Source: a virus
Length of the DNA stretch: 64,000 bases
Reading direction: 5' to 3' (one strand)
Virus record (IMG/VR): IMGVR_UViG_3300021180_000005
Location: 1 to 64,000 of that record
Under the pieces are notes generated by a model, which searched no databases, was not told the DNA's origin, and was given only the letters and a program-made list of their open reading frames with translations. The translations under genes were made by a program, and so were the position numbers. Each line of letters begins with the position of its first letter. Within the stretch, counting starts at the first letter, position 1. Of the stretch, positions 1-64,000 are shown in pieces.

Positions 1-26
1 CCAATTCTACCAATGGAGAGTGTATA

Positions 27-401
27 ATGTTTCTTTTCACAGAGCTTGCTGCACCCCTTGCACGAGTATGGCAGGGTCAACGTCAACGCACTTCTCGCAC
101 AGCAGACGCTAAGAATGCGCCGGGTAAAGAGTATAAGTCTAAGATCACACACCGACACCAAAAGGACTTCAATGAAATCCACACAGATGTAAACGGTAAC
201 TTTTGGTTGTACAATGTAAAGACCGACGCGTGGGACATTAAGGGAGATGTGGATGATATTCCCTACTACGTAGATGGAGACGGCCTAACATGGGCTTACG
301 ATACCTATACAGGTAGATGGGATGTACCTGTGGAATATGAAGGCATAGACTTAGCATCACCAGAGGAGCTTACCGATGTCAACCCTGAGGTTGCCGGATA
401 A
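27..401 (+). CDS. hypothetical protein with two DxxGxxWxY...W repeats
   Basis: 124-aa ORF, GGAG upstream; repeats DVNGNFWLYNVKTDAWD / DGDGLTWAYDTYTGRWD. Confidence 0.6.
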   Translation: MFLFTELAAPLARVWQGQRQRTSRTADAKNAPGKEYKSKITHRHQKDFNEIHTDVNGNFWLYNVKTDAWDIKGDVDDIPYYVDGDGLTWAYDTYTGRWDVPVEYEGIDLASPEELTDVNPEVAG

Positions 402-657
402 AGAATATGCGCTCCTCTGCAAGTCAATCTTGCAGAGGGACGGCTACAGGTGCCGCTCATGCAACTTTAGAGGAAATTTAATGGTGCACCATATAATTTT
501 CCGCTCGCATCAAGGAGAAGATACCACAGAGAACCTTGTAACTCTTTGTGCAAGTTGTCATCGCGGTTGTCATGAAGAACAAGGGATTGTTGTACTAGGG
601 ACTGATGCAAATGCAGAGTTGAAGTTCCTAAGGAGAAATGGATGGCGACCACAATGA
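376..657 (+). CDS. small HNH endonuclease
   Basis: RDGYRCRSC...VHHI...G....NLVTLCASCH motif. Confidence 0.9.
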   Translation: MSTLRLPDKEYALLCKSILQRDGYRCRSCNFRGNLMVHHIIFRSHQGEDTTENLVTLCASCHRGCHEEQGIVVLGTDANAELKFLRRNGWRPQ

Positions 658-776
658 AAGAGAAGGCAATACCTACTGAACTAGAGATAGAATACTGGAG
701 AGCAGTACTAATTCTAGACTTGTTGACTGCTGAGCTATTAGCATACAAGGGACTTACATCTCCTGAAATCTCGTAG
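654..776 (+). CDS. small hypothetical protein (40 aa, not in ORF track)
   Basis: ATGA overlap with upstream stop; MKEKAIPTELEIEYWRAVLILDLL... Confidence 0.55.
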   Translation: MKEKAIPTELEIEYWRAVLILDLLTAELLAYKGLTSPEIS

Positions 777-804
777 TATACTGGAAGTAGAGGTTAGAAA
801 AGAG

Positions 805-1467
805 ATGAAAACTTTCAAATGCTACTGGTGCAAAACTGACATACTGAAACCAACGCACAATCAAAGGGCTGTTCATTCTAGGCACCAGCGTATGTATTGT
901 TACAAAATATGTTCAAGCGCTTACATGAAAGCGAGAGGTTTGGCAAAGCATAAGGTACGCTGTAGATGTGGTAAATCTCTGGTATACGGAGAGCTTACTA
1001 GAGGACAGAGGCAACGTGTACGAGATGGACAAAATGTAGTATGCTCTGAAAAGTGCAAACTTGCAGCACGTAAAGCACAAAGGGCAAGGAAAAACATGTA
1101 TGGAGTACCGCGTACTGAGTACAGAAAAACATGGCTGAAACACCACCGTGAGAGAAGACTTCTACATCAGGTAAAAAGCAGAGCAAAGAAAACAGGGCTG
1201 AAGTTCAACTTGATGGTTGAAGACATCGTAATACCCTCGGTATGTCCGGTGCTACAAATAGAGTTTAAAAAGGGAGACAAACTACTATCTCCCAGCGTAG
1301 ATCGTAAGAATAATCGAAAAGGTTACGTCAAAGGAAATATCCAGATAATGTCTGGACTAGCCAATGTAATGAAGAACAAAGCTACACCAATTCAATTAAG
1401 GAGGTTTGCAGCGTGGATAAACCAAGTTTACGGCCCTATCAAGAAGAAGCGCTGCAAGCAGTTGTAG
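805..1467 (+). CDS. HNH-like homing endonuclease with N-terminal Cys-rich repeats
   Basis: CPVL...SPSVDRKNNRKGYVKGNIQIMSGLANVMK; overlaps helicase start by 55 nt. Confidence 0.85.
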   Translation: MKTFKCYWCKTDILKPTHNQRAVHSRHQRMYCYKICSSAYMKARGLAKHKVRCRCGKSLVYGELTRGQRQRVRDGQNVVCSEKCKLAARKAQRARKNMYGVPRTEYRKTWLKHHRERRLLHQVKSRAKKTGLKFNLMVEDIVIPSVCPVLQIEFKKGDKLLSPSVDRKNNRKGYVKGNIQIMSGLANVMKNKATPIQLRRFAAWINQVYGPIKKKRCKQL

Positions 1468-3200
1468 ACAATCTCTGTGCAGGCATACGACAACAGTTAT
1501 TAGTGCTTGCCACTGGGCTAGGAAAGACTGTAATTGCGGCACAGCTTCCTACAGTGTTAAAAGCTATAGCACCCGGCAAGTTGCTATTTGTGGCACATAG
1601 AAATGAACTTCTTACCCAAGCTATTGACAAGATAAAGATATGGAATCCCAGCTTAAAAGTTGGGTTAGAAAAAGCCGAGAAACACGCAGACCCGGATTGT
1701 GATGTGATAGTTGCTTGCAACGCATCCATAGGCAGAGCAGGGTCTAAGCGCATGGATCATTTCTGGGATGATATTTCTGTTATAGTAATAGATGAAGTTC
1801 ATCATGCCATCGCGGACAGTTATTTAAACATTTTGAATGACTCAGGCGTGCTACTGCCCGATAGTAAGAAAGTTCTCATCGGTCTAACTGCTACGCCGAA
1901 GAGACATAACCGCAAACGCACTAACCAAGCCAATCTACTTGACGAAGACGAGTTGGTATCGTTAAAGAGCATATTCAAAAAAGTAGTGTATAGTTATGGA
2001 ATTAGAAAAGGGATTAAACAAGGATACCTTGCACCGTTATGTGGTTTCCGTATCAACACCAAAACTGTACTGGACGGTGTTAAGACAACGGCTGGTGATT
2101 TCCAAGTAGATGAGTTATCTAACGCTGTGAACACACCTGAGCGCAACGCTCAAGTAGTAAAAGCATGGAAAGACAATGTCAAAGACAAACAGACCCTATG
2201 TTTCACGGTGGACGTGCAACACGCTAAGGACTTGGCAAATACATTCCTTCACAATGGGGTTCTGGCACAACCTATATACGGGGACGATCCCCAGCGTGCT
2301 GACAAGCTACAATGGTTTGAGAATGGAAAAATACAGGTACTCTGTAACTGTGCCCTTCTTACTGAAGGGTTCGACAGTCCATCTGTAGCCTGTATAGTAT
2401 TAGCACGCCCCACGAAGAGTGGTTCTTTGTATACACAGATGGTTGGCCGTGGTACGCGTCTTAAAGAAGGAAAAGAAAAATGCATAGTAATTGATGTTTG
2501 CGATTGCTACAAACGATGTTCACTCGTTACTTTACCTTCACTGGTCGGACTCAACCCAGACATGGACCTGCAAGGACAGTCGGTAACAGCTACTGCAGAT
2601 AAACTAGAAGAGCTACAAGAGAAATACCCAACGGTAGACCTGTCACAACTGACGGACATAACCAAGGTGGACGCGTACATTGAAAGTCTTGATCTGTTCG
2701 CTGCGCCATATACGGAGGAAGTGGAGAAATTTAGTAAATTAGCTTGGATGGGCTGTAGCGATGGAAGTTATCTATTGCAAATTCCTGAGAAAAAAGAACT
2801 CAAAGGAGCATTCTCTCAGTACAAGCACGAAAAACTACACATCACTCCAAATGACCTAGAAGAGTTTGAATTGTCCATCACCTCTGTAGGTGTAGATAAG
2901 AAACTAGGAATTTACAACTCTCTACAAGAGGCGTTTGCCAGTGCCGATGAGGTGGTTCAGCGGTGTAGACCGGACAGGATGAAACTGTTGACACGCGAAG
3001 CCGATTGGCACACATACCTAGCTTCAGAACCTGCGAAAAAACTACTGAGATCGCTTAGCAGAAATAAACCAATGCTTAAATGTTTGTGTCCCGGTACGCA
3101 GCCTGCTAAGATGTGTCCTATATGTAGACTTAGTACGGGAATAACTGCAGGCGAGGCCAGCGTAGCTATAAATCTGCTTCAGGCCCGAAGAAAGAAGTGA
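1413..3200 (+). CDS. superfamily 2 DExH helicase
   Basis: LRPYQ, ATGLGKT, DEVH, TAT, LTEGFD, QMVGRGTR motifs. Confidence 0.95.
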   Translation: MDKPSLRPYQEEALQAVVDNLCAGIRQQLLVLATGLGKTVIAAQLPTVLKAIAPGKLLFVAHRNELLTQAIDKIKIWNPSLKVGLEKAEKHADPDCDVIVACNASIGRAGSKRMDHFWDDISVIVIDEVHHAIADSYLNILNDSGVLLPDSKKVLIGLTATPKRHNRKRTNQANLLDEDELVSLKSIFKKVVYSYGIRKGIKQGYLAPLCGFRINTKTVLDGVKTTAGDFQVDELSNAVNTPERNAQVVKAWKDNVKDKQTLCFTVDVQHAKDLANTFLHNGVLAQPIYGDDPQRADKLQWFENGKIQVLCNCALLTEGFDSPSVACIVLARPTKSGSLYTQMVGRGTRLKEGKEKCIVIDVCDCYKRCSLVTLPSLVGLNPDMDLQGQSVTATADKLEELQEKYPTVDLSQLTDITKVDAYIESLDLFAAPYTEEVEKFSKLAWMGCSDGSYLLQIPEKKELKGAFSQYKHEKLHITPNDLEEFELSITSVGVDKKLGIYNSLQEAFASADEVVQRCRPDRMKLLTREADWHTYLASEPAKKLLRSLSRNKPMLKCLCPGTQPAKMCPICRLSTGITAGEASVAINLLQARRKK

Positions 3201-3206
3201 GGTGCT

Positions 3207-3515
3207 ATGATCCCAGAGCTAAACGTAGAGCAAGTAACATTGCTGACAAACATGGCTAGCGGCTTGGGAGCGTTCTCCCAAGTCGTGCCTGATCCTAAGC
3301 TTGATAAAGCCTCAGACTACGAAACCATCATAGAGTCAGTACGGGACAACGAGCAGCTGGTAATACTTGGGCTCATCAAAGAGCTAACAGACGAACCCTC
3401 AACTAAGGAAAAAATAGTAACACTGTTCAGTATGACAGGGCGAATGTTTCGCGTATTCGAAATTACTGACATCGCACGTAAACTATTCGACGGAGTTGAG
3501 AGACCTATTCAATAG
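3207..3515 (+). CDS. hypothetical protein
   Basis: 102-aa ORF with GAGG SD, in operon. Confidence 0.7.
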   Translation: MIPELNVEQVTLLTNMASGLGAFSQVVPDPKLDKASDYETIIESVRDNEQLVILGLIKELTDEPSTKEKIVTLFSMTGRMFRVFEITDIARKLFDGVERPIQ

Positions 3516-3524
3516 GAGGCACCG

Positions 3525-4022
3525 ATGCCCTACGCGGACCCAAAAGTACGCAGTAGATACAACACCGCGTATAGAAAGAAGCACAAGAAGCATCTAGACC
3601 TGTACAATGCTGCATATCGAAAAGCACACAGAGAAGAAAACGTAGAGTACCTAAGGGAATGGAAGAAAGATAACCCAGATTACGACAGAGAGTGGCAAAA
3701 GAAGCACAGAGAAAACAAGCGAAGAAGTCAGAGAAAATTCCGTCGTACCCATCCAGAACGTATACGTGCTCAAAACGCCGCATATGCTACAAGGAAAACT
3801 GGTGCTGGTGGAAAATTCACAGAACAAGAATGGCTAGACCTTAAACGTAAGTATAAGTTTAGGTGTCTACGTTGTAATAGGAGAAAGAAACTGTTTCCTG
3901 ACCATGTAAAACCTGTGAGCAAAGGTGGAACAAGCAACATCAGCAACATTCAGCCTCTTTGTGGGGTTTGTAATTCCATAAAGAGTAACAAGTTCATTGA
4001 CTATCGGAAGAGGACTAGATGA
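3525..4022 (+). CDS. HNH homing endonuclease (paralogue of 11216..11698)
   Basis: CLRC...DHVKPVSKGG..NISNIQPLCGVCN; basic N-terminus. Confidence 0.9.
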   Translation: MPYADPKVRSRYNTAYRKKHKKHLDLYNAAYRKAHREENVEYLREWKKDNPDYDREWQKKHRENKRRSQRKFRRTHPERIRAQNAAYATRKTGAGGKFTEQEWLDLKRKYKFRCLRCNRRKKLFPDHVKPVSKGGTSNISNIQPLCGVCNSIKSNKFIDYRKRTR

Positions 4023-6094
4023 GCCAAGCTATACCAGTGGAGTTAGCCAAAAGTGCGGCTATGAAGTTAGTAATCAGTCAAGGATGGACATGGCAAGGCC
4101 CAAACGGTGGACAGATAAATGTTGAGACCTGTCCCTTCTGCCGGAAGGCAGATTTTAAGTTCTACATCGCAGTGTGCGACCCAGAAGAGTCAACACGCGA
4201 CGGGTTGTTCATGTGCCACCATGGCTCCTGTCAGAAGACAGGCAACCTACGCACATTACAAGAGCAGTTAGGATTGCGTGTAGTAGGAGTGGACTCACGC
4301 AAGGAATGGTCTGGAACCAAAGGTGAACAAGAGCAATTACCCGACGCTGAGATGTGTCATGCCAATCTCCTTTCAGATGCTGATGCGATGGACTATTTAC
4401 TTCATGTCCGGGGGTTCTCAAGGGAAATCATTGAGCGACAAAAGTTAGGCCTCGTGCCGCAGCGGTTCTTCCGTGAGGCTGGCAATGTAAAAGCACTGGT
4501 CATTCCATATCTTGTCAATGGCAACGTAGTGTTCGCCAAGTACCGGACTTTGCCACCGTCACCAAAAGACTTCACGTCTTCAACGGGTTGGGACGCACCT
4601 TTGTACAACGGAGAGGTACTAAACGAAGACATACACAACGTCGTGTTTGTCGAGGGTGAAACCAACACCATCTCTCTGTTGAACTACGGCGTCCACTCGG
4701 TGGTAGGTGTACCGGGAGCAAACATAAAGAAAGCCACGTGGATCGAACAGTTGGACAAGCTGATTGAAAACGGCTTGAAGGTTTACATTCTGTACGACGA
4801 TGACAAAGTAGGCAATAAGTCGGCACAGGAGATCGCATCGCGTATTGGTTTTGATAAGTGCTGGAGAATGCAGTTGCCTTACTTTGAAATCACTGTGCCT
4901 ATAGATCAGTGTAAGCTGTGTGACAAAGACGGCTGGTCGCTTAAGGCTGGGACAGACAAGCATGTACCGTGTACTCATACTAGAGCCGGAAAGGACACTA
5001 ACGAATGGTTCCAACTCGGTGGTGGCACCTTAGAAAAATTCGAGGAATTGAAGAAACACGCTGTTCTTTTCGACGTGACTGGCGTGACATCTACAGGGGA
5101 CGCCCTACAGCAATTAGAGGACGAGTTAAACGGGAAAGTAGACCTAGCCCCTACGTATGTAAGTGGCTGGCCGGAATTGAACCGACTGATAGGGTTTGAA
5201 GACGGAGACGTGATAGATATCGTTGCCCCTGAAAAAGTCGGTAAGACTACCTTCGGCCTAAATCTGCTGGATCACATGGTGAAGACCTACGGGGAAGATG
5301 GTTTATTAGTCTGTCTAGAGATGACTCAGGCACGACTGGCGCGTAAATGGGTGGCTCACGTTACACAATTTGAAGACGCCATAACACAGCCGGGGACTCC
5401 AGAGTCTAGAGCTAAGCTGATTGAGCTGAAGACCGCAGTGGTTAAGTCAAAGGAGATCATGCGCGAGCGTAACGCAGACATCTATTTCGCCTATCCGCAG
5501 CTGGTAAAAGAACCTGAGGATGTGTTCAAGCTCATCAGAGATTGTATCCGGCGCTACGGTGTAAAGTGGGTCATGTTCGACAATGTACAGCGTCTCTGCG
5601 ACGATACGTTGAAGAACCAAGGACACCGCACAGTGCACATGTCGCAGATCAGTAAAGGGTTTGCTAAGCTAGCAAAAGACTACCGCATCAAATTAATCCG
5701 TATTCTGCAACCTAAGCGTATCGAAAAAGGACAGATCATAACTACGAACGATGTAGACGGCAGCAGTCAGGTAGCAAAGGACTGCGATGGTATGATCACA
5801 ATGTGGCGCAGCGTTGTAGGAGAGATGAAGAAGAGCGAGTACGAGGAGGAATCCGTTGGCTTTAAAGAGACTGATGTCTCGTTTGATCCCAAAACAAAAC
5901 TCACTGTTGGTTTGTCTCGCTATTCTGCTGGGGGTAGTTGCTATGTTCTTTGCGATGGTGCAAGAAGTACGTTCCGCTCTTACTCAAATGAAGAAAAGTC
6001 TAAGCTCAATACGAATCTTCAAACGTTCAACTCAGTAATCCCAATGGAAAATGGACCATCGGTGCCCGTGGCAGTAGCGAACATCCCAATCTAA
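4019..6094 (+). CDS. primase-helicase (Zn finger + Toprim + DnaB-like SF4 helicase)
   Basis: CPFC Zn finger, VEGE and YDDD Toprim motifs, APEKVGKT Walker A, LEM, GSSQVAKDCD. Confidence 0.93.
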   Translation: MSQAIPVELAKSAAMKLVISQGWTWQGPNGGQINVETCPFCRKADFKFYIAVCDPEESTRDGLFMCHHGSCQKTGNLRTLQEQLGLRVVGVDSRKEWSGTKGEQEQLPDAEMCHANLLSDADAMDYLLHVRGFSREIIERQKLGLVPQRFFREAGNVKALVIPYLVNGNVVFAKYRTLPPSPKDFTSSTGWDAPLYNGEVLNEDIHNVVFVEGETNTISLLNYGVHSVVGVPGANIKKATWIEQLDKLIENGLKVYILYDDDKVGNKSAQEIASRIGFDKCWRMQLPYFEITVPIDQCKLCDKDGWSLKAGTDKHVPCTHTRAGKDTNEWFQLGGGTLEKFEELKKHAVLFDVTGVTSTGDALQQLEDELNGKVDLAPTYVSGWPELNRLIGFEDGDVIDIVAPEKVGKTTFGLNLLDHMVKTYGEDGLLVCLEMTQARLARKWVAHVTQFEDAITQPGTPESRAKLIELKTAVVKSKEIMRERNADIYFAYPQLVKEPEDVFKLIRDCIRRYGVKWVMFDNVQRLCDDTLKNQGHRTVHMSQISKGFAKLAKDYRIKLIRILQPKRIEKGQIITTNDVDGSSQVAKDCDGMITMWRSVVGEMKKSEYEEESVGFKETDVSFDPKTKLTVGLSRYSAGGSCYVLCDGARSTFRSYSNEEKSKLNTNLQTFNSVIPMENGPSVPVAVANIPI

Positions 6095-6102
6095 GGAGAC
6101 AC

Positions 6103-6285
6103 ATGCAGAAAGTACTTGATCAGTACATTACACACATTCTGCGACTGGCTAACAAGAAACCAAGCCCAGCTCGTAGCAAAGGCATTGCATATTACACAGC
6201 AGCCGCTGAGCGTCTAGAAGCACTAATCAATGCATCTACACCTGAGTGGGTAGCATTGCAGTTTGGTAAGAAGTCAGCATTCTAA
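6103..6285 (+). CDS. hypothetical protein
   Basis: 60-aa ORF with AAGGAG SD. Confidence 0.65.
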   Translation: MQKVLDQYITHILRLANKKPSPARSKGIAYYTAAAERLEALINASTPEWVALQFGKKSAF

Positions 6286-6291
6286 CGCCAT

Positions 6292-6320
6292 GGGACCGAG
6301 CGAAATCGGTCCCGGTTTTA
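6292..6320 (+). terminator. possible intrinsic terminator
   Basis: GGGACCGA-gcgaaa-TCGGTCCC followed by GGTTTTT. Confidence 0.55.
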
Positions 6321-6336
6321 TAGTTTATGGAGGAAA

Positions 6337-6564
6337 ATGTACATACCAGATTATATCAAAGCAGACAAATATAAATTAGAAAAATACATGGCAGCGCAAG
6401 AGCAGATGTGGATTTTAACCGACGAACATCGCAAGTTACTAGTGCGTATACAGGAATTAGAAGACGCACTGCAAGGGGTAAAAAGAAAACGCCGGATTTT
6501 GATAAAGGATTTTCCTACATTGTCACTAAGGAGCAAAGACACATGCCTGAGCATCACAAAGTAA
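6337..6564 (+). CDS. hypothetical coiled-coil protein
   Basis: 75-aa ORF with GGAGG SD. Confidence 0.65.
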   Translation: MYIPDYIKADKYKLEKYMAAQEQMWILTDEHRKLLVRIQELEDALQGVKRKRRILIKDFPTLSLRSKDTCLSITK

Positions 6565-6650
6565 ACGTAGTTCGCATTGACGAGATTCTGCCCCATCCAA
6601 ACGCTGATACTCTGGACACAAGCCATGACAGCATCTACAGGTATCTATAA
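6543..6650 (+). pseudogene. N-terminal remnant of a DRB0094-type RNA ligase / tRNA-binding OB-fold protein
   Basis: AAGGAG SD then MPEHHKVNVVRIDEILPHPNADTL (HPNADxL motif), cut off where the endonuclease begins. Confidence 0.6.
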
Positions 6651-7278
6651 AAAGAGAGGTGCTGACCCAGTGTCTGTTGGTCAGGTGTTTGGAAAGTGGA
6701 CAGTTGTAGAAAGAGCACCTAGTCAACCGACTAAGCACACACATTTTGTATGTAAATGTACTTGTGGAAAATTACAAACTGTAGACTATCAGCACTTGCT
6801 AAGAGGTGAGTCAGTAGGATGTAGAAATTGCGCTGGTCGCGTCGATTCAGAGCATTGTAAAAAAGGACACGACTTAAATTTGTGCGGTAAGGACACACGT
6901 GGGCAATGTGGTCTATGTAGAATTGAACAGTACCTCAGGAGAAACTATGGCATAGACGCTTACGATTATGAGTTGATGTTTGGCTATCAATTTGGTAAAT
7001 GCGCCATATGCGGAAAGAACCTAGCAGTAAATGAAGCGTTCTGTTTCTTGGGAGAACAAGAAGACGCACGAAGAGCAGAAGTAGACCACAGACACGTTGC
7101 CAAAAGCATTAAACCTAAACCTGAAAAAAGAACACTGGTAAGAGGTCTGCTATGCGGTGGTAGGTATGCTGGATGCAATGCTAAACTAGGACACGTTGAC
7201 GATGTAGAGTGGTTAAGAGCAGCAGCTAACTATGTAGAGAATCCACCAGCACAAAAAGTATTCAGATTACGAAAGTAG
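6625..7278 (+). CDS. endonuclease VII-like homing endonuclease
   Basis: GQVFGKWTV...CKCTCG N-terminus; YGI...QFGKCAICG...VDHRH...VRGLLC...CN; start placed at ATG 6625. Confidence 0.88.
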   Translation: MTASTGIYKKRGADPVSVGQVFGKWTVVERAPSQPTKHTHFVCKCTCGKLQTVDYQHLLRGESVGCRNCAGRVDSEHCKKGHDLNLCGKDTRGQCGLCRIEQYLRRNYGIDAYDYELMFGYQFGKCAICGKNLAVNEAFCFLGEQEDARRAEVDHRHVAKSIKPKPEKRTLVRGLLCGGRYAGCNAKLGHVDDVEWLRAAANYVENPPAQKVFRLRK

Positions 7279-7283
7279 AGGAA

Positions 7284-7709
7284 ATGACAAACGAGATGAC
7301 GCAAAGGCAGGAGTTGGAGACCTTCAACACTGTCGCAGCACTGTATTATGTATTGAAGTCCAACAGTAGATCATTGCGAGTGAAACAGGCTATTTATCGC
7401 CAAGATGAAGTACAGGCACAGCCGTTAGATTTTCTGATTGATGTTGAACTAAAGTCCAAGAGGGCACTGGGAGAGCCTTACTACCAGATGTTCCTACGTG
7501 CGGTATACAACGAGAATATTGAAATCCTTCCTGAGTACATACGTAAGTCTCTAGGCAGGTTATTCCAAGAGTACCGCCTAGACCCTGATGGTCCGTACGC
7601 CAAGTTGTTCTTCGACGTTAAAAATGCACAAGTACGTAGCTACATGAATGAGGTGAAAAGTGGAAGAACTGAACCAACCAACGGCACCGCTGAATCAACA
7701 GGAGTCTAA
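7284..7709 (+). CDS. hypothetical protein
   Basis: 141-aa ORF in operon. Confidence 0.7.
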   Translation: MTNEMTQRQELETFNTVAALYYVLKSNSRSLRVKQAIYRQDEVQAQPLDFLIDVELKSKRALGEPYYQMFLRAVYNENIEILPEYIRKSLGRLFQEYRLDPDGPYAKLFFDVKNAQVRSYMNEVKSGRTEPTNGTAESTGV

Positions 7710-8166
7710 CGTGCCTGTCTCTACTGAGTCAGCTACTATGCCTGTGCCTGAGTCTTCTCCTGCCCTTGAGAGGCTAACACGCAAACAATGGGGACAACTA
7801 CGAAGAATGCACGTCACTGTGCAACACGGCACGGTTATCGCGTGCGGTCACAAGGCCAAATTCAGCAAGGATCACGATCCGACAAACAACTGTGTTCACT
7901 GCTGGGCGTCATACTTTGCAACTAGCGTCGATCTGGACCTTATTCATACAGTGCTTACTACTAAGGGCGGTAAGGCCCTCGTAGCGTTAAAAGGCACGAA
8001 GTTCGTTCGTATGTTTCACGGTTTTTTAAGTTCACAACTACTGCCTGCTCTTGCCGCAGAGATAAACAATGAAGAACCTGCTAAAATAGAAGGGAGCATC
8101 TTCTCTGAAACTAAACCTAACGAATCAAGTTGTGGGACATTGGAAAATTCTGGGGTTCTCCCATAA
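7660..8166 (+). CDS. hypothetical protein with Cys/His motifs
   Basis: GAGGTG SD, GTG start; ACGH...CVHC. Confidence 0.65.
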   Translation: MEELNQPTAPLNQQESNVPVSTESATMPVPESSPALERLTRKQWGQLRRMHVTVQHGTVIACGHKAKFSKDHDPTNNCVHCWASYFATSVDLDLIHTVLTTKGGKALVALKGTKFVRMFHGFLSSQLLPALAAEINNEEPAKIEGSIFSETKPNESSCGTLENSGVLP

Positions 8167-8692
8167 GAAGTATAAACAAGGAAATGTACTGGTATGGAAA
8201 TGTCAATGTGACTGCGGGAACATACGGTGGAAGACTACGGGAAATTTAAAAGACCCACAACAACAAAGATGTAGTTCTTGTGCATCTCCAGAGAGAAACA
8301 AAAAGAGAATCAAATACTTTAGACCGTTTGAACCGCTGTTCCACAGGTTGCATTTATCATCTAAAAACAGAGGCCTAAAATGCACCCTGACGTACGACGA
8401 ATTCTTTGAGTTTACAAGTATAAACACCTGTGTGTACTGTGGTGCGGATATACAGTGGAGCCTCAGTAGTCAATCTATATCAACAAACATGGATAGAAAA
8501 GATAACTCCAAAGGCTACACTAAAGACAACTGCACTGTATGCTGTATAGGCTGCAATAGAATCAAAAGCAATCGCTTTACATACGAGCAGATGCTTGAAA
8601 TTGGTTCTTTGCTGAAGAAATGGAGAATAAGTGGAACAAACGAAGGCACAGAAGTTTCGCCAGTTGGAACAACTGAGCAAACTATTGGATGA
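8105..8692 (+). CDS. HNH-like homing endonuclease (start uncertain: CTG 8105 or GTG 8132)
   Basis: KLNLTNQVVGHW, WKCQCDCG, CVYCG...MDRKDNSKGYTKDNCTVCCIGCN. Confidence 0.85.
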   Translation: MKLNLTNQVVGHWKILGFSHKKYKQGNVLVWKCQCDCGNIRWKTTGNLKDPQQQRCSSCASPERNKKRIKYFRPFEPLFHRLHLSSKNRGLKCTLTYDEFFEFTSINTCVYCGADIQWSLSSQSISTNMDRKDNSKGYTKDNCTVCCIGCNRIKSNRFTYEQMLEIGSLLKKWRISGTNEGTEVSPVGTTEQTIG

Positions 8693-9761
8693 ACAGCACA
8701 CGATTACTAAGATCGGTAGGGAAGTGAAGAACTCATTGGTAAAACTAGGAGACAGACCTGTGTTGCGCGTACCGTGTATCAGCACAGAGCTTCCAACCTT
8801 TGATTACGACGTACTACAGTACGGTGGAATTCCTCGTGGGCGTATTATTGAAATATTTGGACCAGAATCATCTGGTAAAACTACGACTGCACTGTACGTA
8901 GCAGGACAAGAACAACGCACTGGTGGGCTGGTAGCTTATGTAGACGCAGAGCATAAACTGGAACCATCCTATGCAAAAGTCCTAGGTGTAGATATTGATG
9001 AACTGCTGTTTAACCAACCTAACAGCGGAGAAGAGGCACTGGACACAGTGGATAAACTAGTAGAGTCCGGTACTCTAGGACTCATCGTAGTGGACTCTGC
9101 TGCTGCCCTCGTACCTGAGGCCGAGCTAGCTGGGGACATTGGTGATCAACATATGGGCCTACAAGCTCGTATGTTCTCACAGGCTATGCGTATTCTCACT
9201 GGTAAAGCTGCGCGTAGCAACACCACACTGATTTTTATCAATCAAATCAGAGAGAAGATCGGAGTGATGTATGGCAATCCCGAAACGACTCCCGGTGGGC
9301 GTGCACTTAAGTTCTATTCCAGCGTTAGACTTAGTATCAGCCGTAAAGAGCCAATCTGGGAAGGAACCAAAGAAAATATCATTGGTCACTCTATCGACCT
9401 TAGGTGCGTTAAGAACGGTGGAGGAATACCTTTTCGACGCACACAGATTAACCTCATCTATCCGGGTAAAGGCCGTGCTCCGGGATTCGACAAGTTAGAC
9501 AATATGATAGAATTCGCTTCTGGACGAAATGTGTTTGATAAGCGCGGCAGCTGGTTCTGGTATGACCTAGGCACAATGACTGAAGCCAAGAAAGGTGAAA
9601 AATCCGTGCCTATAGGACCAGAAAAAATTGCTAACGGAATTGACAACCTGAAGATATTCCTAGCAAGCCGTCCTGATGTAGTTGAGCGGGTTAGAAAAGA
9701 TGTGGCTGCATTAATCAAGAAGGAAGAGACGCAGCCAGTCGCTACGGTGCCCAATGTCTGA
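8631..9761 (+). CDS. recA: RecA recombinase
   Basis: GGIPRGRIIEIFGPESSGKTT, DAEH, VVDS, FINQIREKIGVMYGNPETTPGGRALKFY. Confidence 0.97.
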   Translation: MEQTKAQKFRQLEQLSKLLDEQHTITKIGREVKNSLVKLGDRPVLRVPCISTELPTFDYDVLQYGGIPRGRIIEIFGPESSGKTTTALYVAGQEQRTGGLVAYVDAEHKLEPSYAKVLGVDIDELLFNQPNSGEEALDTVDKLVESGTLGLIVVDSAAALVPEAELAGDIGDQHMGLQARMFSQAMRILTGKAARSNTTLIFINQIREKIGVMYGNPETTPGGRALKFYSSVRLSISRKEPIWEGTKENIIGHSIDLRCVKNGGGIPFRRTQINLIYPGKGRAPGFDKLDNMIEFASGRNVFDKRGSWFWYDLGTMTEAKKGEKSVPIGPEKIANGIDNLKIFLASRPDVVERVRKDVAALIKKEETQPVATVPNV

Positions 9762-10332
9762 GCATCGTGGAACGCTGTATACTTACAGTGGCAAGATAGC
9801 GTTCCCCGGTGGAGCACCTTCACTGTTAGACACGGCAATCAGTCTGTCCAGAGAAGGCCGTTTCGCCGGGGCAGGGCAAAGGTTCTTTCCTGTAGCTCTG
9901 CATTGTTTTGTGGTCGCTGATTTGCTGCCTGATAGACTTAAATGGGACGGTCTGATGCATGACAATCCTGAGGTCATTACAGGGGACACTCCGAAACCAG
10001 CTAAGACTGATGAGATAGAAGCCTTTGAAGTAGAGCTATCACATGCAGCTTATAAACACCATAATGTAACTATTCCTAATTATGAAGAGCATAGGCTGAT
10101 AAAAGAAGCTGATCGTAAGGCTATGCGTGGAGAAGTATACACAGTAGGAAACATTTGGCTGCAGGAATTCTATGAACCTTGCCCTGAGGCCGAAGAACTG
10201 ATTTTTCATTACGTTAAAGAATACACCTACGAAGATATGCTTGAGGCGAGCGGTAGAGTGCCAATGGAATTCATGCGTAGGTTTAGGAAGTACAAATCTC
10301 AATTAGACCCAAATCGTTTAGTGACAACGTAA
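9754..10332 (+). CDS. HD-domain phosphohydrolase (YfbR-like deoxynucleotidase family)
   Basis: RFAG...VALH...LMHD..E..TGD.P.P.K...KEAD. Confidence 0.85.
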   Translation: MSEHRGTLYTYSGKIAFPGGAPSLLDTAISLSREGRFAGAGQRFFPVALHCFVVADLLPDRLKWDGLMHDNPEVITGDTPKPAKTDEIEAFEVELSHAAYKHHNVTIPNYEEHRLIKEADRKAMRGEVYTVGNIWLQEFYEPCPEAEELIFHYVKEYTYEDMLEASGRVPMEFMRRFRKYKSQLDPNRLVTT

Positions 10333-10343
10333 AGGAGAACACC

Positions 10344-11042
10344 ATGCCACGACGCACCCATGGTATGACCAATTCACCAGAGTACATAGCGTACAAGGAT
10401 GCAAAAGCACGCTGTGAAAATACTTCTCACAAGAAGTGGAAAGACTACGGTGGTCGTGGTATTAAGTTCCTGTTCTCTTCGTTTGAGGAGTTCTACAGCT
10501 TACTAGGTAAGCGTCCAAAGGGAAAATCTTTAGACAGATTTCCCAACAACGATGGAAATTACTGCCAAGGCAACGTTCGTTGGGCTACCACTAAACAACA
10601 ACAGAACAACCAAAGAAGGCGCACCGCCTCAACTAGCAACACAGGATTCATAGGAGTCTATAGACGGAAAAACAATGGAAAGTTTGCCGCTCGACTCATT
10701 GTGCAAGGTAAAAGATTTCACCTTGGAAACTTTGACACTTTAGAAAAAGCCGTAGAGGCTAGAAAACAACAGGAGAATATACATGTGCGCTGCACCAAAT
10801 ACATCGACCACGAAACCGGGACCATCTTCTACGACTACAACAGTCCTTACAAAGCCAGTACCAAAGTGGCTCAAGATGAAACAACAGAACAAGTCTTCAG
10901 CCGGAAAGACCGCAAAGCCTATCGTGAAGCCATCAAGCAGCGCACAGAAGCCTCAACAAGACACAAGAAACGCCAAGCGAGCACGCTGGGCAAAGAAGTC
11001 GTTGCCAAAACAAAAACCAGTAGCGCCAAAACAAGAGCCTAA
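10344..11042 (+). CDS. HNH-AP2 homing endonuclease with C-terminal extension
   Basis: YGGRGI, SLDR..NNDGNY..GNVRWAT..QQ.NN; AP2 domain GFIGV...KFAARL...HLGNF. Confidence 0.88.
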   Translation: MPRRTHGMTNSPEYIAYKDAKARCENTSHKKWKDYGGRGIKFLFSSFEEFYSLLGKRPKGKSLDRFPNNDGNYCQGNVRWATTKQQQNNQRRRTASTSNTGFIGVYRRKNNGKFAARLIVQGKRFHLGNFDTLEKAVEARKQQENIHVRCTKYIDHETGTIFYDYNSPYKASTKVAQDETTEQVFSRKDRKAYREAIKQRTEASTRHKKRQASTLGKEVVAKTKTSSAKTRA

Positions 11043-11280
11043 GTTTGAGTACATAACAGCGTGCTGTTCAGCGCCTGCACGTAAGCCAAAAGCTGGTCAA
11101 AGAGAAAGTGTAAAAGACCCAGATTCAGGAAAGATGAAAGACCAACCTAAAGGCTTAGGAAAATGGCGCTGTGCAGGTTGTGGTAAAATAGCAAAGGTAG
11201 CACCAAGGAAACCAAGTGCCGCACAAGAACCCAGCAGTTCGCAAAGCGTATCACAAACGCTACTACAAGCAGTACTATAA
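10783..11280 (+). CDS. basic Zn-binding hypothetical protein (start uncertain)
   Basis: AGGAG SD; CC...WRCAGC; overlaps previous ORF. Confidence 0.6.
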   Translation: MCAAPNTSTTKPGPSSTTTTVLTKPVPKWLKMKQQNKSSAGKTAKPIVKPSSSAQKPQQDTRNAKRARWAKKSLPKQKPVAPKQEPKFEYITACCSAPARKPKAGQRESVKDPDSGKMKDQPKGLGKWRCAGCGKIAKVAPRKPSAAQEPSSSQSVSQTLLQAVL

Positions 11281-11698
11281 GAAAAACAAGAAACACATAC
11301 TTCTGCTTCACAAACAGTGGCGTAAAAATGGTAAAGGTGCAGAAGCATCGCGGCGAAACAGAAAGAAATATCCACAGAAAGCACGCGATGCTTCTCGTGA
11401 GTGGTCAAAAAGAAACCCTGAGAAGCGCAGAGCAAGCAAACATACCTATAGAGCCAACAAACGTGGTAATGGTGGTTCCTATACTCCTACGCAATGGGCT
11501 GCACTATACAATAAACACAGAAACAGGTGCTTGTGCTGTGGCAAAAAGAAAAGACTATCACCAGACCATGTTGCTCCTATATCCAAAGGTGGGACAAGCA
11601 ACATAGGTAACATACAACCACTTTGTCTGCCTTGTAACCTTAGAAAAGGTAATAAATCTATAGACTACAGGAGAAAACATGAGGCAACTCAGGGCTAA
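11216..11698 (+). CDS. HNH homing endonuclease (paralogue of 3525..4022)
   Basis: CLCCG...DHVAPISKGG..NIGNIQPLCLPCN. Confidence 0.9.
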   Translation: MPHKNPAVRKAYHKRYYKQYYKKNKKHILLLHKQWRKNGKGAEASRRNRKKYPQKARDASREWSKRNPEKRRASKHTYRANKRGNGGSYTPTQWAALYNKHRNRCLCCGKKKRLSPDHVAPISKGGTSNIGNIQPLCLPCNLRKGNKSIDYRRKHEATQG

Positions 11699-11873
11699 CG
11701 ACTGGGAATACATCGTGGCGGGGGTCAATCTGATCCTCGCCTTCGTGGCACTGGCCGGACTGAAGCGTACGGGTGCCGATGCATTTGGCATGGCAGCAGT
11801 ATGGTGTTCTGCCACCTCGGTGTTTGTACTGATTCGCATTTTACGGAGAGTTATCAATGAGAGACAACGTTGA
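11679..11873 (+). CDS. small membrane protein
   Basis: two hydrophobic stretches, AGGAG SD. Confidence 0.65.
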   Translation: MRQLRANDWEYIVAGVNLILAFVALAGLKRTGADAFGMAAVWCSATSVFVLIRILRRVINERQR

Positions 11874-12264
11874 AGGCTTAGCATTTGCAATTTTCGTAAT
11901 CATCATGCTGGCGTTATTGTTGGTTGCTACGCCTTCCCATGGTGCCATTAGTAAACCGCATAGCAATTCCATTGGTGTTCCTATGTACTCAGAAAACCCT
12001 CTGATGTACCAAGCAGGGAGCTTATCTACTGGACCAGATGCCGCGTCGGTTGTTGATGGCAATCTAAACCTACGCATTCGTCCCATGGATACATACATGC
12101 TGTTTGATGAATCAATACTGTTCTGTGGTACGCCTACGGATAAATTTGATGGTGTAACAGAACCTATGGTATTAACATACGAACGCAAGGCACACCGCAC
12201 AGTACGCGGCCTTGGATGCCATGAGCTGGTACGCGTCGATTCTATAAAACCTAAGGGGAAGTAA
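11857..12264 (+). CDS. exported/membrane-anchored hypothetical protein
   Basis: N-terminal hydrophobic segment, GGAG SD. Confidence 0.65.
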   Translation: MRDNVEGLAFAIFVIIMLALLLVATPSHGAISKPHSNSIGVPMYSENPLMYQAGSLSTGPDAASVVDGNLNLRIRPMDTYMLFDESILFCGTPTDKFDGVTEPMVLTYERKAHRTVRGLGCHELVRVDSIKPKGK

Positions 12265-12392
12265 TGACATTTAACCACGACACAAAAGAGACGCTAAGGA
12301 CAGTTGATTCCGTAGTGTCAATCATCTTACAAATTGCACAGCTTATCATTACCAGCTACGGGTTATGGTATGTAATGCATCATTCACACTGA
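12264..12392 (+). CDS. small membrane protein (42 aa, not in ORF track)
   Basis: TAATG and TGATG coupling; hydrophobic core. Confidence 0.55.
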   Translation: MTFNHDTKETLRTVDSVVSIILQIAQLIITSYGLWYVMHHSH

Positions 12393-12778
12393 TGGCCTAC
12401 AAAAACAAAGCCAGCGATACAGCGTGGAGAAAGAAGAACGCCGCGCATCTTAGGAAGTATCATAGAGCGTGGATAAAAGATCATCCAGAGGCAGCATCTG
12501 ACTATTCTAGAACTGCACGTACTGCTGTTAAGATAGAAGTACTTTCTCACTATGGCAAAGGCGGTAAATTGATGTGTTGTTGGCCTAAGTGTAAAATTAA
12601 AGACGTGGACATGCTTACGCTTGATCACGAAAAAGATGATGGTGCAAAGAAAAGAAAGAACGGAGAGAAAACAGGGTATAATGGGTATAGAGACCTTAGG
12701 AAGTTAAACTACTCAGATGGATACCAAACTCTTTGTTGTAACCACAATCAGAAAAAAGAAATGATGAGGAGACGATAA
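12392..12778 (+). CDS. HNH-like endonuclease
   Basis: HYG..CC...LTLDH...QTLCCNHN; start at ATG 12392. Confidence 0.75.
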   Translation: MAYKNKASDTAWRKKNAAHLRKYHRAWIKDHPEAASDYSRTARTAVKIEVLSHYGKGGKLMCCWPKCKIKDVDMLTLDHEKDDGAKKRKNGEKTGYNGYRDLRKLNYSDGYQTLCCNHNQKKEMMRRR

Positions 12779-12780
12779 GT

Positions 12781-13173
12781 ATGTGGACGTATTCGCAGAC
12801 TTCTGGTAAGTTTTATAATCCACAAGGAAAATGCATATCTACAGGCTACGCTGGAGGCAACTGTGGAAAGAACAAAGAAGGACTAAACAACCCTGACATG
12901 CAAGACCAAGCAAAGATAGGTCCTTTGCCCGAAGGTTTGTATAAACGCGGTAAGCTGGTACCTCAGTCTCATTTGGGCAAGGACGCTATTGAGCTGGTTC
13001 CTGACCCTAACAATGAAATGTTTGGGCGTAGCGATTTCTTCCTTCACGGTGACACTGTGCCATCCGGTAACGCTTCTGAAGGTTGTATCATACAGCCACA
13101 TGACGCGCGTATGGAATTCAACACCTCAGATGATGACCAAATTCAAGTAGTGAGGTCCATGGATGCTTCATGA
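12781..13173 (+). CDS. DUF2778/Tlde1-like L,D-transpeptidase-fold protein
   Basis: WTYSQ.SG, GPLPEGLY, GRSDFFLHGD...ASEGCI. Confidence 0.85.
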   Translation: MWTYSQTSGKFYNPQGKCISTGYAGGNCGKNKEGLNNPDMQDQAKIGPLPEGLYKRGKLVPQSHLGKDAIELVPDPNNEMFGRSDFFLHGDTVPSGNASEGCIIQPHDARMEFNTSDDDQIQVVRSMDAS

Positions 13174-13318
13174 TATTAACTGGGGCAATGTTATTGCATG
13201 GTCTGGGGTGATCCAAAGTACAGGTGCGGCCATTGGTTACGCCTTTGCCAAGGATTACCGCCATGCATTATACTTTCTATTCGCGGCGGCAATTACATTG
13301 GTAGTGATATGGAAATGA
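13163..13318 (+). CDS. small membrane protein (51 aa, not in ORF track)
   Basis: MLHDINWGNVIAWSGVIQSTGAAIGYAFAKDYRHALYFLFAAAITLVVIWK; GAGG SD. Confidence 0.6.
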   Translation: MLHDINWGNVIAWSGVIQSTGAAIGYAFAKDYRHALYFLFAAAITLVVIWK

Positions 13319-13509
13319 CCACAAGAGTAAGAGGTTTCATCGGGGCGCTTATGTTTGGCATGGCAGAATGGGCCAACTTCCACTACAACCTGAAATACCC
13401 GAACGAAGGCATGGGATTCATGCTCACCTTCTTCGCGTTCATACTAGCGATGTGCTTTCTAGGCTGTTTGATTGAGTTTTTGATTGGCGAAAGTTGCCAA
13501 GGCAAGTGA
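13315..13509 (+). CDS. small membrane protein
   Basis: ATGA coupling; hydrophobic segments. Confidence 0.55.
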   Translation: MTTRVRGFIGALMFGMAEWANFHYNLKYPNEGMGFMLTFFAFILAMCFLGCLIEFLIGESCQGK

Positions 13510-13811
13510 CAAGCGGTTCACGAGAACCGCAGACAAAGGAGCTTATGAGTAGTTTTCCAAGTGAAGCAGGAGAGTTCAGATTCAAAGCAGGAGATGTCGT
13601 TTGGGTTCGAGATGTGGGTAGCAACGGTTACGGCTATAAACTCACGAAGGCGACAGTTCGAGACCAGCACTATCACCCAGACCGTCATCCGGGGTATCCA
13701 AACGGTGAGGGGTATACCTTGGACGGGGAGTTGTGGTGGGACTGTTATCCCGGTTGCCGCGTCTTTGCTTCGCGGGAAGAAGCAGCGAAAGCCCGAATAC
13801 CAAAGTACTGA
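13494..13811 (+). CDS. hypothetical protein (start may be internal)
   Basis: ORF with FKAGDVVWV motif. Confidence 0.55.
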   Translation: MPRQVTSGSREPQTKELMSSFPSEAGEFRFKAGDVVWVRDVGSNGYGYKLTKATVRDQHYHPDRHPGYPNGEGYTLDGELWWDCYPGCRVFASREEAAKARIPKY

Positions 13812-13845
13812 CCAGCGGTCTGCTCAACCCTCAGACGGAGGAACA

Positions 13846-14031
13846 ATGAAGGTAAAAGTTAAAGTTCGCAAGAGATACCGATCTTGGGGTGTAAACCTCG
13901 TGGTCGGAAACCAATCATTCTGGCTAGACTTCTACGGTCCTTGGGCCGATGCACGATGGATGGCAGGAATGCTTAAAATAGCCCTGACTAACGCCGGGGC
14001 TTCGGTTAATATGTATAAAAAGTGCAAGTAA
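13846..14031 (+). CDS. hypothetical protein
   Basis: GGAGG SD, MKVKVKVRKRY... Confidence 0.6.
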   Translation: MKVKVKVRKRYRSWGVNLVVGNQSFWLDFYGPWADARWMAGMLKIALTNAGASVNMYKKCK

Positions 14032-14067
14032 CATTTGCAATCACAGTAGTTGTCATTTGGAGGTAGT

Positions 14068-14160
14068 ATGATCGGTAAAACGTTTGGTCTATTAACAGTG
14101 CTAAAAGGACCAAAGAAATCAGGGCGCTACTTAAAGTGGTTTACAAAGAGAATATCATGA
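14068..14160 (+). pseudogene. N-terminal remnant of an HNH-type homing endonuclease
   Basis: GGAGG SD; MIGKTFGLLTVLK resembles GxxFGxxTV starts of intact endonucleases here; stops after 30 aa. Confidence 0.55.
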
Positions 14161-14465
14161 ATGATCCTATAGTGGACATGGAAGACTACGGAAAAAGATT
14201 AGATCACCTTATGCAATTGCAAAACACTTGGAGCACTGTGTATGCTAGGCTCACTGCTCCTAACATCTTCCACACTGACCTAGAGAAAGCTCGCGCCCTT
14301 AGTCTGGAAATTGCGTTGGACCTATTGCAATATTACATGGAAATGGGTTATACTGATGTCACTTACGCACGAGACATTAATGCCCTTCCTAAAAATCCAA
14401 AGGAGATACCAGATGACAAGAAACATATTTCTGAGCCTTTTACTACTCATCGTGACACAGTTTAG
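14157..14465 (+). CDS. hypothetical protein
   Basis: ORF, ATGA coupling. Confidence 0.55.
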   Translation: MNDPIVDMEDYGKRLDHLMQLQNTWSTVYARLTAPNIFHTDLEKARALSLEIALDLLQYYMEMGYTDVTYARDINALPKNPKEIPDDKKHISEPFTTHRDTV

Positions 14466-15489
14466 CGTTGCACAGACACAGGATAAAGTAAAAGTTTTTG
14501 CTCATGCAATTGCACGTACAGAAGGCTTCTACGTTAAAAATACGATCCCAAATAGGTGCCATAACCCCGGAGATTTGACAGAGCTGCCACACGGAGCAGT
14601 TTACCCCGGACAGGTAGGGGTTCTCAGAAAGAACCATATGGCCTATGTCCGCTTCAGGGACAATGCCGCAGGCTATGCCGCGCTATACCATCAGGTTGAG
14701 AAGATGCTGAATGGTAAATCAAAGTTTTACACGCAGACCATGACTCTGCAACAGGTCGGTAAGTTATACGCAGGTAACTCCCGGCTCTGGGCGAAGAACT
14801 TATCTTATTGTCTTGGGGTTTCGTCCAGTACGACTCTAGAGGACTACTTTGAGTTGCCGCCCCAAGTAAAGTTCGAAATCAAACCATACCCATTAGGAGG
14901 TAACATGAAAATTGGAATTGACATGGACGATGTGTGTTGTGATTTTCAAAGTTCATATGTACGACTGTTGAACAAAGTGTTTGGAAAGCCACCAATAGGT
15001 ACTGCTCCAATTGACTGGGAAGGCTCTAATCTTCAATTAAACGCAGAAGAAACAAAACAGTCGTGGGAAGAAGTGGCTAAGGTACCAGATTTCTGGGCAA
15101 CTCTTTCTCCTTTATCTAGTTTTGATAAAGAAACTATAGAGTTGTTACATAGTGCTCATTACAGACATGATGTATTTTTCATAACCTGCCGCTTTTCTAC
15201 TCCCGGCGATAGTCCTTTGAAACAAAGCAAGTACTGGTTACGTGCGAATGCAGATATTGCTGCCCCGAATGTTATCATCGCTAAAGATAAAGGACCAGTA
15301 GCAACTATATTAGAGCTGGACGCTTTTGCAGATGATAGACCGAAGAACGTTGTAGATGTACAGATGGCACGGCCTAGTGCAAAGGTATATTTGGTGGACT
15401 CTTCACACAACCAGCCGTTCATCAGTACAATCATTCCGCGCATCAAAGACCTAAAGGAATTTCTGAAGTTAATATTGGAGGCAAACTAA
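14413..15489 (+). CDS. in-frame fusion: signal peptide + NPGDL domain, then HAD 5'(3')-deoxyribonucleotidase with own start at 14905
   Basis: AGGAG SD before 14413; AGGAGG SD before internal ATG 14905 (MKIGIDMDDV..DF, DDRP). Confidence 0.8.
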   Translation: MTRNIFLSLLLLIVTQFSVAQTQDKVKVFAHAIARTEGFYVKNTIPNRCHNPGDLTELPHGAVYPGQVGVLRKNHMAYVRFRDNAAGYAALYHQVEKMLNGKSKFYTQTMTLQQVGKLYAGNSRLWAKNLSYCLGVSSSTTLEDYFELPPQVKFEIKPYPLGGNMKIGIDMDDVCCDFQSSYVRLLNKVFGKPPIGTAPIDWEGSNLQLNAEETKQSWEEVAKVPDFWATLSPLSSFDKETIELLHSAHYRHDVFFITCRFSTPGDSPLKQSKYWLRANADIAAPNVIIAKDKGPVATILELDAFADDRPKNVVDVQMARPSAKVYLVDSSHNQPFISTIIPRIKDLKEFLKLILEAN

Positions 15490-15507
15490 TGGGTCACTGG
15501 AATCACC

Positions 15508-15618
15508 GTATACAGAGCACGGTGGAACCCAACACCCGGCATAAGAGAAAGCATAGGAGTCTTCAGGACTTACGAATAAGCTAAAGCAGCAAGAGACGAA
15601 AAGATAGCTACCCTGTAA
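15508..15618 (+). pseudogene. AP2-domain remnant with premature stop
   Basis: VYRARWNPTPGIRESIGVFRTYE*AKAARDEKIATL. Confidence 0.55.
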
Positions 15619-15627
15619 AGGAGATAA

Positions 15628-16695
15628 ATGTCAACAGCAGGTACAAAACGCGTTCTAGATTTAAATCAAAGAAGCCCAGAAGTGGAAACTCTTGTGCAAA
15701 CCCTTAATAAACGTATTGTGGGTCAACCTGAAGCCGTGAACGTACTTGCTGACATAGTAGAGACGTACCAATCTGGTCTGTGTGACCCTAATAGACCTGC
15801 AGGTGCAGCGTTATTTATGGGTGTTACAGGGAGTGGAAAAACTGCAACTGTAGAAGCAGCTTGTGAAGCTTTGTTTGGCAGTCCTCGCGCATGTGTAAAA
15901 ATAGATGCCACTGAGTTTCAATTTTCCCATGAGGTAGCAAAGCTGGTAGGAAGTCCCGCTGGGTACCTTGGTCACCGCGAGACTCCTGCATTGTTGAACC
16001 AAAAGCGTCTACAAGCATTTCACACCAAAAAGCTAAAACTTGGAATTGTGCTGATCGATGAAATAGAGAAAGCCAGCGATGCCCTATGGCAACTGTTGTT
16101 GGGCATTTTGGATAAAGCTACGTTAACTCTTGGGGATACATCTGTGGTTAATTTTAGCCAGTCTATCATTGTGATGACCTCTAACCTAGGAGCTAAGGAC
16201 ATGTCTAGGCTAATGCTAGGTCAAGGACTTGGGTATCATGCAGAGAAAGTAGTTACAGTAGACAAAGGCAAGATTACGGACATTGCCAAGCAAGCTGCAG
16301 TTAAACATTTCACCCCAGAATTCTTGAACCGGGTAGACTACACCGTAGTGTTTAATCCTTTAACCGAAAATGACATTCGTAAAGTAATGCACATTGAACT
16401 AGGTTTGGTACAAAAGACAATGTGGGATGTAGGTAAGTTTATTTACCAATTAACTGATGCCGCAAAAGAGAAAATACTAGAGGAAGGGTTCAGTAAGGAG
16501 TATGGAGCTAGAAACCTTAAACGCACTATTGAGAAGCGTATACGTATGCCTCTAGCTAGGCTTTTGGCTTCAGGGCAAATTGCTCAAGGGGACTGCGTAG
16601 TAATAAGTGATTCTGGTCAAGAGCAATTTGAGTTCTCTATTCAATCGTTACAATCCACCGCTGTTAAATTCACAGACACAAAGGAAATTCTATGA
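15628..16695 (+). CDS. ClpB/ClpA-like AAA+ ATPase (second ATPase module only)
   Basis: IVGQPEA, GVTGSGKT, LVGSPAGYLG, IDEIEKA, MTSNLG, PEFLNRVD, YGARNLKR. Confidence 0.92.
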   Translation: MSTAGTKRVLDLNQRSPEVETLVQTLNKRIVGQPEAVNVLADIVETYQSGLCDPNRPAGAALFMGVTGSGKTATVEAACEALFGSPRACVKIDATEFQFSHEVAKLVGSPAGYLGHRETPALLNQKRLQAFHTKKLKLGIVLIDEIEKASDALWQLLLGILDKATLTLGDTSVVNFSQSIIVMTSNLGAKDMSRLMLGQGLGYHAEKVVTVDKGKITDIAKQAAVKHFTPEFLNRVDYTVVFNPLTENDIRKVMHIELGLVQKTMWDVGKFIYQLTDAAKEKILEEGFSKEYGARNLKRTIEKRIRMPLARLLASGQIAQGDCVVISDSGQEQFEFSIQSLQSTAVKFTDTKEIL

Positions 16696-16907
16696 TCATT
16701 GACCCGCTGTTTGACACGACACAGTTAAGCGCTGATGGCTTAATGAAGTTAAAAGAAATTCGCATTGCTTTTACCAACCTTTTATACCAGCTACGAGACA
16801 CAGTGCCCACTACTGGAAGAGAATGGGCAATTGTTCAGACTAAACTAGAGGAAGCATCCTTCTTCGCTGTGAAGTCTCTAAAGAACCAACAATCCAACCG
16901 AGAGTAG
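16692..16907 (+). CDS. small hypothetical protein (Acb2/Tad1-like hairpin fold possible)
   Basis: GREWAIVQTKLEEASFFAVKS resembles the RE.S...TKLEEA..WA motif of that small phage family. Confidence 0.5.
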   Translation: MIIDPLFDTTQLSADGLMKLKEIRIAFTNLLYQLRDTVPTTGREWAIVQTKLEEASFFAVKSLKNQQSNRE

Positions 16908-16911
16908 ATAC

Positions 16912-16980
16912 AAAAAAAAATAGCCCTCAAACTGAGGAGCAGGCCGCTAGGTCTGTTCTTTAGTTTGAGGGCTATTTCTA
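16912..16980. terminator. bidirectional intrinsic terminator between convergent arms
   Basis: ~27-bp stem AATAGCCCTCAAACTGAGGAGCAGGCC/GGTCTGTTCTTTAGTTTGAGGGCTATT with A9 on the left and T-rich right side. Confidence 0.85.
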
Positions 16981-16981
16981 T

Positions 16982-17128
16982 TTATGGCTTACAGATACTT
17001 TGACAGCCGGAACCGGTACATCCCGATACACAACAACAATTAGTTGCTCCTCCATCTGCTTTGGCAGTGGATACAGTTGACGTTGCAAAAACAATTAGCA
17101 ATGCAACCATGATAAGTGTCTTAATCAT
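16982..17128 (-). CDS. secreted cysteine-rich miniprotein (48 aa, not in ORF track)
   Basis: GAGG SD; MIKTLIMVALLIVFATSTVSTAKA-DGGATNCCCVSGCTGSGCQSICKP. Confidence 0.7.
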   Translation of the reverse strand: MIKTLIMVALLIVFATSTVSTAKADGGATNCCCVSGCTGSGCQSICKP

Positions 17129-17140
17129 ATTATTTTCCTC

Positions 17141-17515
17141 TTAATTCCATCCAATACCTAGTAGCTTCTGCCACCAAGAGTATTTCTTTGTGCGATCAAT
17201 CTTACCGCCATTGTTGAGGTAGCGCCATTTAACGCCGCCTTGGATATGTCCTGCGCCAGACGTAATGAGTCCTCCAATTGAACCTCCGATGCATACCGGA
17301 TTCGGGATTAGACTCAGTGCTGCTAGGCCAACTGTCTTGCCAAGATTGTAAGTGAGCACTGCGGAAGATACAGGCATGACCTTTGCCAATGCGTTTATGA
17401 CTCCATTGGCTTCTAGGGCTACTCCTGCTTTAAGACCGCGAACTGTCTCGTACATATCAAATCCGCCTGCTATCAAATCAAAAGCTACGAGAGGTAGAAC
17501 GTATAGATGAATCAT
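17141..17515 (-). CDS. membrane protein (DUF5658-like)
   Basis: D...T..GL..G..EAN motif, hydrophobic. Confidence 0.6.
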   Translation of the reverse strand: MIHLYVLPLVAFDLIAGGFDMYETVRGLKAGVALEANGVINALAKVMPVSSAVLTYNLGKTVGLAALSLIPNPVCIGGSIGGLITSGAGHIQGGVKWRYLNNGGKIDRTKKYSWWQKLLGIGWN

Positions 17516-17523
17516 GTGTCTCC

Positions 17524-17895
17524 TTATACATTATCTGATGTGCAGTTACCTGCAGCGGTAGTAATGGTTGTTAAACTAGACACCAGCAATACGCTGAGTA
17601 TAGCGTTTAAGCCAGACCCGGAAATTGCTGTGCAAACTCCTAGGACAGTGATGTCATCACCCTTCACTCCATAGTAATTACCGCCGAAGCTTACGGCTGT
17701 GTGAGATGCATCGCTTTGCTGTTCCACAGCGTTTGCATCGTTAGCTTTAATTGAAATGGTGCCTGTGTCTAGCGGTGCCTGTGCGGTTACCGTTGCGAGC
17801 GAACCAGAACCTGTATATGAAACAACTTTTGCCGTGATGGAGACGTGGTCTCCAACGTTAATGGTACCGCCGTTTTTTGAAATGCCTGTAGCCAT
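17524..17895 (-). CDS. hypothetical protein, two tandem beta-rich repeats
   Basis: VGDHVSITAKVVS / KGDDITVLGVCTA; resembles 43745..43993. Confidence 0.7.
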   Translation of the reverse strand: MATGISKNGGTINVGDHVSITAKVVSYTGSGSLATVTAQAPLDTGTISIKANDANAVEQQSDASHTAVSFGGNYYGVKGDDITVLGVCTAISGSGLNAILSVLLVSSLTTITTAAGNCTSDNV

Positions 17896-17915
17896 GAAAA
17901 CTCCTATGTAAAATT

Positions 17916-17991
17916 TGGTAGGGCGACTCGGACTCGAACCGAGGTTGCAGCGTTTTGGAGACGCGCCGATTGGCCGCTATCTTATCCCCCT
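17916..17991 (-). tRNA. tRNA-Trp (CCA)
   Basis: cloverleaf, anticodon loop CTCCAAA, GTTCGAGTC T arm, encoded CCA; one G.G mismatch in acceptor stem. Confidence 0.88.
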
Positions 17992-17998
17992 GAAAGTC

Positions 17999-18072
17999 TG
18001 GAGGGTCCGCGTGAGATCGAATCACTTTCCCCAGAGTCACAGTCTGGAGCCGACACCAGTCGGTACGGACCC
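17999..18072 (-). tRNA. tRNA-His (GTG), atypical
   Basis: GGGTCCG/CGGACCC acceptor, CCAGA-CTGTGAC-TCTGG anticodon arm, TTCGATC loop, T discriminator + CCA. Confidence 0.8.
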
Positions 18073-18075
18073 TTG

Positions 18076-18462
18076 TTACCCATTAGGGTATATTGTTCTG
18101 CTTTTTCTTTTCCACTCTCTGCACAGTTCACACCTACAGTGGTGTCTGTTGTATGTGTTATCGGTACCGTGCTTCTTATTTTGCAGAGGTGTTGAAAAGT
18201 CTTGTTTATTTTGCTCGCTGGTTATTTCTCTGTGACAGGCTTTGCAAAGAACATCACATTTTGCAAGCTCTATATCTCTTCGTTCTATAGACCAACTCCA
18301 TACATCACTCGCTGTCTTAGTTGTACGGTCTCTATAGTGATTTTCTAAGGTATCCTTGGCACCACACCTAAGGCATTCTTTGTCTTTAAACCAAGCTGCG
18401 CGTCGTGCAGCCTTCCATTGTCTTTGATAAGCCAACTGGGCCTCTCTTGTCGCAAAGGGCAT
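18076..18462 (-). CDS. HNH endonuclease directly upstream of the tRNAs
   Basis: CLRCG..LENH...ELAKCDVLCKACH; C-terminal HGT..Y...CRCELC; AGGAGG SD before ATG 18462. Confidence 0.8.
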   Translation of the reverse strand: MPFATREAQLAYQRQWKAARRAAWFKDKECLRCGAKDTLENHYRDRTTKTASDVWSWSIERRDIELAKCDVLCKACHREITSEQNKQDFSTPLQNKKHGTDNTYNRHHCRCELCREWKRKSRTIYPNG

Positions 18463-18478
18463 ACTTCCTCCTACTTTT

Positions 18479-18507
18479 AGGATACCACAAATGGAGGGCA
18501 CTGTCAA
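18479..18507 (-). promoter_or_regulatory. sigma70-type promoter for HNH and tRNAs
   Basis: TTGACA-17 nt-TATCCT with TG extension. Confidence 0.75.
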
Positions 18508-18551
18508 ATCTAACCATTTACTTTTAATATGACGTTGTTTTGACTCTAGAC

Positions 18552-18596
18552 AAAAGAAAGCCCCACGGAAGCAATTAAACGCTCCCAGCGGGGCGG
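18552..18596 (-). terminator. intrinsic terminator
   Basis: imperfect GC-rich stem then TTTCTTTT. Confidence 0.55.
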
Positions 18597-18606
18597 GAAA
18601 CCTACT

Positions 18607-19359
18607 CTACAGCCCTGTGTAGTGACCTACCAAACCCCTAAGTACGGCTCCTATGACTGTCCCTACGATTAAATACCGTCTCTTGCTCTTCCTAGCCTCG
18701 TCCTTGACGACTTTTATCTGTTCTTGGCATACCTTAACATCATCCGTGGCCTTTGCCTTGAGGCCTGCTATGAGCCCGTCTCGGTCAAGTACCTGTTGGC
18801 CCTCAGCAGTTAACAAAGTCTGAGCATTGGTCAGTTCTTCAGTCTTAGCTGTGAGCTGCTGAGAAAGCGCTGGGGCCTTTTCCAGCTCAACTACTGTCGC
18901 GCGAGCACCCTCTGGTGATAGAGTAGCTTGTCCATTGCTAATAGATACGCCTGCTTCTGGGACAAGAACATTCCATCGCTGGATTAATTCTGTGGGTGTC
19001 ATTGCTTTGTCTACAGCTTGCTGTTTTGTGAGCGCCGTTACAAGTTGCGCCTGAAGCTGTGTAAGCTGGGCGTCTCGTGCTTCGATCTTTGCAACTAAGG
19101 CTTGTGTGTCTGCGTCGTGCTGTGCACGCTGTTTATCAAGTGCGTCGTTCTTCTCTTGTTGAAACGCTGCGACTACCTTAGCTTGCTCTAGGTTTGCGTG
19201 GTCATGCTCTGAAATAACATTGGCTATTTTTCCAAAAGAAAACCATGACAAAAGAATTAAAAACACAACAATAAGCAATCTCTCATGTTGTTTTAAATAT
19301 GCACTGACAGGGTGTAAAGAATTAAGCAACTGCGGCGTAGGTGTAGATGTTGTTTCCAT
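18607..19359 (-). CDS. membrane-anchored coiled-coil protein (spanin-like)
   Basis: N-terminal TM, long coiled coil, C-terminal hydrophobic segment. Confidence 0.55.
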   Translation of the reverse strand: METTSTPTPQLLNSLHPVSAYLKQHERLLIVVFLILLSWFSFGKIANVISEHDHANLEQAKVVAAFQQEKNDALDKQRAQHDADTQALVAKIEARDAQLTQLQAQLVTALTKQQAVDKAMTPTELIQRWNVLVPEAGVSISNGQATLSPEGARATVVELEKAPALSQQLTAKTEELTNAQTLLTAEGQQVLDRDGLIAGLKAKATDDVKVCQEQIKVVKDEARKSKRRYLIVGTVIGAVLRGLVGHYTGL

Positions 19360-19855
19360 GTCTGAATCTCCTCAAGGCGTCCGTCATAATAACCCATTCT
19401 TCATAAGTAAACCTGTCGCCTTTGCCGTAGTTACAAGAACGACAGCAAACTACACAGTTTTCTTTAGAATAACCTAAAGAGTTGTCTTTACGATCCAAGT
19501 TATACGGATTTGATTTTCTGTTCAAAGTAAATGCGTTCCATACAACCTCATCGCCACAGTAATGACAGTTCTTGTCCTGTACGAACTGTAAGAACTCTTC
19601 AAAAGAAAGATTCACATCTTTCCCAGAACCATGCGCTACTGTCAAAAATCTCCTATACACAGTTTCGTACGGTCTGTACTTAGACTTTCCTTTGTTGTGT
19701 TTAGTATGACCGCAGCTTTTACTTTGACCTAATGTTAGGGAACGCATAAACACATACCGTTCCACGCCACAACTACATTTACATAGAATTTTTTTCATAG
19801 GAACTTGTAGAACAGGTGCACCTTCCACAAGCTCCCATTGACCAAATACTGCCAT
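19322..19855 (-). CDS. HNH-like homing endonuclease (paralogue of 8105..8692)
   Basis: CKCSCG, CHYCG, LDRKDNSLGYSKENCVVCCRSCN. Confidence 0.88.
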   Translation of the reverse strand: MAVFGQWELVEGAPVLQVPMKKILCKCSCGVERYVFMRSLTLGQSKSCGHTKHNKGKSKYRPYETVYRRFLTVAHGSGKDVNLSFEEFLQFVQDKNCHYCGDEVVWNAFTLNRKSNPYNLDRKDNSLGYSKENCVVCCRSCNYGKGDRFTYEEWVIMTDALRRFRHGNNIYTYAAVA

Positions 19856-19881
19856 GCTGAGTCTCCTATGCTTCAGTATTC

Positions 19882-20295
19882 TTATCTCTGCTTGCGCAAC
19901 TTATCAACGACCACAAAAGCCCACACAAAAGGTGCTGGAGCTAGTGCCCACTCTCCTAGCATTAACATGAAATCCCCAATGCTATAAATACTTCCAAGAT
20001 CATACTCATCCGCTAAGAAATTCAAATGAGTTTTGGAGGTCATCACGCAGTGGACATAGTCTAGCATTATCTTTCCATCGGGAAGGATCATAACGTCACC
20101 TACGATCTTTGTGCCGTCTTCTAAGGTTTCCGTAGTGCCGTGTTCTAGTTTCTCCAGCTTTGCTTGACTAATGCGTACTGGGAACGTGTCTTCGTTAGCA
20201 TTGAGAACTACTTGGTTGGATGCAGCCCCTAGGAAAAACAACAGCAGAGGCACAGCAACAATATAAAGAGAAGTCTTACGTAAAAACTTAAACAT
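19882..20295 (-). CDS. DUF5317-like membrane protein
   Basis: N..V..AN...PV, LNFLAD...SIGD motifs. Confidence 0.6.
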   Translation of the reverse strand: MFKFLRKTSLYIVAVPLLLFFLGAASNQVVLNANEDTFPVRISQAKLEKLEHGTTETLEDGTKIVGDVMILPDGKIMLDYVHCVMTSKTHLNFLADEYDLGSIYSIGDFMLMLGEWALAPAPFVWAFVVVDKLRKQR

Positions 20296-20411
20296 TGTAA
20301 TTTCCTTGAGACCACCCAGTACAAGGCATCATGGTCTCGACGCGGCCCTATTGCTAGGTCCCCTGCTCCGCTTCTATCAAAATAAAGCCACCCGTCTCTG
20401 CATGGGGTGGG

Positions 20412-20447
20412 CTAGGGCAATGATCTTGCGCGTTCTTTCTGTGTCAT
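20412..20447 (-). pseudogene. 11-aa mini-ORF behind pseudoknot leader copy A
   Basis: GGAG SD, MTQKERARSLP*, then hairpin and TTTATTTT. Confidence 0.5.
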
Positions 20448-20523
20448 TGCATCTCCTAACAAGATTGAGCCGGGAGTGTGTTAGGCACTCCTCGGCTCTA
20501 GCCCATGGCCGCTAAACCATGAG
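20448..20523 (-). ncRNA. structured leader copy A (hairpin + pseudoknot over SD)
   Basis: CTCATGGTT-TAGC-GGCCATGGG CTAGAG ...GGAGTG-CCTAACA-CACTCC... TGTTAGG AGA. Confidence 0.75.
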
Positions 20524-21216
20524 ATGTTTATTTACTCCAAACGGAAAACTTACCATTAACTCATCGAAAGCAACTACCGCACCTTCTAAGAATTCCTCTA
20601 AGGTACCGTTGTTCTCTAGTATTAGGGACCAGTCCGTAGAGTCCTGCAATGCAGTTTCACTGATGTGCGTAGCAGGTGGTAATGAATTCCTATCCACTCG
20701 CACAGCCTCTCCGTATTGCTTACAAAACTGCATCTCGTTTTCAAACCTGAGGTCCGAAATAAGTGCTATCTGAGGTTTCTCCAGTTCAATTGTTTGAGCT
20801 AATTGTCGAACCCAATAATCTAGGTCTTGCGCCCTTCTGTACTCCGCTCCCCAGAATTGCAAGAGAGTTCTTTGCTTGCCCAAAGGACACATTGGATCGT
20901 CCATGGGAGCATTAGGATCGTACTGCACCCAGTCTGGAAAATCCATGTAGTATCCTTTGCACAACGCAAAGCGACGGTTGGGCTTAAATAGGTTCTCCAT
21001 GCCGCCTGCTTCTACAGCCGCAGCGTTCACTTCGCGTTTCAATGCATCTGCAAAGGCGTATCTACGGATATCGTAGCGGAATTCATTATCTGTTATTTGT
21101 TGCTTATAATCCGGCAGAGCTATGAGTCCGCGTTGTTTGATAATCTCGGCTACGGCTGTATCTTTACCACTTCTCGCACGATATCCGAAGCCAATCACGA
21201 CTGAGTCAATTGCCAT
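20512..21216 (-). CDS. deoxynucleoside monophosphate kinase
   Basis: GYRARSGKDTA, AFADALK, RTLLQFWG, ISDLRFENE, HISE. Confidence 0.9.
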   Translation of the reverse strand: MAIDSVVIGFGYRARSGKDTAVAEIIKQRGLIALPDYKQQITDNEFRYDIRRYAFADALKREVNAAAVEAGGMENLFKPNRRFALCKGYYMDFPDWVQYDPNAPMDDPMCPLGKQRTLLQFWGAEYRRAQDLDYWVRQLAQTIELEKPQIALISDLRFENEMQFCKQYGEAVRVDRNSLPPATHISETALQDSTDWSLILENNGTLEEFLEGAVVAFDELMVSFPFGVNKHLMV

Positions 21217-21398
21217 TATCGTAATGTAACCTTTCCTAGCTGTTTCAACTTTGCGTTGAGTTCGTATTTCGTTAAGTGAGTCTCCGAGTCCTTGAACAAT
21301 GCTACGCCGGGGACAACCACTTCTCCCAGTCCGTACGTATTAGCTACGTCAGACTGGGTACGGATGATGTATTCTTTTTGTTCGCTCATGCTCTCCAT
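21216..21398 (-). CDS. small hypothetical protein
   Basis: ORF coupled on both sides. Confidence 0.5.
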   Translation of the reverse strand: MESMSEQKEYIIRTQSDVANTYGLGEVVVPGVALFKDSETHLTKYELNAKLKQLGKVTLR

Positions 21399-23041
21399 TT
21401 ACCATTCTTTAATGTGACTATGGCTCTCTGGCCGTTGACGTACAGAACTACGTGGCTCCATGACCAGCTTGAAGGTCCGGTTGTATAATCCCAGCCTTCT
21501 GTCAGCTTGGATGATGTACCAGCTACATAGAGGCCATGATAAATCCCTGTTGCGTGGGTGTGTGCTGTGGTCGCTTTCTTGCCAACTTTGGCAAGGTTTG
21601 ACGGGCTACCGAACGTACCGTTAGGCCCTAGGTGACCGTGGCATGCAAGCTCAACTTCTTTGACTTCGTACGTCTCATCTGGAAGAAGGAATGAAACCTT
21701 ACCCGGCTCCAGTCCGCCTTCGTTCTCCATTACAAACTTCACTAGGTTGACGTTCTTCGCCAATTTACCTGCGCGGAGTTCGCTGTACATGAAGGACTGT
21801 AGTCGTAAAAAGATTTCAGTGTTGGGTGGATCGACGCGATAGTCGTATTCCTGCAACCAGCGCTTTAACCAAGAGCGATCATGGTTAGCGTCTGGGACAA
21901 TCGTGTTGCACCATGGACGAATGTACCTGTCCAGAACAGCTTTTGTTTGTCGAACTTCTTCATCGACTCGGTGCAGACCTCGTAACCACGCTGTGAACTT
22001 CTCGTGGATTGCTTTGTACTTTCGCATATGCGGATTGATGCTTACACCTTCTAACAGATCGTGTATGACCTGATGTTTGGGTTTAAGCTCGTCCAGCATA
22101 CCCATAGCAGAATCCACAACCTCAGGATGTACATTCGTTGCGTGTAAATCTCCCCATGTGATGGCTTCTACTTTTGCATCTGTAGAGATTACCTGACCGT
22201 CTTCTACGATGACGTTCAAGTCTTGTATGTTCTTTCCGTTCTTTCGTGACGCTACCTGCCGTACCCACCAATTACCATCTGCATCGACCTCAACAATGAG
22301 GAATGCATAACGGTGGTGATGTTCAGCTTTAATGCCTAGCTTCTTCTGAAGGTAATTCATAAGAGTGCAAGCACCCGTTGTATAAATCATCTTGACGGGT
22401 GTGTCAGGCATTGTAGCAATAGAGCGCATCTCGATCTTCGTATGAGGGAAGATGATGCTGTCTGACCCACCGTAGGTCTCAAGTCCAGAGATCGGATTGT
22501 CCTCGGTGGGAAGGATATTCATATTTCCGCTCCACTTCAGGCCGGGAGCTAAACGCCTTGGTACGTCCGCTATGTACGGTTGAATTTTAGGATCGTACCA
22601 TAGTTCATTTTCATGTGGCTTCTTGGTCCCGTTCTTGACGGCAAGTTTGCCAAAGTTATTCTGGTTGTAACTAAACGTGCCCACCAGAATCTGAGCACTG
22701 TAATGCTTTGCCATTGCTTCGACGTTCTTCCAGAAATCCTCGTGAACGAACGTGTTATTCTGGGCGGATGTCAGGATGTAGCGTTTGACATCTCCAGAGG
22801 TTGGTAGTGATTCTTTGATTTCGGCTGCACGCTGCTTACCTCCAGCGATGGGTTTTTTAATACCCAGTTTCTGAAGGTGTTCCCACACGGTACTACGTGC
22901 CAATCCCATAGCTCTAGCGATGTCAGGTACTTTACCTGCATACTTAGAGTATAGTTCAGCGATTTTCTTACGTTGTTGCTCTCCGTGTAGTTGATGCTTG
23001 CTGCGGCTAGCTTTCTGTCCCATTGGTTCCTCGTGTGACAT
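21386..23041 (-). CDS. HTH + metallophosphoesterase-like protein
   Basis: IARAMGLARSTV HTH; GDLH, HD, NHD, HGH, HTH motifs. Confidence 0.75.
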   Translation of the reverse strand: MSHEEPMGQKASRSKHQLHGEQQRKKIAELYSKYAGKVPDIARAMGLARSTVWEHLQKLGIKKPIAGGKQRAAEIKESLPTSGDVKRYILTSAQNNTFVHEDFWKNVEAMAKHYSAQILVGTFSYNQNNFGKLAVKNGTKKPHENELWYDPKIQPYIADVPRRLAPGLKWSGNMNILPTEDNPISGLETYGGSDSIIFPHTKIEMRSIATMPDTPVKMIYTTGACTLMNYLQKKLGIKAEHHHRYAFLIVEVDADGNWWVRQVASRKNGKNIQDLNVIVEDGQVISTDAKVEAITWGDLHATNVHPEVVDSAMGMLDELKPKHQVIHDLLEGVSINPHMRKYKAIHEKFTAWLRGLHRVDEEVRQTKAVLDRYIRPWCNTIVPDANHDRSWLKRWLQEYDYRVDPPNTEIFLRLQSFMYSELRAGKLAKNVNLVKFVMENEGGLEPGKVSFLLPDETYEVKEVELACHGHLGPNGTFGSPSNLAKVGKKATTAHTHATGIYHGLYVAGTSSKLTEGWDYTTGPSSWSWSHVVLYVNGQRAIVTLKNGKWRA

Positions 23042-23047
23042 GCCTAA

Positions 23048-23077
23048 AGTATATCACAGGCAGTCTGAATTTGTCAA
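23048..23077 (-). promoter_or_regulatory. sigma70-type promoter, probably leaderless mRNA
   Basis: TTGACA-18 nt-TATACT, 6 nt before ATG 23041. Confidence 0.7.
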
Positions 23078-23081
23078 CCTG

Positions 23082-23432
23082 TTATTTCTTGGCTTTTCTA
23101 CGTCTGCGTAAGGGCTGAGAAGTCAAAGCACGTAAGCATCCTGTTTGATCTGCTAGATCAAGCCGTACACCGTCTAGGGCTGCTACGGTTTTCTCAAGGA
23201 GTTCTATTTGCGTTACCCCTTGGGTTTGCAGCGTTGTTAGACAGTTGGTGCGCTGCTGTACCAACTCGGAGTGGATTTTACTTTGTTCTTCTTTCAATGT
23301 AATCCATTCTTTTCGTGCCTTGCGGAAGGGCCACATAATTACTCCTAGGAGGCCAGCGAAGATGGCCCCTAGCACTGTCTTGAGTGCTAATGGGGCCAGT
23401 TGAGATAATAGAGGGTCAGCTATAAAACGCAT
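23082..23432 (-). CDS. membrane protein (holin-like)
   Basis: AGGAG SD before ATG 23432; one TM then coiled coil. Confidence 0.55.
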   Translation of the reverse strand: MRFIADPLLSQLAPLALKTVLGAIFAGLLGVIMWPFRKARKEWITLKEEQSKIHSELVQQRTNCLTTLQTQGVTQIELLEKTVAALDGVRLDLADQTGCLRALTSQPLRRRRKAKK

Positions 23433-23472
23433 TGCCGTACTCCTGAAATTTAGTTGCGTGGGGAAGGAAGTG

Positions 23473-24855
23473 TTAATGAACAATGCAGACTACATCCGGG
23501 TCTGTTCCGGTTCTATACGTATCGCCTGCTACCAATCCACCTGCTATTGCTGCGGCATTGCTTGTGTAAACTACAAGGGAGTTTAAATTTATATGCGCAA
23601 GAGACAGTTTTCCTGATGTATTTCCAGTGGTTCCGTTTCCTATTGCTAATGAACCCGAAGCTAAGCGAGATATACTTACATCCCCAGAACCTATTGTGTT
23701 TGCCGCAGAAAATCGTATAGCTGCGCTGTTATATAAACTTACCCCAAAAGAAACATCTGTTAAAAAGACTACACCAGACCCCGCCCCTGTCCTTAGGTTT
23801 CCTTGGAATGTTCCTGAGGTATCTGCATACGTACCGTTGCCTACTCCCAATGTGGCCGCGCTAACTCTGTGAATGTTAAGATCGCGTGTCCCAAGGGTAC
23901 CCGGACAGAACCCCATGTCGCCTTGGCCTAGAATAGTAGTGCCAAACGCATAGTCAAATATAGTAGTTGTCGTTCCTTTTATAGCTATGCCTAATTCGTT
24001 GATGGCTGGACGGTATAGACCTAGTCCGGGCTCAGAATTAAAAGAGAATGATGGCGCTGTTTGTCCTTGATCATTTGACAATATACGGGCAACATAAGTG
24101 TATGCGTTTGTAGAAACACCTAAGTAATTATCTCCACCTGCGCAGTATATACCCCAATTGGTAGTTGCTGGGGTACCGGGAAGTTCTATGTATAACTGAG
24201 CATAGTTTGTAACTACTGAAGGACCTGTACCTGCCCCGTTGCCTGTTACTGGGGAACCAATATGCATTGCATATGCGTTGGTTATAGTGCCCACACCTTG
24301 CAAATAAAGCGCTGCGTTAACACCATAAACTGCAAATACAGGACCATGATCTCCAAGTGTACCGGAATTTCCATTTACTGCATATAAAAATTCTGCACTA
24401 CCTGTATTAAGATTGTAGGCTTCTCCTGATATACCAAACAAGTGCAATGCTGCTCCCGTACCATTGTGGTCTCCTTCTCCATGAATGCCACACAATTCAT
24501 TACTAAAAGACTGTGCGCAAGAGGGCAGCACATCTACTAATCCATTTATAGTGAAAACTTCTACCGCCGAGGTAGTAGTAGGATTCAAGAACGTATTAAA
24601 TGAGTACGGCAGGTTAAAAGAATTACGACTATTTCCTGTCGTATTAGTATTAGTATTCTCTGCGTAGATGAACGGTGTTGCTGCCAAGTCGAGATACCCA
24701 GCATTGCTATTGGGCCCTATTTGTACTGAACCAAGAGTTAGCATACCAGAACTATCTCCTACATTTCCGTTACCAATGGCTAAAGATGCTGGGTTTATAC
24801 GAGATATGCTAGAGTCTATCGACCCAAAAGTTACAAAAGGTGTAGATAGTGCCAT
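23473..24855 (-). CDS. tail fiber/spike-like protein
   Basis: Gly/Thr/Asn-rich; repeated ISR..A.LAIGNG; C-terminal NAAAIAGGLVAGDTY. Confidence 0.75.
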   Translation of the reverse strand: MALSTPFVTFGSIDSSISRINPASLAIGNGNVGDSSGMLTLGSVQIGPNSNAGYLDLAATPFIYAENTNTNTTGNSRNSFNLPYSFNTFLNPTTTSAVEVFTINGLVDVLPSCAQSFSNELCGIHGEGDHNGTGAALHLFGISGEAYNLNTGSAEFLYAVNGNSGTLGDHGPVFAVYGVNAALYLQGVGTITNAYAMHIGSPVTGNGAGTGPSVVTNYAQLYIELPGTPATTNWGIYCAGGDNYLGVSTNAYTYVARILSNDQGQTAPSFSFNSEPGLGLYRPAINELGIAIKGTTTTIFDYAFGTTILGQGDMGFCPGTLGTRDLNIHRVSAATLGVGNGTYADTSGTFQGNLRTGAGSGVVFLTDVSFGVSLYNSAAIRFSAANTIGSGDVSISRLASGSLAIGNGTTGNTSGKLSLAHINLNSLVVYTSNAAAIAGGLVAGDTYRTGTDPDVVCIVH

Positions 24856-24856
24856 T

Positions 24857-27256
24857 TTATAGTGCCTCCACTTTTATATGAAGCTCATATACCATTGCTG
24901 TGCCTGAAGATGTATATCCATAGGTAAATTGAATGTTAGTTCCGGTTTTAGCATACACTACCTCGCACCCGCCTACAGCTGTTCCTGTGGTATTTGCTGA
25001 GCTAGTAACGCTGTTTCCGGCTACTGTAGTTTTAACCACGCTATCTGTAGGTGAAGTGTATATTACTTGAAACCCGTTGGTCCCTCCTAATACAGACGTA
25101 GTGCCTGCTGTAGTAATTGTAGCTGACCATGATACTCTATACATACCCGTAGCTGTAGTTGTATATAATGTGGTTGCAGAGATAGCTGCAGATTGCACTG
25201 TAAGATCACTGGTTGCTAGCTCTGAAGGCACCCCGTTGGACACTGTGGAAATTCCGTTGTAAGTTCCTATTAATCCTTGAACTATTAAAGCGGGCACAGA
25301 AACAGAAGCTAGCCCAGAACTTCCAGTGTGAGCAAGCGTCAATGTGCTAGTAGGATTAGCCATTGATGCTAGTACATCTTGTATAGTCCAAGAGTCTATA
25401 GTAGAAACTGCGCCGTTAAAGTATGTACCACTAAGGGTTAAAATAGGAGAAGATTGGTTAGCTGCCGCGCCTGTGGCGGCTTTAAACGAGGCAATTGCCG
25501 TAGCTCCAGACTGCGGAGCTCCAGTATTTGTTGTCCAAGTCGGGTTTATAGAACTGGCACTTGTGTCTACTAAGTAAGCTGCCTGTCCAGCCTCATCCGC
25601 TACATTAAAATCAGAAAGTAGACCAGTAAATGAATCATTTATACTTCCAGTTGTCACTACTGCATTACTTCCCCAGCCTGTGATCGTTACGTCCCCTGTA
25701 GTGCGCGTTACACTTCCGGGTTGAAACGTAGAACCTGTACAAGGTCCACCATTTTCGTTATCAAACACTGAAGAAGTTGTTACAGTATTAGAGAATGCAT
25801 AAACAAACGCTACTGCAAAAGTACCTCCTCCCACTGTAAAAGTATGCCCTGCTCCCACTGTTGGACCAAAGGCATAAGCTATTCTAGTTTTATTAGCATT
25901 ATTTGTAGAGGTACGTGTAGTTAAGTAATTCCATGTATTTCCATTGCTGTCGGATATGGTAGCTACCGCACTGCTGGCTGTAACAACTGCTACCAGTAAA
26001 GTAGCTCCTGTAGTGTTCAAAGTTATGGGATTAGTACCATGAAGACTAGCCACACCGCTAGCTATAAATCCTACAGTCATAGGCGCTGAGGCCGCTGGAG
26101 TAGTGTTTGCCCATGTCCATACTGCTGAGGTTGTTTGATCGAACGTGGTAGTAAACGTAGAATTGGCAAGTGTTAAATTTGCTGCAGCATTCCCTAAAGT
26201 TGACCACGGAACACTAAACCCCGGACCTAGGTCTACTTTTCCTCCAGCTATTTGAAGTGCATAAGCGTTGGATAATGCTCCAGCTGTAGTTTGGTCTGCA
26301 ATAAAAAGTCCGATATGAGGACTTGTAAATGTTCCGCTGGTCAGCGGACTGTCAATATAAATCGTCACATCATTGACGTTTGTCCCGGTCGATCCGTTTC
26401 CTGATTGGGCGTATATTGCTATATTACTCTGAGTAGTGGCTCCGGGTCCGGTGTTGCTAGCGTTAGCTTGTATAGACCAGTTATCAGCTACGTGTCCTCC
26501 TGCTCTGTTTGTGGACTCAACTGCTAATGCTACATTTTTTGTGACTGTAGCTGTGCTCCACAGATTAGAAAAAGCCGATACTGCTGTAGTTTGTAAAAAC
26601 GTTCCAGTTCCAAAGTTATCTACTTGAAAATACCCAGCTACTGGACTTATAACACTTATGTTACCAGAGTATGTAGATGGTATAATAGCTTCGGCAATTA
26701 CTCCATACAAACCTGCATTCACTGCTCCTACTACGCCCACCGATATTCCTACGTTTGACCCACTTGAAGGAGAAGATGTGAAAGTTGCAGGAGCTACGTC
26801 AAAGGCCGAATAAGCCTGAGATGTGCCGGGAAATACTTCGCTATTAGCAATTCCATTTATTAATCCGGGAGTAGAGTTAGCACCTACACCAAGCACTGTA
26901 GGTATATACGTATCTCCTGTAGATTTTACAGTAGCAGCCGATCCGCCAAACACTCCGCTGTTATTGTACTGAATAGCGTTGACAGACCCTGCTGGTACGG
27001 CTGTGGGTACGTAAGCAGAAACATTTGACCCTATAACTTGGAACGTTACATTGGTATTTCCACCGGGAGCTGCTGGGGTAGTATTGTTAAAGTTTGGATT
27101 AGAAATACTTACACTATTTACCTTAACAGAAGACCCTGCACCTATGGCAGTGTCTATCAATATCATGTTATTTGCAAGTACTTCATCCATGCCCCATGTC
27201 GCTAGGCCTAAACTAGGTGTTACTTGTTCATCCCCACCGGGGTATATTAATGACAT
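24857..27256 (-). CDS. tail fiber-like protein
   Basis: 799 aa Thr/Ser/Ala-rich; AIQYNNSGVFGG motif. Confidence 0.75.
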   Translation of the reverse strand: MSLIYPGGDEQVTPSLGLATWGMDEVLANNMILIDTAIGAGSSVKVNSVSISNPNFNNTTPAAPGGNTNVTFQVIGSNVSAYVPTAVPAGSVNAIQYNNSGVFGGSAATVKSTGDTYIPTVLGVGANSTPGLINGIANSEVFPGTSQAYSAFDVAPATFTSSPSSGSNVGISVGVVGAVNAGLYGVIAEAIIPSTYSGNISVISPVAGYFQVDNFGTGTFLQTTAVSAFSNLWSTATVTKNVALAVESTNRAGGHVADNWSIQANASNTGPGATTQSNIAIYAQSGNGSTGTNVNDVTIYIDSPLTSGTFTSPHIGLFIADQTTAGALSNAYALQIAGGKVDLGPGFSVPWSTLGNAAANLTLANSTFTTTFDQTTSAVWTWANTTPAASAPMTVGFIASGVASLHGTNPITLNTTGATLLVAVVTASSAVATISDSNGNTWNYLTTRTSTNNANKTRIAYAFGPTVGAGHTFTVGGGTFAVAFVYAFSNTVTTSSVFDNENGGPCTGSTFQPGSVTRTTGDVTITGWGSNAVVTTGSINDSFTGLLSDFNVADEAGQAAYLVDTSASSINPTWTTNTGAPQSGATAIASFKAATGAAANQSSPILTLSGTYFNGAVSTIDSWTIQDVLASMANPTSTLTLAHTGSSGLASVSVPALIVQGLIGTYNGISTVSNGVPSELATSDLTVQSAAISATTLYTTTATGMYRVSWSATITTAGTTSVLGGTNGFQVIYTSPTDSVVKTTVAGNSVTSSANTTGTAVGGCEVVYAKTGTNIQFTYGYTSSGTAMVYELHIKVEAL

Positions 27257-27266
27257 ATTCTATTCC

Positions 27267-27740
27267 TTATTCTGGTGTTTGGAAAAACCTTTGCAAAGGA
27301 TTGGGCATGATGCGTTCTGTGTCTGCCTTAGGAAGAGCTTGCAGCTCTGCATCGCGCAAGGCTTTAGTAGCCATTTCCTCTGCATGTTCTAGCTCTTCTA
27401 GCTGTCTTTTTACTTCTTCTTTTGCCTTTAAGGCCCTATCTGCTTCTTCTTGCTTACGATTTAGTTCTTGTTCTATGGTTCTTTTTTCTTCAGCTTCTTG
27501 ACGTAAGCGTTCTGTCTCTACTGCGTGTGCGGCTTGGTCCGCTCGTTGTTTTCTTTCCTTAGCTTGTTTCTGTGCTTCACGCGCAGCGGTTTGTCTAGCT
27601 TCTTCTCTGCTCCTAGCTTCAGCTAGGTCTTTCATGGCCTGTTCATGAGCTGCTATGTGTTTTTTCTCTCGCTCTATAGTGATGCTTTCTAAAGCTTCTT
27701 GTACATCTAAAATCGTAGGTGTTTTCTTTGTTTCTTCCAT
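27267..27740 (-). CDS. charged coiled-coil protein
   Basis: E/K/A/R-rich; AGGAG SD before ATG 27740. Confidence 0.7.
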   Translation of the reverse strand: MEETKKTPTILDVQEALESITIEREKKHIAAHEQAMKDLAEARSREEARQTAAREAQKQAKERKQRADQAAHAVETERLRQEAEEKRTIEQELNRKQEEADRALKAKEEVKRQLEELEHAEEMATKALRDAELQALPKADTERIMPNPLQRFFQTPE

Positions 27741-27826
27741 ACTGAGTCTCCTAGTACTTAAAAATCTAGGGAGGCTTTGACTCCCTTTAGCCATGGATTT
27801 CACATGAAGTCGAGAGTAAATCTCGA

Positions 27827-28585
27827 TTAAATCATTATAGTTCCAATGATTGGTCCAGCTCCAGTTGCAGCGGTAGCGTTCAGTCGATAAAAGCGAAAAT
27901 TAGGCAAATTCACATCGCCAGATGCAAGGGTTCCACCTGTGTCGTCTCCTTGTCCACTTTGCCATTCGTAGGTGTTTGGACCACCAGAAGCAGTACCTGC
28001 TGCAGTGATGGTTCCAATGGTTACGTATTGTCCGTCCTCATCAAAGTTTGCACCTTGAATAACAACTGTCACTGCTGACAGTGTACTGGTAACTCCAGCT
28101 TGCTGTGCTGGTAGCTTAACTGTTGCGCTTAAGGATTTACCTGACTGTTGCGAAGGTGATGCTGGGCAGCATACTGGTGCAGATGCTCCACCTGCACTAG
28201 TCAATGCGTCTCCCAGCTCAGGCTGTGGAACAATAATCTGGCCACCATCAGGTGTATTTGCTGCAACAGTGGATGACGTAATAGTATACGTTACGGTGCA
28301 AATTCCAGCATCTGTGGTAGTGACTGTTAAAATCTGTGCATTGGTTACGTTGAAGTTTACAGAGTTTGCAGCTCCCACAACAGTAATAAGACTTCCAACT
28401 GTAGGAGCGTTTCCAGCGACGATTCTAAAAGTTACTGTTGCTGTGGTTGTTACTGCTGAATCTGATATGATGTAACCAAAGGTTGGTACTGTCTTGTCAT
28501 TCCATGATCCGAATGCATATTCTGGACGGCCCTGTACAAGTAGTACTGGCACTGGTTTGAATGGAGACTTAATATAGAAACTCAT
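27827..28585 (-). CDS. putative structural protein
   Basis: Thr/Gly/Val-rich, within virion module. Confidence 0.65.
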   Translation of the reverse strand: MSFYIKSPFKPVPVLLVQGRPEYAFGSWNDKTVPTFGYIISDSAVTTTATVTFRIVAGNAPTVGSLITVVGAANSVNFNVTNAQILTVTTTDAGICTVTYTITSSTVAANTPDGGQIIVPQPELGDALTSAGGASAPVCCPASPSQQSGKSLSATVKLPAQQAGVTSTLSAVTVVIQGANFDEDGQYVTIGTITAAGTASGGPNTYEWQSGQGDDTGGTLASGDVNLPNFRFYRLNATAATGAGPIIGTIMI

Positions 28586-28665
28586 GATGTTTAATTCCTT
28601 CCCCGGCGCATAGCCGGACCTTCAGGTTGTGGGGCTAGGCGAGTAGCCCCATTGCGTTAATATTC

Positions 28666-28791
28666 TTAATACTGCTTTGGTACTTTATTAGTCAAAAGAG
28701 GACATGTTTCAGTATGTCCCCACGAGCTGTTGCAGTGATCGCAAGACTTTCCAGAATCCTGCTTTGCCAACTGCTTAGCGTATTCATCCAT
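28666..28791 (-). CDS. small Zn-binding protein (41 aa, not in ORF track)
   Basis: CDHC...H...CP motif. Confidence 0.5.
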   Translation of the reverse strand: MDEYAKQLAKQDSGKSCDHCNSSWGHTETCPLLTNKVPKQY

Positions 28792-28793
28792 AT

Positions 28794-31616
28794 TTATTCT
28801 TCTTCCTCTGGTTCAAAGTGAATTGAAGGATGCCCTTCTTTCCATTTTACAGGATATCCACGATTTGTTTCAAGTTTTTCCCATGTTCTTCTTGCTGCAG
28901 GAGACATGTCTTTATCACCCTGCAAAGTAATGGGTTTACCTGATCTGTTAGCTTCTGAACGAGCCGCCTCAGCAAGTCTCATGTACGCACGCTCCCCTAT
29001 TCCTTTTCCTGCTTTAGTAGAGTAAGAGGAGCGTACTGTCCATGTCCTAGGGTCTTCTTCTTCAGAAGTGGCACTTACAAGCGCTACAGAATCTCCTTCA
29101 GGGTCACGAGCAGTGACCTGATGAATATCGCCTGCTTTGTTGTACTCATAGGTGTGTTTAGTCGCATCAGTAGTCTTTGATTCTTCTGCTGGATGACGAG
29201 GCATCATTTTGTCTTTAGAAATAGTTTCATTTGCCCCCTCAGTTACATCAAAAGGCGTTTTAACGGACTCTCCACGTTTCAAAGATTGCTCAAGTTCTGT
29301 TGGAGAACGCAATGAGGCACGGCGCTCAGTTATACGTCTCTCCTCACCTGTAGGAGATTTGCCTTCGTCTATACGTCTTTCTGTTGCTCGGTTTTCTACC
29401 TTTGCTGGGGCAGCTGCAGCGGCAGGTGAGCCTCCGCTGACTTTAGGATTGCCAAATTGATCCACTGCAACCCGTAGACGAGGAAATAGCTTAGCAGCAC
29501 GCTCAGCGTTAGCTTTAGCAGAACGATCACGGTTTTCAAAACCCGGTTCACGTTCTGCCTGCTCTGCAGCTCGTCCTATGTTGATTTTTTCATCCTCATT
29601 AAGTTGTTGTGTTATTTCATTGGCTAACTGACCTCGTTCTGTACGATGTCTACGTTCGTCCCGCTTGTTAAAGTCATATTCGTTAGGTTCCAATCCGTGT
29701 GCTTTAGCTAACTTTCTAAGATTATCATCAGAAAGCTCACTTATTTTTTGCTGTACGACTGGATGGTACTCCTCTGCGCTCTTAGCTGGTTCTCTTCCTT
29801 CTTCTCCTGCTTTGACTATGTTCTCTTCCTTAGGAGTGTACTCTGTTGATTCTTCTTTAGGTAATACAGGTTTAGTTTCTTCAGCAGGAGCTTCCTTAAC
29901 TTCTGCTTTTGCCTTTGGCTCTTCAGGTTTAAGTGCGTCCTGTAGAAGTTTGTGTACGCGACCTTCTATTGTGTCTTCTGTGTCTACTACTTTACCCTCT
30001 TTAGCCTTCAATGACTTCAGGTCAGCTGCGGTACCTACCGCTGATTTTGTCTCTACTGGTTTCTCTTCCGGTAGGTTGATCTTTGGTAATCCACCTTTAG
30101 GAACCTGTGGCCCTTCAGGTGTTCCTTCAGTAAGCATCTTAGGCGTGCCCATGGTGCCTTGTTCGTTGGCTAATTGGATACGTCCATAGGATGGTCTAGG
30201 TGCTGCCGTTGGTTCCTGTGGCACAACTGTTGTGGTATGCGCTGGGCTGACTTTAGGAGGTCTATTACCTAGAGACCTAAGAGGAGAAGGCTCTGGTTCT
30301 GCTTTGGCAACAGGGGCAGCTTCAACGTTCTCAGCTGGTACCTCTGCTGCCGTAGTTTCCTTGGGTAGTACTTTTCCAATAGTTCTTCCTACTGCTCCAC
30401 CTACTTGCTGTGGAATAGTTGGCTGTACAGCCTTGGTCTTCTCTAGATGTTCCTTTGCTATGTCGTGATGTGCTTGTGCCTCGTCTAACTCAGCTTGTGC
30501 CTTGTCTAATGCAGAGCGTACTGCTTTAGGTGAATCAATACCCTGTGCATGCGAAGCAGCATACTTTGCATGTTCCGCTGCGGCTGCATCGTGTTTAGCC
30601 TGTGCGTCTGCCAAAGGTTTCTTAGTGGACTCTACATTGGCTTCTGCCTGCTTAACCTCTGGTGGTTTTGTTAGCTCTTCTATTTTTGCTCCAACTCGGT
30701 CCTTGATGCCTTTGCCCACTTTTCCAGAAGCTTTATCAATGCCGTACAATGTCGCTAATTGTGTCAATGCTCCACCGATATCGCCCTTCTGAGCTTGATC
30801 GGTTATGGACATTGCCAATGGACCTATGGCTGGTACATATTCTCCTAAAGTACCGTGCAAAAATGCAGAAATGGCGTGCCCTGTTGCTGCAGCACCGTGA
30901 GTTTTGAAGTACTCCTCCATCTCTCTTTCTGATGCGTCTTTTTCTCCTTGTGCTGGAGCAGTTATGTACTTTGCCAATAGTGTATGCGCTTCTGGATCGG
31001 CTACATTCTTTACCCTGTCCCAGAAAGATGCATTGGGTTTACCTTCCACCGTGTCTGGTACAGCTACTGGAGTCTTTGTACTCGCTATGTCTTTAACTGC
31101 TTCTGTACCAAACTGTACTAAACCTCTTCCCATTTTACCAGCTTCATGACCCACGTGCTCAGGTGTAAATCCTAAGTTTTCAGCCACTGGTGAAGCGGTA
31201 GAAGTAGGGCCTTTGGAGGTTGCCGACTCTTCATCCCCCATAACTCCATGGTACAGTCCACGGATCCCCCTAGCAGCCTTTACAGCCAGCTGTTCTGCTG
31301 GAGATAATACAGCGTTGTTTTTATCCAGCTTTGTTAATAGGTCTTCCTGCGGTGTGGCAGTTTTTGCTGCAGGAGTTGTAACCCCATAGTACGGAGGTTT
31401 TGTAATGCTATTAGTTACTGTGGGATAAGAAAGTGATGTCTGTGGTGTAGACTTTGCTACAGGGTGTAGGGGTTCTTCTGTAAGTCCCTCTGGTACACCC
31501 TGTACTTGCATTTGAGACTTAGGCAGCGCCTCTTCAGTGAGCCCAGCGGGTACACCTTGGACTTGTTGAGGGTCTTCTGTAACGTCTGCTGGAACACCTT
31601 TAACTTGCTCTGCCAT
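28794..31616 (-). CDS. large putative ejection protein with C-terminal GNAT-like domain
   Basis: N-terminal V.GVP..LTEE x3; C-terminal GKGIGERAY...MSPAARRTWEKL. Confidence 0.65.
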   Translation of the reverse strand: MAEQVKGVPADVTEDPQQVQGVPAGLTEEALPKSQMQVQGVPEGLTEEPLHPVAKSTPQTSLSYPTVTNSITKPPYYGVTTPAAKTATPQEDLLTKLDKNNAVLSPAEQLAVKAARGIRGLYHGVMGDEESATSKGPTSTASPVAENLGFTPEHVGHEAGKMGRGLVQFGTEAVKDIASTKTPVAVPDTVEGKPNASFWDRVKNVADPEAHTLLAKYITAPAQGEKDASEREMEEYFKTHGAAATGHAISAFLHGTLGEYVPAIGPLAMSITDQAQKGDIGGALTQLATLYGIDKASGKVGKGIKDRVGAKIEELTKPPEVKQAEANVESTKKPLADAQAKHDAAAAEHAKYAASHAQGIDSPKAVRSALDKAQAELDEAQAHHDIAKEHLEKTKAVQPTIPQQVGGAVGRTIGKVLPKETTAAEVPAENVEAAPVAKAEPEPSPLRSLGNRPPKVSPAHTTTVVPQEPTAAPRPSYGRIQLANEQGTMGTPKMLTEGTPEGPQVPKGGLPKINLPEEKPVETKSAVGTAADLKSLKAKEGKVVDTEDTIEGRVHKLLQDALKPEEPKAKAEVKEAPAEETKPVLPKEESTEYTPKEENIVKAGEEGREPAKSAEEYHPVVQQKISELSDDNLRKLAKAHGLEPNEYDFNKRDERRHRTERGQLANEITQQLNEDEKINIGRAAEQAEREPGFENRDRSAKANAERAAKLFPRLRVAVDQFGNPKVSGGSPAAAAAPAKVENRATERRIDEGKSPTGEERRITERRASLRSPTELEQSLKRGESVKTPFDVTEGANETISKDKMMPRHPAEESKTTDATKHTYEYNKAGDIHQVTARDPEGDSVALVSATSEEEDPRTWTVRSSYSTKAGKGIGERAYMRLAEAARSEANRSGKPITLQGDKDMSPAARRTWEKLETNRGYPVKWKEGHPSIHFEPEEEE

Positions 31617-31624
31617 ATTGTCTC

Positions 31625-34600
31625 CTATTGTGTCAAACTATGGTACTGTCCATCTAAAGCGTACCCTACTACTTTGTTCTGTTTATCTCTGTACACATGC
31701 GTAGCAGTATCCGGTACTCCTTCAGGTCTAGCAGCTGTTTTTGCCGCTCCTCCTGTTGCTCCACCGAAGTCTACGTTGTCAGAGTTACGCATAGCTACCT
31801 GCTCCAGATAGTTCTGGAAGGATGCCTTAGATTCTTCACCGCTAAGATAAGGCTGAGGTATAGTATGCATTTCGTTTTTAATAATGGCAGGACTTCGTGG
31901 TATCTGGCCTTGTGAAGCCTTCAAGTTTGCAAAGTGTGCCATCATGGTTGTGTAGTAGTCTGCCAGTACTTGACGCGCAGCAGGACTTAGGTCCTGATAC
32001 TGGTTTTTATTCAGTGTGCCCTTCATCAACTGCTCAGAATACCCAGTAACTGGATGCCCTAGAAGTGCGTCGAAAGCCCCAGCTACCATCTTGCTGATAT
32101 AGTCTGGTTTCTCAGATTCTTCAGTTATAGACGTTAATACTGGTATATCTGTGGGTTTCAACTTTCCTTCTTCAATGTGCTGTTGATACTTCTGAAGTGC
32201 GTCCTGAATTACGTTATACGTCTTGTTCTTTTCTCGGTCTTTTTCAACCTGTGTAGCTGGTATGTTTGATATTCCATTAGCAGGGTCCAATCCTTGATTC
32301 TTGGCTTCTTCTGCTGTAAGAGCCTTGCGGCCTTTTGGAGTATCAAAGTACATGACTTTACCTGCTGTGCGTTTCTGCTCTGCAGTGGTAGCCTGTGTGG
32401 CAGGTGCGTTGTTAGCTCCTAAATACGCCAGAGCATTGCTATACTCCTGATCATCTATGATTTTGTTTTTATGAGCAGTTTCTAACGCAGACTTTTGCTG
32501 AGATGGATCGGCTACATCTGGTGTACCTACTTTAGCTAAGGTAGCTTCAAATGCTTTCTTGTCCTGCGCAGCTCCTTCTTTGGGAGTAACCGGGCCTGCA
32601 TAGACAATATGCGTTGGGTCCTTCTCATTATAAAATGCTACTTGTGGTCCTTGGTCCTCTTTACCGGGTTGGATTGCTCCACCTGTTACTTGTTTGAATC
32701 CCGGTATTGCGCTTTCCTTGCTGGCTTTATCTTCTTCAGCTGTAGCCTTAATAGCTTCTGGAATTTCCTTTTCGGTCTTAGCTGCTTCTACGTTTCTATT
32801 GGCTACAGTTCCGGGTATAATCTTATTCAACCCCGGAGCAGTAGCTGCTAGGCCTACTTGTCCTGCTATAGAGGCTGCACGTCCTAGTTTACCTAGTACT
32901 CCGGGGTGGTTCTCTTTAGAACCCCACGGTGTGCTTTTCAAGTAATTCTGCTTTGCTTCCTGTAATAGAAGTGCCTTTTCATGTCCCTCTGCGGTACCTT
33001 GATCTAACGCTGCTTGTATGTCGGCGTCGTATTTGGCTACTCTAGCTTCATGGTTTGGAACTATAGGCTTCATACCCGACGTTGGTGCTGGTGGACCCTG
33101 TGTAGTTGGTGTTTGCGGTCCTTGAATAGGTTGTGGTGCGCCTCCTTCAGGTTGTCCTCCTAAAGCTGCTGGCTTTGTTAATCCCGGCATTACTTTCTTT
33201 GCCCAATCTACGGCCAGTAAACTACCAAGAGTTTTCTTTGGTTTCTCTTCCTCTACAGGTTGCTCTTGTATCTTTTCGTTGTTAGACACATCAGAGGTTG
33301 TAGTCTGCACGCCTGGGTTACGTACTTGCTCTGCGGCTTTAGCCTTTGCTTTTTCTTCCATTACTTGACTATAAGGTCTAAGGTTTTGTTCCCCAGCATT
33401 AGTAGCAACCGTAGTAGGTCCTTCTGGTTTCTCTTCTGGATGTTCCGCGCGATATTGCTCAGCCTTTTCAGGGGTGAGTACTTTTTCACCGTCTTGTAAA
33501 ATGGCTACCTGATGCTTGCCGTCGTTTACATCTACATCCCCGCCGTCGTCGTATACTGGAGCCTTACCTATGGGGACTAATGGCATCTCTGGTTCAGGTG
33601 CTGCACTTTTACCTCCCGGCATGTAGCTAGGCTGTATTACGTTTCCATTGCTGGGTGTAGTAAGACGTGCTTCCTTAGCAGCTTCTCGATCTTGTGCACC
33701 TTTACGGAAGCCTGCTATGCCAAACGCTCCTTGGTCCCCTGTGGTGTCTGTAACAGGAGCTGGTGCCTTAGACTCGCTTGGTGTGTTAAGTAGACTTTGT
33801 AACCTCGCATCTGCTTCCGATTGTGCTCTACGTCCTGCAGCAGTTGATACGTCTCCACCATCATCATACAGAGGTAGAGGTGTCTTGAGGCTTTCTGGAA
33901 CAATTGGTTTCATACGCGGCTGTTCTTGTGATTGTGCAGGCGCTGTGCGTTGATGCGTAGCTGGGGCAGGAGGTGCTGGTGGGGCTATCTTTACAGGTGT
34001 CAAGTTTCCATCCGCGTCAACGTGGTACAGCACTTGTCCAGAGCCCGGTCTTTCTCCATACCCTTGTGGATGCACTAGATCACTTTCTGTAGTGACAATA
34101 GGCTTCATTTCTGGTTTTGGCTTTGGTGCGTTCTCTTTTGCCAAAGCATCGACTTGTGCTTGTTTCTCTGCAATGCCTTGTGCTTCGCTCTCTCCGGGAG
34201 GCAGTGATTTAAGTGCAGACGTTACACCTTTTGCTTTGTCTCCTAGCTTTTTTAGTGTGCCGGGATTTTCTTGTGTGTCCACATCTCCTCCATTATCATA
34301 AAGCGGAATTGGATTATAACCCATAGGGTTGTACTCATTGTTGTCTTCAGTGGGAGACAGAGGATTCATATCTCTGTTAGGTGCTCCCACCTTTACAGGT
34401 CTAGGAAAACGTTGAAGCTGCTCAGCAGTTGGTGCTTGCGGAACAGAAGGTTGAGCAAGTTTAGACATGCCAGAAGGTACAGGAGGCTGTCCTTGCGCTG
34501 CTGATATTTGTCCTTGCGGAGCAGCGGTTGTTGGAGTCGCTGACACTTGAGGCGCTTTGTTTGTAGGTGTAGTAGAAACAGGCGGTTTAGCATTTTGCTG

Positions 34601-34642
34601 CGCCATTAATGCTTTTACAATTGGATTATCTGTCAGTGCCAT
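31625..34642 (-). CDS. large putative ejection/internal virion protein
   Basis: Pro/Gln/Ala-rich; YDxGGDV x3; AILQDGEKVL motif. Confidence 0.65.
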   Translation of the reverse strand: MALTDNPIVKALMAQQNAKPPVSTTPTNKAPQVSATPTTAAPQGQISAAQGQPPVPSGMSKLAQPSVPQAPTAEQLQRFPRPVKVGAPNRDMNPLSPTEDNNEYNPMGYNPIPLYDNGGDVDTQENPGTLKKLGDKAKGVTSALKSLPPGESEAQGIAEKQAQVDALAKENAPKPKPEMKPIVTTESDLVHPQGYGERPGSGQVLYHVDADGNLTPVKIAPPAPPAPATHQRTAPAQSQEQPRMKPIVPESLKTPLPLYDDGGDVSTAAGRRAQSEADARLQSLLNTPSESKAPAPVTDTTGDQGAFGIAGFRKGAQDREAAKEARLTTPSNGNVIQPSYMPGGKSAAPEPEMPLVPIGKAPVYDDGGDVDVNDGKHQVAILQDGEKVLTPEKAEQYRAEHPEEKPEGPTTVATNAGEQNLRPYSQVMEEKAKAKAAEQVRNPGVQTTTSDVSNNEKIQEQPVEEEKPKKTLGSLLAVDWAKKVMPGLTKPAALGGQPEGGAPQPIQGPQTPTTQGPPAPTSGMKPIVPNHEARVAKYDADIQAALDQGTAEGHEKALLLQEAKQNYLKSTPWGSKENHPGVLGKLGRAASIAGQVGLAATAPGLNKIIPGTVANRNVEAAKTEKEIPEAIKATAEEDKASKESAIPGFKQVTGGAIQPGKEDQGPQVAFYNEKDPTHIVYAGPVTPKEGAAQDKKAFEATLAKVGTPDVADPSQQKSALETAHKNKIIDDQEYSNALAYLGANNAPATQATTAEQKRTAGKVMYFDTPKGRKALTAEEAKNQGLDPANGISNIPATQVEKDREKNKTYNVIQDALQKYQQHIEEGKLKPTDIPVLTSITEESEKPDYISKMVAGAFDALLGHPVTGYSEQLMKGTLNKNQYQDLSPAARQVLADYYTTMMAHFANLKASQGQIPRSPAIIKNEMHTIPQPYLSGEESKASFQNYLEQVAMRNSDNVDFGGATGGAAKTAARPEGVPDTATHVYRDKQNKVVGYALDGQYHSLTQ

Positions 34643-34663
34643 AATGACTCCTAAAATATATTC

Positions 34664-35278
34664 TTAAACCCCGCCTGCAAAGTCCTTAGCTATACTTCCA
34701 CCGAAGTTTGAAAGTCTGGTTAACTGAGATAGCCAATCAGCTCCCTGCGTTGCTTGTTCTGTAGATACATCTTCGTTTGCTTGCTTCATAGCTCCTAACT
34801 GTCCACTGACGTTAGTGCCATACAAACCTTGCATACCTGCTGCGCCTCTTTGATTGAGGTCTTTAGCGCCCATTACATCTTGCGCGGCAACACCTTCGGA
34901 TGCACCTGCTGCAGACTTAGCTTTATCTCGTGCCAGTTGTCCTAGGTCTTTGCTAAGGGTGGTAGCGTTACCTGTTCGTGCTGCATTTCCTTTTAGTTCG
35001 CTCTCAGCTCCACCGTACGCCGCCCCTGCGCCTGCTTCTGCGTTGGTAAGCAGCTCATTAGTCTGGTTAGGATCGTAGAGGTGCGTTGCGTTCATCTCTC
35101 TTGAGAAAAACGGATTAAGCTGAGCACTTTCAGAGGTAGCTTGCTTTCCTAAGTCTGTAGCTAGACCCGATGCTTGCGCTTCATTTTGTCTTGCCTGAGC
35201 ATTGTACTGCCCACCACCCAACCCTAGAAATGTAGGGAATATTCCTTGAAACAGTAGTGCCAAAATCATTTTCATCAT
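34664..35278 (-). CDS. putative ejection/pilot protein
   Basis: Ala/Gly/Gln-rich, upstream of the large internal proteins. Confidence 0.6.
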   Translation of the reverse strand: MMKMILALLFQGIFPTFLGLGGGQYNAQARQNEAQASGLATDLGKQATSESAQLNPFFSREMNATHLYDPNQTNELLTNAEAGAGAAYGGAESELKGNAARTGNATTLSKDLGQLARDKAKSAAGASEGVAAQDVMGAKDLNQRGAAGMQGLYGTNVSGQLGAMKQANEDVSTEQATQGADWLSQLTRLSNFGGSIAKDFAGGV

Positions 35279-35318
35279 TACGTTTTCCTTTTAATCTACA
35301 TTTCTCTTGTGTTACTTA

Positions 35319-35939
35319 TTAAACTGGTATCTCTACCCAAGTAACAGTGGTCTGAAAACTTGTTGCACTGGCTGCGTTTAGAGCAACAGCGCAACCGGGG
35401 GCAATGCACAGTGCTCCTGCAATCTCATCTTTAACATAAGGCGCTGTTGAAGTAGTTGCGGTAGCTGATATAGAATTAGCAAACATTGTCCGTACCAGCA
35501 CTGGAGTAGCTCCCAGAGTAGCAGAAGAATCCGCTTTGCCTACCGAGGACGCAGCGCCTCCTATCAATGCAGGGTTAACTGTCAAAGGAGTAGTGTGCAC
35601 CGTAGCGGTAGCCAGAGGGTTAATTACTGCCGCCAATGAAACTACGTCAATAGCTGCTGCAGCGGCTAAATCTTGAGCTACAATTACTTCCAACAAAACT
35701 AAGTTCTTTCCAGAACCTGCAGGGTTGCTAAGAATGAACCCTGTGGCTACAGCCGCAAGGTTCGTAACTGCAATTGCGCCTTGGGTGGTTGCTGTGAACA
35801 CGTTTCCTTTGTATACGTTCTCGTAATATCTGGGCTGTAATTCGGTAACCATCAGGTCTGTGAATTCCCCAGCCCCAAACGTCACGTTCTGCCCTACTAC
35901 CTTGCCTGTAATTCCTTGATTTCCTTGGATGCTTGACAT
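35319..35939 (-). CDS. putative structural protein
   Basis: ORF in virion module. Confidence 0.65.
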   Translation of the reverse strand: MSSIQGNQGITGKVVGQNVTFGAGEFTDLMVTELQPRYYENVYKGNVFTATTQGAIAVTNLAAVATGFILSNPAGSGKNLVLLEVIVAQDLAAAAAIDVVSLAAVINPLATATVHTTPLTVNPALIGGAASSVGKADSSATLGATPVLVRTMFANSISATATTSTAPYVKDEIAGALCIAPGCAVALNAASATSFQTTVTWVEIPV

Positions 35940-35949
35940 ATGTTCCTTT

Positions 35950-36273
35950 TTATACTAAATCTCCTCCCGTCACTTCGGGATCGCTCGCTAAAATCTGTGG
36001 ATCAAAATCTTGAGGCTTAGCCTTGCCGCCATCACATGCCAGCTGTGTGAGTGCCACACGCATGGACCTAATTTCCTTCAAAATCTTCAAAAGAGTATCA
36101 TTCACAGCGGTCGTGTCTCCTATCTGAATATACCCAACACCAACTCCGGGTGTTCCCATGAATACGTTAAGGGTATCCGTAGCAAAGTACATTTCTCCTA
36201 ATGACAGTGGCATAGCTGCTTGTAGATTGGCTTGGGTTCCACGCAACGGTTGAAAAGTAAAATTCCTTGCCAT
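35950..36273 (-). CDS. fiber-associated protein (Mtd N-terminal-like motif)
   Basis: RGTQANL...LGEMYFATDT motif. Confidence 0.6.
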   Translation of the reverse strand: MARNFTFQPLRGTQANLQAAMPLSLGEMYFATDTLNVFMGTPGVGVGYIQIGDTTAVNDTLLKILKEIRSMRVALTQLACDGGKAKPQDFDPQILASDPEVTGGDLV

Positions 36274-36927
36274 TTAGAATGTCCCGGCGTCAATTAAAGT
36301 CAAATTTGATCCTGCATTGATGGTTGCAGGCAACTGCGTCTGTGCCAATGTTCCGCTGATATCAGTGAAAGCTGGCTGCGCCAAACTCAATACCCCTGAA
36401 GAGTTCATTCCAGTAGCAAATTGGTGCGATACCGGAGAAGTAACTGGGAAGACGGCTGTGCCTACTAATCCATAATAATTCGTTCCGTCCGAAACTATGT
36501 CAAGGCTTTGACCTGTGAGCAAAGTAACTGAAGAAGACCCATTGATGGTGCTAGTGGTGGGAGTAATAGTTACTGTACCAGCGCCTTGGTTGGAGAATGT
36601 TGCAATCCATCCTGTTGGGAAAGTCGCACCCGCCTGAGGCAAGGTCACGGCTATTGCCGACGCATTTTTTAGAGTCACTAGTTTAGAACGGTCACTTCCA
36701 AGAACTGTGTACGTAGTACCAACCTGTGCATTTACAGCAACAAGGTCTTGTGCTACTTTTTGCCACGCATTACCTGCGCCAATACCAGCGCTTCCTGACC
36801 CAGCATCTACGTATAACTCATTTGTGTCCGTAGTCCATGCGAGTACCCCGGCTTGACCTGTAGATGCTAAAGCAGAAAGATTAGCGAGAGTACCACGGTA
36901 TACCGCAAACTTTACATTTAGTGCCAT
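36274..36927 (-). CDS. fiber-associated protein (Mtd N-terminal-like motif)
   Basis: RGTLANL...AWTTDTNELYV; VTLP...GAGTVTI motif. Confidence 0.65.
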   Translation of the reverse strand: MALNVKFAVYRGTLANLSALASTGQAGVLAWTTDTNELYVDAGSGSAGIGAGNAWQKVAQDLVAVNAQVGTTYTVLGSDRSKLVTLKNASAIAVTLPQAGATFPTGWIATFSNQGAGTVTITPTTSTINGSSSVTLLTGQSLDIVSDGTNYYGLVGTAVFPVTSPVSHQFATGMNSSGVLSLAQPAFTDISGTLAQTQLPATINAGSNLTLIDAGTF

Positions 36928-36942
36928 TTATTTCCTAATTTC

Positions 36943-37125
36943 CTAGAATGTACCTACATCTAAAAGTTGAAGAGTTGTGCCTGACCCTATACTAGTAGGC
37001 ATCTGGTTCTCGTTAATCTGTCCCGACAAGGCGCTAAGGGTTGGCATTGTATCGGTAGTTTGAGTCGTACCGTCTGTGTATACTATGTTTGAGTATCTTG
37101 ATAAATTTAAAATAGGTTTGGACAC
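36943..37125 (-). CDS. small protein sharing its C-terminus with 36274..36927
   Basis: SGQINENQMPTSIGSGTTLQLLDVGTF vs SGTLAQTQLPATINAGSNLTLIDAGTF. Confidence 0.6.
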   Translation of the reverse strand: MSKPILNLSRYSNIVYTDGTTQTTDTMPTLSALSGQINENQMPTSIGSGTTLQLLDVGTF

Positions 37126-37754
37126 TATTGGACACTCCTTTTTGGACCCGGTGCTGGACGGTCCAATACAATTCCTAGACCATGTCCTCCTTGTTGCCCA
37201 CCTGGACTTGCTGTGCCGCTTCCTGTAGAAGGCAAAAGAGTAGATGCGTTAATTCCTGACATCTGTATTTGTATAGCCCCACCTAAATTTCCAAAAACTG
37301 TTGGCTTAGCAGGGTCTGATCCCGGCATTTGAGCGTAGCTTCTAAGATAATACGTATTCAGAGTTTTACCGTCGTTCTGAAACGTAGGTAAGTTTAAAAA
37401 AGAACTCCTAGATGTGCCATGGTCAATCACATGAGGCTGGGTAAAGTTAGGGTTCGTGTCTATTTCTGAAAAATATCTAATGCCTTTTTGTACGGGTTGA
37501 TTATGCACTATTGTGTGATGCAGAATCTCCCCCGGACAGATTATAACGCCGTTGCTGTACGCACCCTGCACATTTATGCTATCTACAGGAGGTGGAGGAA
37601 TTACTTTGCCAACCGCTGCTACACCTGCGTTTTTAGCCAAGGTGTTAACTGCAGTAATTATCCTATCAAACAGCGTACCTGCATAGGAATCCTTTTGGGA
37701 AATGAATGAAAGTTCCCTTCCCCCCGTAAGCTGCTCATTTGCTCCGCGTGCCAT
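37125..37754 (-). CDS. putative tail protein
   Basis: ORF after large tail gene; AGGAG SD lies inside the GIY-YIG gene. Confidence 0.6.
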   Translation of the reverse strand: MARGANEQLTGGRELSFISQKDSYAGTLFDRIITAVNTLAKNAGVAAVGKVIPPPPVDSINVQGAYSNGVIICPGEILHHTIVHNQPVQKGIRYFSEIDTNPNFTQPHVIDHGTSRSSFLNLPTFQNDGKTLNTYYLRSYAQMPGSDPAKPTVFGNLGGAIQIQMSGINASTLLPSTGSGTASPGGQQGGHGLGIVLDRPAPGPKRSVQ

Positions 37755-38520
37755 ACAGTTCTCCTTTTAACTTCAAAGCCAAAACATTGGCTTCTTCTTT
37801 TTTTGTAAACCTTCCAAATTTTTTAGTCTTACCTTTTATCCAAAGTACAACTGTCCATTTATCTGCTTCTTTGTCCCAGTATACACCTTTGGCTGTTCCT
37901 TTATTCCACGCAGGAATTCCTTTATGGGATTCTGATAGTTTTCTACGTGTCTCTTCTTTAGTCTTTATACCAAACTTCTTTACATATGAATCATGTTTGA
38001 ACTTTCTACATATTTCACAACGGCAATTCTTTTTGCCGTAAGCATAGCTTGTGCCGTGCTTCCATCCTGCTTTCCATGGAGCAGGTTTGCCTAGTTTTGC
38101 TTTTCTCATTTTGCTCTTTGAATGAGCACTGTGCTTCATACCAAAGAATGAGTTTCCAGAACCCTTGCGAGAGTTTCCTATGGTCTTCCTGAATTTCTTA
38201 AGTTGAGAGGCAGTATATGGCACTCCTGCAGTTCCATCCCCACCGTCAGCAATATTATAGCCATTCGGTGTTTTTGTTTTCAACTTAACTATGTACTTTT
38301 TCTCAAGTCTATTCAATTCTTCTCTTGTTCTGCAAACTGTAAGCGTTCGTATAGTGAAATTTTCTTTTCCATACTTTAGTAGTGCATGTACCAAAGCGTG
38401 CGGTCCACGATTTCTCTTAGCATCAGAACCGTGACTACTCCACCTCTTTTTTAAGGTTTGTATAGTTTGTCCTACGTATTTTTTACCATTGACTTTGTTT
38501 GTTATTAAATAAACTTGCAT
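37735..38520 (-). CDS. GIY-YIG homing endonuclease (NUMOD3-like, Zn module, AP2-like end)
   Basis: VYLITNKVNGKKYVGQT, PNGYN, NSFFGMKHS, KLSESHKG..WNKG. Confidence 0.92.
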   Translation of the reverse strand: MQVYLITNKVNGKKYVGQTIQTLKKRWSSHGSDAKRNRGPHALVHALLKYGKENFTIRTLTVCRTREELNRLEKKYIVKLKTKTPNGYNIADGGDGTAGVPYTASQLKKFRKTIGNSRKGSGNSFFGMKHSAHSKSKMRKAKLGKPAPWKAGWKHGTSYAYGKKNCRCEICRKFKHDSYVKKFGIKTKEETRRKLSESHKGIPAWNKGTAKGVYWDKEADKWTVVLWIKGKTKKFGRFTKKEEANVLALKLKGELYGTRSK

Positions 38521-38599
38521 TTACTTATCTCCGAGAAAGTTGAGAAGGGAGGTGTTCTCGGCACCTCCCCGCTCTAGCCCAGAACCGCTAAGTTCTGAG
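38521..38599 (-). ncRNA. structured leader copy B
   Basis: CTCAGAACT-TAGC-GGTTCTGGG CTAGAG ..GGGAGGTG-CCGAGAA-CACCTCCC.. TTCTCGG AGA. Confidence 0.75.
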
Positions 38600-38607
38600 A
38601 TACTTCT

Positions 38608-38618
38608 ATTATACCACA
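38608..38618 (-). promoter_or_regulatory. extended -10 promoter overlapping the tail-gene stop
   Basis: TGTGGTATAAT 8 nt upstream of leader B. Confidence 0.55.
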
Positions 38619-41600
38619 CCTGTGTTGCCACCGCCAGTACTATTCAAAGTGCTCCAAGCATCGGCCTTACCTGTAAGCAACATCTTGCTTACGTTGAAAG
38701 CGCTACCGACAGCATTGGTGCTTACTTCCACAAACATTCTGTTTCCCCTGACGTTGATAGGACGGAAATAATCGTCCGCCGCTGGGGTTACTAATGGTAT
38801 ACCTATAGGTACCGTGTATGGATACCGTGGGTTTATCGTATTAGGCAACATACGAACCATGGCGTTAGTCGGATTGTTCGCTGTACCTTTAGAGGATTGC
38901 ACACCTACGATATTGGTTTGGAATACAGAATATCTTTTAGCGTGAAAACCGAAAATAGGTAATGTAGCAGCCTTTGCTGCATTTACAAATCCATACGTCG
39001 TATATAGGCTGTTTATAGCTACTCCATCATCAGAATATTTCTGATCGTCCAATTGATAAATCTTAGAAGTACCAATACCATTGCAAATAAATAATGGAGT
39101 TGATTCTTCATCTGGACGCATAATAAATTCCATATAGGGAGTTGAAATGTTCCATATAGACCATTTGCGTTTCATATCCGGGGCTGCAAGAGTTCCGAAC
39201 ATGGTTGTATGAACGCCGGGAGAACCTATCATCTCTTCAAACGTTGCCATGCCTTGGTAGTTTAGCATTAGCATTACATTTGGTGTAGTCGGTGCTGGGT
39301 TGTAAGGAGCGTTGGGTAACCATAGGGTTGACTTGGTAGATACCCCCGTTACAGGATCAGTACCTGTAGGCAAAGGAATAGCAATGAACATACGCTTATT
39401 AACAATGTCATTGCGTAGTACAATCGTATTGCCTGCATTCCAATTTATGACTTCCCACAGATTCCATAACTCCTGCATAAGCTTGGTGGGTTGGCCTCCG
39501 TTAAATCCGAACACCCCCGCCCTGCATGCTGTGACCATCCATTCTTCTCCAACATCGTAAGAACTGATTCCTATGGTCCCTACTTTATTGGATACTTCGT
39601 GAAGTCCCCACCCACCCGGCTCAGAATTTGGGTTATCCTGCGTAGAGTACATACTGTTTGTCTTCAGTAGGTACAGAAGATCACGCATTACGAATGCCCC
39701 CATACACGGCTGTGCGTTCTCACTGGTAGTATCTATGATTCCTCCTGATGAGGACGCATCGATAGACTCTGGTTTTCCAATGTACGATCCATATACCTGT
39801 GATTTTAGGTATGGAGTAGATGTGTCAAATACCTCTATGCGATCAATTTCACAATCGCTACCAGACCCTAAATCTACTACCTGCACTGACAGTGTAAGAG
39901 TAGATGGCACCCCTCCGCTACTGGCAAAAGGAACTGTCAGTAGTTTACCAGTGAATACCTGAATGTTGGTGCTCATACTGGAAAGGGGAACAGTAAACGA
40001 TCCCCAAACTGGAAAGAACTGGCTATCGGGTGTACTGTTATTCTGGTTGTAATTGCTTAGTGTAATAGTAAGCGTCCCTACGGTCCCTCCTGAGGGCGCT
40101 CGCGCAGCCACTCGTACAGAGTACTGCGTGTTTATATCTATGATTGGTACTTTGTTAGTGTCTTTGTAAGCTGTTTGGAATATCAACCCAGCATTGTGAA
40201 TGGTAGACCCTGTAGTGTTGTTTATATACAGAGACTGACCCGTCACTGCGCTTGTTATTAGCGTAGCATCTGTGATGCCCTGTGCAGCTTGCCATCCAAG
40301 AGGTATTACATTACCACCTGTAGCGCTGGGTAAAAATCCCCCATCAAACGTCAGACCTCCACCAGATGTCCAATTATTTATCTTGTTCAACTGCAAACCG
40401 TAGAACATACGCCCTGCGTATGCCACGTCCCATGCTGAGCTTCCTAGCTCAATTAAATTGAACAGGTTATCTCCCTGTACATCTATTTCTCTTGAGTTGA
40501 GGAGCACGGCATCCGAGAACGTAAGCGTAGCAGTTGTACTTAGATTGTCATTGATCACTGTGGACTTGTACGTAACAGGAGAACCATTCTGTACTTGCAC
40601 CACTACGTCTTGTTCGATTACGTAGAAATTGGCTCCCGGTACTCCATTTTGTCCTGCCTCTGTTAGGGCAATTCCTCTTGCTACTACATTTGGTGGTCCG
40701 ATGGGTAAATTAGTTACCTGTATAGACGTTGCGTTCTCTGGTACCGTAAACACAACTGGGTATGAAGGCGTTGTTTCATAACCAGTCTTGGTTATGAAAA
40801 ATACTACACCTTGCCTAGTTCCTGCCCCAATTGCTGGTGCGTTAGGGTTAGAGGTAAAGAATAACCCAGTGGTTGCTGAAGACGGTCCCGCATTTCCATA
40901 TATTGGGTTTGTACCAGTGCCCAAAGTCAGAGTACCGGGGTCTATAGTAAAGTTTTTACCAAACGTTACACCTTGCCCGTTTTCTGACGCTAAAGGTATA
41001 GGTAGTCCAGAAGTGAACCCTGTAATGTCAAATGAACCCGCCCCTAATGAACCGGGTACGATGATGTTGGCGATTAGATTAAATGGGGATAGAGTGTAGC
41101 CTGCTCCGCTATTCGTGCAACCTGTGACCGATATTGTTTGTCCATTTACAGGGGCTACTCCACCTGAAGGTACAGAGTACGTGTAGGTGGCTACTCCTGA
41201 GTTAGACATTTGCGTGCTAGTGATTGTAACTGTAGCACTAGATAAAGCTTCTACAATGGTCCATGTACTGTTCCAGTTTGTAGGAGTCTCCCCAGTTATC
41301 CGCACAGATGTTCCTGCGGCTAACCCCGGTACAGAGTTTGTCATAGTAACTGTAGCTATGGTTTGCTGGTATGTACCCGAAGTTCCGTTTGGATAGGAAA
41401 GTCCAGTAACTCCCACGTTAACTACGAAGTAAAATCTTGCTGCCCCTGCAGTTCCAGACGGCTTTGCACTTCCTACAGAGGTGACTAAATACGTCTGATT
41501 AGAGAACTGTGGAAAATTTGCTATAGTTCCTAGATAAACGTATGTAGCTAACTGATGTGCGTTGAAATACGTAGTCAACGCAGTGTCTTCTGTCTGGGAA

Positions 41601-43682
41601 TAGTAAATTACAAAGTTTGAACCAGATGTATGTGTAGGTCCGGGTCCTGCACCCCAGAATGCTCCTGCTCCATCTCCTGAACCAGTAAAAGTATGCTGAG
41701 CTGGTTGGGTTATGGAGGATATAGGATAATTAAACTGCAACGTGCCCGTAGCCGCTGGGGATATAGCTGTTGTGCCTATATTCGCCTCAGGACTTGGTAG
41801 GTCCATTTCAAAAGTTGTAGGTGTAAGACCTGTACTAAGGACAGTACCTGAAAAATTTAAGAATGTAGGTGTTGCACCTGTTATGCTGTATACCTGATCT
41901 TGAGCTACTACTGGTCCTACGTTGTACGTGAACGTGACCACATTGTTGGTTATAGAGTAAGAAGTAATGGTAAGAGTGTTACTACTGCCTGACCCTGATG
42001 CTGCTGTAAAAGCGGGAGGTGCTCCGGGTCCTATTTGCGATAAAGGGCCAAACGTTACCCCGTCGTACACGCGTGGTCTCTCGGTGCCGATAGAAAGATC
42101 AGAGAACACGATGTGCTCTTTGTTATTCATCGTTACGCTTTTTGCAAAGGAACCCGGAAGAATACCAGTCAAAGCGATATACAAAACTCCGGGGTTGCTG
42201 GTAACGTTTTCCTCCCACAGTATTCCACTGGCGTCTAATGCCAAGGTGTAAGTCTGACCGTTGTTTTGAATGTACGATTTTACGTAGTTGAAATTTACCT
42301 TTGCTGGTGAAAGATACGCCAACACATCTAGGTCATTAACAAACACTGTACCTAGACCACTTGCAGTTACCTGTACTCCGAACTGTGCGTTGTTAACGTC
42401 AGAGAATAACCACGTAGAATTCCACAAATCTATTGCACTGCCTAGGCTATAGATGGTAGGTACTGTGGTTAACGCCTGTGTCTTTGGTGATCCTACAGGT
42501 AACCCGTTCTTCATCAACTGAAGGATTATTGAAGACGACCCGGTAGTGTATGCTTGAAAAGTAGAAGTAAACCCTGTTATACCTGAGGTTGCTGGAATAG
42601 AAAAGTTATAAAAAGTTGTCTGCAGGGCCTGTGTGCCTGAGGCTAAGGTGTAATACACCGTAACCTTGATGTTGTTTGCTGAAATTGTTGCTGACCCACT
42701 GGAAACTGTTCCTGCAATTACAAACCCAAGATGTGAGTTGTTAATGTTCCCTGCAGGGGTTAACGTAGTGCCCCATTGGTACGAAGATGACCCTGCCGTG
42801 TATGTAGCTTTTGTGGTTCCTACTGGAATGTTGACTGTGCTGATGGGATTAAAAGACACCGCATCATTTATCAAACTAATCTGCAGTGATCCCACTCCAA
42901 ACACTGAACAAAACGAATCCACTGTCACCTTTATACCGTTAACAGTGGCGTCTGCTGGTATAGATGCTGTGGCAAAGTGATCTATAACCAGATGACCTGA
43001 GCTTTGCGCAGTTAGGTTAACCGTAGTGTACGATGTGCCAGTGGCTACAATATTAGTAGGAGTATTCCATTGCTGTGGTCCGGGGGCATCTCCTTCGTTA
43101 GCGGTTCTGCTAGGAGTTGGCGATACGCTGTTAGGTGATCCAGATATTGCTGAGGCAAATCCCGTAATTCCAAGAATGTTGTTTGGACTTTGCCATGCAT
43201 TGCCTGTACCAGTAACCGTAGCTACAGTAGGGGCATTTGGTCCAGAAAATTCTCCTGTAGTAGACGCGGCAATTCCGACAAGAGGTGCGTACGTACCCGG
43301 AGCTAATGTTACGCCTGCAACGGTAAATGTCTTGCCTATGGCGTTTACTGATACTACCGTCACCGTTTGTCCGTTTAGAATTGATGTCTGTCCTGTGAAC
43401 CCACTGAGGACAAATTGTTCATTAACCGTTGGGTCAGTACCGATGTAGCTGAAAGTTGCCAACCCTGCACTGCCTACTACAATCTGAGTTATAGTTAAGG
43501 TCTTGGTGAAGACATACACCGAGGACAAACCTGCGCGGGTAAAACAACTTCCGGTTATGTAATCCACGTCCCAATTTCGTGGGCTTGCTCCCTCTGGTAA
43601 GTCTGATGGATTGGCTGCCGTAATAAGCCCTGCGAACGTGTCAAGAGACGCTGTTCCGAGCTGGTCAAAGATTGTGGCCCAC
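38609..43682 (-). CDS. large tail protein (tail tubular B / P22 gp10-like with long insertions); start GTG 43682 needs a +1 shift at 43664-43670
   Basis: frame stays open above GTG 43567 with FAGLITAANPSDLPEGASPRNWDVDY; only SD-supported start is out of frame. Confidence 0.75.
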
Positions 43683-43744
43683 TGGGTTTTCCTCCGTTAT
43701 AAATATAGGCCGATTTTCACGGCCATTCCTGTTAAACAGGTGAA

Positions 43745-43993
43745 TTATGCCTGATTGGTATTTCCAACCTTCCAGCACTGTACTGGGCTTACAACTAGTG
43801 TGACGTTCTTCTGTTCTCCAACATTACCGGGTGTTTCCACGGTCAATGATACAAGATCAGCAGGGCCACCATTTCCGCCTGCGCTTATTGGTGTAATGCT
43901 AGACACAAGGCATCGGACCATTACGTAGTCTCCTACGACAAACGGCGATCCTTTGATGTCTCTTTCTTCAAGTGTTCCTTTAGTTGACGACAT
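43745..43993 (-). CDS. small hypothetical protein
   Basis: VVGDYVMVRCLVSSI resembles the 17524..17895 repeat. Confidence 0.6.
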   Translation of the reverse strand: MSSTKGTLEERDIKGSPFVVGDYVMVRCLVSSITPISAGGNGGPADLVSLTVETPGNVGEQKNVTLVVSPVQCWKVGNTNQA

Positions 43994-43996
43994 GTA

Positions 43997-45061
43997 TTAT
44001 CCTCGCACCGATGTTCTATCTACCCAAACTTCAAACAACAATACATCAGCCAACACTGCTAAAGGTATGGTTTGATTAGCAATGAGTTCTACAGACACTC
44101 CTGTAGCATTGCTAAAAATTTGAAGTGTATCAGTAACTGGGCTGTAATGATAAGTATATGCTGAGCTAGCTCCGATAAGAATGTTGGTAGGTTCTTCTCC
44201 CCACACATCGCATTTAAGGAAGCCGTTTACATCCACAGTTCTAGCATCCAAGAATGGAAATAACCCCATTGGAATTCCTCCAGTGGTGTAACCTCCGGGG
44301 GTGATAGTTACTAAACCCCATGCTCTTATCACTTTTCCAGTTATGTCTGGGAAGCAAAGCTCTGTTAGGCCTGCCAAACCAATAGTAGAAGACACAGAAG
44401 ATGTACCAATAGGAGGTACAATAGCTCCCGCAGAAGGAGCAACAATAGCGTTGCTTAAAAGTGTAACTGCGCCATTACGTGCAAGGGCTCTGCCATTGAG
44501 AGCTGCTCCCGTTCCAAGAGATATAGAAGATAAAGCTACTATGTCTCCCACAACAACAGCGCTGGTTCCTATGGTTGCAGAACTGGTCACTTGCCATAGA
44601 ACGTTTTTAGCTTGCGCTCCGTTAGTTAGTAAAACAGTTGATCCTACTCCAAAAGTCAAAGAGGATGCTGCTTGGAAGATGAACTGAGCGTTTGGATTTC
44701 CTTGTCCATTCAGGGTGACCGTTTGTCCTACATTAAGCAAAATTGCTCCACCGCTGTAAAGTCCAGCTGTGAAGGTTTGCCCGTCTAGTGCCCCTACAAT
44801 AGGAGTAGCAGGAGTCAAACCAGCAAAGTACAGATACGCAGTAGTAAGGTCTGTTTGTGCCTGTGCGGCCACCGCGTCAGTGATGTGTTGCGTTGCCGGG
44901 GGAACTACTATTCCGGGAGGAAATCCAGTTACAGAAGTTCCGGGGGACAAGCCTAGGTTAGCCCCGCTGATTACAGTAGCACCAGAGTTTGTAACTGTGC
45001 TACCTGCAAGTACGGCGAAGTTATCTGCTGATCCCAATAATTGATCAATTGTTAAAGCCAT
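43997..45061 (-). CDS. DUF3494 ice-binding domain fused to a paralogue of 45087..45464
   Basis: LGSADNFAVLAGSTVTN, AQAQTDLTTAY, FIFQAASSL, NGAQAKNVLWQVTSSATIG, GRALARNGAVTL. Confidence 0.9.
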   Translation of the reverse strand: MALTIDQLLGSADNFAVLAGSTVTNSGATVISGANLGLSPGTSVTGFPPGIVVPPATQHITDAVAAQAQTDLTTAYLYFAGLTPATPIVGALDGQTFTAGLYSGGAILLNVGQTVTLNGQGNPNAQFIFQAASSLTFGVGSTVLLTNGAQAKNVLWQVTSSATIGTSAVVVGDIVALSSISLGTGAALNGRALARNGAVTLLSNAIVAPSAGAIVPPIGTSSVSSTIGLAGLTELCFPDITGKVIRAWGLVTITPGGYTTGGIPMGLFPFLDARTVDVNGFLKCDVWGEEPTNILIGASSAYTYHYSPVTDTLQIFSNATGVSVELIANQTIPLAVLADVLLFEVWVDRTSVRG

Positions 45062-45086
45062 ATTTTTTCTCTTTTCTATTTTGGGA

Positions 45087-45464
45087 TTAGCCTAACACTG
45101 TGGTGCGGTTCCAAGTAGCAAAAAACAAATTTGTATCATTCAAAACTTGTGGTGGAATTGCTGCACCATTTGCCAACTCTACTCCGTTTAAAAGAATCTG
45201 TAGCACATCACCCACTGGACTGTAGTGGAATGTGTACCCACCAACTGATGCTGTTACAACATCTTCTCCGTATACTTCGCAGCGAAGAAACCCATTGAAG
45301 TCTACAGTGCGTGCGTCAGCAAACTGCAGAAGTCCCATAACAAGACCTCCAGTAACATAAGTACCTGCTGAGAAGTTAACTTGTCCCCACGCTTGGATGG
45401 TTTTTCCGGTAATGTCTGGAAATGTTAACTCTGAAAGGGTGATTGTTGAAATTAATGAACTCAT
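45087..45464 (-). CDS. putative structural protein
   Basis: closely similar to C-terminal third of 43997..45061. Confidence 0.7.
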   Translation of the reverse strand: MSSLISTITLSELTFPDITGKTIQAWGQVNFSAGTYVTGGLVMGLLQFADARTVDFNGFLRCEVYGEDVVTASVGGYTFHYSPVGDVLQILLNGVELANGAAIPPQVLNDTNLFFATWNRTTVLG

Positions 45465-45522
45465 TTTAGTTATCTTTCCCCGCCTTACCGATTTTTGTCG
45501 GGTTTATCGGATACGTCGTCGT

Positions 45523-45747
45523 TTAAAATTGCCTATGTTTTGGCAAAACTTGATTTGTTAAGGGTTTCCTAATTTGCAAAGCATTGAATTTTCTTCTAAC
45601 TATAAATTCATACACTTGTGGCTCTTTAGGTTTCTCTTGTTTAGCTCTTAATCTGCTCATTTCTGATCTGTGCTCTATTTCGGAGAGGTGGGCTTCTTCT
45701 TTAGCTGCAGCATTTGCTGCTTTCATTTGTTCTTCAGCGTCGCTCAC
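45523..45747 (-). CDS. hypothetical protein
   Basis: ORF coupled to upstream glycosyltransferase. Confidence 0.5.
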   Translation of the reverse strand: MSDAEEQMKAANAAAKEEAHLSEIEHRSEMSRLRAKQEKPKEPQVYEFIVRRKFNALQIRKPLTNQVLPKHRQF

Positions 45748-46436
45748 TGGGTCTTTTCCTTAAATACTCTCTTCATCTCTGCAATGTTTTGTTCATCTGG
45801 AAGATTTCTGTATCCACACCACGGTATGTACATTACCCACGCAAAAGGACTATCCACGGGGTTTATCCATGGCTTGTCACGTTTAGGTGCTCGCAGACTT
45901 CTGACTTTAGGTGCAAAATCTTCCTGCTTACCTGTGTGGATTATGTATCTAGAATCATGGTGTAGAGCTATGCCTTCTTTGGACAAAATGCTGGTTACCC
46001 ATACTTCATCGTTGTTGTCTCTAGGTAGCTCGGCCTTAGCTACAATACTCATAGAACGTTTTGAAAGCCAGTAGCAAAACCCGTACGGTACGGGGTATGT
46101 CCTAATGTCATTTCTGTGACCTACAAAGTCATAACTTTGAAAGTTAGAGGACAACAACTTATGAGGAATAGTTACCACATCGTCATCTATCTTAAGGATA
46201 TAATCGTATTCCTTCCCCAACGCCCACCTTGTAATACCGCGTACTTTACTTGGTAATCCTGCGTAGGAATCGTCACAATTTACGAATACCTCATCGGAGT
46301 TTGGTTCACGCTCTGCTGGTCCAAGGAAAAACCTAACGTCTGCTCCTTGCACAAGAGGCAACCATGTATCACGTATACACTGCTGATACAATAAACGCGT
46401 ATGACAGTTAACAACGGCAAGTAACACTTTCATCAC
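45744..46436 (-). CDS. glycosyltransferase (GT31/galactosyltransferase-like)
   Basis: IRDTW, DDSYAGLPSK, YDYILKIDDD, YWLS. Confidence 0.8.
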   Translation of the reverse strand: MMKVLLAVVNCHTRLLYQQCIRDTWLPLVQGADVRFFLGPAEREPNSDEVFVNCDDSYAGLPSKVRGITRWALGKEYDYILKIDDDVVTIPHKLLSSNFQSYDFVGHRNDIRTYPVPYGFCYWLSKRSMSIVAKAELPRDNNDEVWVTSILSKEGIALHHDSRYIIHTGKQEDFAPKVRSLRAPKRDKPWINPVDSPFAWVMYIPWCGYRNLPDEQNIAEMKRVFKEKTQ

Positions 46437-47203
46437 GCTCTCCTGAGTCTTTGTGGTGCTCTTATCCCTCTTGCTACAGGTTGTGAAGCTATTTGTACTG
46501 TTACAGAATCCAAAGCCACATTAGAGGCAATTTGTGCCACTGTTTTTGTTCCCCATTTATTCTGAAACTTCTCTGCACCTGTACGGCAATCCACTCCCGG
46601 TCCTGTGCGTGCAAAGGTGCTTCCTGCATGTCTGTGCTCTACAGATACCTTAGAAGTAATAGCTAAGGTATAGCCTGCTAGTTGTACCCTGTGGCTATAA
46701 TCGTCATCGTCATAGCCATAACTTCCACCAAACACTGGGTCCATCCATCCCACCGCGTCTATGGTTTCCCTTTTTATGTACGTGCAGATAAGGGCTAGTC
46801 TTTGATGAGAATAGGTTATACCCTCTACCATTGGGTACATTTGCAAATTATTACCCGCTGATCCAAGTATACGAGGGGAAAGCATTCCAATCTTAGGGTC
46901 TGAGTATGCCACTTCTTGTAGCAGCTCCCACGTGTTGCTCTGTAGGAAACGTACGTCATCTCCGCAGTATAAAATATCACTGTCCGGTGCAGCTGCTTGC
47001 CACGCCTTATTTGCATTTCCGGGATTACTAAAAATTGGAGGACCTTGTAAACATGTCCACTTGTCCCCAGTTGGCATGGTAATCTCATTGCCATCTCGTA
47101 CGAATACTTTTGGAATATCTGGCAAGAACTTATCAGCGCTCTCCACAAATACGTTAAAGATATCTGGGAATTTTCCAAGTACTGCAATTGTTACTGGGCG
47201 CAT
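46433..47203 (-). CDS. GT2-family glycosyltransferase
   Basis: GDDV, VGWMDPVFG..YGYDDDDYS.R. Confidence 0.8.
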   Translation of the reverse strand: MRPVTIAVLGKFPDIFNVFVESADKFLPDIPKVFVRDGNEITMPTGDKWTCLQGPPIFSNPGNANKAWQAAAPDSDILYCGDDVRFLQSNTWELLQEVAYSDPKIGMLSPRILGSAGNNLQMYPMVEGITYSHQRLALICTYIKRETIDAVGWMDPVFGGSYGYDDDDYSHRVQLAGYTLAITSKVSVEHRHAGSTFARTGPGVDCRTGAEKFQNKWGTKTVAQIASNVALDSVTVQIASQPVARGIRAPQRLRRA

Positions 47204-48354
47204 AGTCCCTCCGCAACAACCTGAGCGATGAAGTGCATATCTGCTGGAGTAAGTCCTTGGTGAATTCCAATAAAAGCTCCTTGTTTCTCCAAACGACTAG
47301 CCACTGGGTACTGCTCTGCCATACCGGGGAACAGTTTTCTATAAACAGGCTGACTTAACAGAGGAAACATAAAGCGAGTCTCAATTCCCCTTTGCTCCAT
47401 ATATAGAAGCAAAGCATCTCTGTCCACTCCATCTTTACATACGAACGGCCACATCATAAAGCTGTGTTCATACCCATCAGGTATACTAGGTAGTTGTAGT
47501 TTATCCTCAAAGGGCTTCAATAAGACAGTTAAACGCGTGGCGTTTTCTCTACGCCGGGCTATGTTAGGTTCCCAACGTTCCAATTCAGACAGAGCAATTG
47601 CGGCTTCTATCTCCGTACAGCGATATGAGTATCCTACTCGGTCAAACTTATACCTACGCTCTATCATGTCCTTTGTAATGCTGTCATCGTCGTCTATGCT
47701 GGTGTAGATGCTGTCTCTTCCGTGTGCCATAAGGCTTCTGCACATTTCATCGTACTTTGAAGAATTGGTTGTTACCAGCCCTCCTACTCCACCTACAATA
47801 AGGTGAGCTACATAGGTAGAAAAGCAGGCCATGTCACCAAAGCTTCCTACGGATTTGCCGTTTATAGAAGAGAACATAGTCTCACATGAGTCTTCTATTA
47901 CGTCTAATCCATAGTAATTTGCAATGGACATAATCCTAGGCATGTTAGCTGGTAGGCCAAACAAATGCACAGGTATAATAGCTACGGTTTTACTAGTCAC
48001 TTTCTCCGCAATCTTATCTGGGTCCATGTTGAACGTAAGAGGATCAACGTCCACAAAAACCGGAGTAAGATTATTCTGCAGCACCACATTAGACGTAGCA
48101 ATAAAAGTGATCGCCGGAACAAGTACTTCGTCTCCGTCTTCATAACAATGGCGTTCCTTTAGTGCCGCCAATGCAATCTGCAGGGCAGAAGTACCGCTAT
48201 TGCAGAATACTCCGTGTTTACAGCCGTGCATCTTAGCAAAGTCATGTTCAAATTTAATTGTGTATTTACCTTTAGAAAGTCTATTTGAATCTAGACAGTC
48301 GTTAACATACTTTTTGCCTTGGTCGCTTATTAACAGGTAACCTAGTGTTATCAT
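47191..48354 (-). CDS. DegT/DnrJ-fold PLP enzyme, ColD/E1 dehydratase-like (His at the Lys position)
   Basis: NSGTSAL, PVHLFG, IEDSCE, FSTYVAHLIVGGVGG. Confidence 0.88.
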   Translation of the reverse strand: MITLGYLLISDQGKKYVNDCLDSNRLSKGKYTIKFEHDFAKMHGCKHGVFCNSGTSALQIALAALKERHCYEDGDEVLVPAITFIATSNVVLQNNLTPVFVDVDPLTFNMDPDKIAEKVTSKTVAIIPVHLFGLPANMPRIMSIANYYGLDVIEDSCETMFSSINGKSVGSFGDMACFSTYVAHLIVGGVGGLVTTNSSKYDEMCRSLMAHGRDSIYTSIDDDDSITKDMIERRYKFDRVGYSYRCTEIEAAIALSELERWEPNIARRRENATRLTVLLKPFEDKLQLPSIPDGYEHSFMMWPFVCKDGVDRDALLLYMEQRGIETRFMFPLLSQPVYRKLFPGMAEQYPVASRLEKQGAFIGIHQGLTPADMHFIAQVVAEGLCAQ

Positions 48355-49127
48355 CTGAGTCTCTTCCTTATCTCTTCATCAATTCTTTTATGAAGGTTTG
48401 TGTACTTCATAGCTTCGTGAAGATTGTCATCAATAGACTTGAGCTTAGACTCATAAAAACTTGAGGAAAGACCTCCTAAAATATCCATGAATTCCTGTTG
48501 TGTTTCAAATGACAATATACTGTCTGTATTAAAATACTCATTGACATTGGGACAACCCCAGTAAATCGGTACAGTGCGAGATACCAAGCAATCTATCAAC
48601 TTTTCTGTGATCCAATTCTTACGTTTTCCGTTTTCCATGACTATAGCGTACTGGAACGGGTATAAAAATTCCTTCTTGTCTTCCACATATGGAGGAGACA
48701 TGTGCTTAATGATGGGTATTTGCCCCGCTTGTGCTGGTAGAGTGTTATATATGTCGTGCCTAAAGTAATGACCCTTGCACATAGTCTTGGAGCTGGTTAA
48801 ATAAGACACAGAGAACTGCTTTTTGGACACATCACAGTCATCTGTCGGGTCTTCAGCCCAGCGGCATGTGCCAAAGATAAACTTATGTGAATTATTAGGG
48901 CATCCTTCTAAGGTTCTTACATTCCACGCTAATATAAGATCATAAAATGTATGACTGTCAAGTAACGTTTGTTCTGTTGGTACGATGTCGGGAGGTTCCA
49001 ACTGAAAGAACACCTTATACTCTGTGGTGTCGGAAAAGTCAAATGTATCTGTGGCTATAGACACAGGTCTAATTTGATCTGCAAAATGATTGTGTAGCGT
49101 CCCACCTATGGTTTTTGTTTTGAACAT
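48351..49127 (-). CDS. GT10-like glycosyltransferase
   Basis: FQYAIVMEN..NWITEKL.DCL...VPIYWG; start placed at ATG 49127. Confidence 0.85.
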   Translation of the reverse strand: MFKTKTIGGTLHNHFADQIRPVSIATDTFDFSDTTEYKVFFQLEPPDIVPTEQTLLDSHTFYDLILAWNVRTLEGCPNNSHKFIFGTCRWAEDPTDDCDVSKKQFSVSYLTSSKTMCKGHYFRHDIYNTLPAQAGQIPIIKHMSPPYVEDKKEFLYPFQYAIVMENGKRKNWITEKLIDCLVSRTVPIYWGCPNVNEYFNTDSILSFETQQEFMDILGGLSSSFYESKLKSIDDNLHEAMKYTNLHKRIDEEIRKRLR

Positions 49128-50047
49128 TGAGTCGTATACCAATCTATGGTACTCTGAAGTCCTTTCCATAAGGGTGTTCTGGCTCTGAATCCGAAAGTTG
49201 TGGCGCGGGTGCAATCGAACAATCTGCGAGATTGCCCTTCTGGTTTACTGCTGTCCCATTTTGTCAACCCTTGGTGCCCTAGTAGAGAGGTTATCAAACT
49301 AACAACGCTCTCTATAGATACTTCATCACCTGTAGCAATGTTGACTGGTTCTTCATCGTCATATAATTCTGTAGCAAGTACTATAGCCTCTGCGCAGTCC
49401 TCAACATACAGGAACTCACGGCTAGCTTTACCTGTTCCCCAAGCTGTGAAGTCAGTACCGTTTTGCATGGCTTCCATACATTTGCGTATGAGTGATGGAA
49501 TCACATGGGAACGTGCTGGGTCAAAACTATCTCGTGGCCCGTACATGTTCACAGGTACAAGTCCGATAGCATTCATGCCGTACTGCTTGCGATACGCTTT
49601 GCATTGCTCCAAAAGGACACGCTTGGCGATGCCATAGGGGGCATTGGTCTCTTCTGGGTAACCATTCCATAGGTACTCTTCTTTAGCTGGTAAACTAACG
49701 TTCAACGGGTAGGCACACACACTGCTAATTGCTACGAACTTCTCTACGTTATGTTCTCTGGCACCTTCTAGAACTTCTGTATTCATTGTCAGGTTATCAT
49801 ATAGGAACTTTGCAGGGTTTGCAGAGCAGGACTGTATACCGCCGCACATAGCGGCTGCGTGAATTACAACATCTGGGGTATACGCACTATACAGCTCACA
49901 CACTTCTTCACGTCGTCTCAGGTCATAGTCTATGTGTCTAGCAGATACTACATCTTTGCATCCGTGCTCGTGTAGTTTGTCTACAACGTGGCTGCCGAGG
50001 AAACCTTCTCCTCCAGTTACCAGTACACGTTTGGTTGTGAGATTCAT
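49106..50047 (-). CDS. fcl: GDP-L-fucose synthase / ColC-like epimerase-reductase
   Basis: [43 protein letters not shown]. Confidence 0.92.
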
Positions 50048-51003
50048 TGTCTGAGTTCCTTTAGATCAGCCTCTACCATCATTATGAGAAGTTCATTCCA
50101 TTTTACCTTAGGTTCCCATCCAAGTTCTCTTTTAGCCTTAGAGGCATCGCCTTGTAAAATATCAACTTCTGTTGGCCTAAAATACTTTTGGTCGATTCCC
50201 ACATAGTCATGCCAATTCATGTCTAAATGACTAAAAACTACTTCAAGCATCTCTTTAATTGAGTGGGTCTCTCCAGTGGCTAAAACATAATCAGATGGAG
50301 TGCCCTTCTGAAGCATACGCCACATACCTTCTACATACTCAGCCGCATAGCCTATATCTCTCTTTGCCTCTAAATTTCCAAGAAGCAATTTGTCTTGAAG
50401 TCCTAACTTTATACGAGCGGCTGCAAGAGTTAATTTGTGCGTTACAAAGGTTTCTCCCCGGCGAGGACTTTCATGGTTGAATAGTATACCGTTGCTGGCA
50501 TGCAATCCTTGCTCTCTTGCATTCACTGTATACCAAAATGCGAACTGCTTGGCAATGCCGTACGGGCTACGAGGGTAAAAAGGTGTGGTCTCTCGTTGTG
50601 GCGTCTCCAGAACCTTGCCGAATAATTCTGAAGAACTAGCTTGGTAGTACCTTGTCTCTGGGCAATGTGTTTTTACAGCCTCCAGAAGTCTAAGTGTTCC
50701 CATAGCGTCTACATCAGCTGTGTATTCAGGGCAGTCAAAACTCACACGTACGTGGGACTGAGCGCCCAAGTTGTAGGTCTCATCGGGTTTTATTTTAGAC
50801 AGCATAGACCCAAGCGCACTGCCATCGCTGAGGTCTCCGAAGTGCAGATGCAATTGGTCAAAAATATGATCTATACGTGCCGTGTTCAAGGAAGATGAAC
50901 GCCTCACAATGCCATGCACTTCGTATCCCTTGCTTAGCAATAGCTCCGACAAGTAGGACCCATCTTGCCCTGTCACCCCGGTAATTAGCGCCTTTTTAGG
51001 CAT
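50044..51003 (-). CDS. gmd: GDP-mannose 4,6-dehydratase
   Basis: [47 protein letters not shown]. Confidence 0.97.
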
Positions 51004-51176
51004 CCTTCTTCCTCCTGAGTCTTACATAGTTTATGCATAAGGAAGTACTCTTTATCTCTAATCTCTATATGTGCATCTACTGTTTCTACTCTGTTGGAAC
51101 ACAACACACACCGTCTGCTGTACAGTTTGAAGTACATCTCTAATGCTAATTTTTTCCATTTCATATTCTGAGCCAT
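50985..51176 (-). CDS. small Cys/His protein
   Basis: CVLC...HKLC; coupled ORF. Confidence 0.5.
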
Positions 51177-51898
51177 CGTTCTGGTACTATATCTATTGAA
51201 TCTTCATTGCCTGTTCTAAACCACTGCTTAGGAGCTATCACGGTTCCTGTTTTGTCTGCCCCCAACCACGCGCCCCACCATGAGAACGAAGAATTGGCAA
51301 TGATGGCATTCTTGCACTTACTCATTAACCATATGTCTTCATGCGGTGCACAATTTACTCTAGTCATTGGGTATGGCAGTTCTAAATTATAATTCGCATC
51401 ATCTGAGAACACAAAGAAGTGTGGATTAGAAAAATGTTTGGCGGCTTCTTGATAATAACTCATAGGCAGCGTACCATGTCTCTGTGCAGCCCATGTAAGG
51501 TAGTCCCCTCGTCTAACATGAAGCATTACGCTATTTGGTGTATCTCTGATAATAGAAGCTACCACCTGAGCAGATGAACTAGGCGTATCCCTAAGAGTAA
51601 GTTCTGATTTTAGTTCATTTTCTACTATATTGAAATACCTCTCACACTGGTAATAACCTGCCAATATAGCCGGGTCTTCAATTTCTGGATTGGGGTCAAA
51701 ACGCAGTGATCTCTCTGCAACCCATCTCCAGCCGGGATGAGGCAGTATAGGCAGCGCTATGTTGAAACGGTTGAGTTGACACCCATATTGATTGCAAGAG
51801 TCCAGCAGGCTTACCGAATGTGTTTTAGATAAAGAACGAGCAAAGGCATATTGAAATAGAGTGTTGCCTATACCTCCGCATAGATTAACGGATATCAT
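51161..51898 (-). CDS. GT11 alpha-1,2-fucosyl/colitosyl-transferase-like
   Basis: GGIGNTLFQYA, HVRRGDY, FSDD, NSSFSWWGAWL; start ATG 51898. Confidence 0.92.
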   Translation of the reverse strand: MISVNLCGGIGNTLFQYAFARSLSKTHSVSLLDSCNQYGCQLNRFNIALPILPHPGWRWVAERSLRFDPNPEIEDPAILAGYYQCERYFNIVENELKSELTLRDTPSSSAQVVASIIRDTPNSVMLHVRRGDYLTWAAQRHGTLPMSYYQEAAKHFSNPHFFVFSDDANYNLELPYPMTRVNCAPHEDIWLMSKCKNAIIANSSFSWWGAWLGADKTGTVIAPKQWFRTGNEDSIDIVPERWLRI

Positions 51899-51906
51899 TC
51901 TGAGTC

Positions 51907-52677
51907 CTAACTGTTGATCGGACTGGGCCATGTACAATGGCTCCACGTGCGATCCGCATGATCCCTGTAGTACTGTTCCTCTTCTGAGAAAGGCTTTTCT
52001 AAATACCACGGCGTATGCTCCATTACGTACGGCATGTCCATACGAATATTTTGCCATCCTGCCCCAATCCATGGTGAATATGAATTGTAAATAGCAAAAG
52101 TGGTATCTATAGGTGCTAAAAACTCTCCAGAGGAGTGTTTTTTCTTCCAAAATACACCTTCACCTTCCCAACCTTTACCGTCTCCATTGGTGATAAAGTC
52201 TCTGCTTAAATCAGGTATATTGTCTAGTCTAAGGCCGGGACCTACCTTACCACACCCCGGATTATCCTTAAGCAACCCTAGAAGCTTATCCACAAGGTCT
52301 GTTGGGCAACACTCTGACGGTATAAGATCAGAATCCGTCACCACGTATGGTGTTGCTTGCGTTAGGTGCCTCCCAGTGCTCCAAAAACCCCATGGACCTA
52401 GGTTAGCCTGTATTTCCACCGTTACGCCCTCTGGGAGGTCTCTATACCACTCCAGAAGAGGTCCGTAGGTGCTAGCGTTGTCCAAAATGACCACTTTTAC
52501 GGTGCCTGCCTTCAAAAGCCATTCTATTAATACTTTGGTACTGCTCAACCTGTCTCGATTGTTCACGAAGATTGGGATGTCTGAAGCCTGTACTGGGGTA
52601 ATTGGCGGTATGTCCACGTTACTTGTGGGACGTACTTGAACCGTGCTCCTGCTGAGGCGGCGTTTAGGAAAGTCCAC
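51907..52677 (-). CDS. GT2-like glycosyltransferase (start uncertain)
   Basis: IPIFVNNRDRL, ILDNASTY, VVTDSD, APIDTTFA. Confidence 0.8.
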   Translation of the reverse strand: MDFPKRRLSRSTVQVRPTSNVDIPPITPVQASDIPIFVNNRDRLSSTKVLIEWLLKAGTVKVVILDNASTYGPLLEWYRDLPEGVTVEIQANLGPWGFWSTGRHLTQATPYVVTDSDLIPSECCPTDLVDKLLGLLKDNPGCGKVGPGLRLDNIPDLSRDFITNGDGKGWEGEGVFWKKKHSSGEFLAPIDTTFAIYNSYSPWIGAGWQNIRMDMPYVMEHTPWYLEKPFSEEEQYYRDHADRTWSHCTWPSPINS

Positions 52678-53969
52678 TGATCTTCTCCGGGGTAGTGTTT
52701 AAGGTCAAATCCGCCGATTTTCTCGAACATGCTTCTGCGGAATAAGCATGTAACAGGAATGTAGTTAGCAGTTTTAACTTCATCATAGTTAAATTCCCTA
52801 GTGCGCCAAGTTTTTACAAAGCCTTCTTCTTGGCAATCACTGTATATAACATCTGCGCCTTCACTGGCTGCTGCTAAAACTGCAATATGTTCAGGCATGA
52901 GGAGGTCATCATCATCACAAAAAGCCAACCATTCATATGACTGATCTATGCCTTGTACAATGGTATTGCGCATTGTGGCGGCACCAACTTTATAGCAGTC
53001 TTCTTCCACAGCGTGCAAAATTTCCCCATCCCATGTCTGAGCTTTAACGGATGCCTTGCATTCCTCAAGAAGTTTACTTCTACTTGCCACTGTGGGAGTA
53101 ATCACAGCTATTTTTCTTATTTTATGTTCTCTGCCCTCTGGGTTAAACATTTCGTGTTCCCAATCATAAAATTCACGTATGTCTTTATTATGAAACCCAC
53201 TTACTGGAGCAACTACACCTTGCATCCAAGCAGTGTGCTTATCATATACCCACGATTTATCAAACTTTGACGGAGAGCCTTCTACGTAGTTTGTACGCGA
53301 TAGATGTATGCTAATGGTACTGTTGTTGTGCTCTGGACCTCTGCCATATACATTCTCCTCATACCGAGTATCGTGGTGTATTTTTAAGTCTTCATGAGTA
53401 TACACCAAGCCACCTGTCCAGCGGTCTTCGGCCCATGTTAGGACGTTTAATACTTTTGTCACCGGAGCATTGTTCGGCCTATGTGGTGCCCTTGATCTTA
53501 AAGGTCTTCTATTTGGAGACACTACTACGATTGTGTCCTCTATGGGGATATGCGCAGTTGCCAATGGTCCATATGCTTTTTTACTTAACCAATAACCAGA
53601 GCCTCCAGTGGCATATGCAAAGCCGCCCTGCGGCCTGCACGCAAAGTTGCCAACATAATCGTATTTCTCAAACCCACTATTTAACAACCTGCTGGGACAT
53701 ACATATGTATCAGGGAAACACTTAAAAATAAAATCATACTCATGTTCCAAAGCCCACTTATACATAGCACGCGTTTTATAAGTAACATTCTGGTAGTCAT
53801 CTGGGACATCTAAAAATACTTCATCAGGTTGAGAACAGATGCTCCCTTGTCCCATAAATATTCTGTAATCTGCCCCAGATACCAGAGGTAACCACGTGTC
53901 CCGCATTGCTTGATTGTTTCCGTTTGTGCGGAACAATTCGCAAGACAATACCGCTATGAGTACTTTCAT
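52563..53969 (-). CDS. two-domain glycosyltransferase (GT31-like + GT2)
   Basis: RDTW...GGSGYWLS...ED; AFCDDDD...IGGFD..GEDQW. Confidence 0.85.
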   Translation of the reverse strand: MKVLIAVLSCELFRTNGNNQAMRDTWLPLVSGADYRIFMGQGSICSQPDEVFLDVPDDYQNVTYKTRAMYKWALEHEYDFIFKCFPDTYVCPSRLLNSGFEKYDYVGNFACRPQGGFAYATGGSGYWLSKKAYGPLATAHIPIEDTIVVVSPNRRPLRSRAPHRPNNAPVTKVLNVLTWAEDRWTGGLVYTHEDLKIHHDTRYEENVYGRGPEHNNSTISIHLSRTNYVEGSPSKFDKSWVYDKHTAWMQGVVAPVSGFHNKDIREFYDWEHEMFNPEGREHKIRKIAVITPTVASRSKLLEECKASVKAQTWDGEILHAVEEDCYKVGAATMRNTIVQGIDQSYEWLAFCDDDDLLMPEHIAVLAAASEGADVIYSDCQEEGFVKTWRTREFNYDEVKTANYIPVTCLFRRSMFEKIGGFDLKHYPGEDQWTFLNAASAGARFKYVPQVTWTYRQLPQYRLQTSQSS

Positions 53970-54256
53970 TACTTCTCCGAGTCGTCTTTGTGATCATCCT
54001 TTTTAAATGCCCCTACAATCTTACCTATACCGTATGGTGCTGTAGAGAATGTAGCAAGAGAGCCTATTACCAAGGGTAAGTTTCCCATCCACACCGATAG
54101 TTTATCAACAGGTTGTGACATCATGTGCCTAAATATAAACCATATCAACGCCATAGATGATAACGACAACCATGTACTGGTTATGCGAGAGGAACTGGGA
54201 GAGCCATTCTCGCTAAACGCTTTACCAAGGAAAGACCAAACGCGTTCCATGTTCAT
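53969..54256 (-). CDS. small membrane protein (holin-like)
   Basis: SSSR motif, two hydrophobic segments, charged tail. Confidence 0.55.
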   Translation of the reverse strand: MNMERVWSFLGKAFSENGSPSSSRITSTWLSLSSMALIWFIFRHMMSQPVDKLSVWMGNLPLVIGSLATFSTAPYGIGKIVGAFKKDDHKDDSEK

Positions 54257-54265
54257 ACTGTGCCT

Positions 54266-55399
54266 TTACTCGTAAAGTGGAGTATTAAACCCGTCTCCGT
54301 CTGCTGAGATAGGAGTAAATGGTGTAATTGTTCCAAGACTTGCAGGAAGAACTCCAGCTACTGATGGGTTAGCCGCCGTGCCACAACGTGTTGCGTTTTT
54401 AATATAAAGAGGCATGGCTCTAGTTCCTGCAGCGCTTTGAAGTACTATACCTGTAAATGTATCTGCCCCTCCAGCTGTAGTGCTGGTTTGTGCATGCCAA
54501 TATGTTCCGGGAGGTAGGGTTACAGAAGGGCTTATGGTATTTGTCTGGACTGTAGGAGAGGTAAGACAGGTGAACGTCCCTGTGTCTAACAACTTGTTGC
54601 CTGCAAAACTATAAATACCAAATGCTGCCACTGGACCAATGGTGTTATTTGTACAACTAATACTGGCTTTAGATACAGTTATAGCCACGTCCAGTTGAAA
54701 CAAATAAACAATTACTTTATTGGCTGTATTTACTCCGTTCACAGCAGTTGCTGATGGTGCTTGCCAACCTCCACTAGTAAAAACTGTACCTAAGTCCCGT
54801 ATGCCGGGACCGTACATAAATGATGCACTACCAGAGAAAGAAGCAGAGCTAGCTGCTATGGTGGTTCCTCCGAAGGCGTCGGACGTGAGGGTAACGTTGG
54901 CTCCTGCGATAAGGTTGTGTACACTTTGAAGAGCGTTTGGTGTACCATTAGTTTGAAATACTGCACCTGTTATATTGACTGTTCCGTTTCCTGCATCGGA
55001 TACAGATACACTGTTCTGTCCCTGCAAGTTCAGTAATAGTTGATTTACGTTCGGCGTGCCATTTACTTGCAATGCGAGTGCCGTGCCTATACCACTGCCT
55101 GTACCTACTCCCCCGACGCTCTGGTCAGTATATACCTGCGATATTTTGCCACCGAAGGCTACTACCAGTGTATACAGTCCGGGATTAAGATATACATCCC
55201 CATGTCCAAAGCCATCCGTCAACACAGGAAAGGTCAAAGGTACTAACCCTGCCGGATCAGAAAACGCAACTGCCACTGGTGTGGGAGGATAAGTAGTAAT
55301 GTTAGCTGGTTGGTTACACCAGAATAACTGCGCACCCGGAATTGCTGGCCCTAAAACTGTTTTTACAAACTCGTCTACTCTGTATAAATTTGCTGACAT
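54266..55399 (-). CDS. putative fiber/decoration protein
   Basis: PVLTDGFG; repeated L.AG.NVT.T..G.VTI. Confidence 0.65.
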   Translation of the reverse strand: MSANLYRVDEFVKTVLGPAIPGAQLFWCNQPANITTYPPTPVAVAFSDPAGLVPLTFPVLTDGFGHGDVYLNPGLYTLVVAFGGKISQVYTDQSVGGVGTGSGIGTALALQVNGTPNVNQLLLNLQGQNSVSVSDAGNGTVNITGAVFQTNGTPNALQSVHNLIAGANVTLTSDAFGGTTIAASSASFSGSASFMYGPGIRDLGTVFTSGGWQAPSATAVNGVNTANKVIVYLFQLDVAITVSKASISCTNNTIGPVAAFGIYSFAGNKLLDTGTFTCLTSPTVQTNTISPSVTLPPGTYWHAQTSTTAGGADTFTGIVLQSAAGTRAMPLYIKNATRCGTAANPSVAGVLPASLGTITPFTPISADGDGFNTPLYE

Positions 55400-55405
55400 A
55401 TTACT

Positions 55406-55507
55406 CTAGCCCCATGTCCATCCGCAGATACATTTCAAAACTTCTGCTAAGCTTGATTTTCTCAACTCGCGCCCACACAATGGGCACTTGCGCATCCAGA
55501 AGTACAC
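55406..55507 (-). CDS. Zn-ribbon miniprotein (33 aa, not in ORF track)
   Basis: GAGG SD; KCPLCG...KCICGW. Confidence 0.5.
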   Translation of the reverse strand: MYFWMRKCPLCGRELRKSSLAEVLKCICGWTWG

Positions 55508-55520
55508 AAAGCACCTCTAT

Positions 55521-56375
55521 TTACCAACTCAAAAAACTAAACTCGTTATTAAGGTCCCCATCACTATTACCAAATGGAATGCGATGTATTGTCTCGTGCT
55601 GCATACGCCGTATATTAGCGTTTTTCAATGCGAACATTTGTGCAGCTGCTTCTGCTTTTAAATCCGCTAGACCCGGTGACCCCAACATGGTTGCGTATAG
55701 CACAGCAGTTTCAAACGCTAGGAAATCCGTACAATCAGGTACAGGTACAAACGTAGCGTTAAAATCCAGCGTTGGGCTGAAGAACTGAGGTAGAGAACAA
55801 TAGTACCGCATGCGAATATCTCTCTGCGATGTTGCTCCTATGAAATTCAGCTTAAGATTACGCCATTCCCAGTATCTTAAATGCCTGCCTTGCAAAAGGC
55901 TAGGCAATCCCCCGGAGGGTGCCTCCATATCCCTAAAAGGATCGTTTGACCCTGTAGAGCGTTCCCATAACTTTGTAGGGTACAACATATCATTTGGTAA
56001 TATAAAGTTGGGCCAAATCTGTGTACCATCAAAGTACCCTTCTGGTCCTAAAAAGGTCTGTATCGAAGGGTCAGAACTGCCCATGCCTTGCGTTGGGCTG
56101 TTGATAATAGGCAAACCTGTGACAATGACATTATCACGAATTAGAACTGGATCACCTACTCCTCTTAGCGATCTGTACAGCTTTCGTATAGATGAATTAA
56201 GCATCGGTTGAACGAAAGGCGAGATTGCTGGATTGTCGGTAAAAATTTGTCCTTCTCCCGGCGTATTCGTAGCACCTGCCTGAGAGTCGTTAATGAGCGC
56301 CCTGATCAAATTACAAATTGTTTCCAAACTAGTACTGCTGTCCGCCTGAGGCAGATTAAGTGTAGGTGATGACAT
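55521..56375 (-). CDS. head-tail adaptor-like protein
   Basis: LP.D.L...LWER, YWEWR, position; family inferred. Confidence 0.6.
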   Translation of the reverse strand: MSSPTLNLPQADSSTSLETICNLIRALINDSQAGATNTPGEGQIFTDNPAISPFVQPMLNSSIRKLYRSLRGVGDPVLIRDNVIVTGLPIINSPTQGMGSSDPSIQTFLGPEGYFDGTQIWPNFILPNDMLYPTKLWERSTGSNDPFRDMEAPSGGLPSLLQGRHLRYWEWRNLKLNFIGATSQRDIRMRYYCSLPQFFSPTLDFNATFVPVPDCTDFLAFETAVLYATMLGSPGLADLKAEAAAQMFALKNANIRRMQHETIHRIPFGNSDGDLNNEFSFLSW

Positions 56376-56378
56376 TTT

Positions 56379-57380
56379 CTAATCCTTTAAAACTCTTAGC
56401 CATTGCTTGGCACTACGCCTAGCGTAAATAACCAGTTTTATACTGTTAAACAACGCGCTTATAACACCTAGTGGACATAGCTGCCGAGATATGCCATTCT
56501 CTATGGCTTTCACATTTGTCTCTGGAACAATAGACAAGAAAGAAGCCCACGGTACTTGAGAAGAACAAAGCAAAGGTGTATATACGGACACCGCATCTGC
56601 TGCAGTTAAGCAAAATGTTTCGGTAAAAGATACGCACATTGCTAAGTCCATCTTGCTCATTGTCACAAGGAAAGCCCTACGCTCTAACCAAGGCAGTTCC
56701 TTAAGAGTATGCTGTGTATTAGCAAACAGAGACCTGAGATTCTTTAACACTTCTTCTCCTCCCTGCTCTACTCTGGAGTTTACGTAGAAGTGCAGCTCTT
56801 TGCTTTTGTTATTGGCATAACTTATTGCTGCCATGGCTTGCTCTAGGTGGTTTTTCAGTGGACGTATTGCTCCGAAGCATCCTATATGCAATGCTGGATG
56901 TTTAAATTCACTATCATACCTAGTCTCTGGGTAGTAATTAGGAAGGTATAAGAAACCTCTACTGCTGCCTGCTGCTTCTTTGAAAGTTTCTCTTGCTCTT
57001 TTATCGTTAAATGCTACGTACACGCCTCGCTTTATGTACTCAAAAACCCATGACACCGCTACGCCTTCGCTGGCTAAGAATGGCACATCGCTATGCAGTC
57101 TTACTATCCACTTAACGTTTGGATGCAGATTTTTCAATATGTCGAATTTCTCTGGTACAACCCACAGAGCTTCTACTATAACCACGTCTGGTCTAAACTC
57201 GGTTACTTCTTTGTCTATACCGTTGTTATCCACTACGGTCACTAACTCAGCGTCAACTCCGTTATCTCGTAGCATATCCACTACAAACTTTGCAGAATTA
57301 AAAAGGCCGCTTGAATTGTAGTGGTGCTTACCACCGCCGTGTGTATAGCCATTTTTCTTAAGTATAAATAGTACTTTCAT
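56379..57380 (-). CDS. GT4-like glycosyltransferase
   Basis: GAIRPLKN, SFTETFCLTAADA; GGAG SD before ATG 57380. Confidence 0.78.
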   Translation of the reverse strand: MKVLFILKKNGYTHGGGKHHYNSSGLFNSAKFVVDMLRDNGVDAELVTVVDNNGIDKEVTEFRPDVVIVEALWVVPEKFDILKNLHPNVKWIVRLHSDVPFLASEGVAVSWVFEYIKRGVYVAFNDKRARETFKEAAGSSRGFLYLPNYYPETRYDSEFKHPALHIGCFGAIRPLKNHLEQAMAAISYANNKSKELHFYVNSRVEQGGEEVLKNLRSLFANTQHTLKELPWLERRAFLVTMSKMDLAMCVSFTETFCLTAADAVSVYTPLLCSSQVPWASFLSIVPETNVKAIENGISRQLCPLGVISALFNSIKLVIYARRSAKQWLRVLKD

Positions 57381-57462
57381 TGTCAAGTCTCCATTGCAGG
57401 TTTGGGGGTTTCTGTAATGGACTTGGCCAGTAGGTCCAAAGTATTTGCGATATAAATAAGCA

Positions 57463-57615
57463 TAGGGGGAGTGGAGCAATATACCTCTAACGGACTCAGA
57501 TCGTTAGTTGTTTATACTCACACTCCCCCTAAGGTCTAGTGCTAAAATTACATGGCACCCTACTAATTACACACTGCAATGCGTGACTCAGAAACGCTAT
57601 GCGAGTTTTCATTTT
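57463..57615. ncRNA. candidate structured intergenic RNA with two GACTCAGA loops
   Basis: TAGGGGGAGTG/CACTCCCCCTA outer stem; CTAACG-GACTCAGAT-CGTTAG; GCGT-GACTCAGAA-ACGC. Confidence 0.45.
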
Positions 57616-57641
57616 CAAGTACCAAGCTTGGTACTAATCTC

Positions 57642-58226
57642 TTAATGACGAGCAGCAATCTCTTTGCAAAGTGCTATGAATTCATCATGTGACAAACTTT
57701 GTTTTGCAAGGTTTGCATCCTTACAACATGGTACGCAGTTCTTTAGCGTATAACCTATAGCTGAGTCTAAACGGTCAATTCCGTTATATGTGTAGGTATC
57801 ATTACCTACCAAAGATAAACCACGTTTGGTTCTATTTCGTGAACTTACAGATGTGTATATGTTTGATGGTTCTCTACCTGTGTAATAGCAGGGAGATTCC
57901 GTAAGTTTTCTAAACTGTTCCTGAGTCAGTTCCCACATAATGCCACGGCTTTTAGCTTGACCTTTGTAATTTCCAAATAGTCCACTAAACTCTGGATTGC
58001 TCACTGTACGAAGACAACCACAGCTGCCTACACGGTTAGACCTTAGCTCATTAGTAGGGACATTTTTAGTATTACCACAGTCACAAAAGCATTGCCACGC
58101 TGTGATTCCATTTTCACTGATGCGTTTTTGCACCACTAAGCGCCTAAAGCGCTGTCCTTCTAAGTCTAAGTGCGCTTTTATTTTTCTAGGTGCTAAATCT
58201 TTACTTCCTTTTGGTCTTCCTAACAT
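57642..58226 (-). CDS. HNH-like homing endonuclease with AT-hook-like start
   Basis: GRPKGSKD, CFCDCG, SCGC, GIDRLDSAIGYTLKNCVPCC. Confidence 0.88.
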   Translation of the reverse strand: MLGRPKGSKDLAPRKIKAHLDLEGQRFRRLVVQKRISENGITAWQCFCDCGNTKNVPTNELRSNRVGSCGCLRTVSNPEFSGLFGNYKGQAKSRGIMWELTQEQFRKLTESPCYYTGREPSNIYTSVSSRNRTKRGLSLVGNDTYTYNGIDRLDSAIGYTLKNCVPCCKDANLAKQSLSHDEFIALCKEIAARH

Positions 58227-58302
58227 GATACCTCCTTCAAAGGTCGAGAAGGGAGCAGTTGAAGGCTGCTCCCAACTCTGACTCAGGATTATAAGCCCTG
58301 AG
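58227..58302 (-). ncRNA. structured leader copy C
   Basis: CTCAGGG-CTTATAA-TCCTGAG TCAGAG ..GGGAGCAG-CCTTCAA-CTGCTCCC.. TTGAAGG AGG. Confidence 0.75.
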
Positions 58303-58313
58303 GTATTAAAAAT

Positions 58314-59156
58314 TTACTTCTTTTCCATAGGCAGTTGAGGCGATGGCTGAGTCATAGTTTGTTTTGGGGCGTATTTCAAGTTCTCCGTAGCTTCAAAAGC
58401 TTGTGCCCTAGAACGTACACCTGCCTTAATTGCAGAATCCCAGTCTCCAACGCACAGCCCACCACCTTCAAGAGCGTGGAACGGTGCTCCAACTTTGGCA
58501 GGTTGGCCACAACGTGGGCAACTGTCTAGGTGGACCTCGCGTTTATGCCAGTTAAAAGTTTCGTGAAAGTATTCAGCCGCTGCGTGATGCGCCGGGGTTA
58601 ACATTGCTGATAGTGACGCAGGATTAGAAGTCTCTACTGCACGTGCTTCTGTAAGAAGTCCACGGTAATGCTGTTCTAACCTACGTGTAGCAGCGGCTAG
58701 CTCTGTCTCATTAGGCTTCTCGTTGGTAGACCAGAATACTCCCAGTCTTCCTAGATTTTGACCAACAGAGAAACTATTGGTAATGACTGCGTCTTGGTCT
58801 AAAGAAAGATTGTCAGGATTGACAATGTCCATAGCCATGCGACGACCATCGATAACAACAATATCGATATCGTTTGAGTCTACATTTCCCTTTGGGAACT
58901 TAAAAGGAGAAGGTAGTGAGGTAACTACGGCGTACTTTTCCCCTTCCTTACGTGCCGGAATGATCATCTCTTTGATCAGCGGTAGGCGGGAAATCTTATA
59001 TTCTTGCTTTGCGATGTTGAATAGATATACAAAAAAATCTGCTGGGCGACTAAGCATATAGTCGGCAGTAGAAAAGTTCCAATCAATATTGTTGGCTCTA
59101 GTCATACCGTCGCTTAGGTCTGGTCGTCCCTGAGGTCTGCTGCATGTTGCTTCCAT
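58314..59156 (-). CDS. hypothetical protein with CxxC...H...C
   Basis: 280-aa ORF, AAGGAG SD. Confidence 0.7.
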   Translation of the reverse strand: MEATCSRPQGRPDLSDGMTRANNIDWNFSTADYMLSRPADFFVYLFNIAKQEYKISRLPLIKEMIIPARKEGEKYAVVTSLPSPFKFPKGNVDSNDIDIVVIDGRRMAMDIVNPDNLSLDQDAVITNSFSVGQNLGRLGVFWSTNEKPNETELAAATRRLEQHYRGLLTEARAVETSNPASLSAMLTPAHHAAAEYFHETFNWHKREVHLDSCPRCGQPAKVGAPFHALEGGGLCVGDWDSAIKAGVRSRAQAFEATENLKYAPKQTMTQPSPQLPMEKK

Positions 59157-59197
59157 TTGTTACTCCTTGAGTCTTCTGAGTTTGTAATTCTTAGTTG

Positions 59198-59929
59198 TTA
59201 AACAGGGTTGGTATGTGCTGATAATCCACGTCCGAGTTTACTTGCCGTGGTCATCATTTTATTCCAATTCCTTTGCATAGCTTCTATTTTTTTGTCAATC
59301 AGCGCAGTACGACACCCTTGACGCTGATAAGATACAGGATTTCCCTTAAATGGTACTGCGTTGCTTCTCATAACGTCTTCTATCATGGCAATATCTGCTT
59401 TATCTTCTCTTTCTTTCAAATCTGCCATAACGGCCTTGGTTTTTTCCCAACTGATGTCTTTAGCCGCCACTATGATAGGAACCACTGTGTCTAGAAGGAA
59501 CGTATTGAGAGGCATCATCTCAAATAAGAGCTTGCCGTTTCTCATTTCACTCCAACGTAAATTGTAAAGCATTTGATAACGTCCACTGTATGGGTACTCA
59601 CCTAGTATCTGCAAACCGGAATCTTCATCAAAGTTTTGTATATAATAAATTTCCGGTGTACCATACTCCAACGCGTCGTGCCATTGTAAAAGTGCCCAGC
59701 AGGGAACTCCTCCCCCTATGAGAAGGTCTCGGTACCCTGTATAACCTATCTGGTCTTCTCCAGCCCATGCACCTCCTGCTCTGTACATAGACCGTGGGTC
59801 TCCACCTTGCGACCAAACCAGTAAAAAGTTTGGATCATCATAGCGGTTAACCCCACCAATAGCCGTGAGTCTTTCTTGAAATTCTTCAGGGCATAAATTC
59901 TGCTGGTAACTAGCTGTTAGACTGGGCAT
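59198..59929 (-). CDS. hypothetical protein
   Basis: 243-aa ORF in late operon. Confidence 0.7.
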   Translation of the reverse strand: MPSLTASYQQNLCPEEFQERLTAIGGVNRYDDPNFLLVWSQGGDPRSMYRAGGAWAGEDQIGYTGYRDLLIGGGVPCWALLQWHDALEYGTPEIYYIQNFDEDSGLQILGEYPYSGRYQMLYNLRWSEMRNGKLLFEMMPLNTFLLDTVVPIIVAAKDISWEKTKAVMADLKEREDKADIAMIEDVMRSNAVPFKGNPVSYQRQGCRTALIDKKIEAMQRNWNKMMTTASKLGRGLSAHTNPV

Positions 59930-60194
59930 TATTCATTGCCTCTCGCTGTGCTTGTACTTGCGCTTTTTTCACTTCTACATACACGTCAATTTCCTGACGA
60001 TCTGTAATTCCTAGTTTCTTTTCTAGGATGAAGTTAAGCAGTAACGCTGCAGTGTCTGCCATGCCCATAAGCTCATTGTCATTAGAAGCTAGCTTCATAA
60101 ACAACGTGTGTGCCTCACGTCTGGACATAGGAGCATCCCAGTACTTATCGTAAGGTTGTTGAATCGGTGAATCTGAACTTATGATCTGAGTCAT
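59910..60194 (-). CDS. hypothetical protein
   Basis: 94-aa coupled ORF. Confidence 0.6.
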   Translation of the reverse strand: MTQIISSDSPIQQPYDKYWDAPMSRREAHTLFMKLASNDNELMGMADTAALLLNFILEKKLGITDRQEIDVYVEVKKAQVQAQREAMNNAQSNS

Positions 60195-60598
60195 TTGTTC
60201 CTTTCAATATAATCAGCTACTTTTCTCATCCTATCAGGATTGTCATTGAACAAGCCCATACCTCTGTTGCATTTAGTATGTACTATACCTCTTATTTTAC
60301 CTGTCAAGTGGTCATGGTCTACTGGAGGGAATCTATCGCCGTTTTCTTTCTCAGGTAGAGGTTCTTCGCAGGCTGCGCATAACCCTTTCTGCTCTTTCCA
60401 TCTTTGTGCATATTGCTCTGGTGTTAATCCAAAGCTACTTTTTAATGAGCTTTTTCTATGGGATTCTATGGTTTTTTCTGGATTTCTATTTCGCCATTCC
60501 TTAGTATGTGTGTTCTTGCACTCTAAGCAAACTAATCTCCCACCCTGTTGCACCTTAACATGACCCTGTGGACATGTAGATGTACTTGGCCTACCCAT
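60191..60598 (-). CDS. endonuclease VII-like homing endonuclease
   Basis: FGLT.EQY...QKGLCAAC...VDHDHLTGKIRGIVH..CN. Confidence 0.9.
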   Translation of the reverse strand: MGRPSTSTCPQGHVKVQQGGRLVCLECKNTHTKEWRNRNPEKTIESHRKSSLKSSFGLTPEQYAQRWKEQKGLCAACEEPLPEKENGDRFPPVDHDHLTGKIRGIVHTKCNRGMGLFNDNPDRMRKVADYIERNK

Positions 60599-61229
60599 TG
60601 CTACTTTCCAATCCTTCTTCTGCGGTGTTTTCTCTTTCTACCATACGTATGTCCTGTACACGTACCACGCGTAAGCCTTCTGGGTCTGGTTCATAGTTCA
60701 TTTGCACTGAATCACAGAGTACTTCTACTTTTTTCTCATCCATAATGAATACCTCTGAGTTGTAATCACCATAGGTAACACGATCTCCTACACGTACCAC
60801 ATCTCTCATGGGTATTTTCTGTCCACCAAGGATTACGAATTGTCCGACTGCAAGCACAATACCTACATTAGAGTGCTGTCTGTACTTCGCAGCAATGACA
60901 AGTCCTGTCTTTGTGTTTAGAACGCTGCCATCTTCCATGATCTTCATGTCTGAGTTTTCTGCACATCTCTTAATCAGTACACGGTCAAGAATAGGTGATC
61001 CCGAAGCATAGGTCTTATCTGGGTATTTCTTTGGCGCTAATGGAGCTTCTTTAACCTCTGTAGATAACCAATTAGTACGCCTATCAATGACTGTTATACC
61101 TGAACCAAGTTCTTGTGGTTCTTCTGGTGCTACATTTCGTAGTTCAATCGGATCGTTTACTGTGCTTCCACCTGCTGAAAACTGTGCACTGCGTGCGCCC
61201 CTAGCTAGGGAATCGCCTCCGTTTAACAT
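60591..61229 (-). CDS. GroES-like co-chaperonin with N-terminal extension
   Basis: PILDRVLIK, TKTGLVI, GIVLAVG, VRVGDRV. Confidence 0.75.
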   Translation of the reverse strand: MLNGGDSLARGARSAQFSAGGSTVNDPIELRNVAPEEPQELGSGITVIDRRTNWLSTEVKEAPLAPKKYPDKTYASGSPILDRVLIKRCAENSDMKIMEDGSVLNTKTGLVIAAKYRQHSNVGIVLAVGQFVILGGQKIPMRDVVRVGDRVTYGDYNSEVFIMDEKKVEVLCDSVQMNYEPDPEGLRVVRVQDIRMVERENTAEEGLESSNG

Positions 61230-61263
61230 GATTGAGTCTCCTGAGTCTTTTAATGTAATACTA

Positions 61264-61345
61264 CCCCGGCTATCCAGTCTCGGCGTGTTTGCGCAAGGAG
61301 ACTGGGGCCGAGGTTATGCCTGCACTAGGCGCAAACCTACGCAGG
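61264..61345 (-). ncRNA. candidate kissing-loop RNA element
   Basis: two stems whose loops carry TTTGCG and CGCAAA. Confidence 0.5.
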
Positions 61346-61357
61346 ACAAAGTTGTGC

Positions 61358-61391
61358 AAAACAAAAGGCCCTGCGAGGTTTAGCAGAGCCT
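61358..61391 (-). terminator. intrinsic terminator
   Basis: AGGCTCTGC/GCAGGGCCT followed by TTTGTTTT. Confidence 0.7.
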
Positions 61392-61398
61392 GTGAATC

Positions 61399-61611
61399 TT
61401 AAACCAATTTTGCCAACTCCGCTTTAGCTGCGGCGACTACCTTAACCGCATCCGCGATGATCAACGGGTTAAGCTTATTAAGGTCCGTTACAATGGCCGC
61501 TTCTACTATTGGCGCTTCCTTCACAAACGCAGCCTTAATCTTTCGTCCAATGCTAGGCGTAAACGCACCTACTACGTATGCTGCTACGCCACCTGCAATG
61601 AGTTCTACCAT
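61399..61611 (-). CDS. small Ala/Val-rich protein with hydrophobic N-terminus
   Basis: GGAGG SD before ATG 61611. Confidence 0.65.
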   Translation of the reverse strand: MVELIAGGVAAYVVGAFTPSIGRKIKAAFVKEAPIVEAAIVTDLNKLNPLIIADAVKVVAAAKAELAKLV

Positions 61612-61637
61612 ACAATTACCTCCACGGGGGTTAAAGG

Positions 61638-62150
61638 TTACTGAGTACTGTTGTGTTTCTGAGTCCAAAATCTAAGGTATTGCATTGCCCGGTCAAGCCA
61701 TGTACCGGGGATGGGTGTGAAATCTCCCTGAGCTAGTAGTATTTCTAAATTACCCAGCTTATGGTTGCACTCCCAACACAATAATCCACGAAGGCATTTT
61801 CCACATGACACTTTTCTATCACAACATGAATGTTCGTGGTCAATGTGCAATCTTACGTGAAAACCTGTACCCTCAGTTGCTGGGCACAATGCACAGTGTC
61901 CTTCTTGCAACTTTAACTTATCTTCGTAGTAATTTTTAGGAGCATGGTGCTTTCTGGCATTGCCATACTTTTTATAAAGAGACTTATCGCGCTCTTTTGC
62001 TCCTTCTCTGCACACCTTACAGCCTTTGTTAAATCTTGAATCCTCTTCAAATGTTTTGTGGAACCCACACCACTTCAGACCTTTATCTTTTGCTTCTCTG
62101 TACGCCTCTGTAGTGATGCCATATTTATATAGTCGTGCTTGTCTTCTCAT
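61638..62150 (-). CDS. endonuclease VII-like homing endonuclease
   Basis: QEGHCALC, LHIDHEH.CC...SCGKCLRGLLCWECN. Confidence 0.9.
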   Translation of the reverse strand: MRRQARLYKYGITTEAYREAKDKGLKWCGFHKTFEEDSRFNKGCKVCREGAKERDKSLYKKYGNARKHHAPKNYYEDKLKLQEGHCALCPATEGTGFHVRLHIDHEHSCCDRKVSCGKCLRGLLCWECNHKLGNLEILLAQGDFTPIPGTWLDRAMQYLRFWTQKHNSTQ

Positions 62151-62225
62151 TTTCTCTCCTCTGCAAAGGTCAAGCAGGGCCTGTTGCAGCAGGCCCCACT
62201 CTAGTACTGGGTAATTAGTCCAGCA
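62151..62225 (-). ncRNA. structured leader copy D
   Basis: GCTGG..CCAGT ACTAGAG ..GGGCCTG-CTGCAA-CAGGCCC.. TTGCAG AGGAG. Confidence 0.7.
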
Positions 62226-62239
62226 ATCTTTACTTCAAT

Positions 62240-62268
62240 AGTATAGCACAAGACGTGTAGAGCGTCAA
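62240..62268 (-). promoter_or_regulatory. sigma70-type promoter for leader D and its endonuclease
   Basis: TTGACG-17 nt-TATACT with TG extension. Confidence 0.75.
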
Positions 62269-62326
62269 GTGCTACACTAAGGGATGTCAGGTCTCTACAC
62301 CAAGACATCAAACTTCTAAATCACGA

Positions 62327-63217
62327 TTAGATCGTGGGAACAGCAGCGTTCTGTACATAAAGTCCAGCACGAGGGGCGCTATTTGCTAAGTTGAAGCACG
62401 TATTATAGGCAAACATATGGCTGGTCAAATACGTTCCGTTCGTGGTACCCACGTCAGGTACGGGTGCAACCACATTGCCGCCGCCGAAGTCATAAAGCTC
62501 CAGAGGAGAAAGCTCGCCAATGTACCAATTCTCCATGATTAGGAGGTCCATACGCGATGCAGTTGCTGTGGCAGACTTGTGGTACTTACGTCCACCGAAC
62601 GTGTCCGAGAAATAACGCTTGGACATGTCCAGAGTCTTCTCGCCCTTAACTTCCTGAGCGTTTACGATCTGAACGTTGTACATCAAGTTACTCTGTGCAA
62701 ATGCCTGCTCAAGAGGACCATACCAAATGCCGCTCTTTAGCGACTCTGCATCTGGACCGAGTGCTCGTGTCAACAGTACTTCTGCACGTTGCGCGATTCC
62801 GGGGGTAATTGCTGCGCCGTTCAGGTTAATGGTTGGCGTGCTAAGACGACCGGGGTACGCGTTGCGGTTCAGCCCACCGATGGTTCCAGTGTTGCTGTTA
62901 ACATCCCAAGCCTTAATACCTAGGATGGAGTTTCCGCTGCCGTACGATGCACCAGCTACGACGATGTAATCGGTAACAACTACGTCAGAAGGTAGAACGG
63001 TGCTGAAATATAGAGTGTTGCTAGGGCCATCAGAGTAGCTGATAGTTGCCTGTGTAACACCACCAGTACGTTGGACTCCACCTGTGCTGTAGAACTTTAC
63101 GACCTGTTGATCGGTAAAGGCTACTGCAACGTTGATACCAGCAATGCTAGCAGTCTGGGAAGCGGGTGATCCGCCGCTCAGTACAATGGTAGCTGTTGCA
63201 GGAATCTGGTCGATCAT
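62327..63217 (-). CDS. major capsid protein, 3' exon
   Basis: in frame with upstream exon after intron removal; ILGI, GGLNR.AYP and C-terminal PR motifs typical of many capsid proteins; family inferred. Confidence 0.75.
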   Translation of the reverse strand: MIDQIPATATIVLSGGSPASQTASIAGINVAVAFTDQQVVKFYSTGGVQRTGGVTQATISYSDGPSNTLYFSTVLPSDVVVTDYIVVAGASYGSGNSILGIKAWDVNSNTGTIGGLNRNAYPGRLSTPTINLNGAAITPGIAQRAEVLLTRALGPDAESLKSGIWYGPLEQAFAQSNLMYNVQIVNAQEVKGEKTLDMSKRYFSDTFGGRKYHKSATATASRMDLLIMENWYIGELSPLELYDFGGGNVVAPVPDVGTTNGTYLTSHMFAYNTCFNLANSAPRAGLYVQNAAVPTI

Positions 63218-63910
63218 CAAATATGTTGCGCCGTTTCGTTTGTATAAACGGCTCTCGTAATTACTTACGAGTTCAGACTATATCATACCTTTACGGTTCA
63301 ACTGTACAAGTTGATCTCTTAGTTCTTGTCTCTTTTGGTGAGCCTCAATGTATATAGGACTGTCTGTAGTCAGCTTCAATCCCTGCTGACATCCATTTCT
63401 TCCTTCGTATACCCGCTCAAACTCTAAACCAATAAGAGCCTGCCGCTTCTTTATCACTAGATAAGGAAGCATTGTTTCAAGAACTGCTATTCGATTGTTC
63501 TTACCTTTAGGCATCCATGCGTATTGTGTTTTGCAGTTGTTCTTGTTTTTAGAGCAACTAACAGAGTACATACCACCAAAATTACTAATCAACCACTGCA
63601 TCAACTCTAGGTTGGTGTTTGCTATCTTCACGTTCATCTGGAAGATGGTTGTGTTGTTTTTGTTGTGGCTAGTACTGATACAAACGGTGCCTTCACCATC
63701 GAACAGCCCAGCCAGATACGACCAGTGCGTTTCATTTGAGTTTTTCATAAAAGTTGTAGTGCTTCGGTCTCACTTGAGACCTACTCCCTTGCGGGATAGT
63801 CGTTACACCTTCCTCAGTTCCGAGGAGCGGCTCGGTATTGTCTGATATACGATTCTATTATATCAGGTTTCCACCGAATTCTCTACATTTTACACGGGCA
63901 GATTTTGTTT
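63218..63910 (-). mobile_element. group I intron (693 nt) in the capsid gene
   Basis: 5' exon ends in U; P1 CACGGGU/GCCCGUG; TAACGACTA and GATATAGTC P7 strands; terminal G; splicing restores frame. Confidence 0.92.
63278..63748 (-). CDS. intron-encoded single-motif LAGLIDADG endonuclease
   Basis: YLAGLFDGEGTV, PYLVIKK.QA. Confidence 0.93.
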   Translation of the reverse strand: MKNSNETHWSYLAGLFDGEGTVCISTSHNKNNTTIFQMNVKIANTNLELMQWLISNFGGMYSVSCSKNKNNCKTQYAWMPKGKNNRIAVLETMLPYLVIKKRQALIGLEFERVYEGRNGCQQGLKLTTDSPIYIEAHQKRQELRDQLVQLNRKGMI

Positions 63911-64000
63911 ACCCGTGCCATCACTGTTGATCAAACCTTCGATACCCTGCATTGCTGCATCCAAAGAGTTCTTCATTTCCTGTGCTTTGACAGCGAAGAG
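63911..64000 (-). CDS. major capsid protein, upstream exon (partial, runs off window)
   Basis: LFAVKAQEMKNSLDAAMQGIEGLINSDGTG. Confidence 0.75.

Follow-up and report, generated by a model that had tools for sequence, protein, structure and literature searches.

Control by structures that sequester the ribosome-binding site is known for I-TevI, I-TevII, I-TevIII, segB and Aeh1 mobE, and among the T4 seg/mob genes many are cassettes with no promoter (PMC2988022, section 12). Each of the T-even structures is a simple local hairpin peculiar to its gene, and relief comes from a late promoter lying within the structure itself (PMC2988022). The leader described here, of which four copies lie in the window (the whole 64,000-nucleotide stretch of viral DNA that was analysed), resembles its T-even counterparts in that a cis RNA structure stands before a homing-endonuclease ORF, with the Shine-Dalgarno sequence (SD) hidden and nuclease translation predicted to be held down; in T-even phages, too, genes of this kind often form cassettes that lack a promoter and are transcribed from those upstream (PMC2988022). 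It is unlike them in that one homologous module of three hairpins (P1, P2 and P3) sits on GIY-YIG, HNH and endonuclease VII-like genes alike, in that the SD would be masked through a loop-loop contact together with a mini-stem, and in that no internal promoter is conserved within the leaders across the family.

Two further comparisons are instructive. Kissing loops of ColE1 RNA I/RNA II and of HIV TAR/TAR* are 6-7 nt long and complementary along their entire length, but they belong to separate RNAs and antisense control, whereas in the leader both loops belong to a single mRNA, at a distance of 0-3 nt from each other, and the SD lies in the target loop. The activator pseudoknot of IncI-alpha/ColIb-P9 repZ likewise pairs a hairpin loop with a strand beside the ribosome-binding site and thereby governs translation; there, translation is switched on by the pairing, which an antisense RNA blocks, while in the leader the SD itself is part of the paired strand, and this speaks for repression.

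The leader family and its copies

The first-pass annotation had placed four copies on the minus strand of the window; these are real, and the overall observation is confirmed and extended. A model made from five copies recovered eight in the 104-kb phage genome, and a ninth, divergent copy was spotted by eye, giving nine in all. Among IMG/VR relatives of the phage there are 148 matches, 108 of them distinct, with 0 to 9 copies per genome. Every match has the same orientation as its ORF, and all copies carry SD and ATG at a fixed register. The leader, about 85 nt in length, is the 5' end of free-standing homing-endonuclease cassettes, whose host lineage is one of roughly 100-kb uncultured soil phages. 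The four copies first noted, A-D, are as follows, all on the minus strand.

20445..20526, minus: leader A, model match (76 bits)
20523-20502, minus: P1 of A; P2 at 20498-20467, loop CCTAACA at 20485-20479
20465-20462 and 20454-20451, minus: P3 stem of A, ATCT with AGAT
20461-20455, minus: loop partner TGTTAGG of A; ATG at 20447-20445
20412..20447, minus: 11-codon ORF behind A, then a GC-rich hairpin and T-run
38518..38602, minus: leader B (87.9 bits)
38599-38578, minus: P1 of B (UAGC loop); P2 at 38574-38542, loop CCGAGAA at 38561-38555
38537-38531, minus: loop partner TTCTCGG of B; ATG at 38520-38518
37735..38520, minus: GIY-YIG + NUMOD3 homing endonuclease gene behind B (PF01541, 1e-13; PF07460)
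38608..38616, minus: extended -10-like TGGTATAAT upstream of B, overlapping the TAA stop of the 1652-aa upstream gene
58224..58306, minus: leader C (86 bits)
58302-58282, minus: P1 of C (loop CUUAUAA); P2 at 58278-58246, loop CCTTCAA at 58265-58259
58244-58241 and 58233-58230, minus: P3 of C, ACCT with AGGT
58240-58234, minus: loop partner TTGAAGG of C; ATG at 58226-58224
57642..58226, minus: HNH/endonuclease VII-like nuclease gene behind C (phrog_374, 4.5e-16; phrog_1035, 1.7e-14)
62148..62228, minus: leader D (67 bits)
62225-62205, minus: P1 of D (loop with UAAUUA); P2 at 62201-62172, 6-nt loop CTGCAA at 62189-62184
62166-62161, minus: loop partner TTGCAG of D, abutting SD AGGAG at 62160-62156; ATG at 62150-62148
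61638..62150, minus: endonuclease VII-family nuclease gene behind D (PF02945, 7e-10)
62240..62268, minus: sigma-70-like promoter upstream of D (TTGACG, 17 nt, TATACT, TG before the -10)

As the first pass had supposed, Rfam holds no family matching the leader (cmscan at E<=5), and the int-alpA (RF02996) and Pistol (RF02679) models, run directly against the genome, gave no match even at E<=10; the comparison covered Rfam, beyond which a catalogue published in 2023 lists over 10,000 candidate RNAs of viruses (PMC10690425).

Covariation and the geometry of the fold

Across the family P1 has 6-9 bp, and P2, of about 12 bp, is very stable (about -19 kcal/mol) and bears a 6-7 nt loop that is usually CCNNNNA. 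P3 is a mini-hairpin of 3-5 bp, weak when taken alone (mean -1.5 kcal/mol) and joined to P2 by a linker of 0-3 nt; its loop complements that of P2 exactly and has the first GG of the SD as its last bases, while the remainder of the SD (AGG/AGA) forms the P3 3' strand. In A-D, P1 and P2 fold as the first pass had it, the MFE z-scores lying between -2.6 and -3.8, and the exact complementarity of loop and partner holds base by base at all four copies.

In 101 of the 108 distinct sequences the P2 loop is exactly complementary to the strand some 5 nt downstream, and this strand overlaps or abuts the SD, which is always in or touching the masked strand. Counted as at least six contiguous Watson-Crick loop pairs, the figure is this same 101 of 108, against a mean of 5 and a maximum of 13 with permuted tails, while the P2 loop itself takes 49 distinct sequences; loop pairing is absent from the search model. 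Paired cells amount to 94% in P1, 95-98% in P2, 84% in the loop-loop helix and 72% in P3 (none of 500 shuffles as high; slid controls 42-52%). Compensatory changes occur in all five helices, in keeping with the covariation first claimed from four copies, and a four-genome subset gives the same picture. The P3 stem takes the forms ACCU/AGGU, AUCU/AGAU, GUCC/GGAC, AACU/AGUU and GCCU/AGGC, and has at least 4 bp in 46% of sequences versus 19% on permutation; the basal P2 helix covaries strongly, one pair being AU in 50 cases and CG in 35. The helices and the loop-loop complementarity are thus established by covariation. A stem between the 5' flank and the SD, suggested by A-C, was rejected as not conserved across the family.

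These data reshape the pseudoknot layout proposed initially. The pairing of loop and partner stands, but the partner strand is closed by the short covarying stem P3, whose 5' strand is included in the roughly 5 nt between P2 and that strand. Because the partner strand is the P3 loop, the contact is a loop-loop (kissing) one and not a plain H-type pseudoknot, and a static H-type fold, with about 12 bp of P2 and about 5 nt to the partner strand, would be sterically very strained and is given up. With a P2 of about 12 bp and a linker of 0-3 nt, the covarying helices cannot all coexist in one molecule, leaving either two alternating folds or pairing in trans.

Nuclease cassettes and their transcription

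Tabulation of 83 distinct downstream ORFs of at least 80 aa gave Endonuclease_7 in 29, HNH in 15, NUMOD3 in 14, GIY-YIG in 11, HNH_3 in 2 and AP2 in 2, and no other recurring family among them. Nuclease families thus recur behind the leader, which is linked to nuclease starts, and the idea of a portable structured-RNA module common to unrelated families (Endonuclease VII-like, HNH and GIY-YIG/NUMOD3) is upheld. Of the individual assignments, GIY-YIG at B and endonuclease VII at D hold; the supposed HNH gene at C has no match in the Pfam search and matches PHROG families of HNH/endonuclease VII type. Genome comparison is informative as to how these genes arrived. In the relative G001 the genes that flank loci B, E, F and G lie next to one another (gaps of 44, 11, 9 and 67 bp), and in G000 the corresponding gaps consist of leader plus ORF (855, about 550, 488 and 530 bp); G001 has its own leader and ORF at a site where the G000 gap is 29 bp. 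Both the association with nuclease genes and the status as a cassette are established, and leader plus nuclease ORF is, on this comparison, one inserted cassette that lies exactly between adjacent conserved genes and is lacking at the empty sites of the relative. At its 3' end the leader B nuclease gene shares 20 nt with the beginning of the following gene.

Leader and ORF may also part company. Locus E is a case in point: one and the same leader (loop CCAUUAA) precedes an HNH_3 gene in G000 and, in contig L029, a gene of GIY-YIG type (NUMOD3). Intact leaders stand before decayed nuclease ORFs, of 11 codons at A, which is a solo leader with no nuclease remaining, and of 4-46 codons elsewhere; a leader kept after decay of its ORF could have a role of its own. 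Endonuclease VII-like genes without a leader occur in the same genome (60191-60598 and 84623-85294, genome coordinates), and the leader is therefore not obligatory.

Promoter motifs had been reported upstream of B and D, yet only D has a full sigma-70-like promoter, B offering an extended -10 for which no -35 was found. The D promoter scores 10/12, and shuffled regions give about one such site, so that it is weak on its own; no upstream promoter conserved across the leader family was found. Promoters at D and at copy I lie upstream of the entire leader. Leaders C and D are crossed by contigs from the RNA libraries of two soil metatranscriptomes, and since a spliced intron is visible next door in these libraries, they hold real RNA of this phage.

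Proposed masking of the SD and competing readings

The best reading, and in our judgement a probable one, is that the leader is a portable, SD-masking translational brake for homing endonucleases, translational control being the natural reading of a pairing that would mask the SD. The leader would fold into three successive hairpins, and P2-loop/P3-loop pairing together with the P3 stem would bury the ribosome-binding site, so that the nuclease would be translated only rarely from read-through transcripts of the operon that the cassette has entered. We infer lowered translation from the anatomy of the leader. Against this stand leaders that have outlived their ORFs, nuclease genes with no leader, and a steric problem: in cis the loop-loop helix is impossible as long as P2 and P3 are both fully formed, so that masking would require either partial unfolding or a second RNA molecule. 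A two-state leader in cis, perhaps a one-in-three prospect, would alternate between full P2 and P3 with the SD weakly covered and an H-type pseudoknot in which the P2 base and P3 open, about 10 nt span the upper P2, and the partner strand pairs with the P2 loop. A rough energy estimate favours the pseudoknot (loop duplex -6.9 kcal/mol, intermolecular penalty included), at the cost of P3 (-1.5) and a 3-bp basal helix that in many copies lies behind an internal loop or bulge, and selection acting on both folds fits the covariation seen in each of the helices; however, no switching trigger is evident, the linker is not longer with longer P2 (correlation -0.36), and the strong basal P2 covariation implies that the basal helix is formed in a selected state. 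Somewhat unlikely is pairing in trans, in which the P2 loop of one leader would kiss the P3 loop of a second copy of that leader, with dimers or head-to-tail oligomers locking the SD in a concentration-dependent manner. Covariation is seen in P1, in P2 over its full length (the basal GAG/CUC helix included), in P3 and in the loop-loop helix, and only pairing in trans permits all of these simultaneously; the P2 and P3 stem bases in a kissing complex would, on our A-form estimate, lie some 45-60 Angstrom apart, too far for the linker. The loops, both 6-7 nt and fully complementary, are like those of ColE1 RNA I/RNA II. Self-complementary P1 loops might help in part of the family, as in the HIV-1 dimerisation initiation site, where a hairpin loop carries a palindromic hexamer: 46 of 108 P1 loops (43%) have a 6-nt palindrome, its variants related by paired substitutions (TGATCA, TCATGA, TTATAA, TAATTA, TTCGAA); of 28 loop types 8 are palindromic in this way, where shuffles give 2.2 (at most 7 in 2000 shuffles). 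Unlike in HIV-1, the palindrome is not universal, about a third of P1 loops (UUAGCGG, GUUGCU) lacking self-complementarity, AU-only palindromes have almost no predicted duplex energy, and dimerisation is hypothetical. Further, length compensation between P2 and kiss plus P3 is absent (correlation -0.12), P1-P1 rods (about 19 bp) mismatch P2-kiss-P3 rods (about 22 bp), co-resident leaders can have an identical loop (L045, L067, L117), so that orthogonality is not enforced, and repression in trans is kinetically less sure than in cis.

Readings that dispense with a constitutive brake fare worse. A riboswitch-like sensor of a ligand or protein (for example, nuclease autoregulation or a phage translational repressor) is improbable. 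In its favour, unpaired YUA before P2 and GA(C/U)CU after it are conserved, P2 keeps a G-rich 5' and a C-rich 3' strand (GGGAG/CUCCC), and I-TevI autoregulates, though at the DNA level (PMC2988022). Yet autoregulation by each of several unrelated nuclease families sharing one leader is unlikely, few single-stranded bases are conserved and P3 or the SD explains most of these, riboswitch models give no match, and variable loops exclude loop-specific protein recognition. Pistol, a motif common in phage-like DNA, likewise pairs the whole of a hairpin loop with a strand further downstream, but the leader has a much longer stem, lacks a P3-type cleavage helix and has SD and then ATG in its partner strand. 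A self-cleaving ribozyme, or an RNase processing signal separating the nuclease message from the operon transcript, is very improbable, even with RNase E processing near T4 segB, segG and Aeh1 mobE as precedent (PMC2988022): ribozyme families give no match at E<=5 nor Pistol at E<=10, an invariant set of unpaired bases resembling a catalytic core is absent, and RNA-library contigs are unbroken across C and D, a weak point as contigs cannot show ends. Least credible is a DNA-level or opposite-strand element, whether a plus-strand tRNA-like gene or a recombination or homing site. ARAGORN calls a tRNA-Phe at 58226-58309 (plus) overlapping leader C, and one leader before different ORFs at locus E may provide homology for ORF exchange; but the call is made in only one of nine copies, its "anticodon loop" covaries with the neighbouring strand, unlike any tRNA, all copies are co-oriented with their SD and ATG, and frequent sense-strand G-U pairs (183, versus 101 A-C) would be A-C mismatches on the other strand. 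Of the first-pass interpretation, then, the portable module, covariation, absence from Rfam and SD masking are supported, whereas the static H-type pseudoknot and the ligand sensor or ribozyme are not.

The masking brake would thus bring a new RNA family, absent from Rfam as had been proposed, to a kind of control that was not new, ribosome-binding-site sequestration for homing endonucleases being known in T-even phages (PMC2988022). Nuclease production is most likely kept low by the leader, and such low translation would limit both nuclease damage and interference with neighbouring genes.

A leader family in the phage genome and its relatives

The structured leader in front of homing-endonuclease genes in this phage is a real RNA family that is absent from Rfam. 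The four copies claimed in the window (A to D) all lie on the minus strand, their pairs of P2 loop and downstream partner strand are exact, and each folds, as proposed, into a P1 hairpin and a long P2 hairpin (z-scores -2.6 to -3.8). A simple layout scan located a fifth copy beyond the window, and a covariance model built from these five recovered eight in total from the genome, every one on the minus strand, with the following loop/partner pairs in addition to those of the window.

Extra loop/partner pairs in the genome
CCAUUAA/UUAAUGG, genome copy
CCAAUA/UAUUGG, genome copy
CCUAAUC/GAUUAGG, genome copy
CCACGAA/UUCGUGG, genome copy

A ninth, divergent copy (I; CCCUAAA/UUUAGGG) stands 5' of a nuclease gene at genome 77949-78299 and has its own promoter, TTGACA/TGGTATACT. 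Among relatives the number of leaders per genome ranges from 0 to 9. A pattern scan of IMG/VR returned 10 contigs, with strong model matches in 8, and these contigs are fragments of related phages with 65-75% nucleotide identity to genome 64-77 kb. When 80 loci surrounding a conserved neighbour gene of 863 aa were searched with the leader model, 148 matches were found, 108 of them distinct and all co-oriented with the neighbouring genes.

In the 108-sequence alignment the paired fraction is 94% for P1, 95-98% for P2, 84% for the loop contact and 72% for P3, a mini-hairpin at the Shine-Dalgarno sequence (SD); 28 of 30 pairs show both-sided changes, slid controls are 42-52% paired, and the observed pairing was reached by none of 500 shuffles, so that covariation supports the helices and the loop contact alike. 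The loop contact was never included in the search model and was tested without an alignment. At least 6 contiguous Watson-Crick matches join the P2 loop to the strand about 5 nt past P2 in 101 of the 108 leaders (complementary loop length 7 nt in 63, 6 nt in 38), as against 5 of 108 on average, and never more than 13, with permuted tails. Complementarity maintained despite divergence, which the first-pass annotation had read from four copies, therefore holds across 49 distinct P2 loop sequences, and the seven leaders that fail are visibly decayed copies lacking SD or ATG.

Rfam 15 gave no match in the whole window at the gathering threshold, nothing on the leader near B at E<=10, and nothing on any of 15 leaders in ten loci at E<=5; the suspicion that no described family would match thus stands at gathering and permissive thresholds. 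The Pistol ribozyme has a fully paired loop, as does the leader, and its model (RF02679) found no match at E<=10, nor did int-alpA (RF02996) at E<=10 in the 104-kb genome. A tRNA-Phe(GAA) called by ARAGORN opposite leader C (58226-58309, plus strand) was rejected as a false call built of P1 and P2, because it occurs in a single copy only and because G-U pairs on the sense strand are mismatches on the plus strand (183 G-U versus 101 A-C pairs on the sense strand). The tRNA-Trp and tRNA-His genes at 17916-18072 on the minus strand are genuine.

The source record, whose first 64 kb make up the window, is a 103,649-bp IMG/VR virus with an estimated completeness of 93%, and a near-complete sequence of the phage is present in two soil metatranscriptomes. 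With a 7.4-kb stretch and leader C as queries, no nucleotide match was found among cultured phages; for the A1-like DNA-transfer protein the closest cultured phage is Pseudanabaena phage Pan1, at 44% identity. A pattern scan of 185,579 prokaryote genomes gave 24 matches, about the chance expectation, and since none passes the leader model (best 16 bits) there is no prophage or host lead. The motif ACTCAG occurs genome-wide 49 times on the minus (sense) strand and 23 times on the plus strand, and the leader 5' ends, AUCUCAG or ACCUCAG, are related to it.

Mobile cassettes and the genes behind the leader

The collinear genomes of this phage and a relative (G001) were compared gene by gene. The relative has no insert at loci B, E, F and G, its flanking genes being adjacent there with gaps of 44, 11, 9 and 67 bp, and in the present genome the same flanks are set apart by exactly leader plus ORF, the inserts at F and G measuring 488 bp (79-nt leader and 417-nt ORF) and 530 bp. 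The reciprocal case also occurs, a leader with an endonuclease VII gene standing in the relative at a 29-bp gap of the present genome. At locus E, between homologous flanks, the same leader precedes an HNH_3 gene here and a GIY-YIG-type (NUMOD3) gene in the related contig L029; leaders and ORFs therefore recombine. The 83 distinct downstream ORFs include Endonuclease_7 (29), HNH/HNH_5 (15), NUMOD3 (14), GIY-YIG (11), HNH_3 (2) and AP2 (2), with no further family recurring among them, and single-linkage clustering was uninformative, placing 78 ORFs in one cluster. The claim of one module common to unrelated nuclease families is borne out by the Endonuclease_7, HNH and GIY-YIG/NUMOD3 ORFs found downstream.

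Leaders start 0-8 nt past the upstream stop codon or overlap the last codons (A, E), and correspondingly the family-wide upstream profile contains an A-rich stretch and stop-codon letters only, with no conserved promoter in or directly before the leader. A promoter is brought by some cassettes only, namely D, as had been claimed, copy I, and perhaps B, where the promoter claimed earlier comes down to an extended -10. Those of D and copy I lie upstream of the entire leader.

About ten leaders precede decayed ORFs, among them copy A, whose ORF indeed has the 11 codons reported for it. 'Solo' leaders retain a perfect fold and loop pairing in front of an ORF of only 4-46 codons.

'Solo' leaders
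20412-20526 (window), minus strand, copy A
L032:4385, in a relative
L066, in a relative
L069:4805, in a relative
L027:3278, in a relative
L054:4777, in a relative

Endonuclease VII-like genes are also found with no leader, on the minus strand at 60191-60598 of the window and at genome 84623-85294. Because the former shares 4 and 8 nt with the ORFs on its two sides, its arrangement suggests translational coupling in place of a leader. Adjoining cassette C is a GT4-like glycosyltransferase gene (56379-57479, minus strand) that is missing in G001; it is likewise missing from a related phage, whose contig from a soil DNA run skips 56375-57461.

Next to copy D, a 443-aa ORF of G001 (96% identical) is split here into 62327-63220 and 63890-64354 (genome) by an interruption of about 690 nt containing a LAGLIDADG ORF (63278-63748). 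In two soil RNA libraries, contigs run directly from 63216 to 63910, the spliced form, at a depth above that of the unspliced form, the Rfam group I intron model matches the interruption weakly (20.5 bits, below threshold), and in a DNA run the intron of a related phage lacks the ORF, skipping 63286-63758. The interrupted gene is highly conserved and probably structural, and what interrupts it resembles a group I intron that carries a homing endonuclease. In the related contig L032 a further match to group I introns, also below threshold (33 bits, E 7e-5), lies at L032:454-1083 on the minus strand, directly upstream of a decayed leader (L032:94-175) that lacks loop partner and ATG.

Geometry of the loop contact

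Stretches of 3-5 nt flanking the partner strand form a covarying stem, with types that include ACCU/AGGU, AUCU/AGAU, GUCC/GGAC, AACU/AGUU, GCCU/AGGC, CUCU/AGAG and GUCU/AGAC, which makes the partner strand the P3 loop. This stem reaches at least 4 bp in 46% of cases versus 19% when permuted, and one of its pairs is CG 52 times and UA 15 times. The SD is divided, with GG in the P3 loop and AGG or AGA in the 3' strand of the P3 stem. The predicted contact is a kissing interaction of two hairpin loops, each of 6-7 nt and complementary to the other throughout, with the P3 stem supported. P2 measures 11.8 +/- 1.1 bp (-19 kcal/mol), P3 by itself contributes -1.5 kcal/mol and the loop duplex -6.9 kcal/mol, the P2-P3 linker is 0-3 nt long (mode 2), and the strand connecting P2 to the partner is 5.3 +/- 0.8 nt.

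These lengths are difficult to reconcile with a single static structure. In a kissing complex the bases of the two flanking stems are, by an A-form estimate, about 45-60 Angstrom apart, and a 0-3 nt linker therefore cannot span them. An H-type pseudoknot without P3 needs, by the same kind of estimate, a span of at least about 40 Angstrom on the surface of the helix; the classical H-type pseudoknot of the first-pass annotation would thus stretch 5 nt across a stem of about 12 bp, at or beyond the limit, and as three of these 5 nt belong to the covarying P3 it is not retained. Linker and connecting strand are too short, and therefore the covarying helices cannot all coexist in one molecule. One way out would be a leader that alternates in cis between full P2 with P3 and upper P2 with the pseudoknot, a state in which the basal 3 bp of P2 and P3 would be opened; such a two-state switch can be proposed tentatively. 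The other way out would be pairing between two molecules, and a kissing dimer or oligomer in trans is, in our estimate, only slightly less likely. Linker length does not scale with P2 length, no length compensation was found between P2 and kiss plus P3, and leaders in the same genome may share one loop sequence.

The P1 loops bear on the reading in trans. They sort into discrete classes, 46 of the 108 carry a 6-nt palindrome (TGATCA, TCATGA, TTATAA, TAATTA or TTCGAA), and the palindromes are interrelated by paired substitutions; 8 of 28 loop types are palindromic versus 2.2 in shuffles, a value of 8 never being reached in 2000. The palindromes hint at P1-P1 kissing. One third of P1 loops (UUAGCGG, GUUGCU) lack self-complementarity, palindromes made up of A and U alone are weak, and the non-palindromic loops have no consistent partner, either in cis or across loop classes. 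It is unlikely, in our estimate, that kissing occurs between transcripts, the P2 loop of each contacting the SD-bearing P3 loop of a second one and palindromic P1 loops supplying a third contact in part of the family, such that nuclease mRNAs would dimerise or chain and silence themselves as their concentration rises. Such a mechanism, if true, would amount to a dosage sensor made of RNA alone, in which each leader carries a programmable 'address' of 4-5 nt. An equal-length three-rod dimer was rejected (P2 plus kiss plus P3 22.4 +/- 1.5 steps versus about 19 for a P1-P1 rod, with no length compensation), as was a closing stem S0 between the 5' flank AUCUC and the SD GAGAU, which is seen in A-C and is not conserved (62% paired versus 60% shuffled).

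In most copies the 5' strand of P2 resembles a strong SD (GGGAGGUG), for example 38570-38562 with 38554-38546, and its 3' strand resembles the 16S rRNA 3' end (CACCUCCCUU). Given that the G-rich/C-rich orientation is kept family-wide, P2 may have a role beyond spacing, perhaps as a decoy SD or a mimic of the anti-SD.

Relation to T-even leaders and significance

Hairpins that sequester the ribosome-binding site (RBS) control I-TevI, I-TevII, I-TevIII, segB and Aeh1 mobE, and T4 also has promoter-less seg/mob cassettes (PMC2988022). The present leader resembles them in that a conserved fold 5' of a homing-endonuclease ORF base-pairs the SD: the GG is in the kissing strand, the AGG in the 3' strand of P3, and both covary. 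The ORFs are nucleases. It is thus probable, on this structural model, that the cassette-borne leader masks the SD of homing-endonuclease genes. Unlike the T-even hairpins, these leaders form a homologous, portable three-hairpin family common to several nuclease families, and masking would be achieved by a kissing contact. T-even leaders, moreover, contain a late promoter inside the structure, yielding late transcripts without the inhibitory arm, whereas no recognisable internal late promoter of T-even type is conserved within the structure here. Of the earlier interpretation, the portable leader that probably gates nucleases survives and the static H-type pseudoknot does not. The literature, with the Weinberg 2017 (int-alpA) supplement and a 2023 catalogue listing over 10,000 candidate viral RNAs (PMC10690425) outside the comparison, offered no account of such a homing-endonuclease leader, pseudoknot or kissing loop beyond T4 reviews; that catalogue may include the motif. 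What is new is the homologous leader family; RBS sequestration as a control of homing endonucleases was known already.

The structural question now posed is that of a switch in cis versus a kissing dimer in trans. Expression of a homing endonuclease has to be just sufficient for its spread, without harm to the phage, and to our knowledge only gene-specific T-even hairpins have so far accounted for such restraint. With 49 loop 'codes' and unusually clean covariation, a single portable RNA module would here serve three unrelated nuclease families, with which it moves as a cassette. The family could enter Rfam, where it would help to annotate mobile nuclease cassettes in metagenomic phages, and the leader itself would represent a natural, reprogrammable translation lock.

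Follow-up and report, generated by a model that had tools for sequence, protein, structure and literature searches.

An inferred programmed +1 frameshift at the fifth codon of a phage tail-nozzle gene

Organization of the locus

The window analysed here, 64,000 nucleotides at positions 1 to 64,000 of IMG/VR virus record IMGVR_UViG_3300021180_000005, carries on its minus strand a large gene whose beginning is divided between two reading frames. A Shine-Dalgarno (SD) sequence, GGAGG (43695-43691), lies 8 nt before a GTG (43682-43680), from which it is separated by the spacer AAAACCCA. This GTG is followed by GGC CAC AAT CTT (43668-43679), encoding Gly-His-Asn-Leu, and the zero frame stops right after its fifth codon, CTT (43670-43668), at a TGA (43667-43665), reading V(M)GHNL*. 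The T at 43667 completes a CTTT run and a C at 43664 follows the stop, so that a Leu codon placed to occupy the P site, an extra T, the stop and the C make up the putative shift site CTT TGA C (43664-43670). The +1 frame opens at GAC (43666-43664), reads DQLGTASLDTFAGLITAANPSDLPEGASPRNWDVDY, and continues for 1,685 codons to a TAA at 38611-38609 (coding sequence 38609-43666); a ribosome that shifted would make a product of 1,690 aa.

This arrangement is as a preliminary description of the DNA had given it, and re-reading the window also bears out two further statements made there. First, the +1 frame has no start of its own before 43567: after an upstream TAA (43699-43697) it reads CGG AGG AAA ACC CAG TGG GCC ACA ATC TTT up to the site, without an ATG, GTG or TTG, and its first canonical start is the GTG at 43567. 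Gene callers shorten the gene, to 1,617 and 1,652 aa versus 1,690 aa. Second, an internal SD of the prfB type is missing: the sequence upstream of CTT is GTG GGC CAC AAT, with no AGGGGG-like element 3 nt before CTT, and the sole SD nearby is the initiation GGAGG, 20 nt upstream. A near-cognate AUC lies in the +1 frame (43672-43670) just ahead of the shift site.

Of the 22 copies of CTTTGAC in the 103.6-kb genome of this uncultured phage, the one in the nozzle gene alone is in frame with a start codon; CTT TGA C does not end any ordinary gene of this genome. UGA itself is a normal stop in this phage, ending 36 of 128 crude genes; UGA-C, with 4 cases, is the rarest UGA context among them. Upstream lies an 82-aa ORF (43745-43993, minus strand) for which no Pfam or PHROG family was found, and directly 3' of the nozzle gene lies a gene for a GIY-YIG homing endonuclease (37735-38520, minus strand; Pfam PF01541, 1e-13; phrog_314, 3.6e-33). 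In relatives a homing endonuclease gene separates the upstream ORF from the nozzle start; one of them, L071, has a homolog of the 82-aa ORF followed by an inserted endonuclease gene.

The product is predicted to be a tail nozzle

Sequence searches say little about the protein: no Pfam or PHROG family was found at E ≤ 0.01, its profile found no sequence match in the PDB, and the only sequence-side trace of its identity is an ESM-atlas lead at 0.79. The identification rests on fold. An AF2 model of the C-terminal 746 aa (pLDDT 80.8) matched the SU10 tail chain 7z4b_DW in Foldseek (E 1.4e-14), together with P22 gp10 and the T7 tail (both at probability 1.0) and the crAss001 muzzle. VIA-align returned Z scores of 15.1 for the Pa223 tail (336 residues aligned, rmsd 3.5), 14.4 for SU10, 11.8 for T7 gp12 (7boy_s) and 11.7 for P22 gp10, with 317-339 residues aligned to the four tail proteins. 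Its modelled fold places the product in the T7 gp12/P22 gp10 class of podovirus tail nozzles or hubs; since the structural matches come from C6 tail complexes, we infer that six copies per virion are to be expected. Inserted in the C-terminal region (model residues 154-345; 39815-40390, minus strand) is a predicted jelly-roll module resembling carbohydrate-binding modules, which matches CBM16, CBM4 and CBM61 chains with Z of 12-13, rmsd of 2.5-3.2 and 133-154 residues aligned.

Most of the family is read in a single frame

The 69 nozzle homologues that we collected (1,400-1,873 aa) mostly begin MGHNL[EQDS]QLGTASLD in one frame, and the window therefore carries one extra T. The GTG of the window aligns with the initiator of the homologues that begin MGHNL, its codons 2-5 encode residues 2-5 of the in-frame proteins, among which the His of GHNL is nearly invariant, and the fused product MGHNL+DQLGTASLD equals the conserved family N-terminus. 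All 44 IMG/VR loci with a readable gene start are in frame, as are most of the 69 proteins. Some homologues appear to start late and were considered as additional frameshifts; where the DNA could be read (L002, L003, L010 and L023), they carry group I introns instead. Searches of 50,697 phage records by blastn and tblastn were without a match, as was a single-protein scan of IMG/VR; no prophage relatives were found in GTDB genomes, hence there is no clue to the host.

The aligned initiator codons of the family comprise about 20 ATG, 10 TTG, 6 GTG, 2 ATA, 3 ATC and 2 ATT. That many in-frame relatives have weak or non-canonical starts fits selection for low output. The preliminary description had suggested that shifting sets a low stoichiometry of the product; these starts and the six-copy, nozzle-like fold favor that suggestion only indirectly.

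The same frame break recurs in diverged phages

A metagenome scan found the break in seven contigs from seven datasets (L066, L068, L071, L073, L074, L077 and L079), which represent at least five distinct genotypes, or at least six with the window. GGAGGA[A/C]AACCCA-GTG-GGC-CAC-AAT-CTT-TGA is common to the window and all seven; the base after UGA is G in the seven related loci and C in the window. Their +1 frame reads EQLG[TS]A[SA]LD...DLPEG[AS]SPRN and contains no canonical start. The degenerate pattern gave 15 matches, 8 of which were due to chance, having neither SD nor start and a meaningless +1 frame; the two IMG/VR pattern matches, L081 and L082, were likewise judged chance, and a variant pattern with TAA and other Leu codons produced chance matches only. 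The site is not a mere chance occurrence, since homologous genes from other metagenomes show the identical arrangement. The preliminary description had looked to homologues for a decision, either a retained CTTTGA with the frame break or an in-frame CTTGAC that would refute the shift. Each was encountered: the seven contigs keep the break, but most of the wider family is in frame, and the shift is therefore specific to some lineages rather than family-wide.

Conservation around the break is sharply bounded. The 31-nt cassette GGAGGAAAACCCAGTGGGCCACAATCTTTGA (43665-43695, minus strand) has one variable site (A/C) in the alignment; its GGAGG is invariant in all six distinct frameshift-bearing sequences, and the synonymous positions of codons 2-5 do not vary within this set. 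Over 33 nt, from 2 nt before the SD through the TGA, every pair is identical at 31-33 positions, whereas the 48 nt after the cassette are only 58-77% identical and their third codon positions 31-56%. In every lineage the limits of conservation are exactly the SD and the TGA. Synonymous sites in the codons that follow are saturated: over 75-137 codons, pS among frameshift-bearing sequences is 0.71-0.84, pN 0.27-0.37 and amino-acid identity 58-69%, a pattern which shows the +1 frame to be under purifying selection across these lineages.

These observations bear on two explanations that would deprive the break of any function. One spurious T in the TTT run would suffice if sequencing or assembly were at fault, and the window is a metagenome-assembled contig without read-level evidence. 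Yet the same extra T stands in seven contigs from seven datasets with different flanks; two further assemblies give gene calls that are N-terminally truncated but 100% identical in protein; and where the ORFs of three relatives of about 105 kb cover the genome by tblastn (67.4 kb), the nozzle site is the sole frame break. An apparent second break, at 46433-46436, is an ordinary SD and ATG/TGA gene junction, fused only in G001. An artefact is thus close to refuted. We give scarcely more credence to a real but inactivating mutation in defective phages or a decaying gene. Inserting one base at codon 6 would normally prevent the protein from being made, but there is no second defect across 1,685 codons, the purifying selection on the +1 frame persists across synonymously saturated lineages, and the nozzle is, by homology, an essential virion part. 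L071 has two group I introns in addition to the shift, and its introns and exons are in register, all exons staying in the +1 frame with the ORF open for more than 1,036 aa. The break is kept in seven independent contigs, as an invariant block amid synonymously saturated codons, and therefore cannot be put down to an error or a fresh mutation; the view that an assembly error or mutation explains the site equally well, left standing in the preliminary description, can be set aside.

The invariant block also contains what an explanation without any slip would need. The long frame could be started, or re-started after the MGHNL mini-ORF, at the AUC (43672-43670), which lies within the block 5 nt before the UGA, giving a product (M)FDQLG... 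three residues shorter; family members that apparently start with ATA, ATC or ATT make initiation at AUH codons plausible. The spacing speaks against this, GGAGG lying 18 nt from the AUC versus 8 nt from the GUG, while AUH-starting relatives space SD and start by 7-8 nt. Moreover, the zero-frame codons spell GHNL, the conserved residues 2-5, which would be a coincidence in an untranslated leader. Initiation at AUC is in our judgment unlikely.

In a tree built from the N-terminal 135 aa, the sequences with the frameshift are not monophyletic, and at least three changes are required. Recombination may therefore move the cassette, which need not be old everywhere. This scatter would also be compatible with a cassette that is real and bypassed by slipping, yet kept mainly as a by-product of selfish elements, in which the extra T alters the target of the homing endonucleases and introns crowding the 5' end of the gene and spreads, or persists as an immunity allele, without controlling expression. 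At five of the six distinct frameshift loci the cassette is overlapped, in the third frame, by the end of an endonuclease ORF, these ORFs being of at least two types; and L002, L003, L010 and L023, all of which lack the extra T, have a group I intron 13 nt downstream, at codon 9/10. The window, however, has the cassette without an upstream endonuclease; in-frame L002, L004, L008 and L012 have upstream endonucleases too; no cleavage site is known; and conservation edges at the SD and the TGA resemble translational constraint, not a gene-conversion tract. We regard a mainly selfish reason for the persistence of the cassette as improbable.

A model for nozzle gene expression

We posit, with a probability of roughly 0.8, that an obligatory programmed +1 ribosomal frameshift opens the tail-nozzle gene. 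The slip is inferred from sequence comparison, without experimental or read-level evidence; the reading of the site as a prfB-type shift, put forward in the preliminary description, has gained support, the fused product agreeing with the family N-terminus and the break being kept in seven contigs. Ribosomes would bind GGAGG, initiate at the GUG and synthesize fMet-Gly-His-Asn-Leu, after which peptidyl-tRNA(Leu) would be held on CUU in the P site while UGA occupies the A site. From this state either (i) RF2 would terminate, freeing the pentapeptide, or (ii) the tRNA would slip from CUU to UUU, GAC (Asp) would be read, and translation of the 1,685 codons would yield the 1,690-aa nozzle protein, recognizable by an N-terminal tryptic peptide (M)GHNLDQLGTASLDTFAGL...SPR. 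Lacking the internal SD of prfB, the site probably shifts with an efficiency of a few per cent, an inference without a measurement behind it. The purpose that we infer is low output of a six-copy virion protein, and nozzle output could possibly be sensitive to host RF2 activity, although RF2 dependence has not been measured.

No other element that might assist the shift came to light: no conserved stimulatory RNA structure was found (z +1.55; -4 kcal/mol, no covariation), and the phage genome contains neither a gene with an RF-1 domain, so that no release factor is phage-encoded, nor a special tRNA-Leu. Three other ways past the stop were rejected. Under an alternative genetic code the zero frame would meet a TAA eight codons past the TGA and is not conserved. 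In the window, a CTC 10 nt downstream could serve as the landing site of a Leu-to-Leu hop, but the conserved xQL would then be lost; at the position of this CTC the +1-frame Leu codon of relatives is TTA. Transcriptional slippage is not supported by a run of three T, which is too short for it.

Comparison with known recoding systems

In E. coli prfB the shift site is at about codon 25-26, an SD-like element 3 nt before CUU gives high efficiency, and C typically follows UGA. The nozzle site shares with prfB a CUU Leu codon in the P site, a U that permits re-pairing on UUU, an in-frame UGA that is read by RF2 only, a conserved protein in the +1 frame, a break near the 5' end of the gene and, in the window only, the following C. 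It differs in that it lacks an AGGGGG-type SD 3 nt upstream, has UGA-G in the relatives, and is located at codons 5/6; its product is a virion nozzle rather than RF2, so the autoregulatory loop is not closed; and the whole initiation region (SD, spacer, GUG and four codons) is frozen together with it. Shifting of the prfB type does not require SD pairing: in Flavobacterium johnsoniae it takes place without it at about 7% (PMC10798248), and prfB sites without an SD are a common feature of several phyla, being found in Winogradskyella psychrotolerans and in many Planctomycetota, Firmicutes_A/B and Cyanobacteria (PMC10798248). The efficiency of prfB-type shifting is 6.6% in M. smegmatis and 53% in B. 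subtilis (PMC12421855). SD-less prfB sites present the parallel of a CUU UGA shift without SD-antiSD stimulation, whose 7% or so is in the range expected for the nozzle site; in prfB they serve autoregulation, whereas the nozzle site is in a phage structural gene and adjoins the start codon.

Recoding of phage virion genes has precedents. In Listeria phage PSA, according to work attributed to Zimmer et al. in 2003, capsid and tail genes reportedly shift +1 where a Pro codon meets a UGA stop near the 3' end, making two useful products, one short and one C-terminally extended. In the nozzle gene, too, a +1 shift would take place at a stop codon of a virion gene, but the zero frame yields no more than a pentapeptide, and any protein would depend on the shift. 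Tail assembly chaperones (lambda G/GT) are said to rely on a conserved -1 frameshift, an observation credited to Xu, Hendrix and Duda in 2004. Efficiencies of 6-7% have been measured for tail assembly chaperone frameshifts (PMC3711429). There, too, phage tail genes fix a product ratio by recoding at few-per-cent efficiency, but in the opposite direction, on a heptanucleotide slippery site, with two functional proteins and in another gene class. The AUU start of infC (IF3), where output is throttled or regulated at the first steps of translation, finds its likeness in the nozzle relatives with ATA, ATC and ATT starts; it depends on start-codon discrimination, not frameshifting, and is an analogy for those relatives, not for the window. 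Proven stop-codon +1 frameshifts outside prfB are, to our knowledge, few in bacteria and phages.

Implications

If programmed shifting at this site is real, the RF2 slip core has been put to new use in the gene for an essential virion protein of 1,690 aa, five codons from its start and without the classic SD stimulator, and has been kept in several deeply diverged phages. A further, speculative step, which we consider doubtful but worth stating, is that the invariant 31 nt may constitute a self-contained and portable "initiation-coupled" +1 module, in which a ribosome that has just started, its SD still engaged and its chain only five residues long, takes the place of the internal SD, and which is exchanged among diverged phages, possibly with the overlapping homing endonucleases; if true, stop-codon +1 shifting would have a stimulator of a new type, and a recoding signal would be spreading horizontally. 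For annotation, the truncated calls mean that such genes are mis-annotated in virus catalogues.

The nozzle gene offers a natural system in which to learn how much shifting a bare CUU-UGA core delivers, whether ribosomes behave differently in early elongation, and whether a phage can make the supply of a six-copy tail part depend on the termination capacity of its host. Sister lineages seem to reach low output another way, through UUG, GUG, AUA, AUC and AUU starts, and together the frameshift and weak-start lineages make up a comparative series on how the stoichiometry of a rare virion protein is set.

Architecture of the nozzle gene start

The large tail gene identified below as a nozzle gene begins, on the minus strand, with a Shine–Dalgarno (SD) sequence GGAGG (43695-43691), read directly from the window sequence, followed by the spacer AAAACCCA, a GTG start (43682-43680), GGC CAC AAT, CTT (43670-43668), and a zero-frame TGA stop (43667-43665) with C next at 43664. 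The zero-frame product is MGHNL, then stop. The +1 frame, whose translation begins with DQLGTASLDTFAGLITAANPSDLPEGASPRNWDVDY, is open for 1,685 codons from GAC (43666-43664) to TAA (38611-38609). The preliminary description had recognized a prfB-type +1 shift site in these elements; every one of them is present at its coordinates, and the observation is confirmed. It was also right that the +1 frame is startless up to the GTG at 43567, its earliest canonical start, with only CGG AGG AAA ACC CAG TGG GCC ACA ATC TTT separating the upstream TAA (43699-43697) from the site, and that the prfB internal SD is missing, there being no SD-like run 3 nt before CTT in the window.

The window covers the opening 64 kb of a 103,649-bp IMG/VR virus record that is 93% complete by CheckV. 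Upstream of the nozzle gene, two genes away, is a minus-strand ORF with a clear ice-binding-like DUF3494 domain (PF11999, 1.2e-49; 43997-45061). ARAGORN predicts a permuted tmRNA with the tag ANDNTVVTPKAKAMGAAAGV beyond the window (102331-102737 of the phage genome) and an 84-nt "tRNA-Phe" at 58226-58309, which has an odd anticodon position and may be a false call.

Most homologues are in frame

The N-terminal 400 residues of the protein, used as a query, returned 69 homologues of 1,400-1,873 aa, all metagenomic, just one of which contains a Pfam family. Most begin MGHNL[EQDS]QLGTASLD, which corresponds to a direct fusion of the window's pentapeptide from the zero frame with its +1 frame, without a residue gained or lost; against most of them the window has one additional T in CTT-GAC. 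The first 45 residues, which a product begun at 43567 would miss, are the family's most conserved stretch (invariant G4, D9, G13, P24, E25, G26, S28, R30, D33, and D35). The 5′ ends of 46 IMG/VR loci, retrieved with the family profile, were read, and none of the 44 with a readable start has a frame break there.

About 14 homologues appear to start late; where their DNA is readable, group I introns rather than frameshifts explain these late or odd starts. Rfam RF00028 matches L002:5740-5990, L003:239-518, and L023:5749-5962 (54-67 bits), and the same intron 3′ end is recognizable, by sequence alone, in L010 at about 5935-6010. All four loci share the codon 9 site (MGHNLEQLG then TASLD); in L002, exon 1 reads TTG GGG CAT AAC CTC GAA CAG CTC GGT and the intron is followed by ACA GCT TCT. 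A fifth locus, L071, has two RF00028 introns (plus strand, 3366-3577 and 3087-3300), placed after ...APQD and ...NWDVD and scoring 72 and 67 bits. The introns of relatives fall within the first 50 codons, and on sequence grounds the conserved 5′ end of the gene is a mobile-element hot spot. Farther downstream, the gene calls of two close relatives, P0073 and P0074 (about 90% identical), both stop just past HTTMF (39194-39211, minus, HTTMFG), which suggests an insertion, intron, or break in them.

The in-frame relatives have about 20 ATG, 10 TTG, and 6 GTG codons at the initiator position. Aligned with the initiator Met are also two ATA (L008, about 1020-1030; L013, about 5990-6000), three ATC (L009 and L015, about 5980-5990; L027), and two ATT codons (L024; L047), and these relatives appear to use AUA, AUC, or AUU as putative start codons. 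All the codons counted, the ATA, ATC, and ATT ones included, follow an SD at a distance of 7-8 nt and are immediately preceded by a stop in the same frame. Non-ATG starts account for about half of 43 nozzle loci, with TTG and GTG far above their usual frequency.

The frame break is conserved in diverged phages

JGI metagenome contigs were scanned with GGNCAYAAYCTTTGANCARYTNGG, the extra T being required and synonymous sites left free. Eight of the 15 matches arose by chance, having no SD or start and a meaningless +1 frame; the other seven, from separate datasets (L066, L068, L071, L073, L074, L077, and L079), are genuine nozzle gene starts. All read GGAGGA[A/C]AACCCA GTG GGC CAC AAT CTT TGA G, with VGHNL* in the zero frame, EQLG[TS]A[SA]LD...GGL...PQDLPEG[AS]SPRN[WF]D[VI]D[YF] in the +1 frame, and no ATG, GTG, or TTG upstream in the latter. 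The expectation that homologues would keep CTTTGA together with the break is thus met by these seven loci and not by the 44 IMG/VR loci, all unbroken. L071 and L079 match across their shared part, and between L073 and L074 divergence sets in after about 60 codons; at least five genotypes have the break, the window not counted. In L071, the shift coexists with the two introns, its three exons are all in the +1 frame, and the ORF runs past 1,036 aa without a stop.

Every pair is identical at 31-33 of the 33 nt from 2 nt before the SD to TGA, compared with 58-77% over the next 48 nt and just 31-56% at third codon positions. Over 75-137 codons, the +1 frame has saturated pS (0.71-0.84), pN of 0.27-0.37, and 58-69% amino-acid identity. 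Because the flanks have diverged so far, with pN below pS, we infer translation of the +1 frame, and purifying selection on it, in long-separated lineages, all of which have kept the stop and the frame change.

A single extra T could also be a sequencing or assembly error or the mark of a dead gene, and the preliminary description had considered error or mutation equally plausible. Indirect checks, made without reads, speak against an artefact. To the 90% cluster of the window's protein, two other assemblies (contigs of 101,349 and 89,768 bp) contribute gene calls with a 100% identical protein and the same N-terminal truncation. A tblastn comparison of all ORFs from three related genomes (104-109 kb) covered 67.4 kb of the window's genome, and the sole break lay at 43669-43676. 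With the break also conserved in the seven metagenome loci, an artefact is very unlikely and the dead-gene reading is nearly excluded. A second candidate, at 46433-46436, was rejected as a normal junction (AGGAGA and an ATG overlapping TGA) between two glycosyltransferase genes (minus strand, 45744-47203); both have stand-alone homologues in relatives and are fused only in the related genome G001, as a 601-aa ORF, by natural fusion or fission rather than frame error.

A frozen cassette

The 31-nt block from SD to UGA (43665-43695) is frozen throughout. This holds for the spacer and also for the synonymous sites in GGC, CAC, and AAT, which are free in in-frame relatives (GGG/GGT/GGA, CAT, AAC). 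Conservation stops precisely at the SD and at UGA in every lineage, which argues against a gene-conversion tract and for translational constraint. Neither pairing nor structure was identified that would explain the block. Five of the six distinct frameshift loci have an EndoVII/HNH-like endonuclease gene (185-259 aa, C-terminus ..GG[KQ]PSGPQSLSS; two or more types in all) that crosses the cassette in the third frame, so that all three frames are read across it; the homing endonuclease ORFs of the seven metagenome loci end 23-38 nt past the nozzle GTG. The window lacks this overlapping gene, and upstream endonucleases are also present at in-frame loci.

In a tree built from the N-terminal 135 residues, the frameshifted sequences are not monophyletic: the window groups with P0004, an in-frame sequence (support 97/90), L073 groups with L077 (96/85), and L066 stands apart. 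At least three changes are required, and the cassette would therefore be either old and repeatedly lost, for which one T deletion suffices, or spread by recombination.

The product is a predicted tail nozzle

No match for the protein turned up in Pfam or PHROGs, or when PDB sequences were searched with a profile. An AlphaFold2 model of its C-terminal 746 residues (alignment of 33 sequences; mean pLDDT 80.8, pTM 0.69) matched, among the Foldseek top matches, exclusively podovirus tail nozzle/hub proteins: SU10 (E 1.4e-14), cyanophage A4, Pa223, crAss001 muzzle, P22 gp10, Sf6, VP1, GP4, and T7. VIA-align superposed the Pa223 tail (Z 15.1, 336 residues, rmsd 3.5), SU10 (Z 14.4, 339, 3.8), VP1 (Z 14.4, 336, 3.9), T7 gp12 (Z 11.8, 328, 3.9), and P22 gp10 (Z 11.7, 317, 3.6). 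From these matches to a predicted structure, the gene rightly described earlier as a large tail gene is assigned as a nozzle (tail hub) gene of very large size; analogy with the C6 complexes of the matches suggests that six copies are needed per virion. An inserted carbohydrate-binding-module-like jelly-roll (model residues 154-345; 39815-40390, minus), resembling CBM16, CBM4, and CBM61 (Z 12-13), may form a glycan-binding surface on the hub.

Mechanism and output

The site shares its core with prfB: a Leu CUU, then a U that makes re-pairing on UUU possible, and UGA, which is read by RF2 only. The window has the weak context UGA-C, the rarest UGA context in its phage, where UGA ends 36 of 128 crude genes. 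Peptidyl-tRNA(Leu) on CUU would re-pair on UUU, placing GAC (GAG in relatives) in the A site. A Leu-to-Leu hop was rejected: it would delete the conserved xQL and is unworkable in relatives, which have TTA as the +1-frame Leu at that position. The nozzle site would work like prfB yet lies outside that system: it has neither the SD stimulator nor the autoregulatory loop, and nozzle sites do not conserve the C that follows UGA. A search for conserved RNA structure found none, and the phage genome has no release factor gene; RF2 dependence, or any timing function, is unproven. Unlike the +1 shifts of phage PSA and the -1 shifts of tail chaperones, the shift is obligatory, the zero-frame product being just a pentapeptide. 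In the literature searched, no nozzle gene is described as having such a site, which does not prove that none exists.

The main mechanistic rival is initiation in the +1 frame at the AUC just before the site, a codon that three in-frame relatives align with the initiator Met. We consider programmed frameshifting supported, at a probability of about 0.8. In several phyla, prfB sites commonly lack the SD; bare prfB-type sites are ~7% efficient without SD pairing in F. johnsoniae, and a natural SD-less site from W. psychrotolerans is equally efficient (PMC10798248), while efficiency is 6.6% in M. smegmatis versus 53% in B. subtilis (PMC12421855). Given these values and the absent stimulator, shifting at a few per cent would be expected in the window, an inference that fits a six-copy protein made from a strong SD. 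The weak or non-ATG starts predicted for in-frame relatives would fit a low level as well, and selection thus seems to favour low nozzle output throughout the family, achieved in different ways.
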